This document shows, one piece after another, positions 1 through 55,481 of a stretch of 55,481 nucleotides of DNA. Location: the NCBI GenBank assembly GCA_964555805.1, contig CAZKTX010000001.1, positions 1 through 55,481 on the forward strand, given 5' to 3'. Position numbers and translations under genes: made by a program. The stretch is from an uncultured Rikenellaceae bacterium. GTDB lineage: Bacteria > Bacteroidota > Bacteroidia > Bacteroidales > VadinHA17. How positions within the stretch are numbered: the stretch's first letter is position 1; each line of letters opens with the position of its first letter. A model generated the notes under the pieces. That model was not told where the DNA came from and searched no databases. It saw nothing but the letters and a program-made list of their open reading frames with translations.

Positions 1-52
1 TTCCGCAATAAAAAGATCCTCCCGATCCGGTTATCAAATAGACTATCTTCAT
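1..52 (-). CDS. 5' end of an unidentified gene that runs off the left edge (MKIVYLITGSGGSFYCG...)
   Basis: ATG at 52..50 on the minus strand, open to position 1. Only 17 codons are visible, so no family call is possible. Confidence 0.3.
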   Translation of the reverse strand, partial: MKIVYLITGSGGSFYCG

Positions 53-148
53 GTAATTAAAATGTTTCTTCAGATCAATCAGATCCGGCATACCGGAACC
101 TGTTCAACATATAACTGAACAGAATGAATTATGTTCGATCAGATCCTG

Positions 149-1267
149 TTATCTGGTTCCAAAAGCAAGCAAACGCCCGTCCTCCGTCAGAACATAAAAC
201 CTGTCAGCTGTAACTGCAGGAGTGCTGCTGACAGGAGAACCAGCATTGAAGTTCCATATCTTTTTGCCGTCAGTCAAGCCGAGCAAATATACATTGCCAT
301 CGGCACTTCCGAAAAGCACTCTGGAGGGAGTTATTACAGCAGAACCGGTTATTCTTCCGTTTGTACGGAATTTCCAGTTAAGCTTCCCTGTAATTATATC
401 ATAACTGTAAAGGTACTTGTCCTCGTTGCCGATTATAACTGAATTCCTTCCGATTGCCGGTATTGCCACAACCGATCCGGTTGTTTCACCTGCAGGTACT
501 TCCCATGCCAATTTCCCTGTGAGCAGATCTACACAGAAGAAATTGCCGTCATAATCGCCGAAGCAGGCTTTACCTCCGGACAGGGCAGGAGAGGAAGCTA
601 TATAAGTTCCTATTTCAATCGTATCTTTTTCCCTACCTGAATAGGCGTCAACAATTCTGATAAACCCGTCGCAACCTCCGAACACTATATTATTGTTGCT
701 GACAGCCGGGGTTCCGTTTACATAATTCATTGTTTCGAGTTTCCACTGAAGCAACCCGTTCGAAGGGTCAACAGAATGAAGGAAATAATCATAACTCCCG
801 ATAACAATTCCGGATTTTTTTCCGGTTGACCAGGCATTTGCAGAACCTGCTATCTGGCCATCGGTCTTGTATTTCCAGGCCAGTTTTCCGCTGGTCTTAT
901 TTATTGCATGAAGGGTTCCGTCATTCAAACCAATAATGACCTTATCATCATAAACCATGGGAGGAGCTTCAGCCGGTGATCCGCCTTCATAACTCCATTT
1001 TTTCTTTCCGTCGGTTCCAACTGCAATCACTGTACCCTTATCGTTGCCAAAGAAAATCATTCCGCCGCTGACAACGGGCGATGATTTTGTCCGGCCCGTG
1101 GCCGGCAAGCTCCATAGCAGTGATGGTTTTGCAGAAACCTCAATAGTTGTATTTCCTGTAAGGTCGGGCTTGCCCCTGAACACTGTCCACTCCTGATCGG
1201 TAGTCTGTGTAAAGCCAGCCAGTGCGGACGAAAGAAAAAAAAGTAATATGAAGCAATGTTTTTTCAT
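149..1267 (-). CDS. Secreted PQQ-like (BamB-type) beta-propeller repeat protein, paralog 1
   Basis: The ORF track gives 149..1324. The likely start is the internal ATG at 1267 (MKKHCFILLFFLSSALAGFTQ signal peptide), which forms an ATGA overlap with the stop of the upstream gene at 1264. It has the W-x-x-FRG entry motif (EWTVFRGKPDLTGN) and repeated G-x-L-x-A/W...TGK..W blades. Confidence 0.8.
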   Translation of the reverse strand: MKKHCFILLFFLSSALAGFTQTTDQEWTVFRGKPDLTGNTTIEVSAKPSLLWSLPATGRTKSSPVVSGGMIFFGNDKGTVIAVGTDGKKKWSYEGGSPAEAPPMVYDDKVIIGLNDGTLHAINKTSGKLAWKYKTDGQIAGSANAWSTGKKSGIVIGSYDYFLHSVDPSNGLLQWKLETMNYVNGTPAVSNNNIVFGGCDGFIRIVDAYSGREKDTIEIGTYIASSPALSGGKACFGDYDGNFFCVDLLTGKLAWEVPAGETTGSVVAIPAIGRNSVIIGNEDKYLYSYDIITGKLNWKFRTNGRITGSAVITPSRVLFGSADGNVYLLGLTDGKKIWNFNAGSPVSSTPAVTADRFYVLTEDGRLLAFGTR

Positions 1268-2340
1268 GACTCCTTGTAATTGTCCATAAATGCCAGTGCT
1301 CCTGTCGGGCATACCTCCACGCACTTCTTAGCAACTGATGCCGGTATTTCAGCGTAATCAACAGTGAGTGGTTCCGAGATTATTGAAACGAATCCCCTGT
1401 TGATGAAGCAGAGAGCCGGTGCGTCAGTTGAATCTTCCACTGCCCTTACACAGAGTCCGCACTTTATACACTTGGCATTTTCAAAAATCAGGCCGGTTTT
1501 TTTGTTTATCTTTTTTGACACCGGGGCGCTGACAAATTTTCCCTTCGGGTCCTTAAGCGAAAACTTCTCCGCCAGGTCCCTTAACCTGCATCCGCCGGAA
1601 GCGCGGCAGTCGCAATGCATGCAGCTTACAGCCTCTTCTGAAGCATCTTTGAAATCCGTTATTTCCCTGTGTCTCCTGATATCCTGAGGACATTCCTTTA
1701 CCCATTCAAGCTGCTCCTTTTCGCTCAGCGAACCAATTCGGGACGAGAATCTTTTTTTGATATCACCTCCGGAAAAAAAAGGAGAAACCTCATACTTTGC
1801 GGTTTGTGGCAGATTTCTGCTTATAAAAATCCTGATGTTCCGGATTGAAACAGGGGTGTCAATCTTCTTTCTTCTGCAGGCATTCTCACAAAAAGCCTTG
1901 CATGTAATGCAATTCAGTTCGCCACCGTTCATTTCGGACCTGATGAGTTCAGCCGCTTCTGCATGTTCTCCAGCAATGAGGAGCCTGTTCATCAGGGGGA
2001 TGTTGTAACCCATGGGACAAACAATCCGGCATTGTGCCTCGCATTCAGCCCTGTGTTCTGAAAGCAGGAGGCTGACTGCCTTTTTCCTCAGGCTGATAAC
2101 CTCTTCTCCCGAGGCGTCAATATCCATTCCCTCCTGTGCGAGAGCGGAACATGAAGGTATGAAATTATTCTTCTTCCTGTCCCTTACAATGCAAACCATG
2201 CATGAAGAGTAGTGTTCCACACCGTCCCTGTGACATAGCGTAGGAATATCTGTTCCCGTAATGCGCGCCGCCTCCAGGATCGTCTGGCCTTCTGTTACCT
2301 CTACTTCCGTATCGTCAATTCTGATCTTCATCTTTTGCAT
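1264..2340 (-). CDS. Cytoplasmic Fe-S protein with an N-terminal plant-type 2Fe-2S domain (NuoG/HydA N-terminus-like) and C-terminal 4Fe-4S motifs; no catalytic domain
   Basis: The N-terminus KIRIDDTEVEVTEGQTILEAARITGTDIPTLCH...CMVC is typical of NuoG/HndD/HydA N-termini. The C-terminus has CIKCGLCVRAV...CVEVCPTGAL, and there is a central Cys cluster CMHCDCRASGGC. The gene overlaps both neighbours. Confidence 0.75.
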   Translation of the reverse strand: MQKMKIRIDDTEVEVTEGQTILEAARITGTDIPTLCHRDGVEHYSSCMVCIVRDRKKNNFIPSCSALAQEGMDIDASGEEVISLRKKAVSLLLSEHRAECEAQCRIVCPMGYNIPLMNRLLIAGEHAEAAELIRSEMNGGELNCITCKAFCENACRRKKIDTPVSIRNIRIFISRNLPQTAKYEVSPFFSGGDIKKRFSSRIGSLSEKEQLEWVKECPQDIRRHREITDFKDASEEAVSCMHCDCRASGGCRLRDLAEKFSLKDPKGKFVSAPVSKKINKKTGLIFENAKCIKCGLCVRAVEDSTDAPALCFINRGFVSIISEPLTVDYAEIPASVAKKCVEVCPTGALAFMDNYKES

Positions 2341-4750
2341 AAACTAGTTCAATTGCATATTCCGGACAAACAATCCTGCAGTTGTCGCATTTTGTACATA
2401 GTAACTGATCAATCTGATGTTTTTCGTATGGCCTGAACGGAATTGCGTCAACCGGACAATCCTGTGCACATTTAGTGCATCCCGTGCACTTGTCTGTAAT
2501 ATCATATTTTACAAGATCCCTGCATCTCTTTGAAGGGCATATTCCGCGGGTGTGGGCTTCGTATTCCTCCCTGAAATATCTCAGTCCGGTAATCACCGGA
2601 TTGGGGGCTGTTTTACCAAGTCCGCAGAGACTTCCTTTCTGTACATCGTAGCATAGCTTTTCAAGTTCGTCCAGCTCTGCTATCGTGGCTTTTCCCTGGG
2701 TGAGCCTTGTCAGAATCTCAAGCATCTGTTTTGTTCCCACCCGGCAGTAGGTGCATTTCCCGCACGACTGCTTGTGGGTGAATTCAAGGAAGTATCTTGC
2801 CATGTCGACCATGCAGTCGGTGTCGTCCAATACAACCATCCCGCCTGAACCCATCATGGCACCCAACCGTGTAAGCTCCTCATAATCCACAGGAGTATCT
2901 GCAAGACGTTCCGGTATGCATCCGCCTGAAGGTCCGCCGATCTGAACAGCCTTGAATGACCTGCCTTCAGCCACTCCGTGGCCGATTTTTTCAACGATTT
3001 CACGGATTGTCGTGCCCATAGGCACTTCAATGAGTCCTCCGCGGGCAACTTTCCCTGCAAGAGCAAACACTTTGGTTCCCTTGCTTTTTTCGGTTCCGAT
3101 ATTGCTGAAAGAACGGGAACCATTGTTTAAAATCCAGGGTACGAGTGAAAGAGTCTCCACATTGTTTACGAGTGTTGGTCGTCCATTGTAACCTCTGACG
3201 GCAGGATAGGGAGGCCTCAGGTGAGGTGTTCCGCGTTTTCCCTCAAGTGAGGCTATAAGTGCAGTCTCTTCACCGCAAACAAAAGCCCCGGCACCTTCAA
3301 ATACATCTATATCAAATGAAAAATCAGATCCAAATATTTTGTTCCCGACTATTCCTTTTTCCCTGCAAATTTTCAGAGCATTCCTAACTCTTGAAACAGC
3401 AAGAGGATATTCCGCCCTTATGTAGAAAATTCCACGGTCGGCCCCTGTGGCAAATCCGGCAATAAGCATTCCTTCAATTATCCTGAATGAAAAAGACTCA
3501 AGAATCATCCTGTCCATAAAAGCCCCCGGGTCACCTTCGTCACCATTGCAGACAACGTATTTGGGTTTCTCTTTAATCGCCGATGAGATCTCCCACTTCT
3601 TTCCGGTCAGAAATCCAGCTCCTCCGCGTCCTCTCAGGCCGCTTTCGGTAATAACCTGGATCACCTCCTTCGGATTATTTGCAAGCAGCACAGCCTTAAG
3701 GGCCCTGAATCCATCGAGAAGTTCATATTCATCGTATGAATCAGGTCTCATGACACCACCGTTGACAGTGGCAATATGGAATTGTTTACTAAGGAAATTA
3801 TTAAGAGTATTTTCCCTTGCGTCAGCAGGGATATTTACCGGACTGTAAACCATATCATCGGACAGGAAGGAATCAGCAAAATTATTTATCCTGAATCTAA
3901 GTTTCTTATCAAAGGACCTCGGCTTAACATGTTTCAGTATAATTTCTTCAACCTGATCTTTTCTGACATTCGTGTACCGGGAACTTCCCTTGCCGTCAGA
4001 AACGATTTCAAGCAGCGGGGTCTGGTTGCATACACCGACACACCCTACTGGTTTAACTTTAATATTAAGATCATAGTACTCTCGTATGTCGAGCAGTTTG
4101 CCAAGCACGTCCCTGCTGCCGCCTGCAACACAACATGATCCGAGTCCGATCCTTACTTCGGCATCATATTCCTCTTTGACAGACTCCTTTTTCTGAATAC
4201 TCTTTTTCCCGGCAGTATTGAGAAAATCCGTGACAATCTCAATCACCTCTGTAGGTTTCACATGTCCGTAAGTCTTTTCGTCTATCTGGACAACAGGGGC
4301 AAGTGTGCAGCATCCCAGGCAGGCAACTTCCTCAATCGAAAACAGATTGTCGGGGGAGCTGTTCCGGTCTTCAGTAATCTTGAGATCCCTTTTGAAAGCT
4401 TCTGATATAAGTTCCGACCCTTTAACATGGCATGCGGTTCCTGCACAGATTTTTATAGTGTGTTTCCCTGACGGGATATGCCTGAACTGGGAGTAGAATG
4501 TAGAGACCCCCGAAATTTGTCCGGGAGTGATATCGGTTACCTTGCAGATATACTTCAGAGCCTCCGAGGGAAGATAATTAAGCCTTTTCTGGACTTCCTG
4601 CAATACAAGTATCACTTTTTCCTTTCCTGTACCTGTTTCCTTTACAACGGAATCGACAACCGATGTGATTTCATCAACGGAAAGCGCGCCGGAATTGCAG
4701 TTGCAGGTTTCGGTATGTTTAGTTTCCTCTTTCAATTTTGTGAAATGCAA
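2315..4750 (-). CDS. NuoE-like :: thioredoxin-like 2Fe-2S :: NuoF-like (FMN/NADH) :: 2x[4Fe-4S] fusion protein (HndA/HndC or HydC/HydB-like diaphorase)
   Basis: NuoE motifs CAGTACHVKG and CLGCCTLAP. Second Trx-like 2Fe-2S domain: GSCCVAGGS and GCVGVCNQTP. NuoF motifs GRGGAGF, CNGDEGDPGAF and SCGKCTYCR. C-terminal CTGCTKCAQDCP and CTKCDNCRIVCP. The start is non-ATG: TTG at 4750, or TTG at 4735 overlapping the upstream stop. Confidence 0.85.
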   Translation of the reverse strand: MHFTKLKEETKHTETCNCNSGALSVDEITSVVDSVVKETGTGKEKVILVLQEVQKRLNYLPSEALKYICKVTDITPGQISGVSTFYSQFRHIPSGKHTIKICAGTACHVKGSELISEAFKRDLKITEDRNSSPDNLFSIEEVACLGCCTLAPVVQIDEKTYGHVKPTEVIEIVTDFLNTAGKKSIQKKESVKEEYDAEVRIGLGSCCVAGGSRDVLGKLLDIREYYDLNIKVKPVGCVGVCNQTPLLEIVSDGKGSSRYTNVRKDQVEEIILKHVKPRSFDKKLRFRINNFADSFLSDDMVYSPVNIPADARENTLNNFLSKQFHIATVNGGVMRPDSYDEYELLDGFRALKAVLLANNPKEVIQVITESGLRGRGGAGFLTGKKWEISSAIKEKPKYVVCNGDEGDPGAFMDRMILESFSFRIIEGMLIAGFATGADRGIFYIRAEYPLAVSRVRNALKICREKGIVGNKIFGSDFSFDIDVFEGAGAFVCGEETALIASLEGKRGTPHLRPPYPAVRGYNGRPTLVNNVETLSLVPWILNNGSRSFSNIGTEKSKGTKVFALAGKVARGGLIEVPMGTTIREIVEKIGHGVAEGRSFKAVQIGGPSGGCIPERLADTPVDYEELTRLGAMMGSGGMVVLDDTDCMVDMARYFLEFTHKQSCGKCTYCRVGTKQMLEILTRLTQGKATIAELDELEKLCYDVQKGSLCGLGKTAPNPVITGLRYFREEYEAHTRGICPSKRCRDLVKYDITDKCTGCTKCAQDCPVDAIPFRPYEKHQIDQLLCTKCDNCRIVCPEYAIELVYAKDEDQN

Positions 4751-6453
4751 AAAATGTTGTTTCTACTGCGTATATAAATACTCTTGTCGGAAAATGCCGG
4801 AGTGCAGTCTGTAGGTTCCCCAATGGGAGATTCAGCAATCAGATTGTACGCAGGTCCGGCATTAACTATATGCATCAAACCGCTGCGGTCGAGAATGTAA
4901 ACCTTTTCATCAGCAATTATGGGTGAAGCATAGAACTGATCCATGAAGTAATGAGTCCACAGAGTGTCTCCTTTAATTGCATCATAGCAGGCAACATCGC
5001 CCACGCCGGTCGCTATAAAAAGATACTGCTCGTTGGCAACAGGGCTCGAAACATCCGATGTGAACATATTGTCTTCCCAGACGATTGACGGACCCGGACC
5101 CGGTTTTAACGCTGCGAGTCTCGAATAATCAGTGACTGCATAAATATGTGTACTGTTAATTGCAAGCGAAGGGGCCACGTCGCCGGAAAGGACTTCAATG
5201 GCCCAGAGTTCTTTCCCTGTAGCCGGATCAAATGCAGCCACTTCCGGGTTGCCGTTTATAAGTACCTGGGGAGTGCCGTTAAATGTCGCAATCGATGGGG
5301 AAGCCCACGTCGATCTTCCTCTTCTGATAGTTTCCCATTTAAGGTCACCGCTGGAGGTATCAAAACCCATCATCGAGACTTTCTCATCCGAATCGAACTG
5401 TACTATAAGGATACCATCGTGCAAAATTACTGAGCAGGAATATCCGTATACATTTGCCGGGGTTCCAATGTTCTTTCCCCATTTAAGTTTACCATCCATG
5501 TCGAGGCAGACAAGATTGCCGTTTGCGAAAATAGCGCATACAGATTTCCCGTCAGTTGCCGCAGTCGGAGCTGCTATCCCTGTTTCGTTATCAGTCTCAG
5601 GGGTAACATCCGGCTGACCGGGAAGACCGGAGGCCGGAGCAGTCCATAGGATCTCCCCGGTGTTCTTGTCGAAGCAGTAAACTTCACAAACACTCCCCTC
5701 TGCACCGGTGAGAAACAGTCTGTCGCCCCATATAACAGGGGAACTTTTTCCGCTTTTTGGGACGCCCGATTTCCATTTTATGTTGGTTCCGCTTTCTGCG
5801 TTCCATTCAACCGGATAACCTGTACCGCCTGCAATTCCCCTTCCATCCTGACCACGGAAATGAGGAAAGTTGACAGGATCGGGGGAAAAGGCTGCGGCCG
5901 ATACTGATAGTGATGCGGCATCCTTATCTCTTTTCTTATCACTCTTTTCGGCTTTTGCGACCCTTTTCCCGGACAGATCAGGCAAATCCTTTCTCAGAAT
6001 GAAAGAAGAGATTATTGCAGCCACAGTCAGGACAGCCACAGTACCCGCAAGGTATTTTGCATAGCGGGCCTTATCCGTGACCTGATCAGATTTTTCTCCC
6101 GGAAGCGAAGGCAGGTTTTTCTCACTCCCGGCTATTAGCCTCTGGCACAGAACAAATATAACAGCACCGGCAATCAGCAGCCAGGAACCCGTTTCAACCT
6201 GCCTTCGGGATGAAAAATAGGCTTTTCGCGCCATCAGATCGAGCGCCCTGACCTGTTCAGCCTTAACGGCATTTTCATGATCCTTGTCAAATTCTTCCTT
6301 CACCGATACAATTGCGGGATTGTCAAGAGGATCGAGAGCCTTCAGCTGGACAATACTCAAAAGCATTGTAAGTGCCACGATGAGGGTAAAAATTCCTGCC
6401 CCGGTGCTAATCCCTCTGAGAATCTTCAGATCCTTTTCGTCAAGCTTTATCAT
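4732..6453 (-). CDS. Membrane-anchored (about 3 TM helices) PQQ-like beta-propeller protein, paralog 2
   Basis: Hydrophobic helices GAGIFTLIVALTMLLSIVQL, SWLLIAGAVIFVLCQRLIA and YLAGTVAVLTVAAIISSFIL, followed by a charged linker. Then the FPHFRGQDGRG entry motif and propeller blades. ATG at 6453. Confidence 0.8.
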   Translation of the reverse strand: MIKLDEKDLKILRGISTGAGIFTLIVALTMLLSIVQLKALDPLDNPAIVSVKEEFDKDHENAVKAEQVRALDLMARKAYFSSRRQVETGSWLLIAGAVIFVLCQRLIAGSEKNLPSLPGEKSDQVTDKARYAKYLAGTVAVLTVAAIISSFILRKDLPDLSGKRVAKAEKSDKKRDKDAASLSVSAAAFSPDPVNFPHFRGQDGRGIAGGTGYPVEWNAESGTNIKWKSGVPKSGKSSPVIWGDRLFLTGAEGSVCEVYCFDKNTGEILWTAPASGLPGQPDVTPETDNETGIAAPTAATDGKSVCAIFANGNLVCLDMDGKLKWGKNIGTPANVYGYSCSVILHDGILIVQFDSDEKVSMMGFDTSSGDLKWETIRRGRSTWASPSIATFNGTPQVLINGNPEVAAFDPATGKELWAIEVLSGDVAPSLAINSTHIYAVTDYSRLAALKPGPGPSIVWEDNMFTSDVSSPVANEQYLFIATGVGDVACYDAIKGDTLWTHYFMDQFYASPIIADEKVYILDRSGLMHIVNAGPAYNLIAESPIGEPTDCTPAFSDKSIYIRSRNNIFCISQN

Positions 6454-7729
6454 TACTAGTCTTATTTAAATGTACAGGGCAATACTGAAAGCATTTTCCA
6501 CAACTGTAGCATTTGCCCTTATGCGGAACATATCCTGTTCTTCTTGTGCGTGTTGACAGCGAGACAAGGCTGAGCCCGAACGATGTTCCGAGAAACAATC
6601 CCATCCAGATGGATCCTTTCCGGAACCGCTCATGGATTTTTGTTTCCTTTTCAAACAGTTCGGCTTCCGTTGTGCCTGCTTCCTTAAATCCCTGGGCTGC
6701 CAGCGAAACAGCCGGGATTCCATTCTCTGCTTCTGCTCTGATTTCCCTGGCCAGCCTTACATCACTGTTCAGTCCGGTGAGAACAGGGGAAAGAGTTCCG
6801 AAAATTATCGCACCTGCTGCTGCGAAGAACGGTACAAGCAGGATATATGTAAGAAATCTTTTTCTCTCCTTTTCGGGGTCTGCCACTGGGCGCACCACAT
6901 CCGAGGGAAGAATTGCATCGTACGGGCAGACATCCTCGCACAGCCTGCAATTAGTGCATTCGGCCGGTGTTATTGTCAGGTGCTTGTTTGAAAACCTTGA
7001 AAATATATTCAGAAGCACACCATAGGGACATAAATATCTGCAATATGGTCTGTTGATGAAAATCCCGGCAACAAGCAGCAAGGCTCCGAAGATCACCATA
7101 GTGTATGGTGCATCGAGCCTGAATATGCCTACAAACGGATCGTAACGGCATATAAGGAACTGGCTTTCAGTTGCGGCCGAAAGAACCGATATTCCAAGAT
7201 AAATGAAAGGAACCGATATCATCACCGACTCAACAACCTTAGGCAGTTTGACTGTTCTGAAACCAACAAGCTCCTGAATGGCTCCGAGAGGGCAGACTCC
7301 CGCACAGAATACCCGGCCGAACAAGAGGGCAAAGAGCAGAGGTATCATGAAGAAAAGGAGAGCCGTAAGAGGGATTGAGTATCCTGAGTTGAAAAGGGCA
7401 AGGGCAACATTCTGAACCGATCCGACGGAACATATGCATCCTTCCCTGAAGAATCCGAAATAGGCGAGAGAAAATACCGAGAGCCAGAGGAGTCCCTGAC
7501 GTGACCTGACTTTTAGAGCAAGCCATGCTGCAACGGATAGAGCAACGATAAGCACTGCGAGATCGATATATTCCCAAACAGGAGCTCTGTCAGCGGGTAC
7601 CTGATGCTCGGGATAGACATACCCGGATGTAAACTCCGGCCTTGGAAATCTTTCCTGTGCAAAAAGCACCGCATGCCAGGCAAGCATGAGGAACAACAGG
7701 ATATATGGCAATTTCTTTTTCACCTTCAC
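6440..7729 (-). CDS. Polytopic membrane Fe-S protein of the NapH/NosR/MauN/CcoG type
   Basis: About 8 hydrophobic segments. Membrane-proximal Cys motifs CAGVCPLGAIQE and CRYLCPYGVLL, plus two classical ferredoxin motifs CTNCRLCEDVCP and CYSCGKCFQYCP. GTG start at 7729 directly abuts the upstream TAG stop. Confidence 0.7.
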   Translation of the reverse strand: MKVKKKLPYILLFLMLAWHAVLFAQERFPRPEFTSGYVYPEHQVPADRAPVWEYIDLAVLIVALSVAAWLALKVRSRQGLLWLSVFSLAYFGFFREGCICSVGSVQNVALALFNSGYSIPLTALLFFMIPLLFALLFGRVFCAGVCPLGAIQELVGFRTVKLPKVVESVMISVPFIYLGISVLSAATESQFLICRYDPFVGIFRLDAPYTMVIFGALLLVAGIFINRPYCRYLCPYGVLLNIFSRFSNKHLTITPAECTNCRLCEDVCPYDAILPSDVVRPVADPEKERKRFLTYILLVPFFAAAGAIIFGTLSPVLTGLNSDVRLAREIRAEAENGIPAVSLAAQGFKEAGTTEAELFEKETKIHERFRKGSIWMGLFLGTSFGLSLVSLSTRTRRTGYVPHKGKCYSCGKCFQYCPVHLNKTSNDKA

Positions 7730-8293
7730 CTAGATCTTTTCTTTTGGAATATACTGAACCTTGTCTGAAATCCTCGAAATGGCATCCGACGGACAACTCC
7801 TTGCAATAGCACATTCGTTGCAATTCACGCAGAGATCCTGATTGATCTGCAGGTACAGGGAACCGTTACCGAAATCCTTGCATCCCTTGACACATTTTCC
7901 GCAAGCGTCGCAAAGTGCTTCATTAATTGTATACTGGAAATAGGGTTCCTCTACGAATTTCCTGTTTATTGCAGCTGTAGGGCAGAGCTGGTTCTCCGCC
8001 CCGGTGCTTATTGTTTTTGTCCCCTGCCTTAGGTAGCCTCCGCAAAGGTCGCAATAGCCGCACATCTGAAAATTGTGCATGCATTTGACAGCAGAAGGGG
8101 TAAGTACACAGTAAGTCTTGCACTGCCCGCATGTGTTGCATTTGTACGGATCTATCTGCCAGACAGTTCCGGCGGTTGTAATCTTGGTCGACAGCACTAC
8201 AGGCAAACCTATAACCGGCACTGCTACAAGGATTTTTCCTGCTTTACGGACAAAATCCCTTCGTGATTGGTACAAATTCCTGTCTTTATTCAT
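7730..8293 (-). CDS. Tat-exported poly-ferredoxin (NapG-like, about four 4Fe-4S motifs)
   Basis: Twin-arginine signal SRRDFVRKAGKILVAVPV. Cluster motifs CNTCGQCKTYC, CGYCDLCGG, CDACGKCVKGC and CVNCNECAIARSCP. ATGA overlap with the upstream small ORF. Confidence 0.75.
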   Translation of the reverse strand: MNKDRNLYQSRRDFVRKAGKILVAVPVIGLPVVLSTKITTAGTVWQIDPYKCNTCGQCKTYCVLTPSAVKCMHNFQMCGYCDLCGGYLRQGTKTISTGAENQLCPTAAINRKFVEEPYFQYTINEALCDACGKCVKGCKDFGNGSLYLQINQDLCVNCNECAIARSCPSDAISRISDKVQYIPKEKI

Positions 8294-8472
8294 CTTTGTG
8301 AGTATTTACCGCAGTCGTTGTCGTCGGAGCAGAGTCCTTTTCCCGCACAGGTTGAGCAGTCTTTCCCGCTTACAGTCCGTGATCCGAGTGCAAGGGCAAG
8401 AAAAGCAAGAAAAGCAAGCAAAAGATTCCTTGCAAGTTTCCTTAGAAACTCAGGTCTTGTCAACTTATTCAT
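8290..8472 (-). CDS. 60-aa signal-anchored Cys-rich peptide (CxxC-x5-C-x5-C), unknown function
   Basis: MNKLTRPEFLRKLARNLLLAFLAFLALALGSRTVSGKDCSTCAGKGLCSDDNDCGKYSQR. ATGA overlaps at both ends (8469/8472 and 8290/8293) argue for a translated, coupled gene. TRPEFLRK resembles a degenerate Tat motif. Confidence 0.5.
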   Translation of the reverse strand: MNKLTRPEFLRKLARNLLLAFLAFLALALGSRTVSGKDCSTCAGKGLCSDDNDCGKYSQR

Positions 8473-9383
8473 TTCCTTTTAAATACATAAAGTTTATTAT
8501 CAAAGCTGTTTGCAGCGTAAATAGTTTCTCCGTCGGCCGAAGCCACGTCAAGCGGGACTGACTGGTTGAATTCATTGTTCACTGAAACGAATTCAACAAA
8601 TTTGCCGTCATGGTCAAGTATTTTGATTCTGTTTATTCCCTTCTCGGCAGTAATGAATCCCTGGGGAATCACTGCAAAATGGGCTGGATTGCAGCATCCG
8701 CAGAACGCGCCGGGAGCTGTTCCCGGTTCTCCGAATTCAGTTGTCTTTATCCCGTCAATTGTCCAGGTTTCAATCCTCCTGTGCCCAGTATTGGCAGCAT
8801 ACACAAGATTATCCGACACAGCCGCATCAAAATATGCGCTCGGAAGAATAAATTTTTCATCTCCCTGACCCATCATTCTGAGAACTTCACCGGACTTGTC
8901 GAGCACAAAAACCCTCTTGTTACCGGCATCAGCAAAAACAACATGCGCCTGACTTGCAGCTACAGAGGTTATTATGCTGTTTCCTTCATATGGACCCCAC
9001 TCGGTTATTAGTTTTCCGGTTGTTGAAATCAGGAGAATAGTCTCCGTTGTGGCCGCGAAAACAGTGTCACCAGTCACTGAAAGAGCAGTTATACCTGTTT
9101 CGGTTTCAAGAGACCACAATAAACCAAGATTCTGATCCAGGGCTGCAACAAATGCATCGCCGCCAAGAAATACTATTCCATTCGTAAGAACAGCTACGGA
9201 AGAAAGTGATCCGGACGGGTTCATGTATGTTTCATCGATGATCCATGCGGCATCATTTTCAACAGTGTTTTTGACCGCCTGTTTATCAGTTCCTCCTGAA
9301 CCCCTTGCCGCATCATAGATCATATATGCCATGAAGGCAAGAATTATTATCAGTGAAAAAATTGCTGCCGGTTTCTTTCCCAT
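8469..9383 (-). CDS. N-terminally anchored six-bladed (NHL-type) beta-propeller protein
   Basis: Likely start is ATG 9383 (MGKKPAAIFSLIIILAFMAYMIY anchor), 1 nt after the upstream stop; the track start 9428 is less likely. Repeated blades follow (VFVLDKSGEVL, RIKILDHDGKFV, KLYVFK), and there is a CGCCNP motif near the C-terminus. Confidence 0.6.
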   Translation of the reverse strand: MGKKPAAIFSLIIILAFMAYMIYDAARGSGGTDKQAVKNTVENDAAWIIDETYMNPSGSLSSVAVLTNGIVFLGGDAFVAALDQNLGLLWSLETETGITALSVTGDTVFAATTETILLISTTGKLITEWGPYEGNSIITSVAASQAHVVFADAGNKRVFVLDKSGEVLRMMGQGDEKFILPSAYFDAAVSDNLVYAANTGHRRIETWTIDGIKTTEFGEPGTAPGAFCGCCNPAHFAVIPQGFITAEKGINRIKILDHDGKFVEFVSVNNEFNQSVPLDVASADGETIYAANSFDNKLYVFKRK

Positions 9384-9384
9384 A

Positions 9385-10845
9385 TCAACTTTCTTTTCCA
9401 ATGTTAAGACAAACCATATTTCTTGCATCCCTCATAATGAGAAAATTTCCGGCTATTGCCATGGGGCCCCATGCCTCGATTCCATCGAGTATGTCAAATT
9501 GTGACACAAGGGTTGCCTTTGAACCCTCGATGTTGAAAATGTAAAGGTTTGCATCATCATCGAGAAGTATCAGTTTATCATCTTTCACAATATAGGGTCC
9601 GAGTCCCCGTCCGAATCTCATGTCCTTGCCGCTACTCCATACAAGAGTTTTCAGATCGGACTTGTTGTATGTAACCAGCTGTTTCTTGAGCGGACCAGCA
9701 TTTTCAGGCATTACCGACCAGACGTAATCACCTGTGAGGATCGGGGTCTGCTGGTCGCTTGAGATACCTTCCATGGCTTTGTGAGTCTCTATTACTGAAA
9801 CTGAGTATCCTGATCCGTCAAAGTCAATCCTTATTTTTCCTCCACCGGCTCCATAGCTGCCGAAAACCGCTATTTCACCATTGCCAAGGTAGAGGGGCGA
9901 GGCAGCTGTTGTCGCCGGGTTCCATTGCTTTGTTTTCCAGAGAACTTTTCCGACATCATTCCCTTCAGCAGCAACACCTACAACGCCTCCAACTGCATTG
10001 TAAACATACATCTTCCTTCCATGGATCACCATTGGAATTATAGAGCCATGCGACATCATCAGGGAGTCGGGGTTCGGCGTGCGCCACAGTATTTCCCCGT
10101 CAGAACAATTCACGCCTATCATCAGGGCCTTTCCGCCTGGAGCAAGAATCGCAACATCGTTATCAATCAGCGGACACTGGCCGGAGTAGAAATCAGGTGT
10201 AATTTTACCTTTGGAACTTCCGGGAACTCCAAACTCCTTTTCCATGTCGATTGTCCAGAAAAGCTTGCCTGAAACCGGATCGACACACATCACATGCGAC
10301 CTGGGTCCAACTGTAACCACGTATTTGTCGGTAACGGCAGGTATGGTTCGGGAATACCCGTGATTACGCTTCATATCGACATAATACCATCTCCTCCATT
10401 GCTCAGTACCTGATTTGAGCGAGAAACAGCGAAGCACATCCGCTTTTCTTCTTTCATCATAATCGAGAATGTATACCCTGCCGTTTTTGACAGCCGGTCC
10501 GGCATAGCCTTCTCCGAGAGTTACTTTCCATACAACGGGAGGACCAGTTGTATCCCACGATTCAGCCATGGCAAAGGTGTCCTTTACTATATTATCGAAA
10601 TTTGCACCCCTGAACCTTGGCCATTCGCCAGGAACCACCCCGTCAAAGGTGCCCAGCGAATCAAAAAACTCACCGACTATAATTTCCTCTGACCTGGGTT
10701 CAATCTTCGGTCTGTTATCCATCCCCGGCACCCTCAGTGCGAGTTCGGCAGGGTAATGATCGTCAGCCAGCCACCAGATAAGTATTGCAGCGAATATAAC
10801 CGCCGATACACCAGTTAAAAGCCTGTTATTTTTCCTTGATATCAT
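9385..10845 (-). CDS. N-terminally anchored PQQ-like beta-propeller protein, paralog 3
   Basis: TM anchor LLTGVSAVIFAAILIWWL. EWPRFRGANFDN entry motif and repeated propeller blades. ATG at 10845 overlaps the upstream gene by 20 nt. Confidence 0.8.
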   Translation of the reverse strand: MISRKNNRLLTGVSAVIFAAILIWWLADDHYPAELALRVPGMDNRPKIEPRSEEIIVGEFFDSLGTFDGVVPGEWPRFRGANFDNIVKDTFAMAESWDTTGPPVVWKVTLGEGYAGPAVKNGRVYILDYDERRKADVLRCFSLKSGTEQWRRWYYVDMKRNHGYSRTIPAVTDKYVVTVGPRSHVMCVDPVSGKLFWTIDMEKEFGVPGSSKGKITPDFYSGQCPLIDNDVAILAPGGKALMIGVNCSDGEILWRTPNPDSLMMSHGSIIPMVIHGRKMYVYNAVGGVVGVAAEGNDVGKVLWKTKQWNPATTAASPLYLGNGEIAVFGSYGAGGGKIRIDFDGSGYSVSVIETHKAMEGISSDQQTPILTGDYVWSVMPENAGPLKKQLVTYNKSDLKTLVWSSGKDMRFGRGLGPYIVKDDKLILLDDDANLYIFNIEGSKATLVSQFDILDGIEAWGPMAIAGNFLIMRDARNMVCLNIGKES

Positions 10846-12157
10846 ATGCGTTCAGAGCTTCACCATGCCTAACATAAAGCACACCGTTGTGGATAACCGG
10901 ATGCGCCCAGTAGGGGCCCGATCCACCTTTAAAATCAAAACTGCTTACAAGATCAAACTTAGCCGGATCAGGTCTTAGCAAACCAACCGAACCCTGCCGT
11001 TCATCAAAGATATACAGCATACCGTCGGCAGAGATAATTGATCCCTTATTTTTCCAGTGTTCCTCCCACATTAGCTTACCAGTTTTCCAGTCGAGGCAGC
11101 ACCAGTTTCCGTTTCCGTTGTTTATCCAGTTCGATCCGTAAAGATAGCCATCAATAACTACAGCCCCTCCATGATGAATATCCAGGATCTCATCCTTCCA
11201 GACAACTGTTGCTTTTTTACCATCGTCTCCTATATCTATCATCAGACCTCCATGATCATAGCCGCCGGTCATATAGATCATATTGCCGGAAATTACCGGT
11301 GTTACGCACAGGATCTGCTTTGTGTCTTCAATATCCTTTTTCCCCAGGGCCTCCCTATGGTTTATTTTCCATAGAATTGATCCGTTCGCCACATCAATTC
11401 CGAAAATGAAGCGCGGTGTTATGTTCACAAGAATTTTAGTCCCGGCTTTCTCTGTCAGTATTGGAGAAAGATAAGAGGCCGGGTCGTTAATGCTCTCCGA
11501 TTTCCAGATCAGTTCACCTGAGTTTTTATCAAGAGCTACTGTTGTAGTCTGAGGGCCTCCAGTAGTAAAATAAAGCTTTTCACCATCAATCATGGGTGAT
11601 TCGGCTATACCCCACGGTCCAAAAGTGCCTCCGTAAGACTCGCTTGCCTTAAGCGACCATATAATTTCGCCTGAGATCCCGTTTATACATGCAAGATCGC
11701 CGAATCCGCTCGATACGTAAACTTTTTCACCATCAACAGTGGGTGTACATCTGCTCTCCGGATATGATTTCTCCCAAGATCTGCCGTAAGGAGTTTTCCA
11801 TCTGATCTTTCCTGATGGATCAAGGGCCACAAGGACGTCATTTGACGCTTCCAGGCCTGTAATATAAACATTGTTATTCCCGAAGGTGGGAGAGGAGTTA
11901 CCCATTGGCAATACATTAGCTGACCAGATAAGTCCGGGGCCACCCTCAGGCCACACTTTAAGCAATCCCTTTTCCAATGATATGCCCGACCTGTCGTCCT
12001 CCCTCCATCCGGTCACTTCATTGTCGTCAATTGTAACCGATGAATTTTCAGATGGATTGACGATAACTTCGGGATCCTGCGAAATAAGATAGAAGACTCC
12101 GTATCCGATGGCGCCGATAATTATCAGGGAAAGCAATATGATAAGAATTTTTCTCAT
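10826..12157 (-). CDS. N-terminally anchored PQQ-like beta-propeller protein, paralog 4 (first gene of the operon)
   Basis: Anchor MRKILIILLSLIIIGAIGYGVFYL. Blades with G-x-I-x-W and KLYF/VYV patterns. A 228-nt non-coding gap lies upstream. Confidence 0.8.
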   Translation of the reverse strand: MRKILIILLSLIIIGAIGYGVFYLISQDPEVIVNPSENSSVTIDDNEVTGWREDDRSGISLEKGLLKVWPEGGPGLIWSANVLPMGNSSPTFGNNNVYITGLEASNDVLVALDPSGKIRWKTPYGRSWEKSYPESRCTPTVDGEKVYVSSGFGDLACINGISGEIIWSLKASESYGGTFGPWGIAESPMIDGEKLYFTTGGPQTTTVALDKNSGELIWKSESINDPASYLSPILTEKAGTKILVNITPRFIFGIDVANGSILWKINHREALGKKDIEDTKQILCVTPVISGNMIYMTGGYDHGGLMIDIGDDGKKATVVWKDEILDIHHGGAVVIDGYLYGSNWINNGNGNWCCLDWKTGKLMWEEHWKNKGSIISADGMLYIFDERQGSVGLLRPDPAKFDLVSSFDFKGGSGPYWAHPVIHNGVLYVRHGEALNAYDIKEK

Positions 12158-12385
12158 GTTTCTGTAGTTTGGTTTTTTGTAGTCGACATAATGTGCTTCA
12201 TAATACTATTAATGAATATTTTAGCCTCGATTTGCCGGATTCAGATATTGTGCCCGCAAGATATAAAAACTACTGCTATTAACTAAAAATTCATGCTTAT
12301 CAACATCTTCCGCAAATCAAGATTTAATGATTTTTAACAACCTTTCCGGTGCCTGAACTCCTGATACAGTTTGAAGCCCTCATCA

Positions 12386-13141
12386 TCAGGGGTTTCTGAC
12401 TATCCAGGCCTTGAATCCTGCAGCCCTGTTCTTGCTGACGTAAATGCGTTCGGGTGTTTCAATATCAAGAGTAACGAGCAAACGGCTGTCGAACCAGATT
12501 GTCAGATTCCTGACACTGTTCCTGGCAACGATGAACTGTTTGTTCGCCCTTATGAATTCCGCCGGGTTCAATGTGGATTCAATCTGATCAAGCGTCCCGG
12601 GATAGGAATACCAGTTGCCGTTCTTCAGGCAGACTCTTGTATTTTTGTCGGTTGTATAAAAGCATGAAACCTCGTCTATGCCTACCGGTTGAAGCTTATC
12701 CCTGACAGGGATAAGGATTTTGTCGCGGTGTGCCTTTCCGGGGGCAAGCTGGCTGAGCTGGGTAAGGTATTTGAGAATATCCTGTCTGGTGAGCTTTTTA
12801 AATTTTTCAAGTGCCCGCTTAAGGTCATCCGTTTTAATGGGCTTGAGAAGATAATCAATGCTGTTGACCTTGAACGCTTCAATTGCATATTGATCAAAAG
12901 CAGTAGTGAAAATAACAGGAGTTTCTATTGTCAGCCTGTCAAAAATAGAAAAAGCTGATCCGTCGGATAAATGAATATCCATCAGGATCAGATCAGGCAT
13001 TACATTGTTTTTTAACCATCTGACAGTCTGACTTATGCTTTCAGTATAGCCTGCAAGCTCAGTATCAGGTTCAATTTCCTTAAGTATCGCCACAAGGTTC
13101 TCATAGGCTGCAGTTTCATCTTCCACTATCAGGATTCTCAT
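12386..13141 (-). CDS. LytTR-family response regulator (receiver + LytTR DNA-binding domain)
   Basis: MRILIVEDE...DLILMDIHLSDG receiver, then a C-terminal LytTR-like segment (IPVRDKLQPVGIDEVSCFYT...FIRANKQFIV). Confidence 0.9.
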   Translation of the reverse strand: MRILIVEDETAAYENLVAILKEIEPDTELAGYTESISQTVRWLKNNVMPDLILMDIHLSDGSAFSIFDRLTIETPVIFTTAFDQYAIEAFKVNSIDYLLKPIKTDDLKRALEKFKKLTRQDILKYLTQLSQLAPGKAHRDKILIPVRDKLQPVGIDEVSCFYTTDKNTRVCLKNGNWYSYPGTLDQIESTLNPAEFIRANKQFIVARNSVRNLTIWFDSRLLVTLDIETPERIYVSKNRAAGFKAWIVRNP

Positions 13142-13146
13142 ATCAG

Positions 13147-14187
13147 CTATTTTAGAGGAAGAAAAACGCTAAAAGTCCTGCCATCGTTCTCAATTCTTAT
13201 TTTCCTGTTCAGCAGCAGCCAGAACCGGCTTTCCAGGTTTTTAAGCCCGGTACCATTTGTTTCAGGGGGTGCGAGCTTTGGGTAAACTGGATTCGAAACG
13301 ACAAGCTCGCATGCTTCATTGATCCAAATTTTTAGCTCCATCTTATGTTCACTGTCGATTGTATTATGCAGAACAAGATTCTCCAGAAGCGGAAGAAGTG
13401 AAAGAACAGGTATCTTAAGATCGTACTTGTCAGCAGGGACCTCATCCAGGAAAACCAGCTTCCGGGCAAAGCGGACTTCCATCATATAGCCAAAAGCCTT
13501 CAGAAAATCGAGTTCATCGGCCAGAGTGACCATTACTTTTCTGTCGCTCTGAAGGATATAGCGAAAAACATCTGAAAGCTTGTTTACATATTCAAGGGTG
13601 AGTTCATCGTTTTTTTTACGTATCAGCGATGTAAGTCCGTTCAGTGAATTGAAAAAGAAATGAGGGTTAATCTGATTTGTGAGGGCGCTATAACGACTCT
13701 CAAGATTCTCAATTCGCAACTGCTCAATCTCGTGCTCTTTTCTTCTCTGTTCTGAAAGGAGAAATGTAAGGTGCCCGGCAAGAGTGGAAAAAATAAAAAT
13801 AACAAAGAACTGAAAAAGGAGCAATCCTGTAAACCATTCCTGCTTAGGGCTCAAGACCAGGGAAAAACCAATGTAGATAATATAACCTGCTACAGTTATT
13901 ATAGAGCTGTAAGCCAATCTCTTACCGATATTGGGAGTTTTAAGTCTCCTCAGATTAGCTATAATAAGTACCCATGCCAGGCATGAGAAGTAAAGGTATC
14001 TGAAGATAAAAAACATAAGGTGGACAGTACTCTTTGCAGCACCCAGGTGTTCCCTCTCCATTGAGAAAAATGCAATGTTGGGATAAATAAAAAAAACCGC
14101 GCTGATCAGGCTGAATACCAACAACCTGAGAGGAGTGAATTTCTCCGGCAGGTCCTTCTCATCCAGCTTTTTAAAAAGAGTCTTCAT
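13147..14187 (-). CDS. Membrane sensor histidine kinase, LytS/YehU-type (His_kinase + HATPase)
   Basis: NPHFFFNSLN motif, about 4 N-terminal TM helices, C-terminal GTGLKNLESRF. The track start 14211 is TTG; the ATG at 14187 (MKTLFKKL) is more likely. Confidence 0.85.
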   Translation of the reverse strand: MKTLFKKLDEKDLPEKFTPLRLLVFSLISAVFFIYPNIAFFSMEREHLGAAKSTVHLMFFIFRYLYFSCLAWVLIIANLRRLKTPNIGKRLAYSSIITVAGYIIYIGFSLVLSPKQEWFTGLLLFQFFVIFIFSTLAGHLTFLLSEQRRKEHEIEQLRIENLESRYSALTNQINPHFFFNSLNGLTSLIRKKNDELTLEYVNKLSDVFRYILQSDRKVMVTLADELDFLKAFGYMMEVRFARKLVFLDEVPADKYDLKIPVLSLLPLLENLVLHNTIDSEHKMELKIWINEACELVVSNPVYPKLAPPETNGTGLKNLESRFWLLLNRKIRIENDGRTFSVFLPLK

Positions 14188-14236
14188 CTGATTCTGTTTA
14201 TCCTTTGCCAAACCGGATTAGCGGCCAGCAATGATT

Positions 14237-15529
14237 TTATCGCGCCACCTTGACACATTTAATCTGACCCTGATCCCTTATCAGGAGTTTACCACCAGCA
14301 AGTGCAATAGGAGCCCAGTTCTGGGTTGCAAACCTGGCATCAGCGCCTTCGGCAACATTCAGTAGTTTTGCTGAAGCAATCTGCTTGTAACCCGATGGAT
14401 CCGGCTCAATGAGGTAAAGAGAACTGGCTCCGTCTGTTGCAAGCAGAAGGCCGTCGACAAGTATCATACTGCCTTTGTCAAAGTTGGGAGCCCTCATTGT
14501 TTTCCACTTTATCTCTCCATTCATATCCATACAGACAAGACCTTCCCGCTTGCTGTTTGTGGAAAACTGTCCGTAAAAATAGCCATTATGAAGTATGGGA
14601 GGTTTTGTGTGTTCACCAAAGTCATTATGTTTGAAGAGTTCTGTCACAGTGAATGAGCCATCAGACTTCTTATCTACTTTAATCATAACAGTTCCAAGTT
14701 CATACCCGCCAGCCACAAGAATCTTATTCTGACCGGCATCAACAGCGCTTGCGACAGGAATACGGCAATTCCAGTCTGCATATTCCCACAATTTCTTTCC
14801 GTCCTGGGGTTTGATCCCGACTATTTTACCCATTTCGCTGTCCCTCTGCGATGCTGTTACCATCACAACATGATCCTCACCGGAAATCTTTATTATTGCA
14901 GGACTAACATAACCTGCAGCTCCAAGTGAGGGAGTTTTCCATTTGACCGCACCCGTAAGCTTGTTGTATGCAACAACACCAGCCTGGGGAGCCTGTGATG
15001 CAACTATAACCATATCGCCATAAACAAGCGGACACTGCGAAATGGCCCATGTAGGCAGTTTCTCTCCTCCGTAATCGGTCCAGATATTTTTGTTCCAGAC
15101 CGGCTTGTGAGTGTTGATATCAATGCAATAAAGATCACCGTTATGTCCTACTGAATATACAAAATTTCCGTCAACTGTAGGTACATATCTTGAACCCGGA
15201 AACATAACGGACCCCGGAGCGCTGTAACTGAATTTCCAGAGTTCCTTACCCGTGTTGAGGTCAAAACATCTGAGAGTTTCACCTACTTTGTCATCCCTGT
15301 CGAGGAGATATACTTTCCCGGCTTTAATTGCCGGTCCTCCAAAACCTGGTCCCACGTTTGCAGTCCAGAGCACTTCAGGTCCGCCCGCAGGCCATGTGCG
15401 CAGAATGCCCTTTTCAGCCGACTTGCTGTTCCTGTCAGGTCCCAGGAACTGAGGCCAGTCCTGAGCAAGTAAATTCGATATGCTGAGCATTGCAACCAGC
15501 ACTATGGCTAATAATTTTCCTCTTTTCAT
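14237..15529 (-). CDS. Secreted PQQ-like beta-propeller protein, paralog 5
   Basis: Signal peptide MKRGKLLAIVLVAMLSISNLLAQ. DWPQFLGPDRNS entry motif and propeller blades. Its stop is 25 nt upstream of the kinase gene. Confidence 0.8.
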   Translation of the reverse strand: MKRGKLLAIVLVAMLSISNLLAQDWPQFLGPDRNSKSAEKGILRTWPAGGPEVLWTANVGPGFGGPAIKAGKVYLLDRDDKVGETLRCFDLNTGKELWKFSYSAPGSVMFPGSRYVPTVDGNFVYSVGHNGDLYCIDINTHKPVWNKNIWTDYGGEKLPTWAISQCPLVYGDMVIVASQAPQAGVVAYNKLTGAVKWKTPSLGAAGYVSPAIIKISGEDHVVMVTASQRDSEMGKIVGIKPQDGKKLWEYADWNCRIPVASAVDAGQNKILVAGGYELGTVMIKVDKKSDGSFTVTELFKHNDFGEHTKPPILHNGYFYGQFSTNSKREGLVCMDMNGEIKWKTMRAPNFDKGSMILVDGLLLATDGASSLYLIEPDPSGYKQIASAKLLNVAEGADARFATQNWAPIALAGGKLLIRDQGQIKCVKVAR

Positions 15530-15708
15530 TCTTCACTAAAGTTTTTTTTGAAATGATTATTTCCTGCTTATTTAAAACCCTCACTATTTCCTTAATTCAC
15601 AAATTTCACCAATGAAATCATTTATGTTCGCCTGGCATTCGTTAAAAAGAAAAAAAGATTCCTGATCACGAAATTAGCAGGTTGACATAAGTATAAATCC
15701 TTATAATT

Positions 15709-17514
15709 CTATACAACACAATTACATTTTATGTATTTCCTCAGGGCTTCAACATTGTAAATGACCGGGTACATTTGTTCATCATACCACAGCATGGCGA
15801 AGTAAAGTCCTATTGGCGCTGCATTAATATTATTATTTTCAGGAAGCCAGTTGATGCCTCTCAAGGACTCAACAGGGTGTACTTCTGCAAGGGCGCTTAC
15901 TGCCAGCGAAGTCTCCTCCACCGAGCCTTCGATCCCTGACTTCCCGCCCCAGCTTCCGTCGCTGTTCTGCTGTTTCAGAAGAAATTCATGTGCTTTTCTT
16001 ACCATGGTTTCTATCCTGTTGATTTTATCTTTTCCGGTACGTTTACATGCAAGGGAATCGCTAAGGTAGATACATACCTTGGCAGTGCCGTAAACCGGAT
16101 TTGTTTTGTCAGCAGTCAGCTGGTTGCCAAACCATAACGGCAGCCATGATCCATCTTCCGACTGATTCTTTTCAAGGTAGGTTGCAGCCTTTGAAATTGT
16201 CCTGTTTATGGTGGCAAGCAGTTTTTTGTCCATTTTCTCATGAAGGACCTCAACCGATTTTAACAGGGCAAGAAGTGCATGTCCGGTCAGATCGGCACAA
16301 CTTTGGTCAAAAGGTAGTTTGCCCCAGCCACGACAGAATGTGGGGAATCCTCCGTCGCTGTTCTGAAGGCCGGTTAGCCACCTGCAGCCATTTTCAACTG
16401 CATCAATCTCGGCCTTCTTTCCTGAGAAGAGAAGCAGAAGAGCAAGAATAGCACCCGGAGTATCATCAGCATCGGGAACAGAGCCTGAATAGCTTGTCCA
16501 GCCCCAACCTCCAGGATTTGCCCCATTGAAAGGATGTTTTGTTTTATACTGAAGTTTCAGAAGGTGATTTCTGAGGGTGTCTGTTTCCTTTCGGTTCAAT
16601 ACAGTATTAATCTCTTCCCCCATGGCCTTGATTGCAAGGGTTGTCACCCATGTCGACAGATCTGTGTCAATAGGCCATCCGCCGTCATCCCGTTGCTGGT
16701 TCCGGAGAAAACCAAGTCCCTTACGAATAGTATTATTATCGGTCTCCCCGCATTTAATCAGACACATAGCGACAAAGCCCGTCAGCGGTATTGCTTCAAG
16801 AAAACCGCCGCTTTCGGGCAGAAGCATGTCTAATTTCTTTATGGCAGGTCTGATTGATTTCTCACGCAAATGTCTGATTCCGGGGAAACCTTTTTTCCTG
16901 TTACGATGAAGATATATTCCGACTCCGATGAGGGCAGGCAGGGCGTAGCTTACAACGCGAAGATTAAGGAACCTGTAAAAAGAGGCGGGCAGCAGGGTAA
17001 GTTCAAAGGGCAGACGGGGTATCATCTCAAGCGTCGACTGCGGCAATACGCCGCAAAGAGTCAGCATCGACAATATCGGAAGTGAAAATGTGTAATCTTT
17101 TCCGTAAACATTGAGAATCGAAGTGACGACTTCTGCCGATCCGATATTGATTCCCCTGCCGGCCAGCCATTTCTCCATTGACGCCAGTACATGGTTTCCG
17201 GAATAACCCTTCCGGCAGAAGAAAATTGCTGAATATGATAGGAGGGTTGTGCTCAGGTTGCTTACCGACTCCGGAGTATCACCGTAGCCTCCGTCTGCAT
17301 TTATACTGCTGCAAAGCCATGTAAAACCTTTCTCAACTCTTGGTAAATCAGAGGGATCACCCGACAATTTCAATGCAACGATCGATACTGCGGTGGAAAG
17401 TGCACTGGTCGATAACCTGCCTGTCCAGAATCCGTCGGAGTTCCGTTTAGATGTAAGGTTAGTAACAAGTTGGTCGTATCTTTGAGTAATTCTATCCATG
17501 TCGGTTTTAATCAT
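15709..17514 (-). CDS. Class II terpene cyclase of the squalene-hopene cyclase superfamily (DxDD type)
   Basis: Catalytic-type motif VPDADDTPGA (DxDDT). Several QW-like repeats: QQNSDGSWGG, LQNSDGGFP, NQSEDGSWLP, QQRDDGGWP, RNSDGFWTG. No signal peptide. Confidence 0.8.
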   Translation of the reverse strand: MIKTDMDRITQRYDQLVTNLTSKRNSDGFWTGRLSTSALSTAVSIVALKLSGDPSDLPRVEKGFTWLCSSINADGGYGDTPESVSNLSTTLLSYSAIFFCRKGYSGNHVLASMEKWLAGRGINIGSAEVVTSILNVYGKDYTFSLPILSMLTLCGVLPQSTLEMIPRLPFELTLLPASFYRFLNLRVVSYALPALIGVGIYLHRNRKKGFPGIRHLREKSIRPAIKKLDMLLPESGGFLEAIPLTGFVAMCLIKCGETDNNTIRKGLGFLRNQQRDDGGWPIDTDLSTWVTTLAIKAMGEEINTVLNRKETDTLRNHLLKLQYKTKHPFNGANPGGWGWTSYSGSVPDADDTPGAILALLLLFSGKKAEIDAVENGCRWLTGLQNSDGGFPTFCRGWGKLPFDQSCADLTGHALLALLKSVEVLHEKMDKKLLATINRTISKAATYLEKNQSEDGSWLPLWFGNQLTADKTNPVYGTAKVCIYLSDSLACKRTGKDKINRIETMVRKAHEFLLKQQNSDGSWGGKSGIEGSVEETSLAVSALAEVHPVESLRGINWLPENNNINAAPIGLYFAMLWYDEQMYPVIYNVEALRKYIKCNCVV

Positions 17515-18349
17515 TCAGAGCGCCAAGTGCAAGCAGTCCGTAAAAAGTATATTCAATATCTGGATCCGGATCAAGCGGATGGCCTGAGAAACCGCCATCT
17601 CTGAATAGTGAATCGGCAAAATCGAGCGAGTCCGGCTTAATTTCCCTGAGGTCATATCCGGCAAACCTGAGTGCATAAAGGGCCACGGCGGTAGAAAGAA
17701 GGTCTGACAAAGGAGTTGACATTGTTGCCCTGAAACCACCCTTTCCGTCATAAAATGTCATTAATACTTTAATGAGTTTATCCACAGGCTCCCTGAAACT
17801 CTTGCTCAGGACCAGTGAGGCTGCAGTTACGGGGCAGGGGAGAGTTTCATTTCCAATAAAAGACCTGAGAATTTGTCTGATCCGGAACAAGCCCCTGAAA
17901 TCCCTCAGGTAATAAAAACTCATCAGGCTCAGGAATAATCCGTAAAGTTGTTGATCTTTCACTTCTGCAGACTGCCTCAATTTTGCGCCGAAGGATTTTC
18001 TGAATGCCTTTGCCTGTCCGCTGACAGCCGACAAAACTGCAGCACAATGGAGATACACTCCCTCCGGTTCCTTCCGGCTGATCTCATTGCTTACATAAGG
18101 CCAGACCAGTGAGCACTCCTGTTTCATTTCAAGCGCATCAGCAACAAACCAGCCAAAAAGAGTATAATAAAGATCAGCATTTCCGGCCCTGTCCTCAAAC
18201 CCGCCCGACTGTGTCTGTGAAGTTCTGACGTAATTTCTCAGGCTGGCAATAAATCCGGGGTCAAGAAGGTTAAAAGAAAGCTTCAGTATTCTTTCAGGGC
18301 TTTCCCCTTCAAATTTCTTAAGATAAGGAGCCGCAAGAAGCCTAAACAT
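17507..18349 (-). CDS. Short alpha/alpha-toroid protein with prenyltransferase-beta/squalene-oxidase-type repeats
   Basis: Repeats QTQSGGFEDRAGNADLYYT, DGKGGFRATMSTPLSDLLSTAVALYAL and FRDGGFSGHPLDPDPDIEYTFYGLLAL. No DxDD motif. ATG 18349 is preferred over GTG 18355. It overlaps both neighbours. Confidence 0.6.
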   Translation of the reverse strand: MFRLLAAPYLKKFEGESPERILKLSFNLLDPGFIASLRNYVRTSQTQSGGFEDRAGNADLYYTLFGWFVADALEMKQECSLVWPYVSNEISRKEPEGVYLHCAAVLSAVSGQAKAFRKSFGAKLRQSAEVKDQQLYGLFLSLMSFYYLRDFRGLFRIRQILRSFIGNETLPCPVTAASLVLSKSFREPVDKLIKVLMTFYDGKGGFRATMSTPLSDLLSTAVALYALRFAGYDLREIKPDSLDFADSLFRDGGFSGHPLDPDPDIEYTFYGLLALGALND

Positions 18350-19958
18350 ATTCACTGAAAGTTTTTCCCACTATCTCATTCAGGGCGAGTTTCAGCCTCA
18401 GGTTGGAGATTTCCTCCACGCACTTGTATGTTCTGTCCAGATACCCTGCAAGCATAGTTGTTATCTGTGCCCGTATATTATATTTTTCTGCAATGGGATG
18501 CAGTTCCTTCATACTTTTGTTTTTCAATGCTCCGGCAATAATACTGAGGTCAGAAACCCCGGCTTGTCCGGCCAGAAGTGAGATCAGAACCGACTGGTCA
18601 TCAAAGGATGAAAACCCATTTGTGACTGTGAAATCCTCAAGATCATCCTTCATCTGGTATGCAACTCCGATCAAGTCGCTGAATTGTTCAAGCAGATCCA
18701 GTGTTTTTTTATCGGAGCCAGCCGCAATAGCTCCAACCTGCAAGGCCACTTTGAAAGCGGCAGATGTCTTGTTCCTGAAAACCTCAATTATTTCATCCAT
18801 TGTCAGTATCCTTCCGTCGCGGCGGGCCATCAGCTCTTCGCCCTGTCCGACCGACATTGCCCTGTGTCCCTGGGCAACTGCTTTAAAGCACTCACCCATT
18901 GGACCGTGAGACAGACCGCTTTCAGAGAGCAGTCTGTACCCTTCACCCATGAGGAGATCACCCAGGTTGATTGCAACAGGTATTCCGTAACGGGTGTGAA
19001 TTGTCTCCTTGCCGTACCGGAACGAATCATTGTCCTCAATATCGTCATGAACCAGGGAAGCTTTATGGAAACACTCCACCGACATTGCCAGATGAGCCAG
19101 CATATCCTGATCCGGATTACTGTTGAATGCCTCATAGGCAAGCACTGTAAGCAAAGGACGTATCCTCTTGCCTCCGGCCATCAGCATCTCCCTTACAATC
19201 TTTCCTGTTGCGGAACCGGCAAAGCGGGTCATGCCGTCAATTCTGGTCTCAGTGAAGAGTGCAGAAGTCTTTTCTTTCAGATTATTGATATTCAATAATT
19301 TAAAATCAGAATTTCTTTCAATGTAATTTATTTCCTCACTAACCCAGAGAGCATCGGCCTTTGTATCCTTGCATCCGCATGTAACAAGGGGAATTCCGAT
19401 GGCCGGAATCGAGTATTTTGTAACCGAACTGAACATTTTCCTGAGCACATCCATGCATCCCACGCCAACAACTGCATCAACTTTACCGCTTTCAACCAGG
19501 CGGGTGGCAATTGTAGTGCCCTCCGCCACGATTGTAATGTATCCAAGGTCCTCGGCTTCCTTCAGGAACCCGCAGATATTGCAGTTTCCGCATTCACTGC
19601 ACAAAAGTCCAAGTTCATCTTCCACGCCTGTGCAGAGTTTACTGTTCCTGAGGCACATCGGAAGCAAAAGCATACGGCGTTCGAATTGTATGGAACCAAC
19701 TATTGGCCGCCATATTTCATTTCCCCCGCAAACCATTACAAATGCCTTGTGACTTTCGTCCCAGTTGTTTTCCGCAATAAGCATATCAGCGTAAACAGCC
19801 AGCTGATCGTATGAGACAGGAGGCATTATCTTCTTTTCGGTGAAGAATTGATGAACTTTCCTCCTGATCTCCTCACGCTGCTCATGCACCAATGGAACAA
19901 CAAGAGGCATTACTGCTTCCTGTTCTACTTCCTTAATATGCTGATTTGTATCATCCAT
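18342..19958 (-). CDS. Fusion of a Cys-rich DUF116-like domain with a trans-polyprenyl diphosphate synthase
   Basis: C-terminal half carries the first aspartate-rich motif (FARM) LVHDDIEDND and the second (SARM) QMKDDLEDF. N-terminal half has RMLLLPMCLRNSKLC...LCSECGNCNICGF...VVGVGC, which resembles DUF116 as I recall it. ATG 19958 is preferred over the track's TTG at 19994. Confidence 0.75.
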   Translation of the reverse strand: MDDTNQHIKEVEQEAVMPLVVPLVHEQREEIRRKVHQFFTEKKIMPPVSYDQLAVYADMLIAENNWDESHKAFVMVCGGNEIWRPIVGSIQFERRMLLLPMCLRNSKLCTGVEDELGLLCSECGNCNICGFLKEAEDLGYITIVAEGTTIATRLVESGKVDAVVGVGCMDVLRKMFSSVTKYSIPAIGIPLVTCGCKDTKADALWVSEEINYIERNSDFKLLNINNLKEKTSALFTETRIDGMTRFAGSATGKIVREMLMAGGKRIRPLLTVLAYEAFNSNPDQDMLAHLAMSVECFHKASLVHDDIEDNDSFRYGKETIHTRYGIPVAINLGDLLMGEGYRLLSESGLSHGPMGECFKAVAQGHRAMSVGQGEELMARRDGRILTMDEIIEVFRNKTSAAFKVALQVGAIAAGSDKKTLDLLEQFSDLIGVAYQMKDDLEDFTVTNGFSSFDDQSVLISLLAGQAGVSDLSIIAGALKNKSMKELHPIAEKYNIRAQITTMLAGYLDRTYKCVEEISNLRLKLALNEIVGKTFSEYV

Positions 19959-21129
19959 AAGCTCCCATTCCAAAAAATGCAGTCCGTTTTGCAAACCTGT
20001 AAATTAAGTTCCTCTCGGGAATAGCAGGAATCGATCCATGACTCGGCAGACGGGGTGCTTTCTCCAGAGCATCCAAATATTCAGGCCTGTTCGAAGTGTT
20101 AAGAGCATGATGCTTCTCACTGAAAGCTTTCACCCAGGCAGGATCTTCCATAAGTACGCAACCCTTTGTTTTAAGATGTATCTGATCCCGGAAATCCCTC
20201 AGAAACTCAGAACCATCATAAGGAGATTTCAGATCGCCCGGGTTAATTCTGTCGGCAGCAATCTGAAGAACAGGACAGGGTTCAACATAACCGGCAGCAT
20301 TAATATGATGGCTCAATCCGTCAGCTGCCGGGCAAAATGGTTCACCCTTTGCACTCCAGTACGAATCGATCAGTACAATCGGAAACCTGGTTCTTCCATC
20401 CACAAGAAACTTTCTAAGCCTCAGAATCTGATCCTGTTCAAGTGCAAGCTCATAGTTGGGCTTACTGCCAGCCGGACGATAGATATAGTACCAGAGGTAA
20501 ACGACACCCAGGTCATGAAGCTTATTCACAAATTCATCTGACAGGGCCATCTCAATATTCGATTTGCAAACACTGATTGCAACTCCTGTTATAAGTTTCT
20601 CCGCCACGGAAGTGCGTATAGCTTCAATAGTTCTGTTATATATGTTATTTCCTCCGCGGCGGACGTCAGCAATAATTTCATCCCCTTCAAGACTTATCAA
20701 TGGTGTAACATTGCCGGCTTTACGGAGTTCCGAGGCAATAGCCCTTGTAAGCATTGTGCCGTTTGTAAAGAGCTGGAAATAGCAATCCTGATGCTTTCTG
20801 AAAATTTCAATCAGATCGGGATGCATCAGAGGTTCTCCTCCAAGAATCCCGTTGAAGTACGATCCGTGCCTTTTCCCGTCCTCAATAACCGAATTGATCT
20901 TTTCAAGAGGCATATAATCGGGCTTACCGGCAGCCGTGACCCAGCATCCCTGGCACCGGAGATTGCAGTCGTTTGTAACAGAAATAAATTGAAAAGCCGG
21001 GAAAGGTAACCCATTCTTAACTCTCCTTCGGAATTTGCTGAAACCAAGAAGACCTTTCAATCCCATATTTATCAGGAATTTTCTCCGGCATTTTCCGTCA
21101 GCATTAATGAAGTTTTTATATATCGACAT
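19951..21129 (-). CDS. Radical SAM enzyme with C-terminal auxiliary-cluster-like (twitch/partial SPASM) cysteines
   Basis: CX3CX2C motif in VTNDCNLRCQGCW. GGEPL SAM-binding motif. C-terminal CPAADGLSHHINAAGYVEPCP (C-x14-G-x4-C). Confidence 0.85.
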   Translation of the reverse strand: MSIYKNFINADGKCRRKFLINMGLKGLLGFSKFRRRVKNGLPFPAFQFISVTNDCNLRCQGCWVTAAGKPDYMPLEKINSVIEDGKRHGSYFNGILGGEPLMHPDLIEIFRKHQDCYFQLFTNGTMLTRAIASELRKAGNVTPLISLEGDEIIADVRRGGNNIYNRTIEAIRTSVAEKLITGVAISVCKSNIEMALSDEFVNKLHDLGVVYLWYYIYRPAGSKPNYELALEQDQILRLRKFLVDGRTRFPIVLIDSYWSAKGEPFCPAADGLSHHINAAGYVEPCPVLQIAADRINPGDLKSPYDGSEFLRDFRDQIHLKTKGCVLMEDPAWVKAFSEKHHALNTSNRPEYLDALEKAPRLPSHGSIPAIPERNLIYRFAKRTAFFGMGAYG

Positions 21130-21138
21130 AATTTCCTT

Positions 21139-21945
21139 TTATATTGATGATGACTCATCCCGTGCCCTGTCCCTCTCCGAAATTGCCTTTTTCATAGCCT
21201 CTTTTCTGATTATCGACTGCCTTTTAAGTTTACGTCCCTGCAGGGCCTTATAAATATCATTGCCTAAAAATTCTTCAATATCATGTGCCTGCCTCTGCTG
21301 CTCCGAGTGTTCGTCAATCTCATCCGAACCGCCTATGGCGCCTCCATGTCTGTATTTCGGGAAGATTATGGCAGTGGCAGGACAAATTCTTGCGCAGGCA
21401 GGACAATTGTTCTTGCAGTTTTCTGGATTAACAACCGTAACACGGCCTTCGTCTTTCCTGTAAACCCCGAAAAGGCAGAAATCGGCACACTGTCCGCATG
21501 AGGTGCATCGCGAGTAATCGATAAGCGGATACCATGAAGGCCATTCCGATCCTTCCGTGATATCGGTAATAATAGGAGTTCCTTTTTGGTTTCCGCAGAA
21601 TTTGTCAATCAGGCCGGCAGCTTCTGGAAAAGATGAATCAATAAGATTAATGTGATTGAACCCGGCAACGGGGATATTTATATCCCCGGCCTGCCCGAAC
21701 AGAATATCCATACTCCTTCTGTGGCAGCCAATTACAAGACAATCATCGCCTGTTGAAAACAGATCAGCCAGTTTAATTTTCTTTTTTGCAGCCAACCCGC
21801 ACAGGTCCGACAACCTTGTGACACGGGAGGGTAAGACACCAAGATGTCTTTCAATATCCCTCAGTAATCCGGCATCGATCCTCTCACCACTGCAATTGCA
21901 GAAAATAATATGTTTGCCGTCAATCAGCCCTGAAATATTTCCCAT
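21139..21945 (-). CDS. 4Fe-4S dicluster ferredoxin-domain protein with Cys-containing N-terminal domain and charged C-terminal tail
   Basis: CTSCGQCADFC and CKNNCPACARICP motifs. N-terminal IIFCNCSG...VIGCH. It is the first gene of the 5-gene operon. Confidence 0.7.
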   Translation of the reverse strand: MGNISGLIDGKHIIFCNCSGERIDAGLLRDIERHLGVLPSRVTRLSDLCGLAAKKKIKLADLFSTGDDCLVIGCHRRSMDILFGQAGDINIPVAGFNHINLIDSSFPEAAGLIDKFCGNQKGTPIITDITEGSEWPSWYPLIDYSRCTSCGQCADFCLFGVYRKDEGRVTVVNPENCKNNCPACARICPATAIIFPKYRHGGAIGGSDEIDEHSEQQRQAHDIEEFLGNDIYKALQGRKLKRQSIIRKEAMKKAISERDRARDESSSI

Positions 21946-22096
21946 CGTGCAAAAATAACAAAAGCGCCGGTCTTATAATGCTAAAATACCCATCACCAAG
22001 GCAAATCCTTATGTGAAAAAGAAAAACAGGGATTAAAGACGAAAATGTGGGATGCAAAATGATATATTAATTTGGTTACCAGTAAAATTTGATTAA

Positions 22097-23200
22097 ATGT
22101 TTTATTTATATTGCCGGTGTAACCCCAAAAACACAAAGGCGATGGAAATGGATGATTTTGATGACTTTAAGATCATATTATGGCTTGTACTCTTCCTTCT
22201 TTTCGGTATAGTGATAATAACCTGCAAGAGGGTGCCCGATGATGTGATCATGACAGTTAACGGACCTGAATCGCCCGGCAGAATGGGCATAACACTTGAA
22301 CACGAGCACATTCTCGTGGATTTCATCGGCGCCGACAGTACAGGATATTTCAGATGGAACAAGGATTCAGTTATTGCAAAAGCCTTACCTTTTGTACTGG
22401 AGGCAAAGCAAAGCGGAGTGAAAACAATTATAGAGGCTACGCCACAATGGCTGGGAAGAGATCCTTTAATGCTGAAATCTCTCTCACGGGTCTCAGGCGT
22501 AAACTTCATTACAAACACCGGATACTACGGTGTACGAAGCAACTTTTTCATACCCGACAGTATTTTTGCTTTGGATGCCTCTGAAATTGCCGATCTGTGG
22601 ATCGATGAATACAAAAACGGAATTGAGGGAACAGGTATCAGACCGGGATTTATAAAGATCAGCGTAAATCCTGATGATCACCTTTCTCCTGAACACATTA
22701 AAATCATAAAGGCGGCCTCGATCGCCCATCTTGTAACCGGACTTGTGATTGCATCCCACACAGGACCAGACGGTCCGGCCTTTGAACAGATTGAATTACT
22801 TAAGGAATCAGGTGCCGATCCTTCGGCTTTCATCTGGATTCATGCCCAGAGCGGAACCATTGAAGGAAATATAAGGGCTGCAAGGGAAGGAACATGGATA
22901 TCACTCGATAACATCCGGAAAAGGAATGTTGAACCCGGCTCCCCGAACAGTATTGAATGGTATGCGGACAGGATCAGCCGGCTCAGGGACGAGGGTTTAA
23001 TCGACAAGGTACTGATCTCCCACGATTCCGGATGGTATGACCCTGCAAAGCCACAGGGAGGGGACTTTAACGGTTTTACTGACATCTTTGACTCACTTTT
23101 GCCTGCCCTCAGAAACAAGGGCTTTACAAATGATGATATCGACCAGATCCTTGTAAAAAACCCGGGCAGGGCCTACGCAATCAGAATCAGAAAATTGTAA
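22097..23200 (+). CDS. Phosphotriesterase-related (PTER/amidohydrolase-superfamily) hydrolase with N-terminal TM anchor
   Basis: GITLEHEHILVDF metal-binding HxH, GFIKISV (carboxylated-Lys position), SHTG, IHAQ and SHDSGW. Anchor is FKIILWLVLFLLFGIVIITC. The start could be ATG 22142 instead of 22097. Confidence 0.8.
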   Translation: MFYLYCRCNPKNTKAMEMDDFDDFKIILWLVLFLLFGIVIITCKRVPDDVIMTVNGPESPGRMGITLEHEHILVDFIGADSTGYFRWNKDSVIAKALPFVLEAKQSGVKTIIEATPQWLGRDPLMLKSLSRVSGVNFITNTGYYGVRSNFFIPDSIFALDASEIADLWIDEYKNGIEGTGIRPGFIKISVNPDDHLSPEHIKIIKAASIAHLVTGLVIASHTGPDGPAFEQIELLKESGADPSAFIWIHAQSGTIEGNIRAAREGTWISLDNIRKRNVEPGSPNSIEWYADRISRLRDEGLIDKVLISHDSGWYDPAKPQGGDFNGFTDIFDSLLPALRNKGFTNDDIDQILVKNPGRAYAIRIRKL

Positions 23201-23261
23201 AACCAAATAAGTTCAATCGTATTTCAAACTATAAGCAGACCCAAATCCTTCAAAAATCCTG

Positions 23262-24692
23262 ATGAAACACGCAATCCCTCTTACAATATGCACTTCGGTT
23301 GCAGTTGCTTCCTGCTCACAGGCAGTAAAGGACTCATCCCCTCCAAATATAGTTTACATTCTGGCCGACGACCTCGGCTATGGCGATCTCAGCTGTTATG
23401 GTCAGAAGAAATTCTCAACTCCGAATATTGACAGGCTGGCCAGCCAGGGGATGCTGTTCCGACAGCATTATACAGGCTGCACTGTCAGCGCCCCGTCAAG
23501 ATCGTGCCTCATGACAGGGCTTCATACCGGGCACACTCCGATAAGAGGTAACAAGGAATGGAAGCCTGAAGGCCAGTGGCCGCTTCCTGCAGCATCAGTT
23601 ACAGTGGCTGAAATGCTCAAGGCAAAGGGTTACACAACAGGAGCTTACGGGAAATGGGGTCTTGGGTATATAAACACAGAAGGTGATCCAAACTCACAGG
23701 GCTTCGACGAATTCTATGGCTACAACTGCCAGCGGCTTGCTCATAACTACTTTCCTGACCACCTCTGGCATAACAGGGAAATGATCCTGCTGCACGAAAA
23801 CGACAGCAGTCGCACTGGCGCGTACAGTCCGGATCTTATCCACGCCGAGGCCATAAGATTCATTGAAAAGAACAGAAGCAATCCTTTCTTCATGTTCTAC
23901 CCTACAACAATTCCCCATGCTGAACTGGTGGCAAAGGAAGAATATATGCAAAAATTCAGGGGAAAATTTGACCCTGAAAAGACATTCAAAGGTGTTGATG
24001 ACGGACCTGACTTCAGACAGGGTCCTTATGGTTCGCAGCCTGAATCGCATGCGGCTTTTGCTGCTATGGTGACTCAGCTCGACGACTATGTGGGTGAGAT
24101 AATTGATAAACTTGCTGAGCTTGGCCTTGAAGATAATACTATTGTGATCTTTGCCTCCGACAACGGACCGCATCTTGAAGGCGGTGCTGATCCCGGATAC
24201 TTTGATAGCAACGGACCCCTCAGGGGAAACAAAAGGGATATGTATGAAGGCGGAATCAGAACACCAATGATAGTAAAATGGCCTGACAGGGTGAAACCGG
24301 GATCCGTATCTGATCATATTTCTGCATTCTGGGATGTAATGCCGACATTTGCAGAAATAGCCGGAATTGATGTCCCCGAAGGAACCGATGGTATTTCGTT
24401 CCTGCCGGAACTGCTGGGTAAGAAGCAGAAAAAACACGAATACCTCTATTGGGAATTCCACGAGCAGGGCGGTAAGATTGCAGTAAGGATGGGAGACTTG
24501 AAGGCAGTTAAGCTGAATGCCGATAAAGGTCCGGAAAGCACTATCGAGCTTTATGACCTGTCGAAGGATGAAGGTGAAAACACTGACCTGGCACCGACAA
24601 ATCCTGACCTGGTGAAAAAACTTGAACAAGTGATGAATGATGCACATGTTCCTTCAGATATTTTTCCGTTCCCATTTGAAGTCAATAAATAA
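23262..24692 (+). CDS. Ser-type sulfatase (family S1), lipoprotein
   Basis: DDLGYGDLSCYG, formylglycine (FGly) motif SAPSR-x4-TG, GKWGLG, SDNGP. Lipobox VAVASC. Confidence 0.9.
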   Translation: MKHAIPLTICTSVAVASCSQAVKDSSPPNIVYILADDLGYGDLSCYGQKKFSTPNIDRLASQGMLFRQHYTGCTVSAPSRSCLMTGLHTGHTPIRGNKEWKPEGQWPLPAASVTVAEMLKAKGYTTGAYGKWGLGYINTEGDPNSQGFDEFYGYNCQRLAHNYFPDHLWHNREMILLHENDSSRTGAYSPDLIHAEAIRFIEKNRSNPFFMFYPTTIPHAELVAKEEYMQKFRGKFDPEKTFKGVDDGPDFRQGPYGSQPESHAAFAAMVTQLDDYVGEIIDKLAELGLEDNTIVIFASDNGPHLEGGADPGYFDSNGPLRGNKRDMYEGGIRTPMIVKWPDRVKPGSVSDHISAFWDVMPTFAEIAGIDVPEGTDGISFLPELLGKKQKKHEYLYWEFHEQGGKIAVRMGDLKAVKLNADKGPESTIELYDLSKDEGENTDLAPTNPDLVKKLEQVMNDAHVPSDIFPFPFEVNK

Positions 24693-24693
24693 A

Positions 24694-26211
24694 ATGAACA
24701 TAAAACTCCTGACAGGTTCGGCCGGATTTATTTCGGCATCACTGACCCAGCTAAGCTTTTCCCAGCCTCCGGAAAAACCCAATATAATCATTATTCTTGC
24801 CGACGATCTGGGCTATGGCGACATCAGTTGCTACGGTGCAACCCGGCTGAAAACGCCGAATATTGACAGACTTGCAAATCAGGGACTTAGATTTACGAAT
24901 GGCTATTGCACATCTGCGACAAGCACACCTTCGCGGTACTCTTTACTCACCGGACAGTATGCCTGGCGGCGCGAAGGCACCAGTATCCTGCCCGGTGATG
25001 CATCTGCCCTGATAACACCCGGCAGGATCACCCTGCCCTCTGTAATTAAAAGCGCCGGTTACACAACCGGTGTTGTTGGTAAATGGCACCTCGGGCTTGG
25101 GCCTGAAGGAGGCCCCGACTGGAACGGGGAAATAAGACCTGGTCCGCTGGATATAGGTTTCGATTACAGCTTTTTAGTTCCGGCCACAGGCGATCGCGTC
25201 CCATGTGTATATGTGGAAAACAGGATGGTGGTGGGACTTGATCCTGCCGATCCGATCTCAGTCGATTACAGTAAAAAAGTCGGTGACTGGCCAACCGGGA
25301 AGGAGAACCCCGAACTCCTGAAAATGCATCCCAGCCACGGGCACGATATGACAATTGTAAACGGAATCAGCCGCATCGGGTACATGACAGGCGGCAGGTC
25401 AGCGTTGTGGATCGATGAGGATATGGCCGATGTGATTACATCAAAAGCAGTCAGGTTCATCGAAGATAATCATGAAAAACCATTCTTTCTATACTTCGCA
25501 ACCCACGACATCCATGTTCCGAGGGTTCCGAACGGACGTTTTGCCGGTAAGAGCGGGATGGGCCCAAGAGGAGATGCAATACTTGAATTCGACTGGTCAG
25601 TGGGAGAGATTGTCAAAGCGGTAAAGAGAATGAAGCTTCAGAAAAACACACTCATCATAGTGACCAGTGATAATGGTCCCGTTGTGGATGACGGCTACAA
25701 AGACCAGGCAGTTGAGCTGATCGGTACCCACAAGCCTGCCGGAAAGCTGCGCGGCGGTAAATACAGCGCTTTCGAGGGAGGAACAAGAGTGGTATTCATA
25801 TCTTCATGGAAAGGAACGATAAAGAAAGGCGTTTCCGATGCTTTATTCAGTCAGATAGACCTGATGGCCTCACTTGCAGGTCTGGCAGGAGCTTCAATTC
25901 CTGAAGGCGGAGCACCCGACAGCAGGAACAACATGGATGTACTGACTGGAAAATCGGACAAAGGCCGGGAGTGGATAGTGGAACAGCCATCCAGAACAAG
26001 GCTTTCAATAGTCAGAAACGGCTGGAAGCTTATTGAACCAGGACAGGGGCCGAAGATCCAGGTCAACACAAATACCGAAACAGGAAATGACCCCGAATAC
26101 CAGCTGTATAATCTTAAGGCAGACCCCGCGGAGAAGAATAATGCAGAAGGCAGCGAGCCAGCTATTGTTAAGGAATTAACAGAACTTTTAAATAAAATAA
26201 AAGCCAATTAA
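24694..26211 (+). CDS. Ser-type sulfatase (family S1)
   Basis: DDLGYGDISCYG, FGly motif STPSR-x4-[13 protein letters not shown]. Likely start is ATG 24694 (MNIKLL...), 1 nt after the upstream stop, rather than the track start 24637. Confidence 0.9.
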   Translation: MNIKLLTGSAGFISASLTQLSFSQPPEKPNIIIILADDLGYGDISCYGATRLKTPNIDRLANQGLRFTNGYCTSATSTPSRYSLLTGQYAWRREGTSILPGDASALITPGRITLPSVIKSAGYTTGVVGKWHLGLGPEGGPDWNGEIRPGPLDIGFDYSFLVPATGDRVPCVYVENRMVVGLDPADPISVDYSKKVGDWPTGKENPELLKMHPSHGHDMTIVNGISRIGYMTGGRSALWIDEDMADVITSKAVRFIEDNHEKPFFLYFATHDIHVPRVPNGRFAGKSGMGPRGDAILEFDWSVGEIVKAVKRMKLQKNTLIIVTSDNGPVVDDGYKDQAVELIGTHKPAGKLRGGKYSAFEGGTRVVFISSWKGTIKKGVSDALFSQIDLMASLAGLAGASIPEGGAPDSRNNMDVLTGKSDKGREWIVEQPSRTRLSIVRNGWKLIEPGQGPKIQVNTNTETGNDPEYQLYNLKADPAEKNNAEGSEPAIVKELTELLNKIKAN

Positions 26212-26220
26212 AAAAATTAA

Positions 26221-26293
26221 CCACGGGTTTCACGGAGGGACACGGAATAAGAGAACGGAAAAATCCGTGTTAATCCGTGTTATCCGTGGTGAG
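26221..26293. repeat. Intergenic inverted array of phased CACGGA/TCCGTG hexamers (copy 1)
   Basis: CACGGG at 26222 and CACGGA at 26231 and 26241 (spacing 9, 10). AACGGA at 26254. TCCGTG at 26264, 26274 and 26283 (spacing 10, 9), followed by GTGAG. The arms are mutually complementary. Confidence 0.75.
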
Positions 26294-26303
26294 ATGAATA
26301 CCT

Positions 26304-27803
26304 ATGTACAAAATCAAATCATATTTAAAATTTGGTGTAGTTGCGTCGATTCCAGTCTCGGGTCTGATTTCATCGGGCAAAGCAGAGAAGCAACCTCCAA
26401 ACATTATCTTTGTTCTTTTGGACGATTTCGGTTACACTGACCTTGGCTGTTACGGAAGCAGGTACTATGAAACTCCCAATATCGACCGTCTTGCCAGGGA
26501 AGGAGTCCGCTTCACAAATGCATATGCCGCCTGTCCTGTATCATCTCCCACAAGGGCTTCGATACTGACAGGGAAGTACCCGGTAAATACAGGCATTACA
26601 GACTGGATTCCCGGCAGGCAGGCAACAAGGAACGGGGCAGAATCCGACAAATTTCTTGCCAGGCCTTTCAGGCTACAGCTCGACAGCGCCGAATTTACGA
26701 TTGCCGAGCACCTGCGGAAAAATGGATATTCGACAATGATCAGCGGGAAATGGCATCTCGGAGCCGATCCGCTTTACTGGCCCGAGAACCAGGGATTTGA
26801 TGTAAACAAAGGAGGTTACAATGCCGGCCAGCCAAACAGAAGCAAAACATCGAACGGATACTTCTCTCCATACGGGAATCCAAGGCTCGAGGATGGTCCT
26901 GAAGGTGAATACCTTACTGATCGTCAGACTGACGAGGCTATAAAATTCATTGAAAATGCAGGAAAAAAGCCATTCTTCGTTTATCTTTCTTATTACGCTG
27001 TCCACAATCCGATGCAGGCTAAGGAACACCTTGTTGAGAAGTTCTCCAGAAAAGCTGATTCCCTGGGCCTGACGGCGAAAGATGCTTTTACAAGAGAAAA
27101 GGATTGGATAAGGGAGTCGATGAACGACAATTTCAGGGAGAGGATCATTCAGAGCAATCCGGTATATGCCGCAATGATTTACAGCGTTGATGAAAATATA
27201 GGCAAGCTGGTTGCCCGCTTAAGGGAACTCAGCCTCGAAAAGAATACAGTGATTATTTTTACTTCAGACAACGGAGGACTTTCAACTTCCGAAGGTTCTC
27301 CAACATGCAACGCCCCGTTAAGGGCAGGAAAGGGATGGCTCTATGAAGGGGGAATCAGGGTTCCTCTCATTATTAAATATCCGGGTAAAGCCAGACCCGG
27401 GAGTGAAAGAAAAACGCCTGTTTCATCAATAGATTATTTTTCAACAATAGCCGAGCTGACAAGTACAGAAGATGCTTCAGTAAAAACTGACGGGGTAAGT
27501 ATAATTCCCTTATTAAGGAAGGACAGGATGAAGGAACGTCCGCTTTTCTGGCATTATCCTCACTATTCGAATCAGGGAGTGGAGCCGGGAAGCGCTGTAA
27601 GACTGGGAAACTACAAGCTGATCGACAACTTTGAGAAAGAAAGGCAGGAACTTTATGATCTTGAAAATGACCTCTCCGAAACTAAAGATATTTCTGCTTC
27701 ATATCCCGAAAAGACTAAGGAATTGTTTAAATTGCTTGTGGATTGGCGGAATAAAACAAGTGCTAAAATGATGGAGCCAAATCCAGACTGGAGAAAAGAA
27801 TGA
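26304..27803 (+). CDS. Ser-type sulfatase (family S1)
   Basis: DDFGYTDLGCYG, FGly motif SSPTR-x4-[13 protein letters not shown]. Confidence 0.9.
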   Translation: MYKIKSYLKFGVVASIPVSGLISSGKAEKQPPNIIFVLLDDFGYTDLGCYGSRYYETPNIDRLAREGVRFTNAYAACPVSSPTRASILTGKYPVNTGITDWIPGRQATRNGAESDKFLARPFRLQLDSAEFTIAEHLRKNGYSTMISGKWHLGADPLYWPENQGFDVNKGGYNAGQPNRSKTSNGYFSPYGNPRLEDGPEGEYLTDRQTDEAIKFIENAGKKPFFVYLSYYAVHNPMQAKEHLVEKFSRKADSLGLTAKDAFTREKDWIRESMNDNFRERIIQSNPVYAAMIYSVDENIGKLVARLRELSLEKNTVIIFTSDNGGLSTSEGSPTCNAPLRAGKGWLYEGGIRVPLIIKYPGKARPGSERKTPVSSIDYFSTIAELTSTEDASVKTDGVSIIPLLRKDRMKERPLFWHYPHYSNQGVEPGSAVRLGNYKLIDNFEKERQELYDLENDLSETKDISASYPEKTKELFKLLVDWRNKTSAKMMEPNPDWRKE

Positions 27804-29269
27804 ATTTCAATTCCGCTTTAAGTGTAAGTCTGGCTTCTGTTGCAGCGATAAATGCATCAGCACAGGATACTAATTACAACAGTACAAAGACACCTAATAT
27901 TGTTCTGATCCTTATGGACGATATGGGTTACGGAGATGTTGGACGGACAGGTGCAAACCTCTATAACACCCCAAACCTCGACCGCCTTGCAAACCAGGGC
28001 ATGCAGTTCACCCGATGGTACTGCCCTCAGGCCGTAAGCAGCGCTTCCAGGGCGGGGCTCCTTACAGGCTGTTATCCCAACCGGGTAGGCATATCAGGGG
28101 CCCTGATGCCCTGGGCGACAACTGGTATCAATCCTGATGAACTAACAATTGCAGAAATCCTGAAACCGAGGGGTTATCATACCGGAATCATAGGAAAATG
28201 GCACCTGGGCCACCTCAAGGAATTCCTTCCTCTTCAGCACGGATTCGATGAGTATTATGGAATTCCATATTCAAACGATATGTGGCCCGTCGATTTCGAC
28301 GGAGTCCCTATTCATATTAAAGATACAACCAGCAGCAAGATGAAATATCCTGTCCTGCCCCTTATCGAAGGCAATGAAAAGGCAGGAGAGGTAAGGACGC
28401 TGGCAGATCAGGACCAGCTGACAACCAACTATACTGAAAGGGCAGTCAGGTTCATAGAAAATCATAAAAATGAGCAGTTTTTTTTGTATTTCCCTCATTC
28501 GATGGTGCATATACCGCTTGGAGTATCAGAAAAATTCAGGGGCAAAAGCGGTCAGGGAATGTACGGGGATGTGATGATGGAGGTTGACTGGTCGATTGGC
28601 GAAATAATGAAGGCCCTTGAAAGAAACGAGATTGAAAAAAACACTCTTATCATTTTCACAAGCGACAACGGGCCATGGCTCAATTTCGGTAACCATGCAG
28701 GCTCGACCGGCGGATTGCGCGAAGGCAAGGGCACAAGCTGGGAGGGTGGACAAAGGGTTCCATGCATAATGAAATGGCCCGGGGTTATCCCTGCAGGTGA
28801 TATATGCAATCAGCTTGCCTCCACGATTGATATCCTGCCTACACTTGCAGAAATTACGGGAGGATTCCTCCCGGCACATAAAATTGACGGAGTGAGCATT
28901 CTTGAGCTTATGCTTGGCAACAAAGAGGTATCACCAAGGCAGGAATTCTATTATTATTATGAGGTCAACAGCCTTGAGGCTGTTCAGCGCGATTTCTGGA
29001 AACTTGTTCTTCCCCATAAAAGCAGGACATACAGGAACATGAAACCGGGAATGGACGGATGGCCCGGACCGACAGGTACTGAAATACTAACAGAGCCTGA
29101 GCTTTATGACCTGCGTCGCGATCCGGGTGAATGGTTTAATGTGGCTCAGTATTATCCGGAAAAAGTCAGGGAACTTCAGGTTTTGGCAGAACAGGCACGA
29201 AAAGACCTTGGGGATAACCTTACAAATTCGCCGGGTGAAAACAGAAGAAAAGCAGGTTCAATAAAATAA
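27800..29269 (+). CDS. Ser-type sulfatase (family S1), S-x-A-x-R variant
   Basis: DDMGYGDVG, FGly motif SSASR-x4-TG, GKWHLGH, SDNGP. ATGA overlap with the upstream sulfatase gene. Confidence 0.9.
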   Translation: MNFNSALSVSLASVAAINASAQDTNYNSTKTPNIVLILMDDMGYGDVGRTGANLYNTPNLDRLANQGMQFTRWYCPQAVSSASRAGLLTGCYPNRVGISGALMPWATTGINPDELTIAEILKPRGYHTGIIGKWHLGHLKEFLPLQHGFDEYYGIPYSNDMWPVDFDGVPIHIKDTTSSKMKYPVLPLIEGNEKAGEVRTLADQDQLTTNYTERAVRFIENHKNEQFFLYFPHSMVHIPLGVSEKFRGKSGQGMYGDVMMEVDWSIGEIMKALERNEIEKNTLIIFTSDNGPWLNFGNHAGSTGGLREGKGTSWEGGQRVPCIMKWPGVIPAGDICNQLASTIDILPTLAEITGGFLPAHKIDGVSILELMLGNKEVSPRQEFYYYYEVNSLEAVQRDFWKLVLPHKSRTYRNMKPGMDGWPGPTGTEILTEPELYDLRRDPGEWFNVAQYYPEKVRELQVLAEQARKDLGDNLTNSPGENRRKAGSIK

Positions 29270-29284
29270 ACAAAACAATTTCAG

Positions 29285-30961
29285 ATGATAAACCTGAAAT
29301 CACTCCTCGGTATCAGTGCCGCATCATTACTGGCCGCAACAAGCACTGGCCAGCAGTCAACTAAGCAGCCGAACATCCTCTGGATCTCAACCGAAGACCT
29401 GAGCCCTCATTTCGGATGCTACGGCGACAAGGTTGCAAAGACACCAAACATCGACGGGCTGGCCTCCAGGGGAGTCCGTTATACAAACGTATTCACCACA
29501 GCCGCAATTAGCGCCCCATGCCGTGCCGGAATAATTACCGGTATGTACCAGACATCCATAGGATGCATGCACATGCGGACGACATCATACAGGAGAGGAG
29601 TGGATAATCCGGTTGAATTTACAGCGGTGCCTCCTCATTATGTTAAAGCATTCACTGAATACATGAGGGTTGCAGGATACTATTGCACTAATAACAACAA
29701 AACCGACTACCAGTTTTCAAAAGACCCTGTGCCTTCAAGCATCTGGGATGAATGCAGCAGGACTGCCCATTACAGGAACCGCCAGGATAAAAATCAACCC
29801 TTCTTTGCTGTTTTCAACTGGACAGGCACTCATGAGAGCCAGAACTGGGATATTTCAAATGTCAGGACGGATCCAAAATCAGTAAATGTCCCTCCATATT
29901 ATCCTGACAATGAAATAATAAGGCAGAACATCGCAAAAACCTATGATAATGTCGCCAGATTTGATTCGGTTGTCGGTGTCCTCTTAAGTGAGCTTGAGAA
30001 AGAGGGCGAACTGGAAAATACAATTATCTTTTTGTGGGGCGATCATGGCGATGGACTTCCCAGGGCGAAGAGATGGCTCTACGATTCTGGTCTCAATATT
30101 CCACTGATTATAAAATTCCCAGGCAATGCAAATGCAGGCACTGTAAATGACAGGATGATCAGCTCGATCGATTTTGGCCCTACGGTTCTTTCACTTGCAG
30201 GAGTTCCGGTTCCGGCCCATTTTCAGGGTATCCCGTTCCTGGGAACACAGACCGGCAATGAAAGGGATGCAGTATTCGCTGCCCGCGACAGGGTCGATGA
30301 ATCATACGACATGATCCGGTCGGTGCGCACAATAGATTATCTGTACATCCGGAATTATTATCCCAACGAACCTTTTCCGATCTGGGTTCCCTATCTTAGC
30401 AATATGCCCATTTACAAGGAGATGCTCCGGCTTGATGCAGAAAATAAACTGACAGGTCCGCAGAAAAGCTGGATGGCATATTCAAGACCTCCTGAAGAGC
30501 TTTACGATGTAAGGAATGACCCTTTCCAGATAAATAACCTGGTAAATGACCCAAAGCTAAAGCCTGTGCTTGAGGATCTGCGGAAACGCCATGAGGATTG
30601 GACCATCAGAACCTCCGACATGGGACATATGAATGAACCTGAGATGATAGAACAGATGTGGCCCGGAGGCAGACAGCCAGTAACGGATGATCCGTATTTC
30701 ATTTTAAACTCACCCGAAGAACGTCATACAAAGAACTATCGTGTGGGAGGGATATATTCATCGCCTATGACGCTTGGATTTTATTGCCCGACACATGGTT
30801 CCTCGATTGTTTATACATTCGAAGAAAAAGAAAACCCTCACTGGCTGCTTTATTCTGGTCCATTGCGTCTTAAAACGGGAACTTACAACATCCGGGTAAA
30901 GGCTGTCCGGTATGGCTATAAAGAGAGTGACGAACTGAAAGGATATTTTGAAATAAAATAG
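29285..30961 (+). CDS. Ser-type sulfatase (family S1) with extra C-terminal beta-sandwich (chitobiase/Fn3-associated-like) domain
   Basis: FGly motif SAPCR-x4-TG and GDHGD. C-terminal IVYTFEEKENPHWLLYSGPLRLKTGTYNIRVKAVRYGYKESD. Confidence 0.85.
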   Translation: MINLKSLLGISAASLLAATSTGQQSTKQPNILWISTEDLSPHFGCYGDKVAKTPNIDGLASRGVRYTNVFTTAAISAPCRAGIITGMYQTSIGCMHMRTTSYRRGVDNPVEFTAVPPHYVKAFTEYMRVAGYYCTNNNKTDYQFSKDPVPSSIWDECSRTAHYRNRQDKNQPFFAVFNWTGTHESQNWDISNVRTDPKSVNVPPYYPDNEIIRQNIAKTYDNVARFDSVVGVLLSELEKEGELENTIIFLWGDHGDGLPRAKRWLYDSGLNIPLIIKFPGNANAGTVNDRMISSIDFGPTVLSLAGVPVPAHFQGIPFLGTQTGNERDAVFAARDRVDESYDMIRSVRTIDYLYIRNYYPNEPFPIWVPYLSNMPIYKEMLRLDAENKLTGPQKSWMAYSRPPEELYDVRNDPFQINNLVNDPKLKPVLEDLRKRHEDWTIRTSDMGHMNEPEMIEQMWPGGRQPVTDDPYFILNSPEERHTKNYRVGGIYSSPMTLGFYCPTHGSSIVYTFEEKENPHWLLYSGPLRLKTGTYNIRVKAVRYGYKESDELKGYFEIK

Positions 30962-30981
30962 AAGAAAAGATATAAATACAA

Positions 30982-31056
30982 CTCACCACGGAAAACACGG
31001 ATAAACACGGAGTTATAATCCATGAAAGTTTCCGTGGCATCCGTACAACCCATGGT
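30982..31056. repeat. Intergenic inverted array of phased CACGGA/TCCGTG hexamers (copy 2, right arm decayed)
   Basis: CTCAC then CACGGA at 30987, 30996 and 31006 (spacing 9, 10). Right arm has TCCATG 31019, TCCGTG 31031 and TCCGTA 31040. CCACGGAAA pairs with TTTCCGTGG. The left arm is nearly identical to the reverse complement of 26264-26293. Confidence 0.7.
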
Positions 31057-31077
31057 AAAAAATAAAATTCCAAACCT

Positions 31078-32619
31078 ATGCAGTTCGATTTAAAATACAC
31101 AGCCCTAATGGGAATGGGAGCAGTATTCTGTCAGAACGCTTCTGCAGGAAACCCTGTCCAGCAACGTCCCAATATAATTTACATAATGTCGGACGACCAT
31201 GCTTACCAGGCAATCAGCGCCTATGGAGGTGCTCTGAAGGAACTGGCGGCGACACCAAATATCGACCGTATTGCAAAAGAAGGCATCAGATTTGACAGAT
31301 GCCTTGTAACGAATTCAATTTCAGGCCCATGTCGGGCAGTAATCCTTACGGGCAAGTACAGTCATTTGAACGGATTTGTTGCAAATGAAGGACAGAAACC
31401 CTTCGACGGGTCACAGCAGACTTTTCCCAAGCTTCTTCAAAAGGCAGGCTATTCAACCGCAATGATCGGCAAATGGCACCTGGGATCAGATCCGACCGGA
31501 TTCGACCACTGGGAAATACTTCCGGGTCAGGGGAGCTACTACAACCCCGAGTTCATTACAAGTGAAGGAAAGCATACCGAAAAGGGATATGTCACGGAGC
31601 TTATAACCGATAAATGCATCGATTGGCTTGAGGATGCAAAAGATTCAGGCAAACCCTTTATGCTTATGATGCACCACAAGGCTCCTCACCGGGATTGGCA
31701 GCCCGGCCCCGATGAACTAACTCTATATAAGGATATTACATTTCCTGAACCGCCAACCCTATTTGACGATTATGCGAACAGGGGCACAGCGGAACTTACA
31801 CAGGACATGACAATCTCAAAGACAATGAGGCTTGAGGAGGACCTGAAGATGTACCGCGACAGATCGAAAATGAAGTCTACCGGACTTACTAGGCTCGATC
31901 CGGTTCAGATGGCTGAATGGGACTCGGTCTACAATCCGATAATCAGAAAGTTCTATGCATCAAACCTGTCGGGCGATGAACTTGTCAGGTTCAAGTATCA
32001 GCGTTACATGCAGGATTACCTTGCCTGCATCGCAGCAGTTGACAAAAGCGTAGGAGAGGTACTCGATTACCTCAGAGAGACAGGTCTTGACAAAAACACA
32101 GTTGTGATCTACGCCTCCGATCAGGGATTCTATCTGGGCGAGCATGGATGGTTCGACAAGCGGTTCATGTTCGAGGAATCGTACAGGACACCGCTGCTGA
32201 TAAGCTGGCCCGGGGTTACAAAGCCAGGTACTGAAAACAGCGACATTGTTTCAAACATAGACCTTCCCGAGACATTCCTTGATATTGCGGGCATCGATGT
32301 TCCTTCAGATATGCAGGGCAGAAGCATGGTCCCAATCCTGAAGGGAAAAACACCCGGCAACTGGAGAAGAGAACACTATTATCATTATTACGAATATCCC
32401 GGATCACATATGGTTAAGCGTCATTACGGGATAAGCACTGACCGATACAAGCTGATGCACTATTACTACGACATCGATGAATGGGAAATGTACGACCTGA
32501 AAGCCGATCCCCGGGAAATGAAAAATATCTATAACGATCCTTCTTATTCTTCAATAAGAAAGAACCTTCATAAGAGACTCAAAAAACTGATGAAGCAATA
32601 CGGCGACAGCAAGGAATAG
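31078..32619 (+). CDS. Ser-type sulfatase (family S1; N-sulfoglucosamine-sulfohydrolase-like architecture)
   Basis: [13 protein letters not shown], FGly motif SGPCR-x4-[14 protein letters not shown]-terminal [19 protein letters not shown]. Confidence 0.9.
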
Positions 32620-32675
32620 GGAGGTTTATCGGGAATTAAATTATGTCGTTGGGCAGGGGGCACCGGGAAATATGC

Positions 32676-34034
32676 CTAAGGTTTATATAATGGATTCCTG
32701 AGACAGCAATTCTTGAACTTTTTTCCTGATCCACACGGGCAGTGGTCGTTCCTTTCAGGAATCACCGGACGGATCACCTGGTTTTCCCTGTTTCTTATCC
32801 AGTTCATTACATTGGCAGGAGGGCGTTTGTTCTCAAGCTCATCTGCCATGAATTTCATATAGGGCTCAACATGCTTAAAGAATATCTTATATCCCTCGCA
32901 CAGATAGTTCAGTCCGGGCTCCCCGTCGGGTGTTGTCAGGAAACGGTGTTTAGGGCATTCTCCGTGACACATGTATCTCACATCGCATTTAAGACAATGA
33001 CGCGGAAGCTTATTCCTTTTGTTGACCCCGAAATCAAACTGTGTCTGCGATTTAGCCAGTCCGATGAGCGGAGTATCCACGATGTTTCCAAGGTAATATT
33101 CGGGATAAACAAAGTGATCGCATGAATAAAGATCGCCATTATGCTCCATTACAAGGGCATCACCGCATGTGTCGTTGAAGACGCATAATCCCGGATTCTC
33201 CCCCACATAATTAGCCAGGCAGGCATCAAATATCTGAACATAATACCTGCCAACATCATATCTCACCCATTGGTCAAATATTGTAATCAGAAATTTTCCG
33301 AATTCCGCCGGAGGAACTGTAAAAGAGGCCACACGCGGATTGTTCTGATGAATGGGAGCAATAAGCCTCAGATCATCCGGCATCCGATGCTCATTTTCAA
33401 ATTCGACAACCGGAAGGAACTGCATGAATCCGCTGCCTGTCTTTTTCAGGAACCGGTAGGTCTCCGCAGCATAATTAACATTATAGCTGTTGACCACGCT
33501 AAGTGTATTGAACTCGACACTGTGTTTATGAAGCAGTTCTATTCCGTTCATCACTCTCCGGAATGTCGGGCGGTCCGATCGTGTCCGCCTGAAGTGGTCG
33601 TGGTTATGCTCATCTCCGTCAATTGATATCCCTACAAGAAAATTATTGTCTTTAAAAAACCTGCACCAGTCTTCATCAAGCCTCGTTCCGTTGGTCTGAA
33701 ACGCATTTTCAATCTTCTTTTCCCCTGCATATTTCTTTTGCAGTTCTACAGCCCTGCGGAAGAAATCAAGTCCCATCAAAGTCGGTTCACCGCCCTGCCA
33801 TGTGAATGTTACAACAGGCACCTGATTGGCCTCAATGAACTGCTTTGTAAAAGTCTCAAGCACCTCATCCGTCATTCTCATTTTAGAATCAGTACCATAG
33901 AGTTTGCCTTTCTCAAGATAATAACAATAAGTGCAGTTAAGGTTGCAAGACGATCCGGCAGGCTTCAGCATCACCTGGAAGGCATCCGGCCGTTTCAGTT
34001 TAAGTGCATCGGAATAGAGAAGGGTTGGCTTCAT
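32676..34034 (-). CDS. Anaerobic sulfatase-maturating enzyme (radical SAM/SPASM) with C-terminal SEC-C motif
   Basis: CNLNCTYCYY radical SAM motif. SPASM-type cysteines CLKCDVRYMCHGECPKH. C-terminal CPCGSGKKFKNCC. Confidence 0.9.
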   Translation of the reverse strand: MKPTLLYSDALKLKRPDAFQVMLKPAGSSCNLNCTYCYYLEKGKLYGTDSKMRMTDEVLETFTKQFIEANQVPVVTFTWQGGEPTLMGLDFFRRAVELQKKYAGEKKIENAFQTNGTRLDEDWCRFFKDNNFLVGISIDGDEHNHDHFRRTRSDRPTFRRVMNGIELLHKHSVEFNTLSVVNSYNVNYAAETYRFLKKTGSGFMQFLPVVEFENEHRMPDDLRLIAPIHQNNPRVASFTVPPAEFGKFLITIFDQWVRYDVGRYYVQIFDACLANYVGENPGLCVFNDTCGDALVMEHNGDLYSCDHFVYPEYYLGNIVDTPLIGLAKSQTQFDFGVNKRNKLPRHCLKCDVRYMCHGECPKHRFLTTPDGEPGLNYLCEGYKIFFKHVEPYMKFMADELENKRPPANVMNWIRNRENQVIRPVIPERNDHCPCGSGKKFKNCCLRNPLYKP

Positions 34035-34092
34035 GAGGTAAATGTAGAAATATTTAATATATTTAAGCAGTTAACCCTTTCATCATCAAATC

Positions 34093-35370
34093 ATGAAAAG
34101 AAGAAAATTCATTGAAATGGCATCATACGGCTCTGCCGCTTTTGCCACCTCACTATATATCCCGAAGTTTAATCAGGAAAAGAAGATAAAAATCGGACTG
34201 ATTGGTTCGGGTTGGTACGGAATGGTTGATGCGGTAGCGGCTCTTAAAGCAGGAGGGGTTGAAGTATCAGCAGTATGCGATGTCGACTCGGAGCATCTTT
34301 CCTCGAGCGCCTCTGAACTGGAAAAACTGCAGGGCTACCGTCCGAAGACTTTCAAATACTATCCCGAACTGCTCGATATGAAAGACCTTGATGCAGTTAT
34401 TATCGGTACAATTCCCCACTGGCACGCCCTGCAGTTCATTGCAGCCTGCAAAAAGGGACTGGATATTTACTGTGAGAAGCCGCTTGCATACGATGTGCTT
34501 GAAGGGCTTGCCATGGTCAGGGCTGCACGTGAGGCAGGCAATTTAGTCCAGGTCGGATTCCAGCGCCGGCAAGCCTTATCTTATCAGAAAGCCCGTGAAC
34601 TGATGGAAGCAGGCAGGATAGGGGACATCCATCAGGTCGTTGCCCAGATCCATTACAATCCTGGTCCCCAGGATACAAAGATTCAGGAACCGCCTGCAAC
34701 ACTCGACTGGGAAGAATGGTGCGGACCTGCCCCCAGGCTCGACTACCGTCCAAGCATTGGCCACAAATCATGGAGGCTTGAGAAGGAATACGGGAATGGA
34801 CATCTTGTCGATTGGGGAATACATCATATCGATATTATCCGCAAGATGATGGGAGAGGGCATGCCCGAAGATATTTATGCCACGGGCGGAATTATGGCTC
34901 TGAAGGGACAGATTACATCTCCCGACACACTAAACGTGAAGTTCGGATTTAAAAAGGTCCCCGTGTACTGGCAGCACAGGCTATGGGGCAACGGTGACGT
35001 GACAAGGGAGTTCAACAACGGAATCTTCTTTTACGGAGACAAGGGAACCATATTTGTTGAAGACTCAAAAGTGGTTGTTTTCCCAACCGGCAGGGAAGCC
35101 CTAAGGGAAGACATTTCCGTTCCAGCACCGCTGATGCAGGAAAATCATGTTGAAAACTTCATAAAGGCCGTAAGGAACAAAGACAAAAGTTTTATAAGTT
35201 GTACTCCCGATGACGCCTTCAAATCAACTGCCGCGGTTCAGCTTGCAATGATCTCCCTTTATACGGACAGTGTAGTCAGATGGGATGACGAAAAGAAACA
35301 GGTCAGCGATAATCCTGAAGCCACAGCCCTGCTTGCAAGGCCATATCGGGATTCTTACATACATCCATAA
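34093..35370 (+). CDS. Tat-signal Gfo/Idh/MocA-family NAD-dependent oxidoreductase (GH109-like architecture)
   Basis: MKRRKFIEMASYGSAAFA signal and Rossmann motif IGLIGSGWYG. The length and Tat signal resemble GH109/glycoside-dehydrogenase-type proteins. Confidence 0.8.
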   Translation: MKRRKFIEMASYGSAAFATSLYIPKFNQEKKIKIGLIGSGWYGMVDAVAALKAGGVEVSAVCDVDSEHLSSSASELEKLQGYRPKTFKYYPELLDMKDLDAVIIGTIPHWHALQFIAACKKGLDIYCEKPLAYDVLEGLAMVRAAREAGNLVQVGFQRRQALSYQKARELMEAGRIGDIHQVVAQIHYNPGPQDTKIQEPPATLDWEEWCGPAPRLDYRPSIGHKSWRLEKEYGNGHLVDWGIHHIDIIRKMMGEGMPEDIYATGGIMALKGQITSPDTLNVKFGFKKVPVYWQHRLWGNGDVTREFNNGIFFYGDKGTIFVEDSKVVVFPTGREALREDISVPAPLMQENHVENFIKAVRNKDKSFISCTPDDAFKSTAAVQLAMISLYTDSVVRWDDEKKQVSDNPEATALLARPYRDSYIHP

Positions 35371-35468
35371 AAAGAATCTTACTTAACCTTATTATATTGG
35401 CGGCATATTTTAGTTTTCTTAATTTTACTATAACAGACCTAAGCCCTAAACAGTAATCCCTCTCAACC

Positions 35469-37472
35469 ATGAAGAAAATCACCTGCTTATTGATTTCTGG
35501 TCTTTCAGTAATCCTTTTACTCTTTTCCTGCTCAGGAGTGAAAAAGCCGGAGCAAACCCTTCTTGGCAACCGATCAGTCCCGATAATCAGGAAGAGCGGA
35601 CTTGAGTTCAAGGACCATAACAAGAATGGAAAACTTGACCTTTACGAAGACTGGAGGCTTACAGCGGAGGAACGTGCCGCAGATCTGGCCTCACAGATGA
35701 CTCTCGAAGAAAAAGCAGGACTGATGCACATCGCTTCGGAACGCCGGCTCAGTCGCGGCGGTCCCTTTGGAAACGTCGAACCCGACCCTGCTGCCGATGC
35801 CGTTAAGATAATTCCGGAGGATCCCTTTCCAGCATCAATTGACTTTATCAAGAACCGCCATCTGCATTTTCTGATCCTGCGAGACAATATTCCTGCTTTC
35901 CAGATTGCATCGCGTAACAACAAATATCAGGAGCTGGCTGAACAGACGCGCCTGGGCATTCCAATCGTTTTCACTTCGAATCCGAGAAATCATGCCGGTA
36001 ACATTGAATTTGGAATTACGGAGGCCAGCGGTCAGTTCTCACTCTGGCCCGGTCAGCTTGGCCTTGCTGCCGCCAATGATTCTTCACTGATAAGGAAGTT
36101 TGCTGAAATAGCCCGGAAGGAATGGAGAGCATCCGGTATCAGGAAGATATACGGCTATCAGGTCGAAGTAGCCACTGAACCCAGATGGCGGCGGATAAGC
36201 GGCACCTTCGGCGAAAGCCCTGACCTGAATGCCAGATATACTTTTGCGCTGGTTCGCGGATTTCAGGGCAAGGTTATAAACAGTGAATCTGTTGTTCATA
36301 CAATAAAGCATTTCCCCGGCGACGGCCCCGTTTACCTTGGTCTCGACCCTCATTTTGCTGAAGGGCAGTGGGCAGTTTATCCGACAGAAGGCAGTCTTTT
36401 CAAATATCACCTGCCCCCGTTTCAGGCTGCGTTCGATGCCGGTGTCAGTTCGCTCATGAGCTATTACAACCGTCCCCACAACGATCTGTCAGTGCCTCAG
36501 TACAAAGGCATGCTGTTTGAGTCGGTTGCCGGAGCTTACAACAAGGGTATAATAAGTGATCTTGCCAGGGAAATGGGATTTCTGGGCTATGTGAACACCG
36601 ACAGCGGGATACTTAGCAACACTGCCTGGGGAGTATCAGACCTGTCACTGGAAGAACGCTATGCCAAGGCAGTAAAAGCAGGATCTGCAATATTTTCCGA
36701 CTACAATGATCCCACCGGTCTTATAAATGCTGTTAAAACGGGATTGCTGACGGATGAAGATCTTAATCCGGCAGTAAGGGCATTGCTGAAAGAAATTTTT
36801 GCTCTTGGCCTGTTTGAGAATCCATATGTTGATCCGGATGAAGCACAAAGAATTGCCGAAGATCCTGCCTCGCAGGCCCTGGCTGATGAAGCTCACAGGA
36901 AATCGGTTGTATTGCTCCGTAATTCAGGCATCCTGCCTCTTGCAGGAAACAAGAAAGTGTATATTGAAGTCTTCAACGGTAATTCAAGCGAAGCCACAAC
37001 CAAAGCTGTGAAAGAAATGGCTGGTAAGTCGATGCAGGTTGTCGACAAACTTTCGGAAGCTGACGCTGCTCTTGTCTGGGTGATGCCATCAACCTACCAG
37101 ATATCCGCAGAGAAGGGCGTATCAATCACCCTTAACAATGACACCGGAATTGATGTTGCAAAAGTCAAATCGATAGAAGCTAAGGTACCTACGGTTCTTG
37201 TAATCAACCTGGTCAATCCATGGGTAATAAATGAAATCGAGCCAAAGGCCGCAGCTGTCCTTGCCACTTTCGGCCTTAAGGGCGAAGCTCTCATTGATGT
37301 ATTGTACGGACGGTTTAATCCGACCGGAAAACTGCCTTTGACAATTCCAAGGGATCAGCAGGCAGTTGAAAAAAACGCATCCGATGTACCAGGCTATGAT
37401 GAAAATTTTGATTATACTTACACAAATGCCGATGGCAACAAATATGTATTTGGCTTTGGATTAAGCTATTAG
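35469..37472 (+). CDS. Glycoside hydrolase family 3 (beta-glucosidase/beta-hexosaminidase-like), lipoprotein
   Basis: Lipobox LLLFSCSG, KHFPGDG, and a nucleophile region GFLGYVNTDSG. Confidence 0.85.
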   Translation: MKKITCLLISGLSVILLLFSCSGVKKPEQTLLGNRSVPIIRKSGLEFKDHNKNGKLDLYEDWRLTAEERAADLASQMTLEEKAGLMHIASERRLSRGGPFGNVEPDPAADAVKIIPEDPFPASIDFIKNRHLHFLILRDNIPAFQIASRNNKYQELAEQTRLGIPIVFTSNPRNHAGNIEFGITEASGQFSLWPGQLGLAAANDSSLIRKFAEIARKEWRASGIRKIYGYQVEVATEPRWRRISGTFGESPDLNARYTFALVRGFQGKVINSESVVHTIKHFPGDGPVYLGLDPHFAEGQWAVYPTEGSLFKYHLPPFQAAFDAGVSSLMSYYNRPHNDLSVPQYKGMLFESVAGAYNKGIISDLAREMGFLGYVNTDSGILSNTAWGVSDLSLEERYAKAVKAGSAIFSDYNDPTGLINAVKTGLLTDEDLNPAVRALLKEIFALGLFENPYVDPDEAQRIAEDPASQALADEAHRKSVVLLRNSGILPLAGNKKVYIEVFNGNSSEATTKAVKEMAGKSMQVVDKLSEADAALVWVMPSTYQISAEKGVSITLNNDTGIDVAKVKSIEAKVPTVLVINLVNPWVINEIEPKAAAVLATFGLKGEALIDVLYGRFNPTGKLPLTIPRDQQAVEKNASDVPGYDENFDYTYTNADGNKYVFGFGLSY

Positions 37473-37500
37473 GATAATTCTGCCGGAATATATAATATTT

Positions 37501-37881
37501 ATGAGAATCAAGAAGAAACTTATCGTACCGCTTCTGATAATTACACTGCAGGTAATCTCATTCCAATCCTGCGTTAACAATAATGAAGAGGACCTTTACG
37601 GCATAAAACCATGTGATACGACAGATGTTACCTGGGAATCGCCTGTAAGGGAAATACTCCAACAGTATTGTGTGATGTGTCACGGACCATCATATGCGGC
37701 AAAAGGAGTCAGGCATGACAGCTACGAATCTGAAAAAATCGTCATAAACGACGGAAGACTCAGAGGTGTGATAAACCACTTGCCGGGTTACTCCAAAATG
37801 CCAAAGGACAGGGGAAAATTACCGGAATGTGAACTGAATATCCTGAATACATGGCTCGATAACGGTGCACCCGAATTCTGA
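37501..37881 (+). CDS. Small lipoprotein with a single CxxCH haem-binding motif (Haem_bd-like)
   Basis: Lipobox ISFQSC, and CVMCHG at about residue 57. Confidence 0.6.
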   Translation: MRIKKKLIVPLLIITLQVISFQSCVNNNEEDLYGIKPCDTTDVTWESPVREILQQYCVMCHGPSYAAKGVRHDSYESEKIVINDGRLRGVINHLPGYSKMPKDRGKLPECELNILNTWLDNGAPEF

Positions 37882-37886
37882 AAAAC

Positions 37887-38822
37887 ATGAAAAAAATCCT
37901 TAATACAAAATTCAGACTTTTGCTGATCGCCATCATTACGATGTTTGCCTGCCCTGTCAACTATAGTCAGGACCTCGATGAACTTCTCAGCAAAGTAGAT
38001 TCTGATGGCAGCCCCGAGCTGGTTTACGGTATCTTCAAGGGCACCACAATAATTAACGGACAGTCTGTCGAGATTGCCGGGAATAACGACCTTCGTTTTC
38101 TTGTTTCACACCGTTTTGGAGATGTCAGCAGAGGTTTGTATGACTTTTTCGGACTCGATCAGGGCACTACCCGCCTGGGTTTTGAGTACGGCATCAAGAA
38201 TCACATGTCATTCATTATAGGTCGAAGCAGTTATGAGAAAACCTATGACGGAGGTATGAAGATTAAAATACTCAATCAGCAAAAAGGAGCAAGGAACATA
38301 CCTTTTGCCGTCACTGTTTACACTGCTGTATTCGTGAACACAATGCGATGGGAAGATCCGGAACGGGAAAACCTTTTCGCCTCGAGATTTTCCTATTCAA
38401 CCCAGCTCCTTGCCGCACGGAAATTCAATAAAAAGCTTTCACTTCAGATCAGCCCCTCATTTGTCCATTACAATCTTGTGAAGTCAACTGACGATCAGAA
38501 CAACATCTTTTCTCTTGGACTGGGAGGAAGATATAAGCTGGGATCAAGGTTCTCAGTTAACGGAGAATACTTTTACCTTTTTCCCGGAAAAACTTCTGAT
38601 GAGTACTCAAATTCATTATCGCTGGGGGTTGATATCGAAACCGGAGGACATGTATTCCAGCTTCATTGTACAAATTCCCAGCTTATGTTTGCTCCTGGTT
38701 ATATTACCCGTTCTGACGGAAAATGGTCCGATGGAAACGTTTTTTTCGGATTTAACATCTACAGGAACTTTTCATTTGGCAGGAAGTTTGAGAGTGATTC
38801 TGAAATCTCTTTCACACAATGA
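37887..38822 (+). CDS. Predicted outer-membrane beta-barrel protein (DUF5777-like, from memory)
   Basis: Signal peptide, alternating amphipathic strands, aromatic-rich C-terminal strand FGFNIYRNFSF. Overlaps the downstream YceI gene by 4 nt. Confidence 0.5.
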   Translation: MKKILNTKFRLLLIAIITMFACPVNYSQDLDELLSKVDSDGSPELVYGIFKGTTIINGQSVEIAGNNDLRFLVSHRFGDVSRGLYDFFGLDQGTTRLGFEYGIKNHMSFIIGRSSYEKTYDGGMKIKILNQQKGARNIPFAVTVYTAVFVNTMRWEDPERENLFASRFSYSTQLLAARKFNKKLSLQISPSFVHYNLVKSTDDQNNIFSLGLGGRYKLGSRFSVNGEYFYLFPGKTSDEYSNSLSLGVDIETGGHVFQLHCTNSQLMFAPGYITRSDGKWSDGNVFFGFNIYRNFSFGRKFESDSEISFTQ

Positions 38823-39379
38823 GTAAAATAATATTCATATTCTTTTTTGTTATAAATCCTGCTTATGCTTTGTCTCAGAATCAGGATGGTATATTTGTAT
38901 GTAATAACGGAAGGATAGACTTTGTTTCCGATGCGCCTCTTGAACTCATCAAGGCTTCAAATAATAAGCTGTCAGGTGTTCTCAACATAAAAGACCGGGC
39001 ATTTTCATTCACAGTTCCGGTAAGGGCTTTTGATGGCTTCAACAGCAGCCTTCAGAGGGTCCATTTCAATGAGGATTACATGGAGACGGAATTACACCCT
39101 AATTCAACCTTCAAGGGAAAAATAATTGAAGAGGTCGATCTGACGGTTCCCGGACAGTATAAGGTGCGGGCTAAGGGAAAGCTTAGTATTCACGGCATCG
39201 AAATTGACCGGATAATAAGATGTGATCTTGATGTAAAATCAGACCTTATAAATGCTGAAGCTGCATTTACTGTTTTTGTTGCTGATCATAATATATCAAT
39301 TCCTTCAATACTAAATCAGAAAATCGCCACAGAGATTAAGGTCAATGTTAAACTTACACTAATACAATCAGAAAGGTAA
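38819..39379 (+). CDS. YceI-like (polyisoprenoid-binding lipocalin-like) periplasmic protein
   Basis: Signal peptide, then FVSDAPLELIKASNNKLSGVL...FSFTVPVRAFDGFNSSLQRVHFNEDYMETELHPNSTFKG, a typical YceI pattern. Confidence 0.75.
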   Translation: MSKIIFIFFFVINPAYALSQNQDGIFVCNNGRIDFVSDAPLELIKASNNKLSGVLNIKDRAFSFTVPVRAFDGFNSSLQRVHFNEDYMETELHPNSTFKGKIIEEVDLTVPGQYKVRAKGKLSIHGIEIDRIIRCDLDVKSDLINAEAAFTVFVADHNISIPSILNQKIATEIKVNVKLTLIQSER

Positions 39380-39393
39380 ACACAGCAGTGCGG

Positions 39394-42300
39394 ATGAAAA
39401 AGGGAATTCTTCCCATATTGTTGTTTTCAATCCTGCTGATGACAGTTCAGGCTAATGCCCAGTCTCCATTTCTGAAACACTATGACCTGTTTAAGGGAAG
39501 GGAGGATTATGTTGTGAATCTGGTTTACCAGGATTACAGGGGCTGGATATGGTTTGGGACCGACAGAGGCCTGTTCCGGTTCGACGGTGTGAACAACGTC
39601 CTTTTTACTACAGCGGACAGTCTGGCAAACAACAATATTACTGCCCTTCATCTCAAGCCTGATGGGATTCTGTGGATCGGTCACAGGAACGGGGAAATAA
39701 CGTTGTACGATGGTCAGACTTTTCACCCATTCAAACCCGAAGAGGGTCTTGGCCAGATAACAGTTTCCGATATATTATCTGATACTGATGGCGTGATCTG
39801 GTTCTCGACCCTTGGAGAAGGTGTCTACAGGTGGGATGGTAAACATCTTTCAAACCTGAATACGGATGATGGAATCTCAGATAACTTTGTCTATGATATC
39901 GAACTTGACAGCAAAGGAGTGCTTTGGTTCGCATCCGACAACGGTATTACAAAATTCTCCGGCAGCAGCCTTGAAGTATTATCAATGAAGGACGGCCTTT
40001 CAGATAATATAGTCAGGGTTGTCAAGGCTGACCCCGGCGGCCAGCTATGGATAGGAACCGATGAGAAAGGCATTTCTGTCTATAATAGTGAGACCGGTTC
40101 TTTTTTTAATATCGGTGGATGGGAATACAGCGCTGTAACAGGATTGATAATAAACAGGGAGAATGAAGTGTGGATCGGAACTGAAAGCGATGGAATAATA
40201 CAGCTGCAGCTTGGCGACCTTAGTTTTAACTACCGGGCTGTCAGGACTGCTTCGGGCGGGGAATCAGCAAAAATCAATTCCGTAATTATGGATTTTGAGG
40301 AAAATATCTGGATAGGAGGGAGAAGATTTGTCACTCAGGTTCTGCCACCGATATTTGAATTCCTTAATTCTACTGACGGAACACCTTTTGAAATCAGTTA
40401 CAGCATCGTTGTTGATAATGATAAGAATCTCTGGGTATGCAGCGAAAAGGGACTTTTCAGAGGCCGGCCAGGCCCTTCAGGAACTGTTTCCTGGGAAAAT
40501 ATCGGCAAAAGGATCAATGCAGCCAATATGAATTTTATCTCACTTTATGTTGACAAGGATGAGGAGGTATGGGCCGGAACATACGGCCAGGGGGTCTTCA
40601 GAATTAACCCCGGCAATCTCTCGTATAAATTATATTCCAGTCAGAATGGTCTGAGGGATAACAATGTTATTTCAATTTCCGGCCGCGACAGCCTGGTCTG
40701 GTTTTCAACCCTGGGGGGAGGCGTCACATGCTTTAATACACATAATGAGCACTTTACAAATTACAACCAGCCTGAACTCGTGAATTCCTATATTTATGAG
40801 ACAGCAACTGATAAATCAGGCAGAACATGGATTGCCGGGTCAACAAAATCGCCCCTGTATCTTTATAAAGACAGCCTGTACAGGATAAACTATTCAGGGC
40901 AGCAAATTCAGCAGTTCTATAGTGTTGCAATTGATACATCGGGAAATCCATGGTTCAATGCAGGTGAAAAAGGGCTGTTGAGAATTGAGGGCGATTCTGC
41001 AATATTCTTCGACAGGAATGATGATCTGCTTACCGGTAAGATCCAGTCGATTGAATTCGACATCAGGAATAACCTTCTTGTTGTCTCTAACAGCGGCTTA
41101 CTCTTTTATAAACCCGGATCAGGAATTATTCTTGAATTCGGAGAAGATTCATGGCTATCTTATCAATATCCAGGGTTGAATTCATCATTTACAGACCAGG
41201 ACGGCAGAATCTGGATCGGTACTGAAACAGGGATAATTAAATATAATCCCGATTATCTCGATTTCACAGGAAGAAATCCCAGAGTTTTTCTTTCACTTAA
41301 AAATCTATTCTATGATCCCATCGATCAGGCAAGAAAGAAGTTCAGACACGGGGAGAATAATTTCACTTTTGGGTATACAGGGATTTGGTTCAGCAATCCT
41401 GAAGGCCTTAAATACAGGTACATGCTTGAGGGAAATGATCCTGACTGGACTTACTCAGACCGCAACAAGACACTTACTTACTCAAACCTGCCACCCGGAG
41501 ATTATTCCTTTATTGCCGAGGTTAGCCTCGACAAGAGGAACTGGCTCAGGTCTCCTGATTCTTTGTTTTCTTTTACAATAACACCTCCATTCTGGAGAAG
41601 GATATGGTTCCTTGCCGGGGCTGCAATTCTGTTTTTCCTGACTATCTGGTTGTATATCAGGTTTCGCATAAAGTCACTGAAAAGGGAAAAGAAAATCCTT
41701 GAGGAGGAAGTATTGAAAAGAACAATTGAAATCAGAAAACAAAACACCACCCTTGAAGAACAGAAAGAAGAGATCCAGTCAAGTATCCATTATGCACAAA
41801 GAATTCAATCAGCCGTTCTGCCGTCAAAGAGAAGGATGGATGCACTTCTGAAGGAGTATTTTATACTATATAAGCCTTGTGAGATTGTAAGCGGGGATTT
41901 CTATTGGGTGTCCGGAATTAACACCCATGTATTCTTTGCAGCTGTTGATTGTACCGGACATGGTGTTCCGGGATCATTCATGAGTATGCTTGGCCTTGGC
42001 GCCCTGAATGATATACTTAAATCACTGAACCAGGTAAAAGCTTCAGCCGTCCTCGATCAGTTAAACGAAAGAATCCGTGAGGCCCTGCATCAGGGTAATG
42101 ACAAGGACACAGAGGCCAGGGAGGGTATGGATATTTCACTTTGCATTCTGGATACAGCTTCAAATGTTATTCAGTTTTCCGGGGCCAATAACCCTGTATA
42201 TGTGATTCACGACAATGCCCTGAGTGAGTATCCGGCAGACCGGATTGAAATTGGCAGCTATTCTTCTGAAAAGCAAAAATTTACTAATCATGAGATCGTT

Positions 42301-42543
42301 TGCAGCGATGGCGATGTTGTTTACTTATTTACTGATGGATTCACTGATCAGGTTGGTGGCAGGGACAGAAAGAAATATAAGTCGCAAAAGTTCAGGGAGT
42401 TCTTATTGTCTGTTCACAGGAAAAGCCTTGAAGAGCAGAAACTCTTGCTTGAGAATGAAATTGAGACCTGGAAAGGCCCCTATGAACAGATTGATGATAT
42501 CCTTGTAATGGGGATAAGGATTTCAAAGCCCGGGGAACGCTGA
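39394..42543 (+). CDS. Periplasmic two-component-regulator-propeller/Y_Y_Y sensor fused through one TM helix to a PP2C (SpoIIE-type) phosphatase; SiaA-like
   Basis: Signal peptide and many WIGT/WFGT propeller repeats. Y_Y_Y segment YRYMLEGNDPDWTYSDRNKTLTYSNLPPGDYSF. TM helix IWFLAGAAILFFLTIWLYIRF. PP2C motifs SGDFYW, DCTGHGVPG, DGFTDQ and DDILVMG. ATG 39394 is preferred over GTG 39388. Confidence 0.85.
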   Translation: MKKGILPILLFSILLMTVQANAQSPFLKHYDLFKGREDYVVNLVYQDYRGWIWFGTDRGLFRFDGVNNVLFTTADSLANNNITALHLKPDGILWIGHRNGEITLYDGQTFHPFKPEEGLGQITVSDILSDTDGVIWFSTLGEGVYRWDGKHLSNLNTDDGISDNFVYDIELDSKGVLWFASDNGITKFSGSSLEVLSMKDGLSDNIVRVVKADPGGQLWIGTDEKGISVYNSETGSFFNIGGWEYSAVTGLIINRENEVWIGTESDGIIQLQLGDLSFNYRAVRTASGGESAKINSVIMDFEENIWIGGRRFVTQVLPPIFEFLNSTDGTPFEISYSIVVDNDKNLWVCSEKGLFRGRPGPSGTVSWENIGKRINAANMNFISLYVDKDEEVWAGTYGQGVFRINPGNLSYKLYSSQNGLRDNNVISISGRDSLVWFSTLGGGVTCFNTHNEHFTNYNQPELVNSYIYETATDKSGRTWIAGSTKSPLYLYKDSLYRINYSGQQIQQFYSVAIDTSGNPWFNAGEKGLLRIEGDSAIFFDRNDDLLTGKIQSIEFDIRNNLLVVSNSGLLFYKPGSGIILEFGEDSWLSYQYPGLNSSFTDQDGRIWIGTETGIIKYNPDYLDFTGRNPRVFLSLKNLFYDPIDQARKKFRHGENNFTFGYTGIWFSNPEGLKYRYMLEGNDPDWTYSDRNKTLTYSNLPPGDYSFIAEVSLDKRNWLRSPDSLFSFTITPPFWRRIWFLAGAAILFFLTIWLYIRFRIKSLKREKKILEEEVLKRTIEIRKQNTTLEEQKEEIQSSIHYAQRIQSAVLPSKRRMDALLKEYFILYKPCEIVSGDFYWVSGINTHVFFAAVDCTGHGVPGSFMSMLGLGALNDILKSLNQVKASAVLDQLNERIREALHQGNDKDTEAREGMDISLCILDTASNVIQFSGANNPVYVIHDNALSEYPADRIEIGSYSSEKQKFTNHEIVCSDGDVVYLFTDGFTDQVGGRDRKKYKSQKFREFLLSVHRKSLEEQKLLLENEIETWKGPYEQIDDILVMGIRISKPGER

Positions 42544-42565
42544 ATATAAAGTGACTCCTCTGAGT

Positions 42566-42982
42566 CTATAAATCATCTTTATTTTCCGGATCCTTCCTGA
42601 CAAATTCAAAAGGCATTCTGGCCATGCGTTCCATTTCTTTTCCAACTTCAAACATATCCGGATCATCTGATTCATAATGCCACCTTATCTTAACTTCCTC
42701 ATTTTCTGATCTCACCGCCGAAACGAGTTTGCAGAAATCAAGCAGATATTTGGCAGAAGAGGAATTGAAGTAATTTAAATCAAGATTAAACTCAACAGTT
42801 CCTCTTTTCTGCGGGGATTGCGATCTGTAATTGGAGAACTCCTTGATCCAACTTATAACCTGATCATAAAACACTGGTACATTGGGTGGTCTTGATTCTC
42901 CCGAAATCTCAAATATATTATTATCGGGATCAAAATGTACCTTTGGAGAATTCGCAGTACTCTCTATTATTAGTTTCTTCAT
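42566..42982 (-). CDS. DUF1987 / SiaC-family regulatory phosphoprotein
   Basis: SPKVHFDPDNNIFEISGESRPPNVPVFYDQVISWI...NLDLNYFNSSSAKYLL...IRWHYESDDPDM matches the SiaC pattern as I recall it. Confidence 0.8.
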   Translation of the reverse strand: MKKLIIESTANSPKVHFDPDNNIFEISGESRPPNVPVFYDQVISWIKEFSNYRSQSPQKRGTVEFNLDLNYFNSSSAKYLLDFCKLVSAVRSENEEVKIRWHYESDDPDMFEVGKEMERMARMPFEFVRKDPENKDDL

Positions 42983-43515
42983 TGCAAATAGTTATCGACC
43001 TTAATTGTAATTTCCAGATAAGCAAATCCTTCTTCAAGCTTTCGCATGGTATAGGTTATCTCATAGCCCGATTTCATTTTGATAAGTATAAGCCCGAGGC
43101 CAGCTCCGGTTGCATCCTTTTTGGATTCCTCGTTGATCCTTCTTTCGAATAAGTCTTTCAACGCACTCTCTCGTAAATTATTGACCTCTTCAATCTTGAG
43201 AATTATTCTTTCTGCATCATCCCGCCTGACCGAATTACCGGCCTTTATGAAAATTCTGCCTTCTGCTTTTTCTATTGAGATCGACGGTTCTCCCTGATGT
43301 TTGGCCGTAGTTTCGGTTTCAGAATATTTTATTATGTTTTCAAGGATCTCAACCACAATACTGTAGACTCTTTTGCCGGTAACCTTATCGAGCTCGGTAA
43401 ATTCTCCGGCCTCCATCAGCTCTTTGAGCAGGATGTTAAGTTTCTCATAATCAACAGGACCTGAATAATGCAGGAAACTGTCAGAGGAGTTAATATTACC
43501 GTTTTCTTCAGGCAT
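42979..43515 (-). CDS. SiaB-like / RsbW-like HATPase serine-threonine protein kinase
   Basis: IVVEILENIIKYSE (N-box-like) and ATGAGLGLILIKMKSG (G-box-like). 4-nt overlap with the DUF1987 gene. Confidence 0.75.
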   Translation of the reverse strand: MPEENGNINSSDSFLHYSGPVDYEKLNILLKELMEAGEFTELDKVTGKRVYSIVVEILENIIKYSETETTAKHQGEPSISIEKAEGRIFIKAGNSVRRDDAERIILKIEEVNNLRESALKDLFERRINEESKKDATGAGLGLILIKMKSGYEITYTMRKLEEGFAYLEITIKVDNYLQ

Positions 43516-43550
43516 GATTGTATTTAAAAGTAAACTTTCCGGATCACTTA

Positions 43551-43558
43551 CAAAGATA
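43551..43558 (-). promoter_or_regulatory. Candidate Bacteroidota -7 box (TATCTTTG on the minus strand) for the siaB/siaC-like pair
   Basis: CAAAGATA on the plus strand equals TAnnTTTG on the minus strand, 36 nt upstream of ATG 43515. Confidence 0.45.
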
Positions 43559-43610
43559 TTGTTATTGGTCTAACCTTTGGTTTGAAAAACGGTGGTTTTT
43601 GAGTGATGAT

Positions 43611-45014
43611 TTATTTCCCGATACAAAAATTCCTGAAAATATTACCAAGTATCTCATCCGACGTGATCTCCCCGGTGATCTCTCCAAGGTAATGAATGGC
43701 CTGGCGGATATCCAACGCAATCAGGTCTTCAGGCAGCTGTTCTACAATTCCTGCAATAACCCTTCCAAGGCTTTCAGATACATGTTTCAGTGCCTCTGAA
43801 TGCCTTATATTTGTAACTATCACATCTTCGCTCTCAATAAGGTCTGATTCTGCCAGGATGCCCAGTTTTTCCCTTAGTTCATCCAGGCCTGTATGTTCCT
43901 TTGCCGAGATGAAAATTAGCGAATCGCTTTTTCCCAGGGTTATATCCTGCCTTAGTTTGTCAGTAAAATCCTTATCTGCCGTGTCAATCTTATTTATAAC
44001 AATAACGAGTTTTTTGTCCGATCCCTTAATCATCTCTTTCACCGTGTCGGCCCTTTGGTTAATCAATGCAGCCTGATCCGACACATCATCCACAAGAAGC
44101 ACAACCGAAGCCTGCAAAATCTTCTCCTTTGTCTTCTGAATTCCAAGGCTTTCAATTACATCCGACGTTTCACGTAACCCTGCGGTATCAATGAACCTGT
44201 ACTCGATCCCGTGAATAACTATCGTATCTTCAATTACATCCCTTGTTGTTCCGGGCAGATCCGAAACAATAGCCCGTTCTTCGTTGAGAAGAGTGTTGAG
44301 AAGAGTTGATTTTCCTGAATTCGGTTTTCCGACAATTGCAACCGGAATTCCGTTCCTTATAACGTTGCCAAGGCGGAAAGAATCTGCCAGCCGGTCGGCC
44401 ATCCTCTTAACCCCGGAAACAATAGACATCAACTCTTTCCTGTCGGCAAATTCAACATCCTCTTCACCGAAGTCAAGCTCAAGCTCGATAAGTGATGCAA
44501 ACCTGAGCAGTTCATTTCTCAGGTTTTTTATCTCAGCCGAGAATCCTCCCCGCATCTGGTTGAAAGCAACCCGGTGGGCAGACCTCGTTCCGGAAGCTAT
44601 CAGATCGGCAACGGCTTCGGCCTGAGAAAGATCCATTTTACCATTTAGAAAAGCCCTTTGCGTGAATTCTCCAGGCAAGGCAGTTACCGCTCCCTCTGAG
44701 ATCAGCGATTCAAGTATCTGTGAAACGATATATGAAGAAGCATGACACGAAATTTCGACTGAATCTTCGCCGGTGTATGAATGCGGCGCCCTGAATTTAC
44801 TTACAACCACCTCGTCGATTATCTCGTTTCCTTTCCGTATTTCACCGCGCATAGACCTGTATCCCGGCTGATCCTGAAAGTTAAGGTTCCTGTCAGCAGG
44901 GGAAAAGATCCTGTCACAAATGAGAAATGTAAGTTTCCCGCTTACCCTGATCACCGATATGGCGCCTCCCCTGGCAGTTGCAGGGGCACAGATTGTCTCT
45001 TCGTTCCTTGGCAT
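43611..45014 (-). CDS. mnmE: tRNA modification GTPase MnmE
   Basis: N-terminus ICAPATARGGAISVIRVSG, G-domain GKPNSGKSTLLN, C-terminal CIGK. ATG 45014 is preferred over the track start 45089. Confidence 0.9.
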   Translation of the reverse strand: MPRNEETICAPATARGGAISVIRVSGKLTFLICDRIFSPADRNLNFQDQPGYRSMRGEIRKGNEIIDEVVVSKFRAPHSYTGEDSVEISCHASSYIVSQILESLISEGAVTALPGEFTQRAFLNGKMDLSQAEAVADLIASGTRSAHRVAFNQMRGGFSAEIKNLRNELLRFASLIELELDFGEEDVEFADRKELMSIVSGVKRMADRLADSFRLGNVIRNGIPVAIVGKPNSGKSTLLNTLLNEERAIVSDLPGTTRDVIEDTIVIHGIEYRFIDTAGLRETSDVIESLGIQKTKEKILQASVVLLVDDVSDQAALINQRADTVKEMIKGSDKKLVIVINKIDTADKDFTDKLRQDITLGKSDSLIFISAKEHTGLDELREKLGILAESDLIESEDVIVTNIRHSEALKHVSESLGRVIAGIVEQLPEDLIALDIRQAIHYLGEITGEITSDEILGNIFRNFCIGK

Positions 45015-45164
45015 TTCAGTTTGTCTGACAACCGCAAAGATAGTAAGTTGAAGCAAGGGAAGCAACAGGCTGACATCTTCCGAAGGCATTGAAGCATAAC
45101 CAATTCTTTGGATTGTTGTCCTGATTCTTTACTGACTTAGCTGGAATGAATCAATTAATTCATT

Positions 45165-45172
45165 TATATTTG
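45165..45172 (+). promoter_or_regulatory. Candidate -7 box TATATTTG upstream of sucD
   Basis: Exact TAnnTTTG match, 65 nt upstream of ATG 45237. Confidence 0.45.
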
Positions 45173-45236
45173 GATTTAATAACGGGCCAGTAAGGCTCAT
45201 CATGATAAGAGTTATTCAGTCAGATATCCGGCGATT

Positions 45237-46106
45237 ATGAGCATACTCGTAAACAGGGATTCCAGGGTTCTGGTCCAGGGTATAACAGGGAGTGAGGGCA
45301 CCTTCCATGCCACACAGATGATAGAGTACGGAACTGTAGTTGTCGCGGGAGTCACTCCCGGAAAAGGAGGTACAATCCACCTTGGCCTTCCGGTTTTTGA
45401 TACTGTCGCAGAGGCAGTCAGGGCAACTGGCGCCAATGTATCTATCATCTTTGTTCCTCCTCAGGCAGGCGGAGATGCCATTATGGAAGCCGCAGCCGCA
45501 GGAGTCAGTCTTATCGTGGCAATTACAGAGGGAATCCCCGTAGCCGATATGGTAAAGGCGAAGGAATACATCAGGAAGTCAGGAAGCCGGCTGATAGGAC
45601 CGAACTGTCCGGGAGTAATCACCCCCGGTGAGGCCAAGGTGGGAATAATGCCTGGGTTCATTCACAGGAAAGGACATATAGGGATCATTTCCAGATCGGG
45701 CACACTTGCATACGAAGCAGTCGACCAGATAACGAGGATGGGACTGGGTCAGTCTACAGGGCTTGGGATTGGCGGCGATCCCGTTGTGGGCACTTCTATC
45801 CTTGACGCTGTTAAACTGATGATGGCTGACGATGAAACCAGTGCAATCGTAATTATTGGTGAGATAGGCGGGACAATGGAAACCGACGCGGCTGAATGGA
45901 TAAGGGATTACGGGAAAAAACCTGTAATAGCCTTCATTGCAGGTCAGACAGCCCCAAAAGGAAGACGTATGGGACATGCAGGGGCTATAATAGGAGGGAA
46001 GGCCGATACTGCAGCTGCAAAGATCAGCATTATGAAGGATTGCGGCATTCATGTAGTTGAATCACCTGCCGACATCGGTGCAACAGTGGCCCGGGTAGCA
46101 AAATAA
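45237..46106 (+). CDS. sucD: Succinyl-CoA synthetase subunit alpha
   Basis: [31 protein letters not shown], and the catalytic His region GHAGAI. Confidence 0.95.
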
Positions 46107-46137
46107 CAGGCAATAAATAGCCGTTTCCTTATTTTTC

Positions 46138-46145
46138 TATATTTG
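46138..46145 (+). promoter_or_regulatory. Candidate -7 box TATATTTG upstream of fabG
   Basis: Exact TAnnTTTG match, 120 nt upstream of ATG 46266. Confidence 0.4.
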
Positions 46146-46265
46146 CATTGTCTTAAAAAGGAGAATCCTGTGAAACCAACATGTATCAAATACAAAAACA
46201 CGTATGTATATAATTTTCAATCATGTGCGGTTCCATCAGACATTTAAATTAAAAATTTTATACTG

Positions 46266-47012
46266 ATGAAATTACTTGAAGGAAAAACAGCCCTGATTAC
46301 CGGTGCATCGAGGGGAATAGGCAAAACAGTTGCTATGAAGTTCGCTCTTGAAGGAGCATCGATAGCAATAACCAATATTGCTGAGGATGAGGAATTCCTC
46401 AATACTATCGAGGAAATTAAAGCACATAAGGTTAATGTAAGAGGCTATGTTTCAAATGCTGCCGACTTTCCTGATTCCCAAAGAGTAATCGATGAGATTG
46501 TAAGGGATTTCGGTAGAATAGACATTCTTGTAAACAACGCAGGGATAACCCGTGACAATCTTCTGATGAGAATGACGGAAGAGCAATGGGACCTGGTAAT
46601 CAGCGTAAATCTGAAATCGGTCTTCAACCTGACTAAAGCTGTCCTTCAGACAATGGTGAGGCAGAAAAACGGATCGATAATAAACATGAGTTCTGTTGTA
46701 GGTGTGTCAGGCAATGCAGGTCAGAGTAATTATTCAGCATCAAAGGCCGGTATTATAGGCTTTACAAAAAGTGTCGCAAGGGAAGTTGGCTCAAGGAATA
46801 TAAGATGCAACGCAATCGCCCCGGGCTTCATTATCACTGAAATGACTGAAAAACTGCCACCCGACATCAAAACCGAATGGATCAGCAAAATCCCGCTACG
46901 ACGGGGAGGAACACCAGAGGATGTGGCAAACACAGCTCTTTTTCTTGCCTCAGATCTGTCATCATACGTATCCGGACAAACAATTCAAGTATGCGGTGGA
47001 ATGTTAACATAA
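46266..47012 (+). CDS. fabG: 3-oxoacyl-[ACP] reductase
   Basis: TGASRGIG, NNAG, and the YSASKAG catalytic motif. Length is 248 aa. Confidence 0.9.
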   Translation: MKLLEGKTALITGASRGIGKTVAMKFALEGASIAITNIAEDEEFLNTIEEIKAHKVNVRGYVSNAADFPDSQRVIDEIVRDFGRIDILVNNAGITRDNLLMRMTEEQWDLVISVNLKSVFNLTKAVLQTMVRQKNGSIINMSSVVGVSGNAGQSNYSASKAGIIGFTKSVAREVGSRNIRCNAIAPGFIITEMTEKLPPDIKTEWISKIPLRRGGTPEDVANTALFLASDLSSYVSGQTIQVCGGMLT

Positions 47013-47041
47013 AAAATCAATAGAATGTAAAATATTAATGT

Positions 47042-47049
47042 TATATTTG
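47042..47049 (+). promoter_or_regulatory. Candidate -7 box TATATTTG upstream of a structured leader and the M48 peptidase gene
   Basis: Exact TAnnTTTG match, 115 nt upstream of ATG 47165. Confidence 0.4.
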
Positions 47050-47056
47050 TAAAACC

Positions 47057-47146
47057 GCAGGGCGTCTATCCTTATAGCACGAGGAAATGCAGCGAGACAT
47101 ATTTATTCCACACTTATTTTAAACAGGCGCCCTGCTTCTTTTTTTT
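47057..47146 (+). terminator. GC-rich closing helix (GCAGGGCG/CGCCCTGC) enclosing about 57 nt, followed by TTCTTTTTTTT; candidate leader/attenuator or small RNA
   Basis: 47057-47064 pairs with 47028+100, i.e. 47128-47135, extendable by T65-G27, C66-G26 and T67-A25. The U-tract is 47136-47146. It lies between a -7 box and the M48 start codon. Confidence 0.4.
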
Positions 47147-47164
47147 ATAACGGTCTGGTCCTGA

Positions 47165-48391
47165 ATGCTTAATTATATTTTCTTTCTGTTCATTCTGATT
47201 CCTGTTGCCGGATATCTTCTTGAGAGATATCTCGAGCACCTTAATTTAAAGATGTGGTCCGACAAGCTTCCGGAAAAGCTCAAGGGAATTTGTGATGAAA
47301 ACGAGTACCGCAAAACACAACTCTACTACAGGGAAAATCTGAAACTTTCTTTCTGGTCGTCTTCATTCAACCTGGCAGTTATTATTGTAATGCTGACGGC
47401 CAGGGGGTTTGCGCTTGTCGATAGCATAGCCAGGTCGATGAGTGGCAACAATATAATCATTGCGTTAATCTTTTTCGGAATTATCGGGATTTCATCAGAA
47501 TTGATTAACATGCCTTTCTCATGGTACGACACCTTCATCATTGAAAAAAAGTTCGGCTTCAACACGATGACAAGACGCACCTTTGTCACCGACCAGTTGA
47601 AATCATGGTTCATTGCATTGTTGGTTGGCGTTCCTGTCCTGGCCATTGTAACCTGGATCTACTACAAGACTGAAAAAGGATTCTGGATCTACGCATGGCT
47701 GCTTGTTACAGCTTTTACTGTGTTTGTCAACTTCTTCTATTCGGAATGGATTGTACCTCTTTTCAACAAGCAGACACCACTTATCGATAGCCCTCTCAGA
47801 TCAAAGATCGAGGCATTTGCATCAAAGGCAGGCTTCCGGCTTAAGAATATATATGTTATTGACGGATCAAAGAGAAGCACCAAAGCCAACGCATATTTCT
47901 CGGGGTTTGGCTCAAAAAAGAGGATTGTGCTGTATGACACTCTGATAAAGGAAATGAGCGACGAAGAAATAGTTTCTGTCCTTGCGCATGAAATAGGCCA
48001 TTATAAAAAGAAACATGTCGTCCGAAACCTCATTTCATCGGTGCTTCTTACTGGCCTGATGCTGTTCCTTTTTTCAAGAATAGCAGGTAATCCGGTACTT
48101 TCAACTGCTCTGGGAGCCAGAACTCCGGGCTTCCACATCGGGCTGATTGCTTTTGGAATACTTTACAGCCCTCTTTCGCTCATAATTGGTCTTCTTTCAA
48201 ACTACATATCACGACAAAATGAGTTTGAAGCCGACAGATTTGTAAGGGACAATTATGATTCACGAAAGCTGGCTTCTGCACTTAAACTACTATCTGTCAA
48301 AAATTTATCAAACATGATGCCTCATCCGGCATATGTTTTCTTCCATTATTCTCATCCTCCTCTACTGGCAAGGCTCCAAAAACTGGAATAA
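47165..48391 (+). CDS. M48-family zinc metallopeptidase (Ste24/HtpX-like, with M48 N-terminal membrane domain)
   Basis: HEIGH zinc motif, multiple TM helices, C-terminal HPPLLARL. Confidence 0.85.
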   Translation: MLNYIFFLFILIPVAGYLLERYLEHLNLKMWSDKLPEKLKGICDENEYRKTQLYYRENLKLSFWSSSFNLAVIIVMLTARGFALVDSIARSMSGNNIIIALIFFGIIGISSELINMPFSWYDTFIIEKKFGFNTMTRRTFVTDQLKSWFIALLVGVPVLAIVTWIYYKTEKGFWIYAWLLVTAFTVFVNFFYSEWIVPLFNKQTPLIDSPLRSKIEAFASKAGFRLKNIYVIDGSKRSTKANAYFSGFGSKKRIVLYDTLIKEMSDEEIVSVLAHEIGHYKKKHVVRNLISSVLLTGLMLFLFSRIAGNPVLSTALGARTPGFHIGLIAFGILYSPLSLIIGLLSNYISRQNEFEADRFVRDNYDSRKLASALKLLSVKNLSNMMPHPAYVFFHYSHPPLLARLQKLE

Positions 48392-48395
48392 TTTT

Positions 48396-48403
48396 TATAT
48401 TTG
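48396..48403 (+). promoter_or_regulatory. Candidate -7 box TATATTTG for the tRNA pair
   Basis: Exact TAnnTTTG match ending 12 nt before tRNA position 1. Confidence 0.55.
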
Positions 48404-48414
48404 CATCCTGATTG

Positions 48415-48487
48415 GCCACCTTAGCTCAGTTGGTAGAGCAGCTCATTCGTAATGAGCAGGTCCGGGGTTCGAGTCCCCGAGGTGGCT
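48415..48487 (+). tRNA. tRNA-Thr (anticodon CGU)
   Basis: Hand-folded cloverleaf. Acceptor GCCACCT/AGGTGGC, D arm GCTC-AGTTGGTA-GAGC, anticodon arm GCTCA-TTCGTAA-TGAGC, T arm CGGGG-TTCGAGT-CCCCG. 73 nt, with no encoded CCA. Confidence 0.9.
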
Positions 48488-48531
48488 CACAAAGGTTCCG
48501 GAACCGCCTTACGGATACGAAAATGTTCATT

Positions 48532-48605
<74 letters not shown>

Positions 48606-48635
48606 AAATATCCTTCACAGGTATAAATGTTATTA

Positions 48636-48665
48636 TGTAGGGACAAGGCATGCCTTGTCCCTACA
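48636..48665. terminator. Perfect 30-nt palindrome TGTAGGGACAAGGCA/TGCCTTGTCCCTACA downstream of the tRNA pair
   Basis: Perfect self-complementarity read directly. There is no strong U-tract (it is followed by TGAAAAATTT). It covers the first ATG of the track's cinA ORF. Confidence 0.45.
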
Positions 48666-48679
48666 TGAAAAATTTAATG

Positions 48680-49921
48680 ATGAAAGCCGAAATAATAACA
48701 ATAGGAGACGAACTGCTGATTGGCCAGACGATCGACACCAATTCAGCATGGATTGGCTCCGAGCTGAGCCTGGCAGGATTTGATGTAATGAAGAAGACAT
48801 CCATTCATGATATCAGGACTGACATTCTGAATGCTCTTGCAGAAGCTGAAGGTAAAAGCAATGTTGTAATTATAACAGGCGGACTCGGGCCCACAAGCGA
48901 TGACATCACAAAACCTGCGCTGTGTGATTTTTTCACTACAAAGCTTGTTGTGAACATGGAAGTTCTTGCAATGATTACAGAAATGATGCAGAGAAGAAAC
49001 TTCCCCATGAACCTGAATAACAGGAGACAGGCTGAGGTTCCCGAATCATGCAGGGTGCTTACAAACGCTGCAGGCACCGCTCCCGGAATGTGGTTCGAAA
49101 AAAGCGGCACTATTTTCGTTTCCCTGCCAGGAGTTCCGTCAGAGATGAAATACCTGATGAGCACACATGTTCTGCCGGAGCTAAAGCAACGATTCAGATC
49201 ACAGGCAATCATTCATAGAAATTTAATGATATACGGTGCGCCGGAAGCGCTGCTTGCCGAAAAACTGGAAGGCTTTGAGGCAGGATTGCCGGCTGGAATA
49301 AAACTGGCCTATCTGCCTTCATCCGGAGTAATAAAGCTCCGTCTTACAGGCACCGGACGTGATTCCAGGACAGTGGCCGAACTTGTCGAAAGCCAGGTGC
49401 GCCTTTTGTATTCCACAATACCCGACCTGATTTACGGAGAGGAGGGAGAAACTCTTGAAATGGCAGTTGGAAGACTTCTGAGGGGAAGAGGTAAGACACT
49501 GGGAACTGCAGAAAGCTGTACCGGAGGAAATATTGCAAGACTGATTACAAGCATACCAGGAAGCTCTGATTATTTCACTGGTTCAGTTGTTTCTTATGCC
49601 AACCATGTCAAGACAAAGCTCCTGGGCGTGGATGAAAAACTTATTGCAGATCACGGCGCAGTAAGCGGGCCGGTTGTAATAGCCATGGCTGAAGGAGCAA
49701 GAAGATTGCTATCTGCTGATTACTCTATTGCAACTTCGGGTATTGCCGGTCCCGACGGTGGAACTGAATTAAAGCCTGTCGGAACACTTTGGACGGCTGT
49801 CTCATCCGCTTCAGGAACTAAAGCTGAAATGCATACATTCGGAGCCGACAGGCTTACGAACATTAACAGGTTCTCAAATGTTGCGCTCAATATGCTGAGG
49901 AAGCAGATACTCAGTGATTAA
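48680..49921 (+). CDS. cinA: CinA-family protein (MoCF-binding domain + nicotinamide-nucleotide amidohydrolase PncC domain)
   Basis: MKAEIITIGDELLIGQTIDTNSAWI, TGGLGPTSDD, and C-terminal ESCTGG...ATSGIAGPDGG. Start 48680 is preferred because 48650 lies inside the palindrome. Confidence 0.85.
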   Translation: MKAEIITIGDELLIGQTIDTNSAWIGSELSLAGFDVMKKTSIHDIRTDILNALAEAEGKSNVVIITGGLGPTSDDITKPALCDFFTTKLVVNMEVLAMITEMMQRRNFPMNLNNRRQAEVPESCRVLTNAAGTAPGMWFEKSGTIFVSLPGVPSEMKYLMSTHVLPELKQRFRSQAIIHRNLMIYGAPEALLAEKLEGFEAGLPAGIKLAYLPSSGVIKLRLTGTGRDSRTVAELVESQVRLLYSTIPDLIYGEEGETLEMAVGRLLRGRGKTLGTAESCTGGNIARLITSIPGSSDYFTGSVVSYANHVKTKLLGVDEKLIADHGAVSGPVVIAMAEGARRLLSADYSIATSGIAGPDGGTELKPVGTLWTAVSSASGTKAEMHTFGADRLTNINRFSNVALNMLRKQILSD

Positions 49922-50041
49922 GGTGATTTTTTATGCATTGTTGAAAAAAATCGCAGCAATAATTTGGTTAATAAGATTAAAATCACGTATTTTGCGCTTC
50001 ATTTTTCAAAAAGACACAAGTAAAGAATAAATAGGGAATCA

Positions 50042-50284
50042 ATGGCAAAGGTTTGTCAGGTAACAGGAAAGAGGGCGGTTGTTGGGAACAATGTATCGCA
50101 TTCAAAGAGAAGGACAAAGAGAAAGTTTTACCCCAATCTTTTTGTAAAGAAATATTATTTGCCGGAGGAGGAAAGGTGGATCACTCTTAAAGTGTCTGCT
50201 TCAGGAATCCGTACGATAAACAAGAAAGGCCTCACGGCTGTTCTTAAGGAAGCAAAGGAAAAAGGTCACATTGTGAATTACTAA
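50042..50284 (+). CDS. rpmB: 50S ribosomal protein L28
   Basis: [33 protein letters not shown]. Confidence 0.95.
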
Positions 50285-50298
50285 AATAAGATCAGGAA

Positions 50299-50487
50299 AT
50301 GGCAAAGAAGGCTAAGGGGAACAGGCAGCAGGTCATCCTGGAATGCACCGAGCAAAAAGAGAGCGGTGTACCGGGGATGTCGCGCTATATAACAACAAAA
50401 AACAGGAAGAATACACCTGACCGTCTTGAAAGAAGGAAATACAACCCCCTCCTCAAGAAAGTCACCCTTCACAGAGAAATCAAGTAA
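50299..50487 (+). CDS. rpmG: 50S ribosomal protein L33
   Basis: [18 protein letters not shown]...[33 protein letters not shown]. Confidence 0.95.
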
Positions 50488-50499
50488 AAGCAAAATACC

Positions 50500-50655
50500 A
50501 TGGCAAAGAAAGTAGTAGCAACACTCAAAACCGGATCGGGTAAGTCTTTTACCAAATGTATAAAGATGACGAGATCGGAAAAAAGCGGATCATACCAGTT
50601 CAAGGAAGAGGTGGTTCATAATGATCATATCAAGGACTTTTTCACGAAGAAATAG
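50500..50655 (+). CDS. DUF4295-family small protein (51 aa), not in the ORF track
   Basis: My own translation is MAKKVVATLKTGSGKSFTKCIKMTRSEKSGSYQFKEEVVHNDHIKDFFTKK, from ATG 50500 to TAG 50653-50655. It sits after rpmG as in many Bacteroidota genomes (from memory). Confidence 0.7.
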   Translation: MAKKVVATLKTGSGKSFTKCIKMTRSEKSGSYQFKEEVVHNDHIKDFFTKK

Positions 50656-50683
50656 TAAAATCGTTTTCAATCAGATATCAAAG

Positions 50684-50714
50684 GCTTTCTTCGTAACGGA
50701 AGAAAGCTTTTTTT
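50684..50714 (+). terminator. Rho-independent terminator after the rpmB-rpmG-DUF4295 unit
   Basis: Stem GCTTTCTTC/GAAGAAAGC (50684-50692 with 50699-50707), 6-nt loop, then T7 (50708-50714). Confidence 0.75.
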
Positions 50715-50721
50715 ATATTTG
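50714..50721 (+). promoter_or_regulatory. Candidate -7 box TATATTTG for ftsY
   Basis: Exact TAnnTTTG match, 25 nt upstream of ATG 50746 and immediately after the terminator U-tract. Confidence 0.55.
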
Positions 50722-50745
50722 CCGTTCAATAATTTAAGATTCTTA

Positions 50746-51711
50746 ATGGGCTGGTTTGGTAAGGGAAGCAAGGATAACAGGGAAGTCCTGAACAAAGGTC
50801 TTGAAAAAACAAAGGAGAATGTTTTTACAAGATTGTCAAGGGCTGTTGTCGGCAAGTCAAAGGTTGACGAAGAGGTACTTGACAACCTTGAGGAAGCTCT
50901 CGTATCGTCCGATGTTGGCGTGGAAACAACGCTCAGGATCATTGAACGGATAGAAGCCAGGGCGGCAAGGGATAAATACCTGAATACTGCAGAGCTTAAC
51001 AGGATATTAAGGGAAGAGATCGCAGCCCTCCTTGAGAGCAACAAGACTGGCCCGGCTGTTGATTTCGCATCACAACTCCCCGTGTCACCTTACATTATTA
51101 TGGTTGTGGGAGTAAACGGATCGGGAAAAACAACAACCATAGCAAAACTGGCGTATCAGTATAAATTGGCCGGCAAGAAAGTTCTGCTTGGAGCTGCCGA
51201 TACATTCAGGGCTGCAGCAATCGACCAGCTTCAGATCTGGGCCGACAGGGCAGAGGTCCAGATTGTCAGGCAGAACATGGGATCCGACCCTGCTTCGGTT
51301 GCCTTTGATTCCGTGAAGTCGGGCGTTGCCGGTAATTATGATGTTGTAATTATTGATACTGCCGGAAGACTCCATAACAAGATAAACCTTATGTCGGAGC
51401 TCTCGAAGATCAAGCGGGTAATGGAAAAAGTTGTGCCTGAGGCTCCCCACGAGGTGCTTCTTGTGCTTGACGGATCGACCGGCCAGAATGCCTTTGAACA
51501 GGCCAAGCAGTTTACTGCCGCCACAAGCGTTACAGCCCTCGCCATCACAAAACTCGACGGCACTGCAAAAGGCGGTGTTGTAATTGGCATATCCGACCAG
51601 TTCGGCATACCCGTTAAATATATAGGTCTGGGTGAAAAGCTTACAGATCTCCAGGTATTCAACCCGCAGGAATTCGTTGACTCCCTCTTCTCACAGGAAT
51701 CAGGCAGTTAA
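50746..51711 (+). CDS. ftsY: Signal recognition particle receptor FtsY
   Basis: MGWFGKG..., GVNGSGKTTT, DTAGR, TKLDG. Track start 50719 would lie inside the promoter/terminator, so ATG 50746 is preferred. Confidence 0.95.
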   Translation: MGWFGKGSKDNREVLNKGLEKTKENVFTRLSRAVVGKSKVDEEVLDNLEEALVSSDVGVETTLRIIERIEARAARDKYLNTAELNRILREEIAALLESNKTGPAVDFASQLPVSPYIIMVVGVNGSGKTTTIAKLAYQYKLAGKKVLLGAADTFRAAAIDQLQIWADRAEVQIVRQNMGSDPASVAFDSVKSGVAGNYDVVIIDTAGRLHNKINLMSELSKIKRVMEKVVPEAPHEVLLVLDGSTGQNAFEQAKQFTAATSVTALAITKLDGTAKGGVVIGISDQFGIPVKYIGLGEKLTDLQVFNPQEFVDSLFSQESGS

Positions 51712-51728
51712 TACAAATACGTCCCGAA

Positions 51729-53048
51729 TTGCAGAAAAGTCCCGTCAGTAAGCTGATTAATATAGTAACACTGGGTTGTTCAAAGAACACTGTCGACTCG
51801 GAGAAACTGCTCAGTCAGATCAGGGCAGGGGGGTATTCTGTCGCATACGATCCGTCGGCCGAAAATGCGGATACCGTAATAATTAATACATGTGGTTTCA
51901 TAAGCGATGCCAGGGAGGAAAGCATCAACACAATACTTCGCTATGTAAAGGCAAGCCGCGAAGGCCGCGTGAGGAAGCTGTATGTCATGGGTTGTCTTTC
52001 TGAACGTTACAGGGACGTCCTGCAGCAGGAGATACCTGAAGTTGATAAATACTTTGGCGTCAGCAGTATGGAAGAGATACTTCAGGAGCTGGGCACTACA
52101 ACCCGCAGGGAACTTTTTCCTGAAAGGGTACTCACAGGTCCCGCCCATTACGCTTACCTGAAAGTGTCTGAAGGATGCGACAGAAAGTGTTCTTTCTGTG
52201 CCATACCCCTGATAAGGGGAAAGTATGTTTCCCGTCCGCTTGATGAGATAATCAGGGAGGCTGAGATACTTGCTGACAAGGGAGTAAAAGAATTGATTCT
52301 CATAGCACAGGATCTTGGTTACTATGGACTCGACATTTACGGCAGGAGGGAACTTCCCCGGCTTGTTTCACAGCTGCTGTCCGTTGAGTCGTTGGAATGG
52401 ATAAGACTTCATTACCTTTATCCGGCGGGCTTCCCGTCAGGGATCATTAACCTGATGAAGGACAATCCAAAGATCTGCAGTTATATAGATATACCTATAC
52501 AGCATATATCCGACAGGATGCTCAGGTTAATGAAACGTTCTCACGGCGGAAAGGCAACCCGCGATCTCCTTCACAGGATAAGGCGTGAACTTCCCGGCGC
52601 AGCTGTCAGGACAACTCTCATTGCCGGTCATCCCGGTGAGACTGAAAAAGACTATAACGAACTCAGGGATTTCATTTCAGATTACAGGTTCGACCGGCTT
52701 GGAGTTTTTGCTTACAGCCATGAAGAGGGAACATTTTCAGGAGAAAAATATACTGATGACGTTCCTGACAAAGTAAAGGAAACAAGGGTGGCTGAACTTA
52801 TGGCAATCCAGCAGTCGATTTCAGGAGAACTCAACGGGCAAAAAAACGGCCGTGTTTTGAAAGTCCTGATCGACAGGAGGGAAGGAGATTATTTCATCGG
52901 AAGAACCGAACACGACAGCCCCGAAGTCGATAATGAAGTTCTGATAAGCACAAAGGATGAACTTGCCCCTGGCAGTTTCCACGACATCCTGATAACCGGG
53001 TCGACTGAATTCGACCTTTTCGGTACACCCGTAAAATATACTTCCTGA
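51729..53048 (+). CDS. rimO: Ribosomal protein S12 methylthiotransferase RimO
   Basis: INIVTLGCSKN (UPF0004 domain), radical SAM CDRKCSFCAIP, C-terminal TRAM-like domain. The apparent start is TTG (51729), and there is no in-frame ATG before the conserved N-terminus. Confidence 0.9.
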   Translation: MQKSPVSKLINIVTLGCSKNTVDSEKLLSQIRAGGYSVAYDPSAENADTVIINTCGFISDAREESINTILRYVKASREGRVRKLYVMGCLSERYRDVLQQEIPEVDKYFGVSSMEEILQELGTTTRRELFPERVLTGPAHYAYLKVSEGCDRKCSFCAIPLIRGKYVSRPLDEIIREAEILADKGVKELILIAQDLGYYGLDIYGRRELPRLVSQLLSVESLEWIRLHYLYPAGFPSGIINLMKDNPKICSYIDIPIQHISDRMLRLMKRSHGGKATRDLLHRIRRELPGAAVRTTLIAGHPGETEKDYNELRDFISDYRFDRLGVFAYSHEEGTFSGEKYTDDVPDKVKETRVAELMAIQQSISGELNGQKNGRVLKVLIDRREGDYFIGRTEHDSPEVDNEVLISTKDELAPGSFHDILITGSTEFDLFGTPVKYTS

Positions 53049-53054
53049 AACGAT

Positions 53055-55481
53055 CTATTCAGCAGGCGGCAGTTCAGGCTCCTTCTTCTTGAGTATCTTA
53101 ATCTTTATCTCCGATTTTACGGAGTTGAATCCGACATTAATTATGTCACCCTCCCTGAGTTCAGCTTTTATAAGAACCTCAGCCATGGGATCCTCCAGGT
53201 ATTTCTGGATTGCCCGCTTCAACGGCCTGGCGCCATAATTGGCATCAAATCCCCTTTCAGCAATATAGTCACGGGCTGCAGTTGCAATCTTGAGCTGGTA
53301 ACCAAGAGATTTCACCCTGTCGTACAATCCCTGTAATTCAAGGTCGATGATCTTGTTAATCTCCTCTTTTCCAAGAGAATTGAACATAATAACGTCATCG
53401 ATCCTGTTAAGGAATTCTGGAGCAAATGTCTTCTGCAAAGCTTTTTGCAGTATGCTTTTTGCCTGCTCGTCACGTGTGGCTTTCTTTGCACTTGTATCAA
53501 AGCCAATACCATGACCGAACTCCGCCAGCTGACGTGTGCCGATATTTGATGTAAGAATGACGATTGTATTGCGGAAGTCAACTCTTCGTCCGAGGCTGTC
53601 GGTAAGCTGTCCCTCATCGAGCACCTGGAGCAGAATGTGGAATACATCGGGATGAGCTTTTTCAATCTCATCAAGAAGCACAACCGAATAGGGTTTTCTT
53701 CTTACCTTTTCAGTAAGCTGTCCGCCTTCTTCATAACCCACGTATCCGGGAGGCGCTCCAACGAGCCGCGACACGGAGAATTTCTCCATGTACTCGCTCA
53801 TGTCAACCCTGATGAGGTTGTCGGTTGTGTCGAAAAGGAATTTGGCGAGCACCTTGGCAAGCTGTGTTTTACCAACCCCTGTCGGGCCGAGAAAGATAAA
53901 AGTGCCGATGGGTTTGTTAGGATCTTTCAATCCGGCCCTGTTTCGTTGAATTGATTTCACAACCTTGTTGATAGCTTCGGTCTGGCCAATTACGCTTCCG
54001 CTCAGTTCATCAGCCATCTTGAGCAGGCGGGTTCCTTCGGTCTGGGCGATTCGCTGGACAGGAACGCCCGTCATCATGGCAACAACTTCGGCAACCTTTT
54101 CCGCATCAACAGTCTCCCTGTTAATTGCAAGTTCCTTTTCCCACTTTTTCTTTTCCTGGTCAATCATGTCAAGCAGGTCTTTCTCCTTGTCGCGGAAGCT
54201 GGCAGCCTTCTCGAAATTCTGATTTTTAACTGCCATCATTTTTTCCTTCTTTGTATCCTCGAGCTGTTTCTCGAGCGAAAGGATCTTTTCAGGAACAACA
54301 ATATTGGAAATATGGACTCTTGAACCCGACTCATCGAGGGCATCTATCGCCTTGTCGGGAAGGTGCCTGTCTGAAATATATCTGTTTGTAAGCTTTACGC
54401 AGGCATCAATTGCATCATCGGTGTACATAACATTATGATGTTCTTCATACCTTTCCTTTATGTTATGCAGTATATGAATTGTCTCTTCTATAGAAGTAGG
54501 TTCAACCATAACCTTCTGGAATCTTCTTTCAAGTGCTCCGTCCTTTTCTATATGCTGGCGGTATTCATCGAGTGTTGTCGCACCGATGCACTGAATTTCG
54601 CCGCGCGCAAGAGCCGGCTTCAGCATATTTGCTGCATCCAGCGAACCTGTTGCGCCTCCTGCTCCGACAATAGTGTGGATCTCGTCGATGAACAGGATTA
54701 TATTATCATTTTTCGATAATTCGTTAAGGATGGCTTTCATTCTCTCCTCGAACTGACCGCGGTATTTTGTCCCTGCCACAATTGAAGCCAGATCGAGCGC
54801 CACTACTCTTTTATTAAAGAGCACCCTTGAGACATTCTTCTTTATTATCCTTAGTGCCAGTCCTTCGGCAATTGCTGATTTTCCGACTCCCGGCTCCCCG
54901 ATAAGCACAGGGTTGTTCTTTTTTCTCCTCGAGAGTATCTGCGCCAGACGTTCAATTTCCCTCTCACGGCCAACAACCGGGTCGAGTTTTCCGTCCTCTG
55001 CGGCTTTTGTAAGGTCGATCCCGAAATTATCGAGTACAGGAGTATCGGATGAAGGTTTTGAAGATGAAGAAGATGGCTGGCCCTTTCCGGTGCCACCGCC
55101 GCCAAATGACTGTCCTTCATCGTCCTCCTCCCTTGGAAAGTCGGCTTTTGCACTTGGCAAACCGGCTTCAACTGCTCTTCTGACTGCCTGATAATCGACA
55201 TCAAGTTCAGTCAGGAACCTTGTAACAAGGGCATTCTCATCCTTGAGTATAGCAAGAAGCAGATGTTCAGAGTCGATTACAGGACTCTTAAGAGACTTTG
55301 CTTCGAGATACACAAGTTTCAATATTCTTTCCGTGCTTCTCAACAACGGAACTATCTCTGTATCGGCCACAGATATCGGACTTTCTATTTTAATGCTTTT
55401 TTCAAGCGAGCCCTTAAGCACCAGCAGGTCTATGCCCTGGTTCAGCAGTATCTCAACTGCCACACCCTCTCCATCCCTCAG
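53055..55481 (-). CDS. clpC: ClpC/ClpB-type AAA+ chaperone (two nucleotide-binding domains (NBDs), UVR-like middle motif); N-terminus runs off the right edge
   Basis: Walker A motifs GEPGVGKSA and [11 protein letters not shown]. Middle region has [14 protein letters not shown] (UVR-like). The frame stays open beyond 55463 (…[13 protein letters not shown]), so the gene is partial. Confidence 0.9.

Follow-up and report, generated by a model that had tools for sequence, protein, structure and literature searches.

We find that the 18 genes at positions 149-21945 of the window, as we call the whole stretch of 55,481 nt analysed here, form a composite by gene content, conservation, synteny and motifs, all of which were read directly in the analysis. 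The composite consists of a redox cassette (g10-g01), a terpenoid cassette (g18-g14) and a variable junction between them (g13-g11; Table 1). Each cassette is conserved in several phyla, and both are uncharacterised.

The ORF listing of the window gives 18 ORFs in an unbroken row on the minus strand, as the original prediction had stated. Its claims on the junctions also held when the sequence was re-read: only two gaps exceed 100 nt in the junction table, 12158-12385 (228 nt) and 15530-15708 (179 nt), and ATGA overlaps, inspected directly in the letters, are located at 8290/8293, 8469/8472 and 1264/1267, the last assuming that g01 starts with the ATG at 1267, which matches the g01 homologues. 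The remaining junctions are gaps of 0-25 nt or overlaps of 4-44 nt, based on longest-ORF starts. All family assignments that had been made from motifs were reproduced by Pfam and NCBIfam, including six propellers, five of the PQQ_2 type and one NHL protein, and according to hydropathy analysis all six carry signal peptides or anchors. Pfam and NCBIfam detected no H-cluster, molybdopterin, cupredoxin or class I terpene synthase domain and no squalene synthase (HpnCDE or Sqs), YtpB, NapA or NosZ in the 18 proteins; the block holds no terminal reductase and none of its 18 proteins a CxxCH haem motif. The absence of terminal reductase, H-cluster, cytochrome and class I terpene synthase, as originally claimed, was thus borne out by domain and CxxCH searches. 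That no characterised system matches the block also agrees with our results, since none of the 18 proteins reached an NCBIfam equivalog cut-off and literature searches retrieved nothing on the redox operon, with no function assigned by any paper or tool. The end of the block at position 149 had to be revised: positions 1-52 of the minus strand encode a GT4 N-terminus, MKIVYLITGSGGSFYCG, identical to the GT4 N-termini in loci L003-L009, so that the unit continues past the window edge.

Table 1 Features of the block and its edge in the window
Gene	Feature	Position (nt)	Strand	Assigned from
19th gene	GT4 glycosyltransferase start; rest beyond the window	1..52	-	translation MKIVYLITGSGGSFYCG
g01	secreted PQQ_2/BamB-like beta-propeller, last propeller of the cassette	149..1267	-	Pfam PQQ_2, E=2.5e-36
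g02	BfuA-like Fe-S connector	1264..2340	-	Pfam Fer2_4, Fer4_20, Fer4_Nqo3
g03	fused NuoE-like + NuoF-like flavoprotein, 811 aa	2315..4750	-	Pfam domains, PDB matches
g04	PQQ_2 propeller	4732..6453	-	Pfam PQQ_2, E=3.4e-38
g05	NapH/NosR-like integral-membrane polyferredoxin	6440..7729	-	Pfam Fer4_5 x2, Fer4
g06	Tat-exported periplasmic polyferredoxin, NapG-like design	7730..8293	-	SRRDFVRK Tat motif, Pfam Fer4 families
g07	protein family of 55-65 aa (60-aa ORF here)	8290..8472	-	conserved Cys4 pattern
g08	membrane-anchored six-bladed NHL propeller	8469..9428	-	profile search, NHL-repeat structures only
g09	anchored eight-bladed propeller, signature protein of the cassette	9385..10845	-	conservation, AF2 model
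g10	anchored PQQ_2 propeller heading the redox cassette	10826..12157	-	Pfam PQQ_2, E=1.5e-27
g11 + g12	LytTR response regulator + membrane His_kinase (PF06580)	12386..14211	-	Pfam
g13	secreted PQQ_2 propeller paralogue	14237..15529	-	Pfam PQQ_2, E=3.3e-23
g14	class II (DxDD) terpene cyclase, divergent "SHC-like"	15709..17514	-	Pfam SQHop_cyclase_N and _C
g15	282-aa alpha-alpha-toroid (prenyltransferase-repeat) protein	17507..18355	-	Pfam Prenyltrans, E=3.9e-7
g16	DUF116 Cys-rich domain fused to trans-polyprenyl diphosphate synthase	18342..19994	-	Pfam DUF116, polyprenyl_synt
g17	radical SAM enzyme	19951..21129	-	Pfam Radical_SAM
g18	2x[4Fe-4S] ferredoxin, first gene of the cassette	21139..21945	-	Pfam Fer4 families

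The redox cassette is by synteny a putative operon of several phyla and extends into GT4, ABC and FtsX genes outside the window. At least 80 Bacteroidales species loci share the fixed order g09-g08-(g07)-g06-g05-g04-g03-g02-g01, and it is repeated in Aminicenantes (L166) and in the Gemmatimonadetes-named loci L167 and L169. A GT4 gene is located 3' of g01 in 54 of 82 related loci and an ABC ATPase gene in 56 of 82, the order in the relatives being GT4, ABC ATPase and a large FtsX-type permease; the loci L085, L157 and the Gemmatimonadetes-like L169 likewise have GT4 3' of the cassette. Other neighbours vary. Some redox cassettes adjoin a gene for a CobW-type metallochaperone or a SaoE/SO_0444-type Cu/Zn efflux protein, the g09 homologue of Cloacimonetes L168 is adjoined by UppS, GT4 and GT2, and the neighbourhood in L136 includes glycosyltransferases, a pyruvyl transferase and Wzx.

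The g03 protein combines 2Fe-2S_thioredx, Complex1_51K and NADH_4Fe-4S domains with a C-terminal dicluster domain, and its synteny is kept in 75 loci. It matches PDB 8oh5_B with E=1.6e-201 as well as 9n5u_B and 9bov_B, and by these matches it is equivalent to a BfuC+BfuB core and the predicted entry point for NAD(P)H. For g02, which carries an N-terminal [2Fe-2S], a GltD-type 2x[4Fe-4S] and a NuoG-type cluster site and no catalytic domain, the best PDB matches are 8oh5_C, 9bov_A and 9n5u_A, the A subunits of StnABC/NfnABC-type complexes, to which its N-terminal 175 residues align. Since the top matches of both proteins are cognate A and B subunits of 8oh5, 9bov and 9n5u, this NuoEF/HoxU-like pair is, by these PDB matches, specifically Bfu/NfnABC/StnABC-like, a point which had been overlooked before. 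The Bfu family comprises flavin-based complexes, among them the NfnABC/StnABC transhydrogenases (Schut et al. 2022, PMC9304861). The pair shares the Fe-S and FMN domain inventory of these complexes (8oh5, 9bov, 9n5u), with a match of E ~1e-200 to the NuoF-like B subunit and the NuoE-like C subunit fused into g03. However, the A subunit g02 holds Fe-S sites only and lacks the GltD-type NADPH site and the formate-dehydrogenase-like domain, and the partners in the block are NapH-like membrane and periplasmic proteins instead of soluble ferredoxin or NADP. Distant g02 orthologues (~525 aa) have an additional Rossmann FAD/NAD(P) segment, and because this is missing from g02 of the window, bifurcation is uncertain here.

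The membrane and periplasmic Fe-S part of the putative chain consists of g05, with about six TM segments, CX3CP-type motifs and two or three [4Fe-4S] motifs, and of g06, whose 16 Cys (four [4Fe-4S] clusters) are invariant at all positions across 79 loci. Homologues of g05 with 65-95% identity are present in 210 species genomes, and no relative of it was found in the PDB. As in NapGH/NosGH (NosR, MauMN), a membrane polyferredoxin of the Fer4_5/CX3CP type adjoins a Tat-exported four-cluster ferredoxin. Nos systems likewise deliver electrons to a beta-propeller enzyme, and their gene clusters include an ABC transporter. The block differs from these systems in scoring below the cut-offs of the NapH, NosR and NapG models (g05 reaches 60.6 bits with TIGR02163 NapH/MauN, cut-off 213), in a C-terminal extension that gives g05 one more TM segment and a third cluster motif, and in a donor that is apparently an NAD(P)H flavoprotein of the cytoplasm and not menaquinol. 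NapA, NosZ and methylamine dehydrogenase are missing, and the acceptors would be PQQ_2/NHL propellers with no known cofactor. The small g07 has a Tat-like TRxEFLKK motif (a true RR motif in the L096 homologue), one hydrophobic helix and the tail C-x2-C-P-G-x-G-x-C-x-G-x3-C. Nearly every Bacteroidales locus has it, with an invariant Cys4, between the NHL gene and the NapG-like gene, and this conservation identifies it as a genuine gene.

No recognised catalytic domain was found in any propeller of the block. The signature protein g09 is 67-95% identical inside Bacteroidales and 44-49% identical to homologues from Aminicenantes, Gemmatimonadetes and Cloacimonetes, with 251 representative clusters at E<=1e-30 and invariant residues C140, H162, H184, C187, C224 and H266; its conservation is unusually high. 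Its AF2 model (pLDDT 88) has tetrathionate hydrolase, BamB and PQQ-ADH as nearest folds (TM ~0.55), and neither of the best of these neighbours, tetrathionate hydrolase and BamB, is a lipid enzyme, an observation that speaks against the glycolipid proposal made below. Although g09 superposes on BamB, PQQ-dehydrogenases and tetrathionate hydrolase with TM ~0.5-0.6 and shares Pfam PQQ_2, its identity to them is 13-16% and its invariant Cys and His are family-specific. The model scores of the block propellers for BamB and PQQ-dehydrogenase are far below the cut-offs, N-terminal TM anchors replace lipoprotein signals, and the Fe-S-chain genomic context is found with none of the three. The motif F-C-G-C-C-x-P-x-H of g08 (residues 242-250, nt 8679-8705) is 99-100% conserved in 80 loci; the true start of this protein is probably the internal ATG at 9383. 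For g04, whose synteny is kept in 79 loci, hydropathy analysis predicts three N-terminal transmembrane segments and therefore a periplasmic propeller. A signal peptide and the conserved residues H183, C218 and C264 characterise g01, syntenic in ~66 loci with 38-91% identity, while the copy number of g10 paralogues differs among genomes, about half of the loci having one, often duplicated.

The five genes g18-g14 are kept as a unit across 80 metagenome loci, with identities from 73% down to ~34%, and the DxDD, FARM/SARM and CxxxCxxC motifs are conserved among the homologues. The catalytic VPDADDT of g14 comprises residues 346-352 (DADD at nt 16462-16473), and VPDxDDT and QW-type motifs are at least 90% conserved across 38 homologues. 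The protein scores 96.9 with the hopene cyclase model TIGR01507 (cut-off 431), and its best PDB match, SHC of A. acidocaldarius, reaches 68 bits only. Two studies describe an "SHC-like" clade that is spread over PVC, FCB and Acidobacteriota and for which the genomic context implies a non-squalene precursor (Santana-Molina et al. 2020, PMC7306690; PMC12324236). By its length of ~600 aa, retained DxDD, FCB/PVC/Acidobacteriota-type distribution and similar context, g14 probably belongs to this clade of unknown function as described there, which the original prediction had likewise not noticed. The available text of the two studies mentions neither the five-gene DUF116::synthase/radical SAM/ferredoxin cassette nor a redox/propeller link. 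The toroid protein g15 has no DxDD and co-occurs in 43 terpenoid loci; since it is always located 5' of the cyclase and overlaps it (by 8 nt in the window), it is likely a partner subunit. More than 4000 g16 homologues have the DUF116::synthase fusion. Conserved features of g16 are eight Cys, the FARM HDDIED, the SARM DDxxD and Ala/Ser at -5/-4, and its DUF116 model has an alpha/beta fold for which no PDB neighbour was found. An electron-transfer role has been predicted for DUF116, and in Pirellula staleyi the domain occurs as a fusion with a polyprenyl synthetase (PMC5898192). Conservation analysis of g17 revealed CxxxCxxC and three or four more Cys; its identification as HpnH was rejected (TIGR03470, 43 bits, cut-off 225). 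In g18 conservation is confined to the dicluster part, the N-terminal domain being variable. A cluster of an SHC-superfamily class II cyclase with a radical SAM enzyme resembles hpn (cf. HpnH), and the Ala/Ser chain-length pattern of g16 is that of HepT-type synthases as in the Bacillus C35 sporulenol pathway (HepST, YtpB, SqhC). Unlike these, the block lacks HpnCDE, Sqs and YtpB, neither the cyclase nor the radical SAM enzyme passes its equivalog model (SHC and HpnH, respectively), the synthase is fused to an Fe-S domain, and a toroid protein and a ferredoxin are added.

The two cassettes are mostly encoded apart. Among 80 Bacteroidales redox loci 35 have an AsnB boundary without terpenoid genes, and the terpenoid cassette stands beside the redox cassette in only 6 of the 50 loci having enough upstream flank. 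Conversely, redox genes are nearby in 6-8 of 37 terpenoid-anchored loci, 29 of the 37 have no redox or propeller gene within reach, and one Prolixibacteraceae genome contains the terpenoid cassette alone. Specific redox orthologues were found in 6 of 37 terpenoid loci (flank >=6 kb), compared to ~1% for a chance window by a rough estimate. The adjacent loci are spread over at least five separate deep clades of the g16 (DUF116::synthase) tree, at protein identities of 35-45%. The terpenoid cassette is located upstream of the redox cassette (window, L005-L010, L170), embedded between the propellers and g09 (L096, L110, L111), or downstream of g02 and propellers (L085, L123, L125, L136, L151); in L096 its genes share one strand with the redox genes that surround them, and the spacers are short. 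GT4 orthologues recur beside both cassettes. The original prediction had left the choice between one system and two adjacent modules around a two-component system, with synteny as the check. Two independently conserved cassettes were confirmed and one indivisible unit was not: in most genomes the modules are apart, the outcome that had been named as refuting, yet they adjoin each other in three gene orders and in no fewer than five deep clades. This argues for a likely but facultative functional link, and since the recurrence is far above chance, one linked system is still plausible as facultative coupling. The two-component system dropped out as a conserved part, because the LytTR pair adjoins the cassette in ~10 close relatives only, whether terpenoid genes are present or not, and is absent from L010, L170 and every distant locus. 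In the closest relatives g13 is patchy (present in L007; absent from L005, L009 and L010). By this distribution g13-g11 is an insertion specific to this lineage that brought in a propeller paralogue and a LytTR two-component regulator.

We tentatively propose, at somewhat less than even confidence, that low-potential electrons from the redox cassette support the synthesis, tailoring and export of a cyclic polyprenoid glycolipid; the electron path, the substrate and its product and the physical complex are all predictions here. A cytoplasmic Bfu-type core of g03 (NuoE+NuoF fusion) and g02 (truncated A subunit) would oxidise NAD(P)H and deliver electrons to the NapH-like membrane polyferredoxin g05, from there to g06, the Tat-exported 4x[4Fe-4S] protein, and on to the membrane-anchored periplasmic propellers. 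Among these, catalysis or electron acceptance probably falls to the highly conserved g09 and to g08, an NHL protein in which a metal-type motif, CxCC..H, is invariant. Domain content and hydropathy suggest such an NADH-to-periplasm chain; against it, we know of no NapH-type protein with an established route for electrons from cytoplasmic clusters to the periplasm. The DUF116(Fe-S)::trans-prenyl synthase g16 would form a long all-trans polyprenyl diphosphate, predicted to be C30 or longer, to be cyclised by the DxDD cyclase g14, probably together with the small toroid protein g15, and the cyclised product would be tailored by the radical SAM enzyme g17 and the ferredoxin g18. The redox cassette may feed these cytoplasmic Fe-S/radical SAM steps with low-potential electrons and may also send electrons across the membrane for periplasmic tailoring. 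The product would be glycosylated by GT4 and exported by the ABC/FtsX transporter, giving a cyclic polyprenoid glycolipid in the cell envelope.

Somewhat less probable, in our view, are two unrelated neighbours joined by lineage history. The redox operon of the envelope and the terpenoid lipid pathway would then each stand alone and share only a hot spot at the operon head, where cassettes, extra propellers and two-component systems come and go. The conservation of each cassette alone and their usual separation agree with this, as do the two-component system, g13 and extra propellers, which are present or absent in close relatives, and the AsnB-bounded position, occupied in L170 but not in L001 or L002. 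However, adjacency that recurs at such low protein identity, in three gene orders and at least five deep clades, the embedded terpenoid genes of L096 and the GT4 orthologues tied to both cassettes are in conflict with it.

We regard it as unlikely that the redox cassette serves to reduce or detoxify a soluble or mineral substrate in the periplasm (such as inorganic sulfur compounds or metal ions), a system in which a NapGH/NosGH-like wire would feed electrons from NAD(P)H, not quinol, to propellers acting as cofactor-less or metal-dependent catalytic subunits, the terpenoid link being incidental or supportive. In its favour, tetrathionate hydrolase, the best fold match of g09, is a periplasmic enzyme with eight blades and no cofactor, Cys/His motifs are invariant in g08 and g09, CobW-type and SaoE/SO_0444-type genes accompany some cassettes, and the design parallels the propeller NosZ with NosGH or NosR and an ABC transporter. 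Yet the g09 fold matches reach no more than TM ~0.55, with ~15% sequence identity, cupredoxin, molybdopterin and haem domains are absent, GT4 and the ABC/FtsX transporter constantly accompany the cassette, and isoprenoid/glycan contexts recur, for example in Cloacimonetes L168 and in L136. A diverged hpn or C35 sporulenol-type cluster beside a Nap/Nos/Rnf/NADH-dependent hydrogenase-type complex is highly improbable and effectively refuted. Weak family similarity is present in the SHC Pfam domains, the NapH subfamily model, NuoEF and the HoxU/HydA N-terminal domains, but scores stay far below the cut-offs for every equivalog model, as for hopene cyclase (97/431), HpnH (43/225), NapH (61/213) and NuoG (71/470), and squalene synthase, YtpB, NapA, NosZ, H-cluster domain and cytochrome motif are lacking. 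The Nap, Nos, Rnf, hydrogenase and hpn readings each fail on their defining parts.

Promoter and terminator scans of the block gave background level only; the sole Bacteroidetes-type -7 box (TAnnTTTG) in its intergenic spaces is located at 21950-21957, just 5' of g18.

The ORF listing of the window confirmed 18 consecutive minus-strand ORFs at 149-21945. When each gene is taken from its longest-ORF start, gaps above 100 nt remain at two junctions only, 12158-12385 (228 nt) and 15530-15708 (179 nt); all others are gaps of 0-25 nt or overlaps of 4-44 nt, and the three ATGA start/stop overlaps described before were present when the sequence was read. All domain calls of the original prediction were reproduced with Pfam and NCBIfam. 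The absences it had listed also held, since the CxxCH haem motif of a cytochrome occurs in none of the 18 block proteins, and Pfam and NCBIfam revealed neither an H-cluster nor a class I terpene synthase in them; molybdopterin and cupredoxin domains were likewise not found in these proteins. The window edge cuts the block, with positions 52-1 encoding the N-terminus of a GT4 glycosyltransferase. In relatives the propeller gene g01 is followed by GT4, an ABC ATPase and a large FtsX-type permease. The nearest relatives are uncultured Bacteroidales MAGs, in which the NapH-like protein is at most 95% identical. Scans of the block for sigma-70 promoters and terminators stayed at shuffled background, and Rfam revealed no RNA element within it. 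The Bacteroidetes -7 box had one intergenic match, upstream of the ferredoxin gene g18, too weak for defining transcription units. The cumulative GC skew of the window has its minimum at ~22000, where the minus-strand block gives way to plus-strand genes, and simply follows the coding strand there.

A profile search with the NapH-like alignment against one genome per GTDB species matched 210 genomes; digesters, fens and sediments are the sources of the best 80, all of them Bacteroidales or Bacteroidota MAGs. When the 18 window proteins were compared by tblastn with these 80 best loci, the order g09-g08-(g07)-g06-g05-g04-g03-g02-g01 was present in essentially all loci long enough to display it, with 65-95% identity for the NapH-like g05. 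The same redox order was found in an Aminicenantes-named contig (L166) and in two Gemmatimonadetes-named contigs (L167 and L169), GT4 again being the next gene in L169. This gene order indicates that the redox/propeller cassette is an independent operon of several phyla. The comparison covers flanks of at most 10 kb, relies on simple ORF calling in the loci and uses the taxon names given by the depositors, and MAG contigs can be fragmented (L170, for example, contains frameshift-like gene fragments). In L001 and L017 (16424-18943) g01 and GT4 were called as a single protein of 839 aa with a short hydrophobic linker between them. This may be a real periplasmic propeller-TM-cytoplasmic GT4 fusion or a read-through or assembly artefact, and it was left out as evidence.

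The cytoplasmic proteins of the cassette resemble the Bfu family. For the NuoE+NuoF fusion g03, Pfam gave the order 2Fe-2S_thioredx, a second thioredoxin-like 2Fe-2S region, Complex1_51K, NADH_4Fe-4S and a Fer4 dicluster; g03 thus contains the BfuBC core domains, and its best PDB matches are Bfu-type B subunits. Since the PDB entries that g03 and the BfuA-like g02 match best are the B and A subunits that belong together in three NfnABC/StnABC complexes (8oh5, 9bov and 9n5u), we consider the cytoplasmic module a Bfu-type core with fused C and B and a truncated A subunit. In g02 the N-terminal clusters are of the A type, and no catalytic domain is present in the window; in distant orthologues part of a Rossmann FAD/NAD(P) segment is found. 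With this addition, the A subunit comprises ~525 aa in the Aminicenantes- and Gemmatimonadetes-named versions. With NapH/NapG systems the cassette shares a Tat-exported four-cluster ferredoxin partner (g06, with SRRDFVRK and 16 invariant Cys), but a co-encoded terminal enzyme (NapA, NosZ or MauAB) is absent here, and neither the block of the window nor 80 related loci showed a molybdopterin, cupredoxin or amine dehydrogenase domain. NapH models remained below their cut-offs on g05 (TIGR02163 60.6 vs 213, NF007013 54 vs 234), the NosR model scored 52 against a cut-off of 1000, and the NapG model of NCBIfam did not match g06. A sequence search of the PDB revealed no solved structure related to g05.

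An N-terminal signal peptide or membrane anchor is present in all six propellers. A reading of the propellers as BamB was rejected (TIGR03300 at most 141 vs 285; TM anchors or plain signal peptides), as was one as PQQ dehydrogenases (TIGR03075 at most 73 vs 480). The NHL propeller g08 has an invariant FCGCCxPxH motif, and its profile matched only NHL scaffolds in the PDB. The most constrained protein of the redox set is g09, with 53-60% identity between phyla and invariant Cys and His residues, which belongs to a distinct family of ~250 representative clusters. Its profile had only a marginal quinoprotein match in the PDB. The AlphaFold model of g09 (pLDDT 88) is an eight-bladed propeller with tetrathionate hydrolase, BamB and PQQ dehydrogenases as the nearest solved folds (TM ~0.55, ~15% identity), which establishes its fold but no function. 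The mature part of the small protein g07 has only ~25 aa with four invariant Cys (C-x2-C-P-G-x-G-x-C-x-G-x3-C), and no family model matched it; a possible role of g07 is that of a small subunit binding a metal or a cluster, or of a hitch-hiker partner in export. The Cloacimonetes-named locus L168 (3574-10645) has a propeller of the g09 family but no Fe-S chain; the genes immediately before the propeller encode UppS (cis-prenyltransferase), GT4, an AA_kinase-family protein, GT2 and a methyltransferase, an independent hint that this propeller family is tied to polyprenyl/glycan chemistry. Among their leading propellers, the combined cassettes of the distant loci L096 (3080-5035) and L110 (2223-4076) also encode large ankyrin-repeat proteins (~620-650 aa), and in L110 a DGC-domain protein lies between the cyclase and g09.

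The DUF116::polyprenyl synthase fusion g16 has >4000 homologues. Of the >587 loci obtained in a metagenome scan with the g16-type fusion, the best 80 were analysed, and in these the order g18-g17-g16-g15-g14 (ferredoxin, radical SAM protein, fusion, toroid protein and cyclase) is kept down to ~34% identity. The terpenoid cassette is present alone in a Prolixibacteraceae genome, and is likewise an independent unit with wide conservation. The synthase domain of g16 (polyprenyl_synt, E=1.4e-42) has the FARM HDDIED and the SARM DDLED (DDxxD) conserved in 76 homologues. Ala/Ser occupy positions -5/-4, from which a product of at least C30 is predicted by the rules established for chain length in trans-prenyltransferases. 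The DUF116 domain contains eight conserved Cys, the radical SAM protein g17 has CxxxCxxC plus extra conserved Cys, and in the cyclase g14 (601 aa) conservation across 38 homologues reaches at least 90% for VPDxDDT, with QW-type motifs conserved as well. These motifs support g14, g16 and g17 as probably active enzymes. Makarova et al. (PMC5898192) predicted DUF116 to be an electron-transfer domain and pointed out that in Pirellula staleyi it is fused to a polyprenyl synthetase. The predicted DUF116 model has an alpha/beta fold, for which a structure search found no significant PDB neighbour.

In the PDB sequence search g14 showed weak similarity to SHC. The scores of the hopene cyclase model TIGR01507 on g14 (96.9 bits vs 431) and of the HpnH model TIGR03470 on g17 (43.4 bits vs 225) are far below cut-off, and the block and the terpenoid loci examined contain no SQS_PSY or amine-oxidase domain for squalene synthesis (HpnCDE, Sqs). 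The cassette is therefore not an hpn cluster. Two papers describe an "SHC-like" cyclase clade without known function in PVC, FCB, Spirochaetota and Acidobacteriota, which keeps the catalytic residues, has a genomic context suggesting a non-squalene precursor and shows unusually fast evolution of the SHC-type dimer surface (PMC7306690, PMC12324236). By size (550-700 aa) and conserved catalytic acid motif g14 seems to fit this description, and the distribution of its homologues is compatible (Bacteroidota, one Chloroflexota-named match, and Planctomycetes via Psta_0175). The gene of g15 invariably precedes and overlaps the cyclase gene, and we infer that g15 may substitute for the homodimer contact of the cyclase. 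Stand-alone terpenoid loci of a large clade without redox neighbours (L116, L152, L103 and others) have recurrent genes just upstream, encoding a CobW-type GTPase (10 loci), a GcvH-like lipoyl-carrier (4) or a NifS-like cysteine desulfurase (4). In L123, L125 and L136 the ~392-aa radical SAM gene is replaced by one of ~512-531 aa, not recognised as a g17 homologue, and two propellers are fused to a single protein of 808-883 aa.

The original prediction had left open whether the block is one system or two adjacent modules. When the neighbourhoods were compared as it had proposed, each module was syntenic in other genomes and the combined block was usually split. Adjacency recurring in deep clades speaks for one system, while the mostly separate occurrence of the cassettes speaks for two. 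Terpenoid genes occur in only 6 of the 50 Bacteroidales loci whose upstream flank of g09 measures 6 kb or more, and 35 Bacteroidales loci have an AsnB boundary without them. Of the terpenoid-anchored loci, 37 have a flank of 6 kb or more; specific redox orthologues are present in 6 of these and any propeller or redox gene in 8. From these counts, two unrelated systems that are only neighbours are possible, if doubtful. The cassettes are, however, adjacent in three arrangements, with the terpenoid cassette upstream of the redox genes (window, L005-L010, L014 and L170), embedded between leading propellers and g09 (L096, L110 and L111), or downstream of g03-g02 and propellers (L085, L123, L125, L136 and L151). 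In a neighbour-joining tree of g16 the linked loci are spread over five or more separate deep clades. Orthologues of GT4 are found with both cassettes; in L085 CobW, GT4, FtsX and ABC genes follow the terpenoid cassette, and the genes next in line in L136 encode glycosyltransferases, a pyruvyl transferase and a Wzx-type flippase. Such recurrent adjacency in differing arrangements is far beyond chance, and therefore a functional coupling of the cassettes is likely, but facultative.

Another explanation, in which the redox cassette would reduce a soluble sulfur or metal substrate in the periplasm and its link to the terpenoid genes would be incidental, is distinctly unlikely. That known systems have merely diverged here (hpn, Nap, Nos or hydrogenase) is highly improbable: as had been claimed, the block matches none of Nap, Nos, Rnf, Hnd/HydABC, hpn or C35, because scores stay below the NCBIfam cut-offs and required partner genes are missing, and on these grounds the explanation was rejected. 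The building blocks all come from known families, with the cyclase clade as a recognised unknown, and the kinship is with periplasm-directed NapGH-type electron delivery and class II terpenoid pathways. Neither the tools used nor the publications accessible to our searches describe the redox operon, the full five-gene terpenoid cassette or their recurrent coupling.

For coupled cassettes we propose that NAD(P)H would be oxidised at the FMN of g03, and that electrons would pass along the g03/g02 Fe-S chain to the cytoplasmic clusters of g05, possibly also to ferredoxin g18, and from g05 via Tat-exported g06 to the anchored propellers, among which g08 and g09 probably act as catalytic or acceptor subunits. 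Following Bfu logic (PMC9304861), the exergonic periplasmic branch could power an endergonic ferredoxin branch for the radical SAM and DUF116 chemistry, and the cyclised polyprenoid might be glycosylated by GT4 and exported by ABC/FtsX. In its most far-reaching form, which we put forward tentatively and regard as rather improbable, both cassettes would be one unrecognised ancient envelope machine of FCB, PVC, Acidobacteriota and Gemmatimonadota with a bifurcating core, two branches and metallo-propellers. The Bfu-type core would split NAD(P)H electrons, one branch reducing ferredoxin, radical SAM protein and DUF116 to yield a new class of cyclic non-squalene polyprenoid lipids, the long-sought product of the "SHC-like" clade. 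The other would use the NapH-like/NapG-like wire across the membrane to reach g08 and g09 as new metallo-propeller enzymes, which would modify or use the lipid in the periplasm or outer membrane.

In research on terpenoid evolution and biomarker geochemistry, what "SHC-like" cyclases use as substrate and make as product is a recognised gap (PMC7306690, PMC12324236). The cassette offers a candidate precursor, a long all-trans polyprenyl diphosphate from the DUF116::synthase, and the five-gene unit, now defined and expressible heterologously, makes the question testable. In the redox operon a NAD(P)H flavoprotein of the Bfu/Nfn type would for the first time be connected to a transmembrane/periplasmic Fe-S chain of the NapGH type, and the operon would give a first functional context to a large conserved "BamB/PQQ-like" propeller family that is mis-annotated in thousands of anaerobe genomes. 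The system may also be relevant to envelope physiology in the communities of digesters, fens and sediments, where the uncultured Bacteroidales that carry it are abundant.

The two-component system did not hold up as a core part. The LytTR regulator/kinase pair and the propeller g13 form a variable junction confined to ~10 close relatives, with or without terpenoid genes, and are absent in L010, L170 and every distant locus; they are therefore a lineage-specific addition and not core. A receiver + LytTR regulator beside a PF06580 histidine kinase (Pfam) corresponds to the LytS/LytR-type arrangement, while the LytR and BtsR equivalog models remained below cut-off. The junction genes plausibly have a regulatory role.

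Small protein of the redox cassette and genes outside the block in the window
Feature	Position	Strand	Properties
g07	8290-8472	-	60 aa; conserved, Tat-like TRxEFLKK, true RR in L096 (loci L001-L096)
Phosphotriesterase-family gene (PF02126)	22097-23200	+	divergent from g18
Six tandem paralogues	cluster within 23262-34034	+	~480-560 aa; sulfatase-type C/S-x-P-x-R motifs
Radical SAM/SPASM protein	32676-34034	-	SEC-C motif; after the six paralogues
1051-aa protein	39388-42543	+	Reg_prop repeats, Y_Y_Y domain, C-terminal SpoIIE-type PP2C phosphatase

In 12 related redox loci, and also in L086 and L170, a phosphotriesterase homologue adjoins the block, and this recurrent neighbour thus marks a conserved locus boundary. 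The radical SAM/SPASM protein looks like an anaerobic sulfatase-maturating enzyme. Its gene is followed by a GFO/IDH/MocA oxidoreductase and then a GH3 glycosidase, and the region of the paralogues together with these neighbours looks like a sulfated-glycan utilisation island. In the 1051-aa protein the phosphatase replaces the usual kinase and AraC output.

Follow-up and report, generated by a model that had tools for sequence, protein, structure and literature searches.

A widely conserved gene cluster of uncultured anaerobic Bacteroidales encodes a putative electron conduit toward periplasmic propeller proteins

Proteins of the locus described here have relatives in two known families. NapH-type membrane proteins are known as menaquinol dehydrogenases, on which the cytoplasmic Fe-S protein NapF docks via the first Cys motif, and no heme-free mechanism of transmembrane electron transfer is established for them (PMC5928378), a point that counts against the reading favored below. 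The electron-bifurcating enzymes of the Bfu family, in turn, feed a third substrate via BfuA (PMC9304861). Relatives of both families are encoded side by side in the window, that is, the whole 55,481-nucleotide stretch of DNA from an uncultured Rikenellaceae bacterium that was analyzed. Its minus strand holds ten open reading frames exactly where the original prediction had placed a translationally coupled operon, followed by the cut start of a further gene:

10826..12157, minus strand: g01, PQQ_2-type propeller of 443 aa with an N-terminal anchor (Pfam PQQ_2, 1.5e-27)
9385..10845, minus strand: g02, 8-bladed PQQ-like propeller of 486 aa with an N-terminal anchor (AF2, Foldseek, PQQ_2)
8469..9428, minus strand: g03, six-bladed NHL propeller with an anchor, probably starting at 9383 (PDB NHL-domain matches, 2.5e-14)
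8290..8472, minus strand: g04, 60-aa Tat-like signal-anchor with a 4-Cys module, conserved in 73 loci
7730..8293, minus strand: g05, NapG-like ferredoxin with four [4Fe-4S] motifs, predicted to be exported by Tat (SRRDFVRK motif)
6440..7729, minus strand: g06, polytopic NapH-family Fe-S protein with family-specific additions (Fer4_5, NapH/NosR-like)
4732..6453, minus strand: g07, 3-TM N-terminal domain and PQQ_2 propeller, 573 aa (Pfam PQQ_2, 3.4e-38)
2315..4750, minus strand: g08, fused BfuC-BfuB (best PDB matches StnB 8oh5_B, NfnB 9n5u_B and bifurcating HydB)
1264..2340, minus strand: g09, BfuA-like Fe-S wire with ~22 Cys (N-terminal match of residues 1-175 to StnC, NfnA and HydA)
149..1324, minus strand: g10, secreted PQQ-like propeller, probable start 1267 (Beta-prop_ACSF4, 1.4e-56)
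1..52, minus strand: start of a GT4 glycosyltransferase cut by the window edge, reading MKIVYLITGSGGSFYCG

Coupling is borne out by the junctions, which, read from the coordinates, mostly overlap: by 20 nt between g01 and g02, 14 nt between g06 and g07, 19 nt between g07 and g08 and 26 nt between g08 and g09. The g03/g04 and g04/g05 junctions are overlaps of the ATGA type, as is g09/g10 if the conserved MKKHCF (position 1267) is the start of g10; g05 and g06 abut, and a gap of 1 nt separates g02 from g03 if the conserved Met16 (position 9383) starts g03. The domains originally assigned were also recovered (PQQ_2 in g01, g02, g07 and g10, NHL in g03, a four-cluster Tat ferredoxin, Fer4_5, NuoE plus NuoF, and 2Fe-2S/4Fe-4S), and with them the predicted layout: flavin and Fe-S proteins in the cytoplasm, a NapH-type Fe-S protein in the membrane and a ferredoxin exported by Tat. 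The ten genes stand, therefore, but not the extent first given for the operon (149-12157). There is no end at 149, where the GT4 gene follows (52-1), and the functional unit is larger than ten genes, taking in a downstream ABC/FtsX pair and, upstream to ~21945, a LytTR system and a terpene-cyclase cassette. The N-terminus MKIVYLITGSGGSFYCG is that of a 431-aa GT4 located 3' of g10 in ~50 loci, after which come genes for an ABC ATPase of the LolD type and an FtsX permease. In Bacteroidales, GT4 comes next after g10. MacB/LolD-type ABC and FtsX genes occur 3' of g10 in at least three lineages, and in two loci (L088 and L089) the ABC ATPase gene begins before g10 has ended, overlapping its stop.

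The cluster is widely conserved, yet undescribed, in uncultured anaerobic Bacteroidales, and we found no paper describing it. The order g02-g10 is kept in essentially all of the ~70 informative Bacteroidales MAG loci or species and recurs in Marinilabiliales, Calditrichia and other lineages at 40-50% identity; the gene order of the window is also seen in Marinilabiliaceae and Ancylomarina, and most of the distant loci share it. This synteny is far above chance. Among distant loci, g02 has g03 as a neighbor in 41 of 48, g05 in 40 and g06 in 38, while g08 is present in 23 of 26; in 23 of 26, too, g06-g07-g08-g09 overlap and keep their order, as they do in all Bacteroidales loci. Against the main reading, adjacent Bfu genes are absent from some clusters (L085, L107), and one operon is interrupted (L090).

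What had been called an NADH diaphorase is indeed a NuoE-NuoF-like fusion, but its PDB matches, led by StnB 8oh5_B at 1.6e-201, point rather to a BfuC-BfuB fusion. The BfuC part is a NuoE-like 2Fe-2S domain and the BfuB part comprises a 2Fe-2S cluster, an FMN/NADH site, a 4Fe-4S cluster and a C-terminal 2x4Fe-4S domain; g08 aligns end to end with BfuB proteins, all cluster Cys motifs included, and scores under the NuoF equivalog cut-off. Judged by its sequence, g08 is the BfuC-BfuB core of the electron-bifurcating Bfu family. Its neighbor g09 ends in an Nqo3-like 2x4Fe-4S domain and, in the window, carries no catalytic domain. Of the 18 distant loci in which the type of g09 could be assigned, 12 have an orthologue with a GltD-like FAD/NAD(P)H domain, and hence the cytoplasmic module could be a self-sufficient Nfn-type transhydrogenase, which argues against the main reading.

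On the periplasmic side, the search for a catalytic end-point came out as originally stated: neither the operon nor any of the related loci inspected encodes a Nap, Nos, molybdopterin or heme catalytic subunit, and a motif scan of the ten proteins returned no CxxCH heme motif. The propellers, however, are not as devoid of potential cofactor sites as had been assumed. The AF2 model of g03 (pLDDT 82; TM-score 0.72-0.78 against TRIM2 NHL) carries an invariant vicinal Cys motif, F-C-G-C-C-N-P, of which G-C-C-N-P is kept in every homologue of all lineages, and strand mapping would place the Cys pair on a loop at the top face of the propeller. A Pfam search detected neither CCG nor another cofactor domain in g03, and the His following G-C-C-N-P is not conserved outside Bacteroidales, which again counts against the main reading. 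A second Cys motif is that of g04, spaced C-x2-C-x5-C-x5-C in the window copy and C-x2-C-P-G-x-G-[IL]-C-x-G-x3-C in the Bacteroidales consensus, with true RR motifs in the modules of other lineages. The module is mobile, being either free-standing, joined to g05 at its N-terminal end (9 loci), where it stands behind a true TRREFVRS Tat motif, or joined to g03 at its C-terminal end (15 loci), where it reads C-x2-C-x3-C-P and the NHL protein has its own RR signal in 11 loci. These fusions link the ferredoxin, the Cys module and the NHL propeller. Both Cys motifs are putative cofactor-binding sites, although they could alternatively form structural disulfides rather than bind a cluster or metal.

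As to the idea that the propellers are clients of the redox proteins, g02 and g03 act like dedicated partners of the NapGH-like pair and not like generic scaffolds, in view of the neighbor counts above, the g02-g03 fusion proteins of several lineages and sequence conservation. The invariant fraction reaches 0.38 in g02, compared with 0.38-0.44 in the subunits that carry Fe-S or flavin (0.44 in g05) and 0.18-0.25 in the other propellers, and on the AF2 model of g02 (pLDDT 82) most invariant residues map to the D-A and B-C loops by our own strand assignment. No match to g02 was found in the PDB by sequence, and its closest structural matches by Foldseek are BamB and tetrathionate hydrolase; it is a candidate catalytic or substrate-binding partner. 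Since seven solo g02-family genes are set among housekeeping genes, its coupling to redox genes is frequent but not obligatory. By contrast, g01 is a variable accessory paralogue (invariant fraction 0.18), missing from roughly half of the Bacteroidales loci and present in 0-6 copies in other lineages. The membrane side of the g07 propeller is ambiguous from loop charge; g07 is always immediately 5' of the Bfu genes, and in 23-24 of 26 distant loci it is found along with g08.

In our estimation there is an even chance that the cluster encodes an electron conduit crossing the inner membrane and ending in a two-propeller periplasmic enzyme. The interpretation originally advanced is partly supported. 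NADH, and probably reduced ferredoxin, would be oxidized at the fused BfuC-BfuB core g08, from which electrons would exit via the BfuA-like wire g09, devoid of a catalytic domain, to the cytoplasmic 2x[4Fe-4S] domain of g06, by analogy with the docking of NapF on NapH. They may then cross the membrane via g06, at its CX3CP sites and at the loop cysteines specific to its family, the latter predicted to face the periplasm, pass to the exported four-cluster ferredoxin g05 and the 4-Cys Tat module g04, and reach g03 at its vicinal Cys pair. Together, g03 and g02 would form the terminal catalytic unit, probably a reductive one, whereas g01, g10, g07 and the downstream ABC/FtsX would be accessory and may serve substrate, assembly or product handling. 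Gene content, motifs, fusions and synteny are what is directly seen; subunit contacts, flow direction, cofactor binding at the Cys motifs and catalysis are inferred from them. The substrate might be a membrane terpenoid from the linked cyclase cassette or a compound cleaved through Fe-S/thiol chemistry. The genes upstream of g01 are the following:

12386-13141, minus strand: LytTR response regulator (Pfam)
13147-14211, minus strand: His_kinase sensor (Pfam)
14237..15529, minus strand: further secreted g01/g02-like propeller paralogue, 430 aa, 26-29% identical to g02 and g01 (Pfam PQQ_2)
15709..17514, minus strand: SHC-like class II terpene cyclase, 601 aa (SQHop_cyclase_C/N domains)
17507-18355, minus strand: small alpha-alpha-toroid protein (Pfam, NCBIfam, PDB matches)
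18342-19994, minus strand: DUF116 and short-chain polyprenyl-PP synthase (Pfam, NCBIfam, PDB matches)
19951-21129, minus strand: radical SAM (Pfam, NCBIfam, PDB matches)
21139-21945, minus strand: 2x4Fe-4S protein (Pfam, NCBIfam, PDB matches)
21950-21957, minus strand: TATTTTTG box

In 19 loci, which belong to two divergent lineages, homologues of the LytTR and His_kinase genes adjoin the cluster. The nearest solved structure of the cyclase is squalene-hopene cyclase (7.9e-18), and its D-A-D-D-T motif is conserved in 21 of the 21 homologues found. Besides the window, 15 metagenome loci have the cassette upstream, and in metagenome loci within L107-L132 its genes stand directly 5' of g02 with their order kept; in 10 of the 15 the cyclase is translationally coupled to g02, its stop falling between -19 and +9 nt of where g02 starts, and one protein (P0245) is a fusion of SHC-like cyclase, TM and g02. 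By sequence, the redox cluster appears tied to a terpene-cyclase gene set in several lineages, a link for which the proposed conduit offers no mechanism and which to that extent speaks against it.

The same loci can be read in other ways. Menaquinol could feed g06 and g05 as a NapGH-like pair delivering to g03 and g02, with g08 and g09 an independent soluble module of the Nfn/Stn type that only balances NADH, NADPH and ferredoxin, supplying for instance the nearby radical SAM and terpenoid enzymes, and with no continuous wire from NADH to the periplasm. Such a division would suit the NapH quinol-dehydrogenase core retained in g06 (PMC5928378), the soluble StnABC and NfnABC complexes to which the closest PDB relatives of g08 and g09 belong, the complete NfnA-like domain of the long g09 variants, and the clusters lacking adjacent Bfu genes. 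We nevertheless deem it unlikely, given the overlapping, co-ordered g06-g09 genes and a g06 cytoplasmic 2x4Fe-4S domain that would be left without donor; moreover, the g09 of the window lineage has lost all catalytic domains while keeping ~22 Cys and its extra C-terminal 2x4Fe-4S domain, and without a partner would be a wire to nowhere. Slightly less probable is a machine for the maturation and trafficking of terpenoid lipids, in which the cassette makes a cyclic terpenoid in the inner membrane, its binding, tailoring and extraction fall to the anchored propellers and ABC/FtsX, GT4 glycosylates it in Bacteroidales, and the propellers handle lipid instead of forming a respiratory end-point, the redox chain only powering one tailoring step or holding Cys motifs reduced. 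The upstream cassette with its coupled or fused cyclase, the ABC/FtsX and GT4 genes after g10 and a solo Cloacimonetes g02 among glycosyltransferases, adjoining UppS, all fit this account, but no cassette is seen within 10 kb in ~64 of 70 Bacteroidales loci and in all Marinilabiliales-like loci. A Bfu core and a four-cluster ferredoxin would also be a heavy apparatus for tailoring, and we know of no precedent for periplasmic Fe-S-dependent terpenoid modification.

As to direction, the gene content is symmetrical, and Bfu enzymes are reversible, with third substrates typically of low potential (PMC9304861); electrons could accordingly run inward, the propellers oxidizing a low-potential periplasmic donor and g08 bifurcating the electrons to NAD+ and ferredoxin in a redox loop that would conserve energy. 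Domain searches of the operon revealed no known cofactor for the oxidation of H2, formate or CO. Propeller dehydrogenases of the quinoprotein type generally give high-potential electrons, unable to reduce NAD+ or ferredoxin, and we hold reverse flow to be very improbable. Least credible of all is a view of the propellers as generic scaffolds of the BamB type, or factors of envelope assembly, and mere operon-mates of a NapGH-like/Bfu system whose partner lies elsewhere. The structural match of g02 to BamB, the solo g02-family genes and the changing copy number of g01-like genes would agree with it, but BamB profile scores for the propellers (25-141 bits) are far under the cut-off of 285, g02 shows the same degree of conservation as the redox subunits, and the propellers are linked to the ferredoxin by g02-g03 fusions, by where the Cys module is placed and by Tat signals; no alternative partner for the redox system was found in any locus inspected.

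Two of the proteins can be compared with the Nap system of E. coli. Every cluster cysteine of g05 aligns with E. coli NapG, and g06 has both CX3CP and both 4Fe-4S motifs in common with E. coli NapH. It scores under the NapH and NosR cut-offs and differs from E. coli NapH in having a signal peptide and an RFPRPEF segment, a two-TM insertion of ~130 aa, and the conserved loop cysteines C98, C100 and C194, whose loops are predicted to be periplasmic.

All ten open reading frames predicted between positions 149 and 12157 are found there on the minus strand, and the domain labels originally assigned to them are reproduced by Pfam and NCBIfam. Numbered in transcription order from g01 (12157 side) to g10 (149 side), they comprise, besides the 60-residue, four-cysteine peptide g04, the following genes:

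g01, g02, g07 and g10, minus strand: PQQ_2 propellers (Pfam and NCBIfam)
g03, minus strand: NHL-type propeller
g05, minus strand: Tat ferredoxin with four cluster motifs
g06, minus strand: NapH/NosR-like membrane protein (Fer4_5)
g08, minus strand: NuoE-NuoF fusion
g09, minus strand: 2Fe-2S/4Fe-4S protein

The proposal of a translationally coupled operon is upheld by the junctions, every one of which, from g01 to g10, is an overlap or an abutment: ATGA-type overlaps join g03/g04 and g04/g05, and also g09/g10 with the conserved start; overlaps of 14-26 nt join g01/g02, g06/g07, g07/g08 and g08/g09; and the g05/g06 and g02/g03 junctions measure 0-1 nt. Scanning for sigma-70 promoters and terminators was uninformative (21 sites against 21.6 expected), and the Bacteroidetes -7 box TAnnTTTG is not enriched over the whole window (42 against 36.5). 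Hydropathy places one N-terminal transmembrane (TM) segment in each of g01-g05, about seven in g06 and three in g07. The CxxCH haem motif is absent from all ten proteins, and a c-type cytochrome partner is rejected on that ground.

Relatives of g06 run to thousands, the closest 120 belonging to uncultured Bacteroidales at 69-100% identity (looking up the exact g06 sequence gave no match; the database copy of g06 has a start site two residues shorter). A GTDB scan with one genome per species yielded 210 relatives, the best 80 of which are all metagenome-assembled genomes (MAGs) whose labels read Bacteroidales, Rikenellaceae, Bacteroidia or Bacteroidota and whose sources are digesters, anaerobic membrane bioreactors, fens and lake sediments. 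Comparison of the ten proteins with MAG loci by tblastn recovered the order g02-g10 in essentially all loci of sufficient length, and g01 in only about half. The fraction of invariant positions is 0.44 in g05 and g08, 0.38 in both g06 and g02, and 0.18-0.25 in g01, g03, g07 and g10; g02 thus evolves, compared with the other propellers, like a redox or catalytic subunit. Outside the Bacteroidales, gene order is identical in Ancylomarina (L083), Calditrichia (L084) and Marinilabiliaceae JC017 (L086), and the cluster recurs in that order in further lineages (L085, L088-L091) and in 80 metagenome loci, the metagenomes having been scanned with a 15-sequence alignment as query. Forty-eight distant loci extend 3.5 kb or more downstream of g02, and of these 41 have g03, 40 have g05 and 38 have g06; where at least 9.5 kb is available (26 loci), g07 is found in 24, g08 in 23 and g10 in 20. 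The cluster is a conserved system and not a chance arrangement, and no description of it was found in the literature searched. No locus inspected carries a canonical reductase gene, the window and related loci contain neither NapA/NapB nor MauA/MauB, and NosZ is absent from the operon and from the related loci inspected, so that the missing catalytic end-point, and the absence of NapAB and NosZ, pointed out for this operon are borne out on a wider scale.

Seven g02-family genes stand alone amid housekeeping genes (L087, L092, L094, L120, L135, L136 and L159), with no NHL, ferredoxin or NapH-like gene after them, and hence the propeller family is not confined to the redox cluster. Genes next to them encode, among others, PFOR, peptide deformylase and an M16 peptidase; the copy on a Cloacimonetes contig is surrounded by GT4, GT2, a methyltransferase and UppS. 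Other local rearrangements were seen: an opposite-strand restriction-modification island (ResIII helicase, N6_N4 methylase) separates g06 from g07 in L090/L091 (14376-21929), which also have a TonB receptor and a NosD-like beta-helix protein upstream, and in L088/L089 the genes immediately 5' of a g02-g03 fusion (650-4392) encode an MBL-fold protein, a PQQ_2 propeller and an FGE-sulfatase/EgtB/SenA-like protein.

Of the cytoplasmic NADH diaphorase first predicted from a NuoE-NuoF fusion, the fusion stands and the plain diaphorase does not. The best PDB relatives of g08 are StnB (8oh5_B, 1.6e-201), NfnB (9n5u_B) and HydB of bifurcating hydrogenases, which match about 100 orders of magnitude better than NuoF of complex I. 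End-to-end alignments of residues 198-799 with 9bov_B, 8oh5_B and 9n5u_B show the Cys motifs conserved, and the aligned region includes the N-terminal 2Fe-2S and C-terminal 2x4Fe-4S of BfuB, both lacking in non-bifurcating NuoF (PMC9304861). Pfam detects a second 2Fe-2S_thioredx stretch, Complex1_51K, NADH_4Fe-4S and Fer4_21; residues 30-175 form a fused BfuC/NuoE domain matched by NuoE and HoxE models; and the score against the NuoF equivalog TIGR01959 is 445.5 bits, below the cut-off of 558.65. The clusters beyond those of NuoF are the ones typical of BfuB, and g08 carries the BfuB FMN/NADH site and five Fe-S clusters in addition to BfuC. PDB matches and cluster motifs together identify g08 as a predicted Bfu core, not a plain diaphorase. 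The first 175 residues of g09 resemble StnC, NfnA and HydA at their N-termini; beyond them g09 has only more Cys clusters and a 2x4Fe-4S domain of the Nqo3-like kind. On these matches, g09 of the window lineage is a putative BfuA-like wire without a catalytic domain, and the site for a third substrate would therefore have to be g06.

Both CX3CP motifs of g06 (C142-x3-C146-P and C230-x3-C234-P) and both 4Fe-4S motifs (C258..C268-P and C407..C417-P) align with E. coli NapH, the latter two being separated by an insertion of about 130 residues and two TM segments that is absent from NapH. This insertion, a predicted cleavable signal peptide, an RFPRPEF segment and loop cysteines are additions conserved in distant homologues; the invariant cysteines of REGCICS (C98, C100) and ICRYDPF (C194) fall on loops predicted to be periplasmic. 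Scores remain well below the cut-offs for TIGR02163, named as the NapH/MauN family (60.6 bits; cut-off 213.05), NF007013 (54.1; 234) and NosR (51.8; 1000), Pfam finds no FMN_bind domain in g06, and a sequence search of the PDB gave no significant match. The adjacent g05 combines an SRRDFVRK twin-arginine signal with four [4Fe-4S] motifs, its invariant Cys columns being common to E. coli NapG, and no NapG family appears among its NCBIfam matches at E <= 0.01. Judged by these aligned cysteines, the g05/g06 pair is assigned to the NapGH family, with additions. NapH, NosR and RdhC have in common a four-TM, two-CX3CP module, and the cytoplasmic Fe-S protein NapF docks on NapH via the first Cys motif (PMC5928378), which we propose by analogy as a model for a putative docking of g09 on g06.

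The form taken by g04 changes between lineages. In Bacteroidales it consists of a signal-anchor followed by C-x2-C-P-G-x-G-[IL]-C-x-G-x3-C, and the copies in Ancylomarina, in Calditrichia and in Marinilabiliales-like loci bear a true RR motif. In three lineages the 4-Cys module lies between a TRREFVRS-type Tat signal and the ferredoxin in a single protein, and in 15 loci it forms, as C-x2-C-x3-C-P, the C-terminus of the NHL protein, which bears its own RR signal in 11 of them. Since it is common to the ferredoxin and the NHL propeller, and linked to Tat export, we infer that the 4-Cys module is a putative cofactor-bearing connector. Its occurrence fused to ferredoxin or NHL also speaks for a module that transfers electrons or carries metal, and against a catalytic light subunit, and a MADH-like TTQ subunit is rejected for g04, in which TTQ cannot form for lack of Trp. 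In the Bacteroidales peptide (8290-8472 in the window) the RR has decayed to R-x-x-F-L-K-K, while L083, L084 and L152 keep it. A BioB/PylB/ThiH-like radical SAM gene (339 aa) lies 3' of the NHL gene in Marinilabiliaceae bacterium JC017 (L086, 7871-8890) and is followed by a 71-aa ORF at the site of the 4-Cys peptide gene in related loci; the radical SAM gene was seen at this locus only, and its product could be a cofactor maturase.

The propellers had been described as cofactor-less in appearance, a view contradicted by the G-C-C-N-P motif present in all g03 homologues of all lineages and by the Tat 4-Cys module common to the NHL propeller and the ferredoxin. We regard the propellers as putative specific partners with conserved Cys chemistry. 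By phmmer, g03 matches the NHL domains of Thin and TRIM71 (2.5e-14), and its AF2 model has the six-bladed NHL fold, with a TM-score of 0.72-0.78 to TRIM2 NHL. No Pfam CCG domain is found in g03 or g04 at E <= 0.01, and prenylation of the CC motif is rejected because the motif is internal and not C-terminal.

A profile search with g02 retrieved 251 cluster representatives (50% identity) at E <= 1e-30, among which g02 is found fused with an NHL domain (five proteins), HEAT repeats and an SHC-like cyclase. Its AF2 model (pLDDT 82) is an 8-bladed propeller, for which Foldseek returned BamB and tetrathionate hydrolase as best matches (E ~1e-15 to 1e-16, 13-16% identity, TM-score ~0.5-0.7); a PDB search by sequence gave no significant match. 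By our own assignment of DSSP strands to blades, the invariant residues appear to lie mainly in the D-A and B-C loops, and invariant motifs of the loops are KRNHGYSRT, GQCPL, TPNPD..MSH, SDQQTP and RFGRGLGP. In propellers these loops form the usual functional face. A PQQ enzyme is rejected, the PQQ dehydrogenase model TIGR03075 (cut-off 480) scoring 31-73 bits for g01, g07 and g10 and giving no match at all for g02; a NosZ-like copper propeller is rejected likewise, as no NosZ-like His-rich signature occurs among the g02 invariants. In our reading of the N-termini, g01 and g02 have a single TM anchor and none of g01, g02, g07 and g10 has a lipobox cysteine; for the g07 propeller the positive-inside rule favours neither side of the membrane. 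Many PQQ-like and NHL propellers are now annotated "outer membrane protein assembly factor BamB". Paralogues resembling g01 occur upstream of g02 in 0 to 6 tandem copies across loci (e.g. L151), a pattern that suggests diversifying specificity or binding modules.

The functional unit is larger than ten genes. In the window it is flanked by:

1-52, minus strand: first codons (from 52 to 1) of a GT4 glycosyltransferase that starts MKIVYLITGSGGSFYCG and is cut by the window edge; corresponding region at 7865-9830 of locus L015
12386-14211, minus strand: LytTR response regulator and histidine kinase
14237-15529, minus strand: propeller paralogue
15709-21945, minus strand: cassette of an SHC-like cyclase, a small alpha-alpha-toroid protein, a DUF116-polyprenyl-PP synthase fusion (short-chain), a radical SAM protein and a 2x4Fe-4S protein

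Downstream, g10 is followed in about 50 Bacteroidales loci by GT4, a LolD-like ABC ATPase and an FtsX permease of about 1000 aa. The ABC genes come directly after g10 in L088/L089 and in eight metagenome loci (L109, L115, L119, L122, L124, L125, L130 and others of that lineage); in L088 (14997-16714) they overlap g10. In one MAG, g10 and GT4 are called as a single 839-aa product (L001, 16424-18943; also L017); as this would be unexpected for a secreted propeller, it may reflect a frameshift or an assembly error and not a real fusion. Upstream, 19 loci from two divergent lineages also have the LytTR pair, and the 430-aa propeller at 14237-15529 is rejected as a g02 orthologue: BLASTP identities of 26-29% to both g01 and g02 make it another paralogue, secreted.

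The cyclase (601 aa, 15709-17514) has squalene-hopene cyclase as its closest solved structure. Its P-D-A-D-D-T (DxDD) motif is kept in 21 of 21 homologues, each with 1-5 QW-like motifs, which places it among the class II terpene cyclases; against the SHC equivalog it scores 96.9 bits, below the cut-off of 431.1. Gut, rumen and termite metagenomes contain a divergent lineage in which the cassette lies immediately 5' of g02 on the same strand, the cyclase stop falling between -19 and +9 nt of the g02 start in 10 loci, and one g02-family protein (P0245) contains cyclase, TM helix and g02. Four loci (L122, L124, L125 and L130; e.g. L125 40-1964) have a MIP-family channel and a CobW/ZigA-like metallochaperone GTPase before the two-component system and cassette, which hints at metal insertion. 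The window also holds a locus seemingly devoted to sulfated glycans (22097-37472) with a PTE-family hydrolase and a GH3 glycosidase, six tandem sulfatase genes (23262-32619, plus strand) and an anaerobic-sulfatase-maturase-like radical SAM/SPASM gene (32676-34034, minus strand), and, at 39388-42543, a 1051-aa hybrid regulator that combines Reg_prop propeller repeats with a Y_Y_Y and a SpoIIE-type phosphatase domain.

In the mechanism we propose, electrons from NADH (and ferredoxin) would enter the Bfu core of g08 and pass from g08 to g09, from g09 to g06, from g06 to g05, from g05 to g04 and from g04 to the g03/g02 pair, which would be a periplasmic catalytic unit, probably reductive, with g01, g07, g10 and ABC/FtsX as accessory components. 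That g02-g06 constitute one periplasm-facing redox module is very probable; the wiring of the Bfu module to g06 seems somewhat better than an even bet, and for catalysis residing in g03/g02 the chances look balanced. A terpenoid lipid would be an unlikely substrate, and an S-S or sulfur compound a slightly more doubtful one still, even if the thermodynamics of a confurcating donor and the tetrathionate-hydrolase-like fold would by analogy make thiosulfate, polysulfide or another S-S substrate attractive. The couples that a Bfu donor serves usually lie near -300 to -450 mV, and the membrane potential helps electrons to move outwards. In its fullest form the proposal is quite speculative and probably will not hold as a whole: g02/g03/g04 would be a novel class of periplasmic beta-propeller oxidoreductase, its active centre combining the vicinal Cys pair with a mobile 4-Cys module exported by Tat (as an Fe-S cluster or as a thiol/metal site), driven by the first known Bfu complex with a connection across the membrane via a haem-free NapH-type protein, and acting on the product of "SHC-like" cyclases.

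The strongest competitor to this mechanism is a quinol-fed NapGH-like chain encoded beside an independent Nfn-like transhydrogenase. NapGH conveys menaquinol electrons to NapA (PMC5928378), and a GltD-like FAD/NAD(P)H domain is part of the g09 orthologue in Calditrichia, in Marinilabiliaceae and in 12 of the 18 typed distant loci; the window lineage has the shorter g09. Next in our ranking comes a machine for terpenoid-lipid maturation or export, the propellers handling lipid, which the placement of the cassette against g02 would suit; within 10 kb the cassette was not seen in most Bacteroidales or Marinilabiliales-like loci, and hence the link may be lineage-restricted, or the genes dispersed in those genomes. 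We rank lower a reverse, inward flow of electrons. Least favoured is that the propellers are generic BamB-like scaffolds, the outcome that the original prediction named as refuting it. The Foldseek likeness of g02 to BamB would agree with it, but the BamB model TIGR03300 (cut-off 285.2) scores only 58.5 bits for g01, 25.1 for g02, 71 for g07 and 140.9 for g10, and g02 has g03 alongside in 41 of 48 distant loci.

If the proposed wiring is right, fermentative Bacteroidales, which are abundant in digesters, sediments and guts, would send electrons from NADH and ferredoxin to the periplasm without quinones, haems or molybdopterin, and such routing would bear on redox balancing and on possible electron sinks in anoxic communities. 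It would also explain the cytoplasmic clusters of NapH-type proteins, long a puzzle as to function, add to the Bfu family a third membrane-bound type among those predicted, and offer a possible function for many PQQ-like and NHL propellers. The electron-transfer parts all come from known families. What appears new, in the literature searched, is the combination: a predicted Bfu core joined to a NapH-type membrane protein, a putative end-point of two propellers that has vicinal cysteines and a mobile 4-Cys module of the Tat type, and an apparent link to both a terpene-cyclase cassette and an ABC transporter of the FtsX type. The terminal enzyme may be categorically new. The tie to the cassette, at both the operon and the protein level, provides a testable context for the "SHC-like" cyclases, a clade of 550-700 aa proteins that occurs in PVC and FCB bacteria (Bacteroidota among them), Spirochaetota and Acidobacteriota and for which neither substrate nor function is known (PMC12414744, PMC7306690). 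Their substrate is an acknowledged open question (PMC12414744), and a joint oxidoreductase/terpenoid reading would, if true, give the clade its first functional context. With its DxDD and QW-like motifs the 601-aa cyclase is a candidate member.

Like BamB and tetrathionate hydrolase, both known proteins without PQQ, g02 is an 8-bladed PQQ-like propeller, but it has invariant loop motifs of its own and no lipoprotein signal. HdrB and ferredoxin:thioredoxin reductase are Fe-S-dependent disulfide reductases with vicinal cysteines and a CxxC-type motif. By functional analogy, the present system would resemble them in a vicinal Cys pair and a CxxC-type motif supplied by ferredoxin-like clusters, and differs in having an NHL fold, a periplasmic location and no CCG domain. 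The methylamine dehydrogenase cluster, with its MauB propeller, small Cys-rich Tat subunit MauA and MauM/MauN, likewise sets a beta-propeller and a small Cys-rich Tat peptide beside NapG-like and NapH-like proteins, whereas no MauG, MauD or MauE accompanies them here.

The Nos system (NosZ, NosR/NosGH, NosDFY-NosL) also unites a periplasmic propeller, a NapH-family membrane Fe-S protein and an ABC transporter. In Nos the transporter is required for assembly. The present cluster, in contrast, lacks NosZ, a cupredoxin domain and a His-rich CuZ signature, its ABC transporter is of the MacB/FtsX type and not the ABC-2 type of NosFY, and g06 is without the periplasmic FMN-binding domain of NosR, whose role in that system has been described (PMC5928378). 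With NapGH of E. coli and Wolinella succinogenes the likeness extends to the NapH core of g06 and to the Tat signal and four cluster motifs of g05; the differences are the absence of NapA, NapB and NapC, the signal peptide, C98/C100/C194 loops and ferredoxin-splitting insertion added to g06, and a proposed donor that would be a Bfu flavoprotein instead of, or besides, quinol. Finally, g08 has the FMN and every cluster motif of BfuB in HydABC, NfnABC and StnABC, with BfuC fused N-terminally, and g09 resembles the BfuA N-terminus, a full NfnA-like protein being present in some lineages. In a survey of Bfu enzymes, 17 clades are left unassigned and Mbh-Bfu and Nuo-Bfu are the membrane-bound types predicted, with no mention of NapH-type partners (PMC9304861). 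The window lineage departs from these systems in a BfuA without a catalytic domain and in a presumed third partner that would be a NapH-type membrane protein with a periplasmic end-point.
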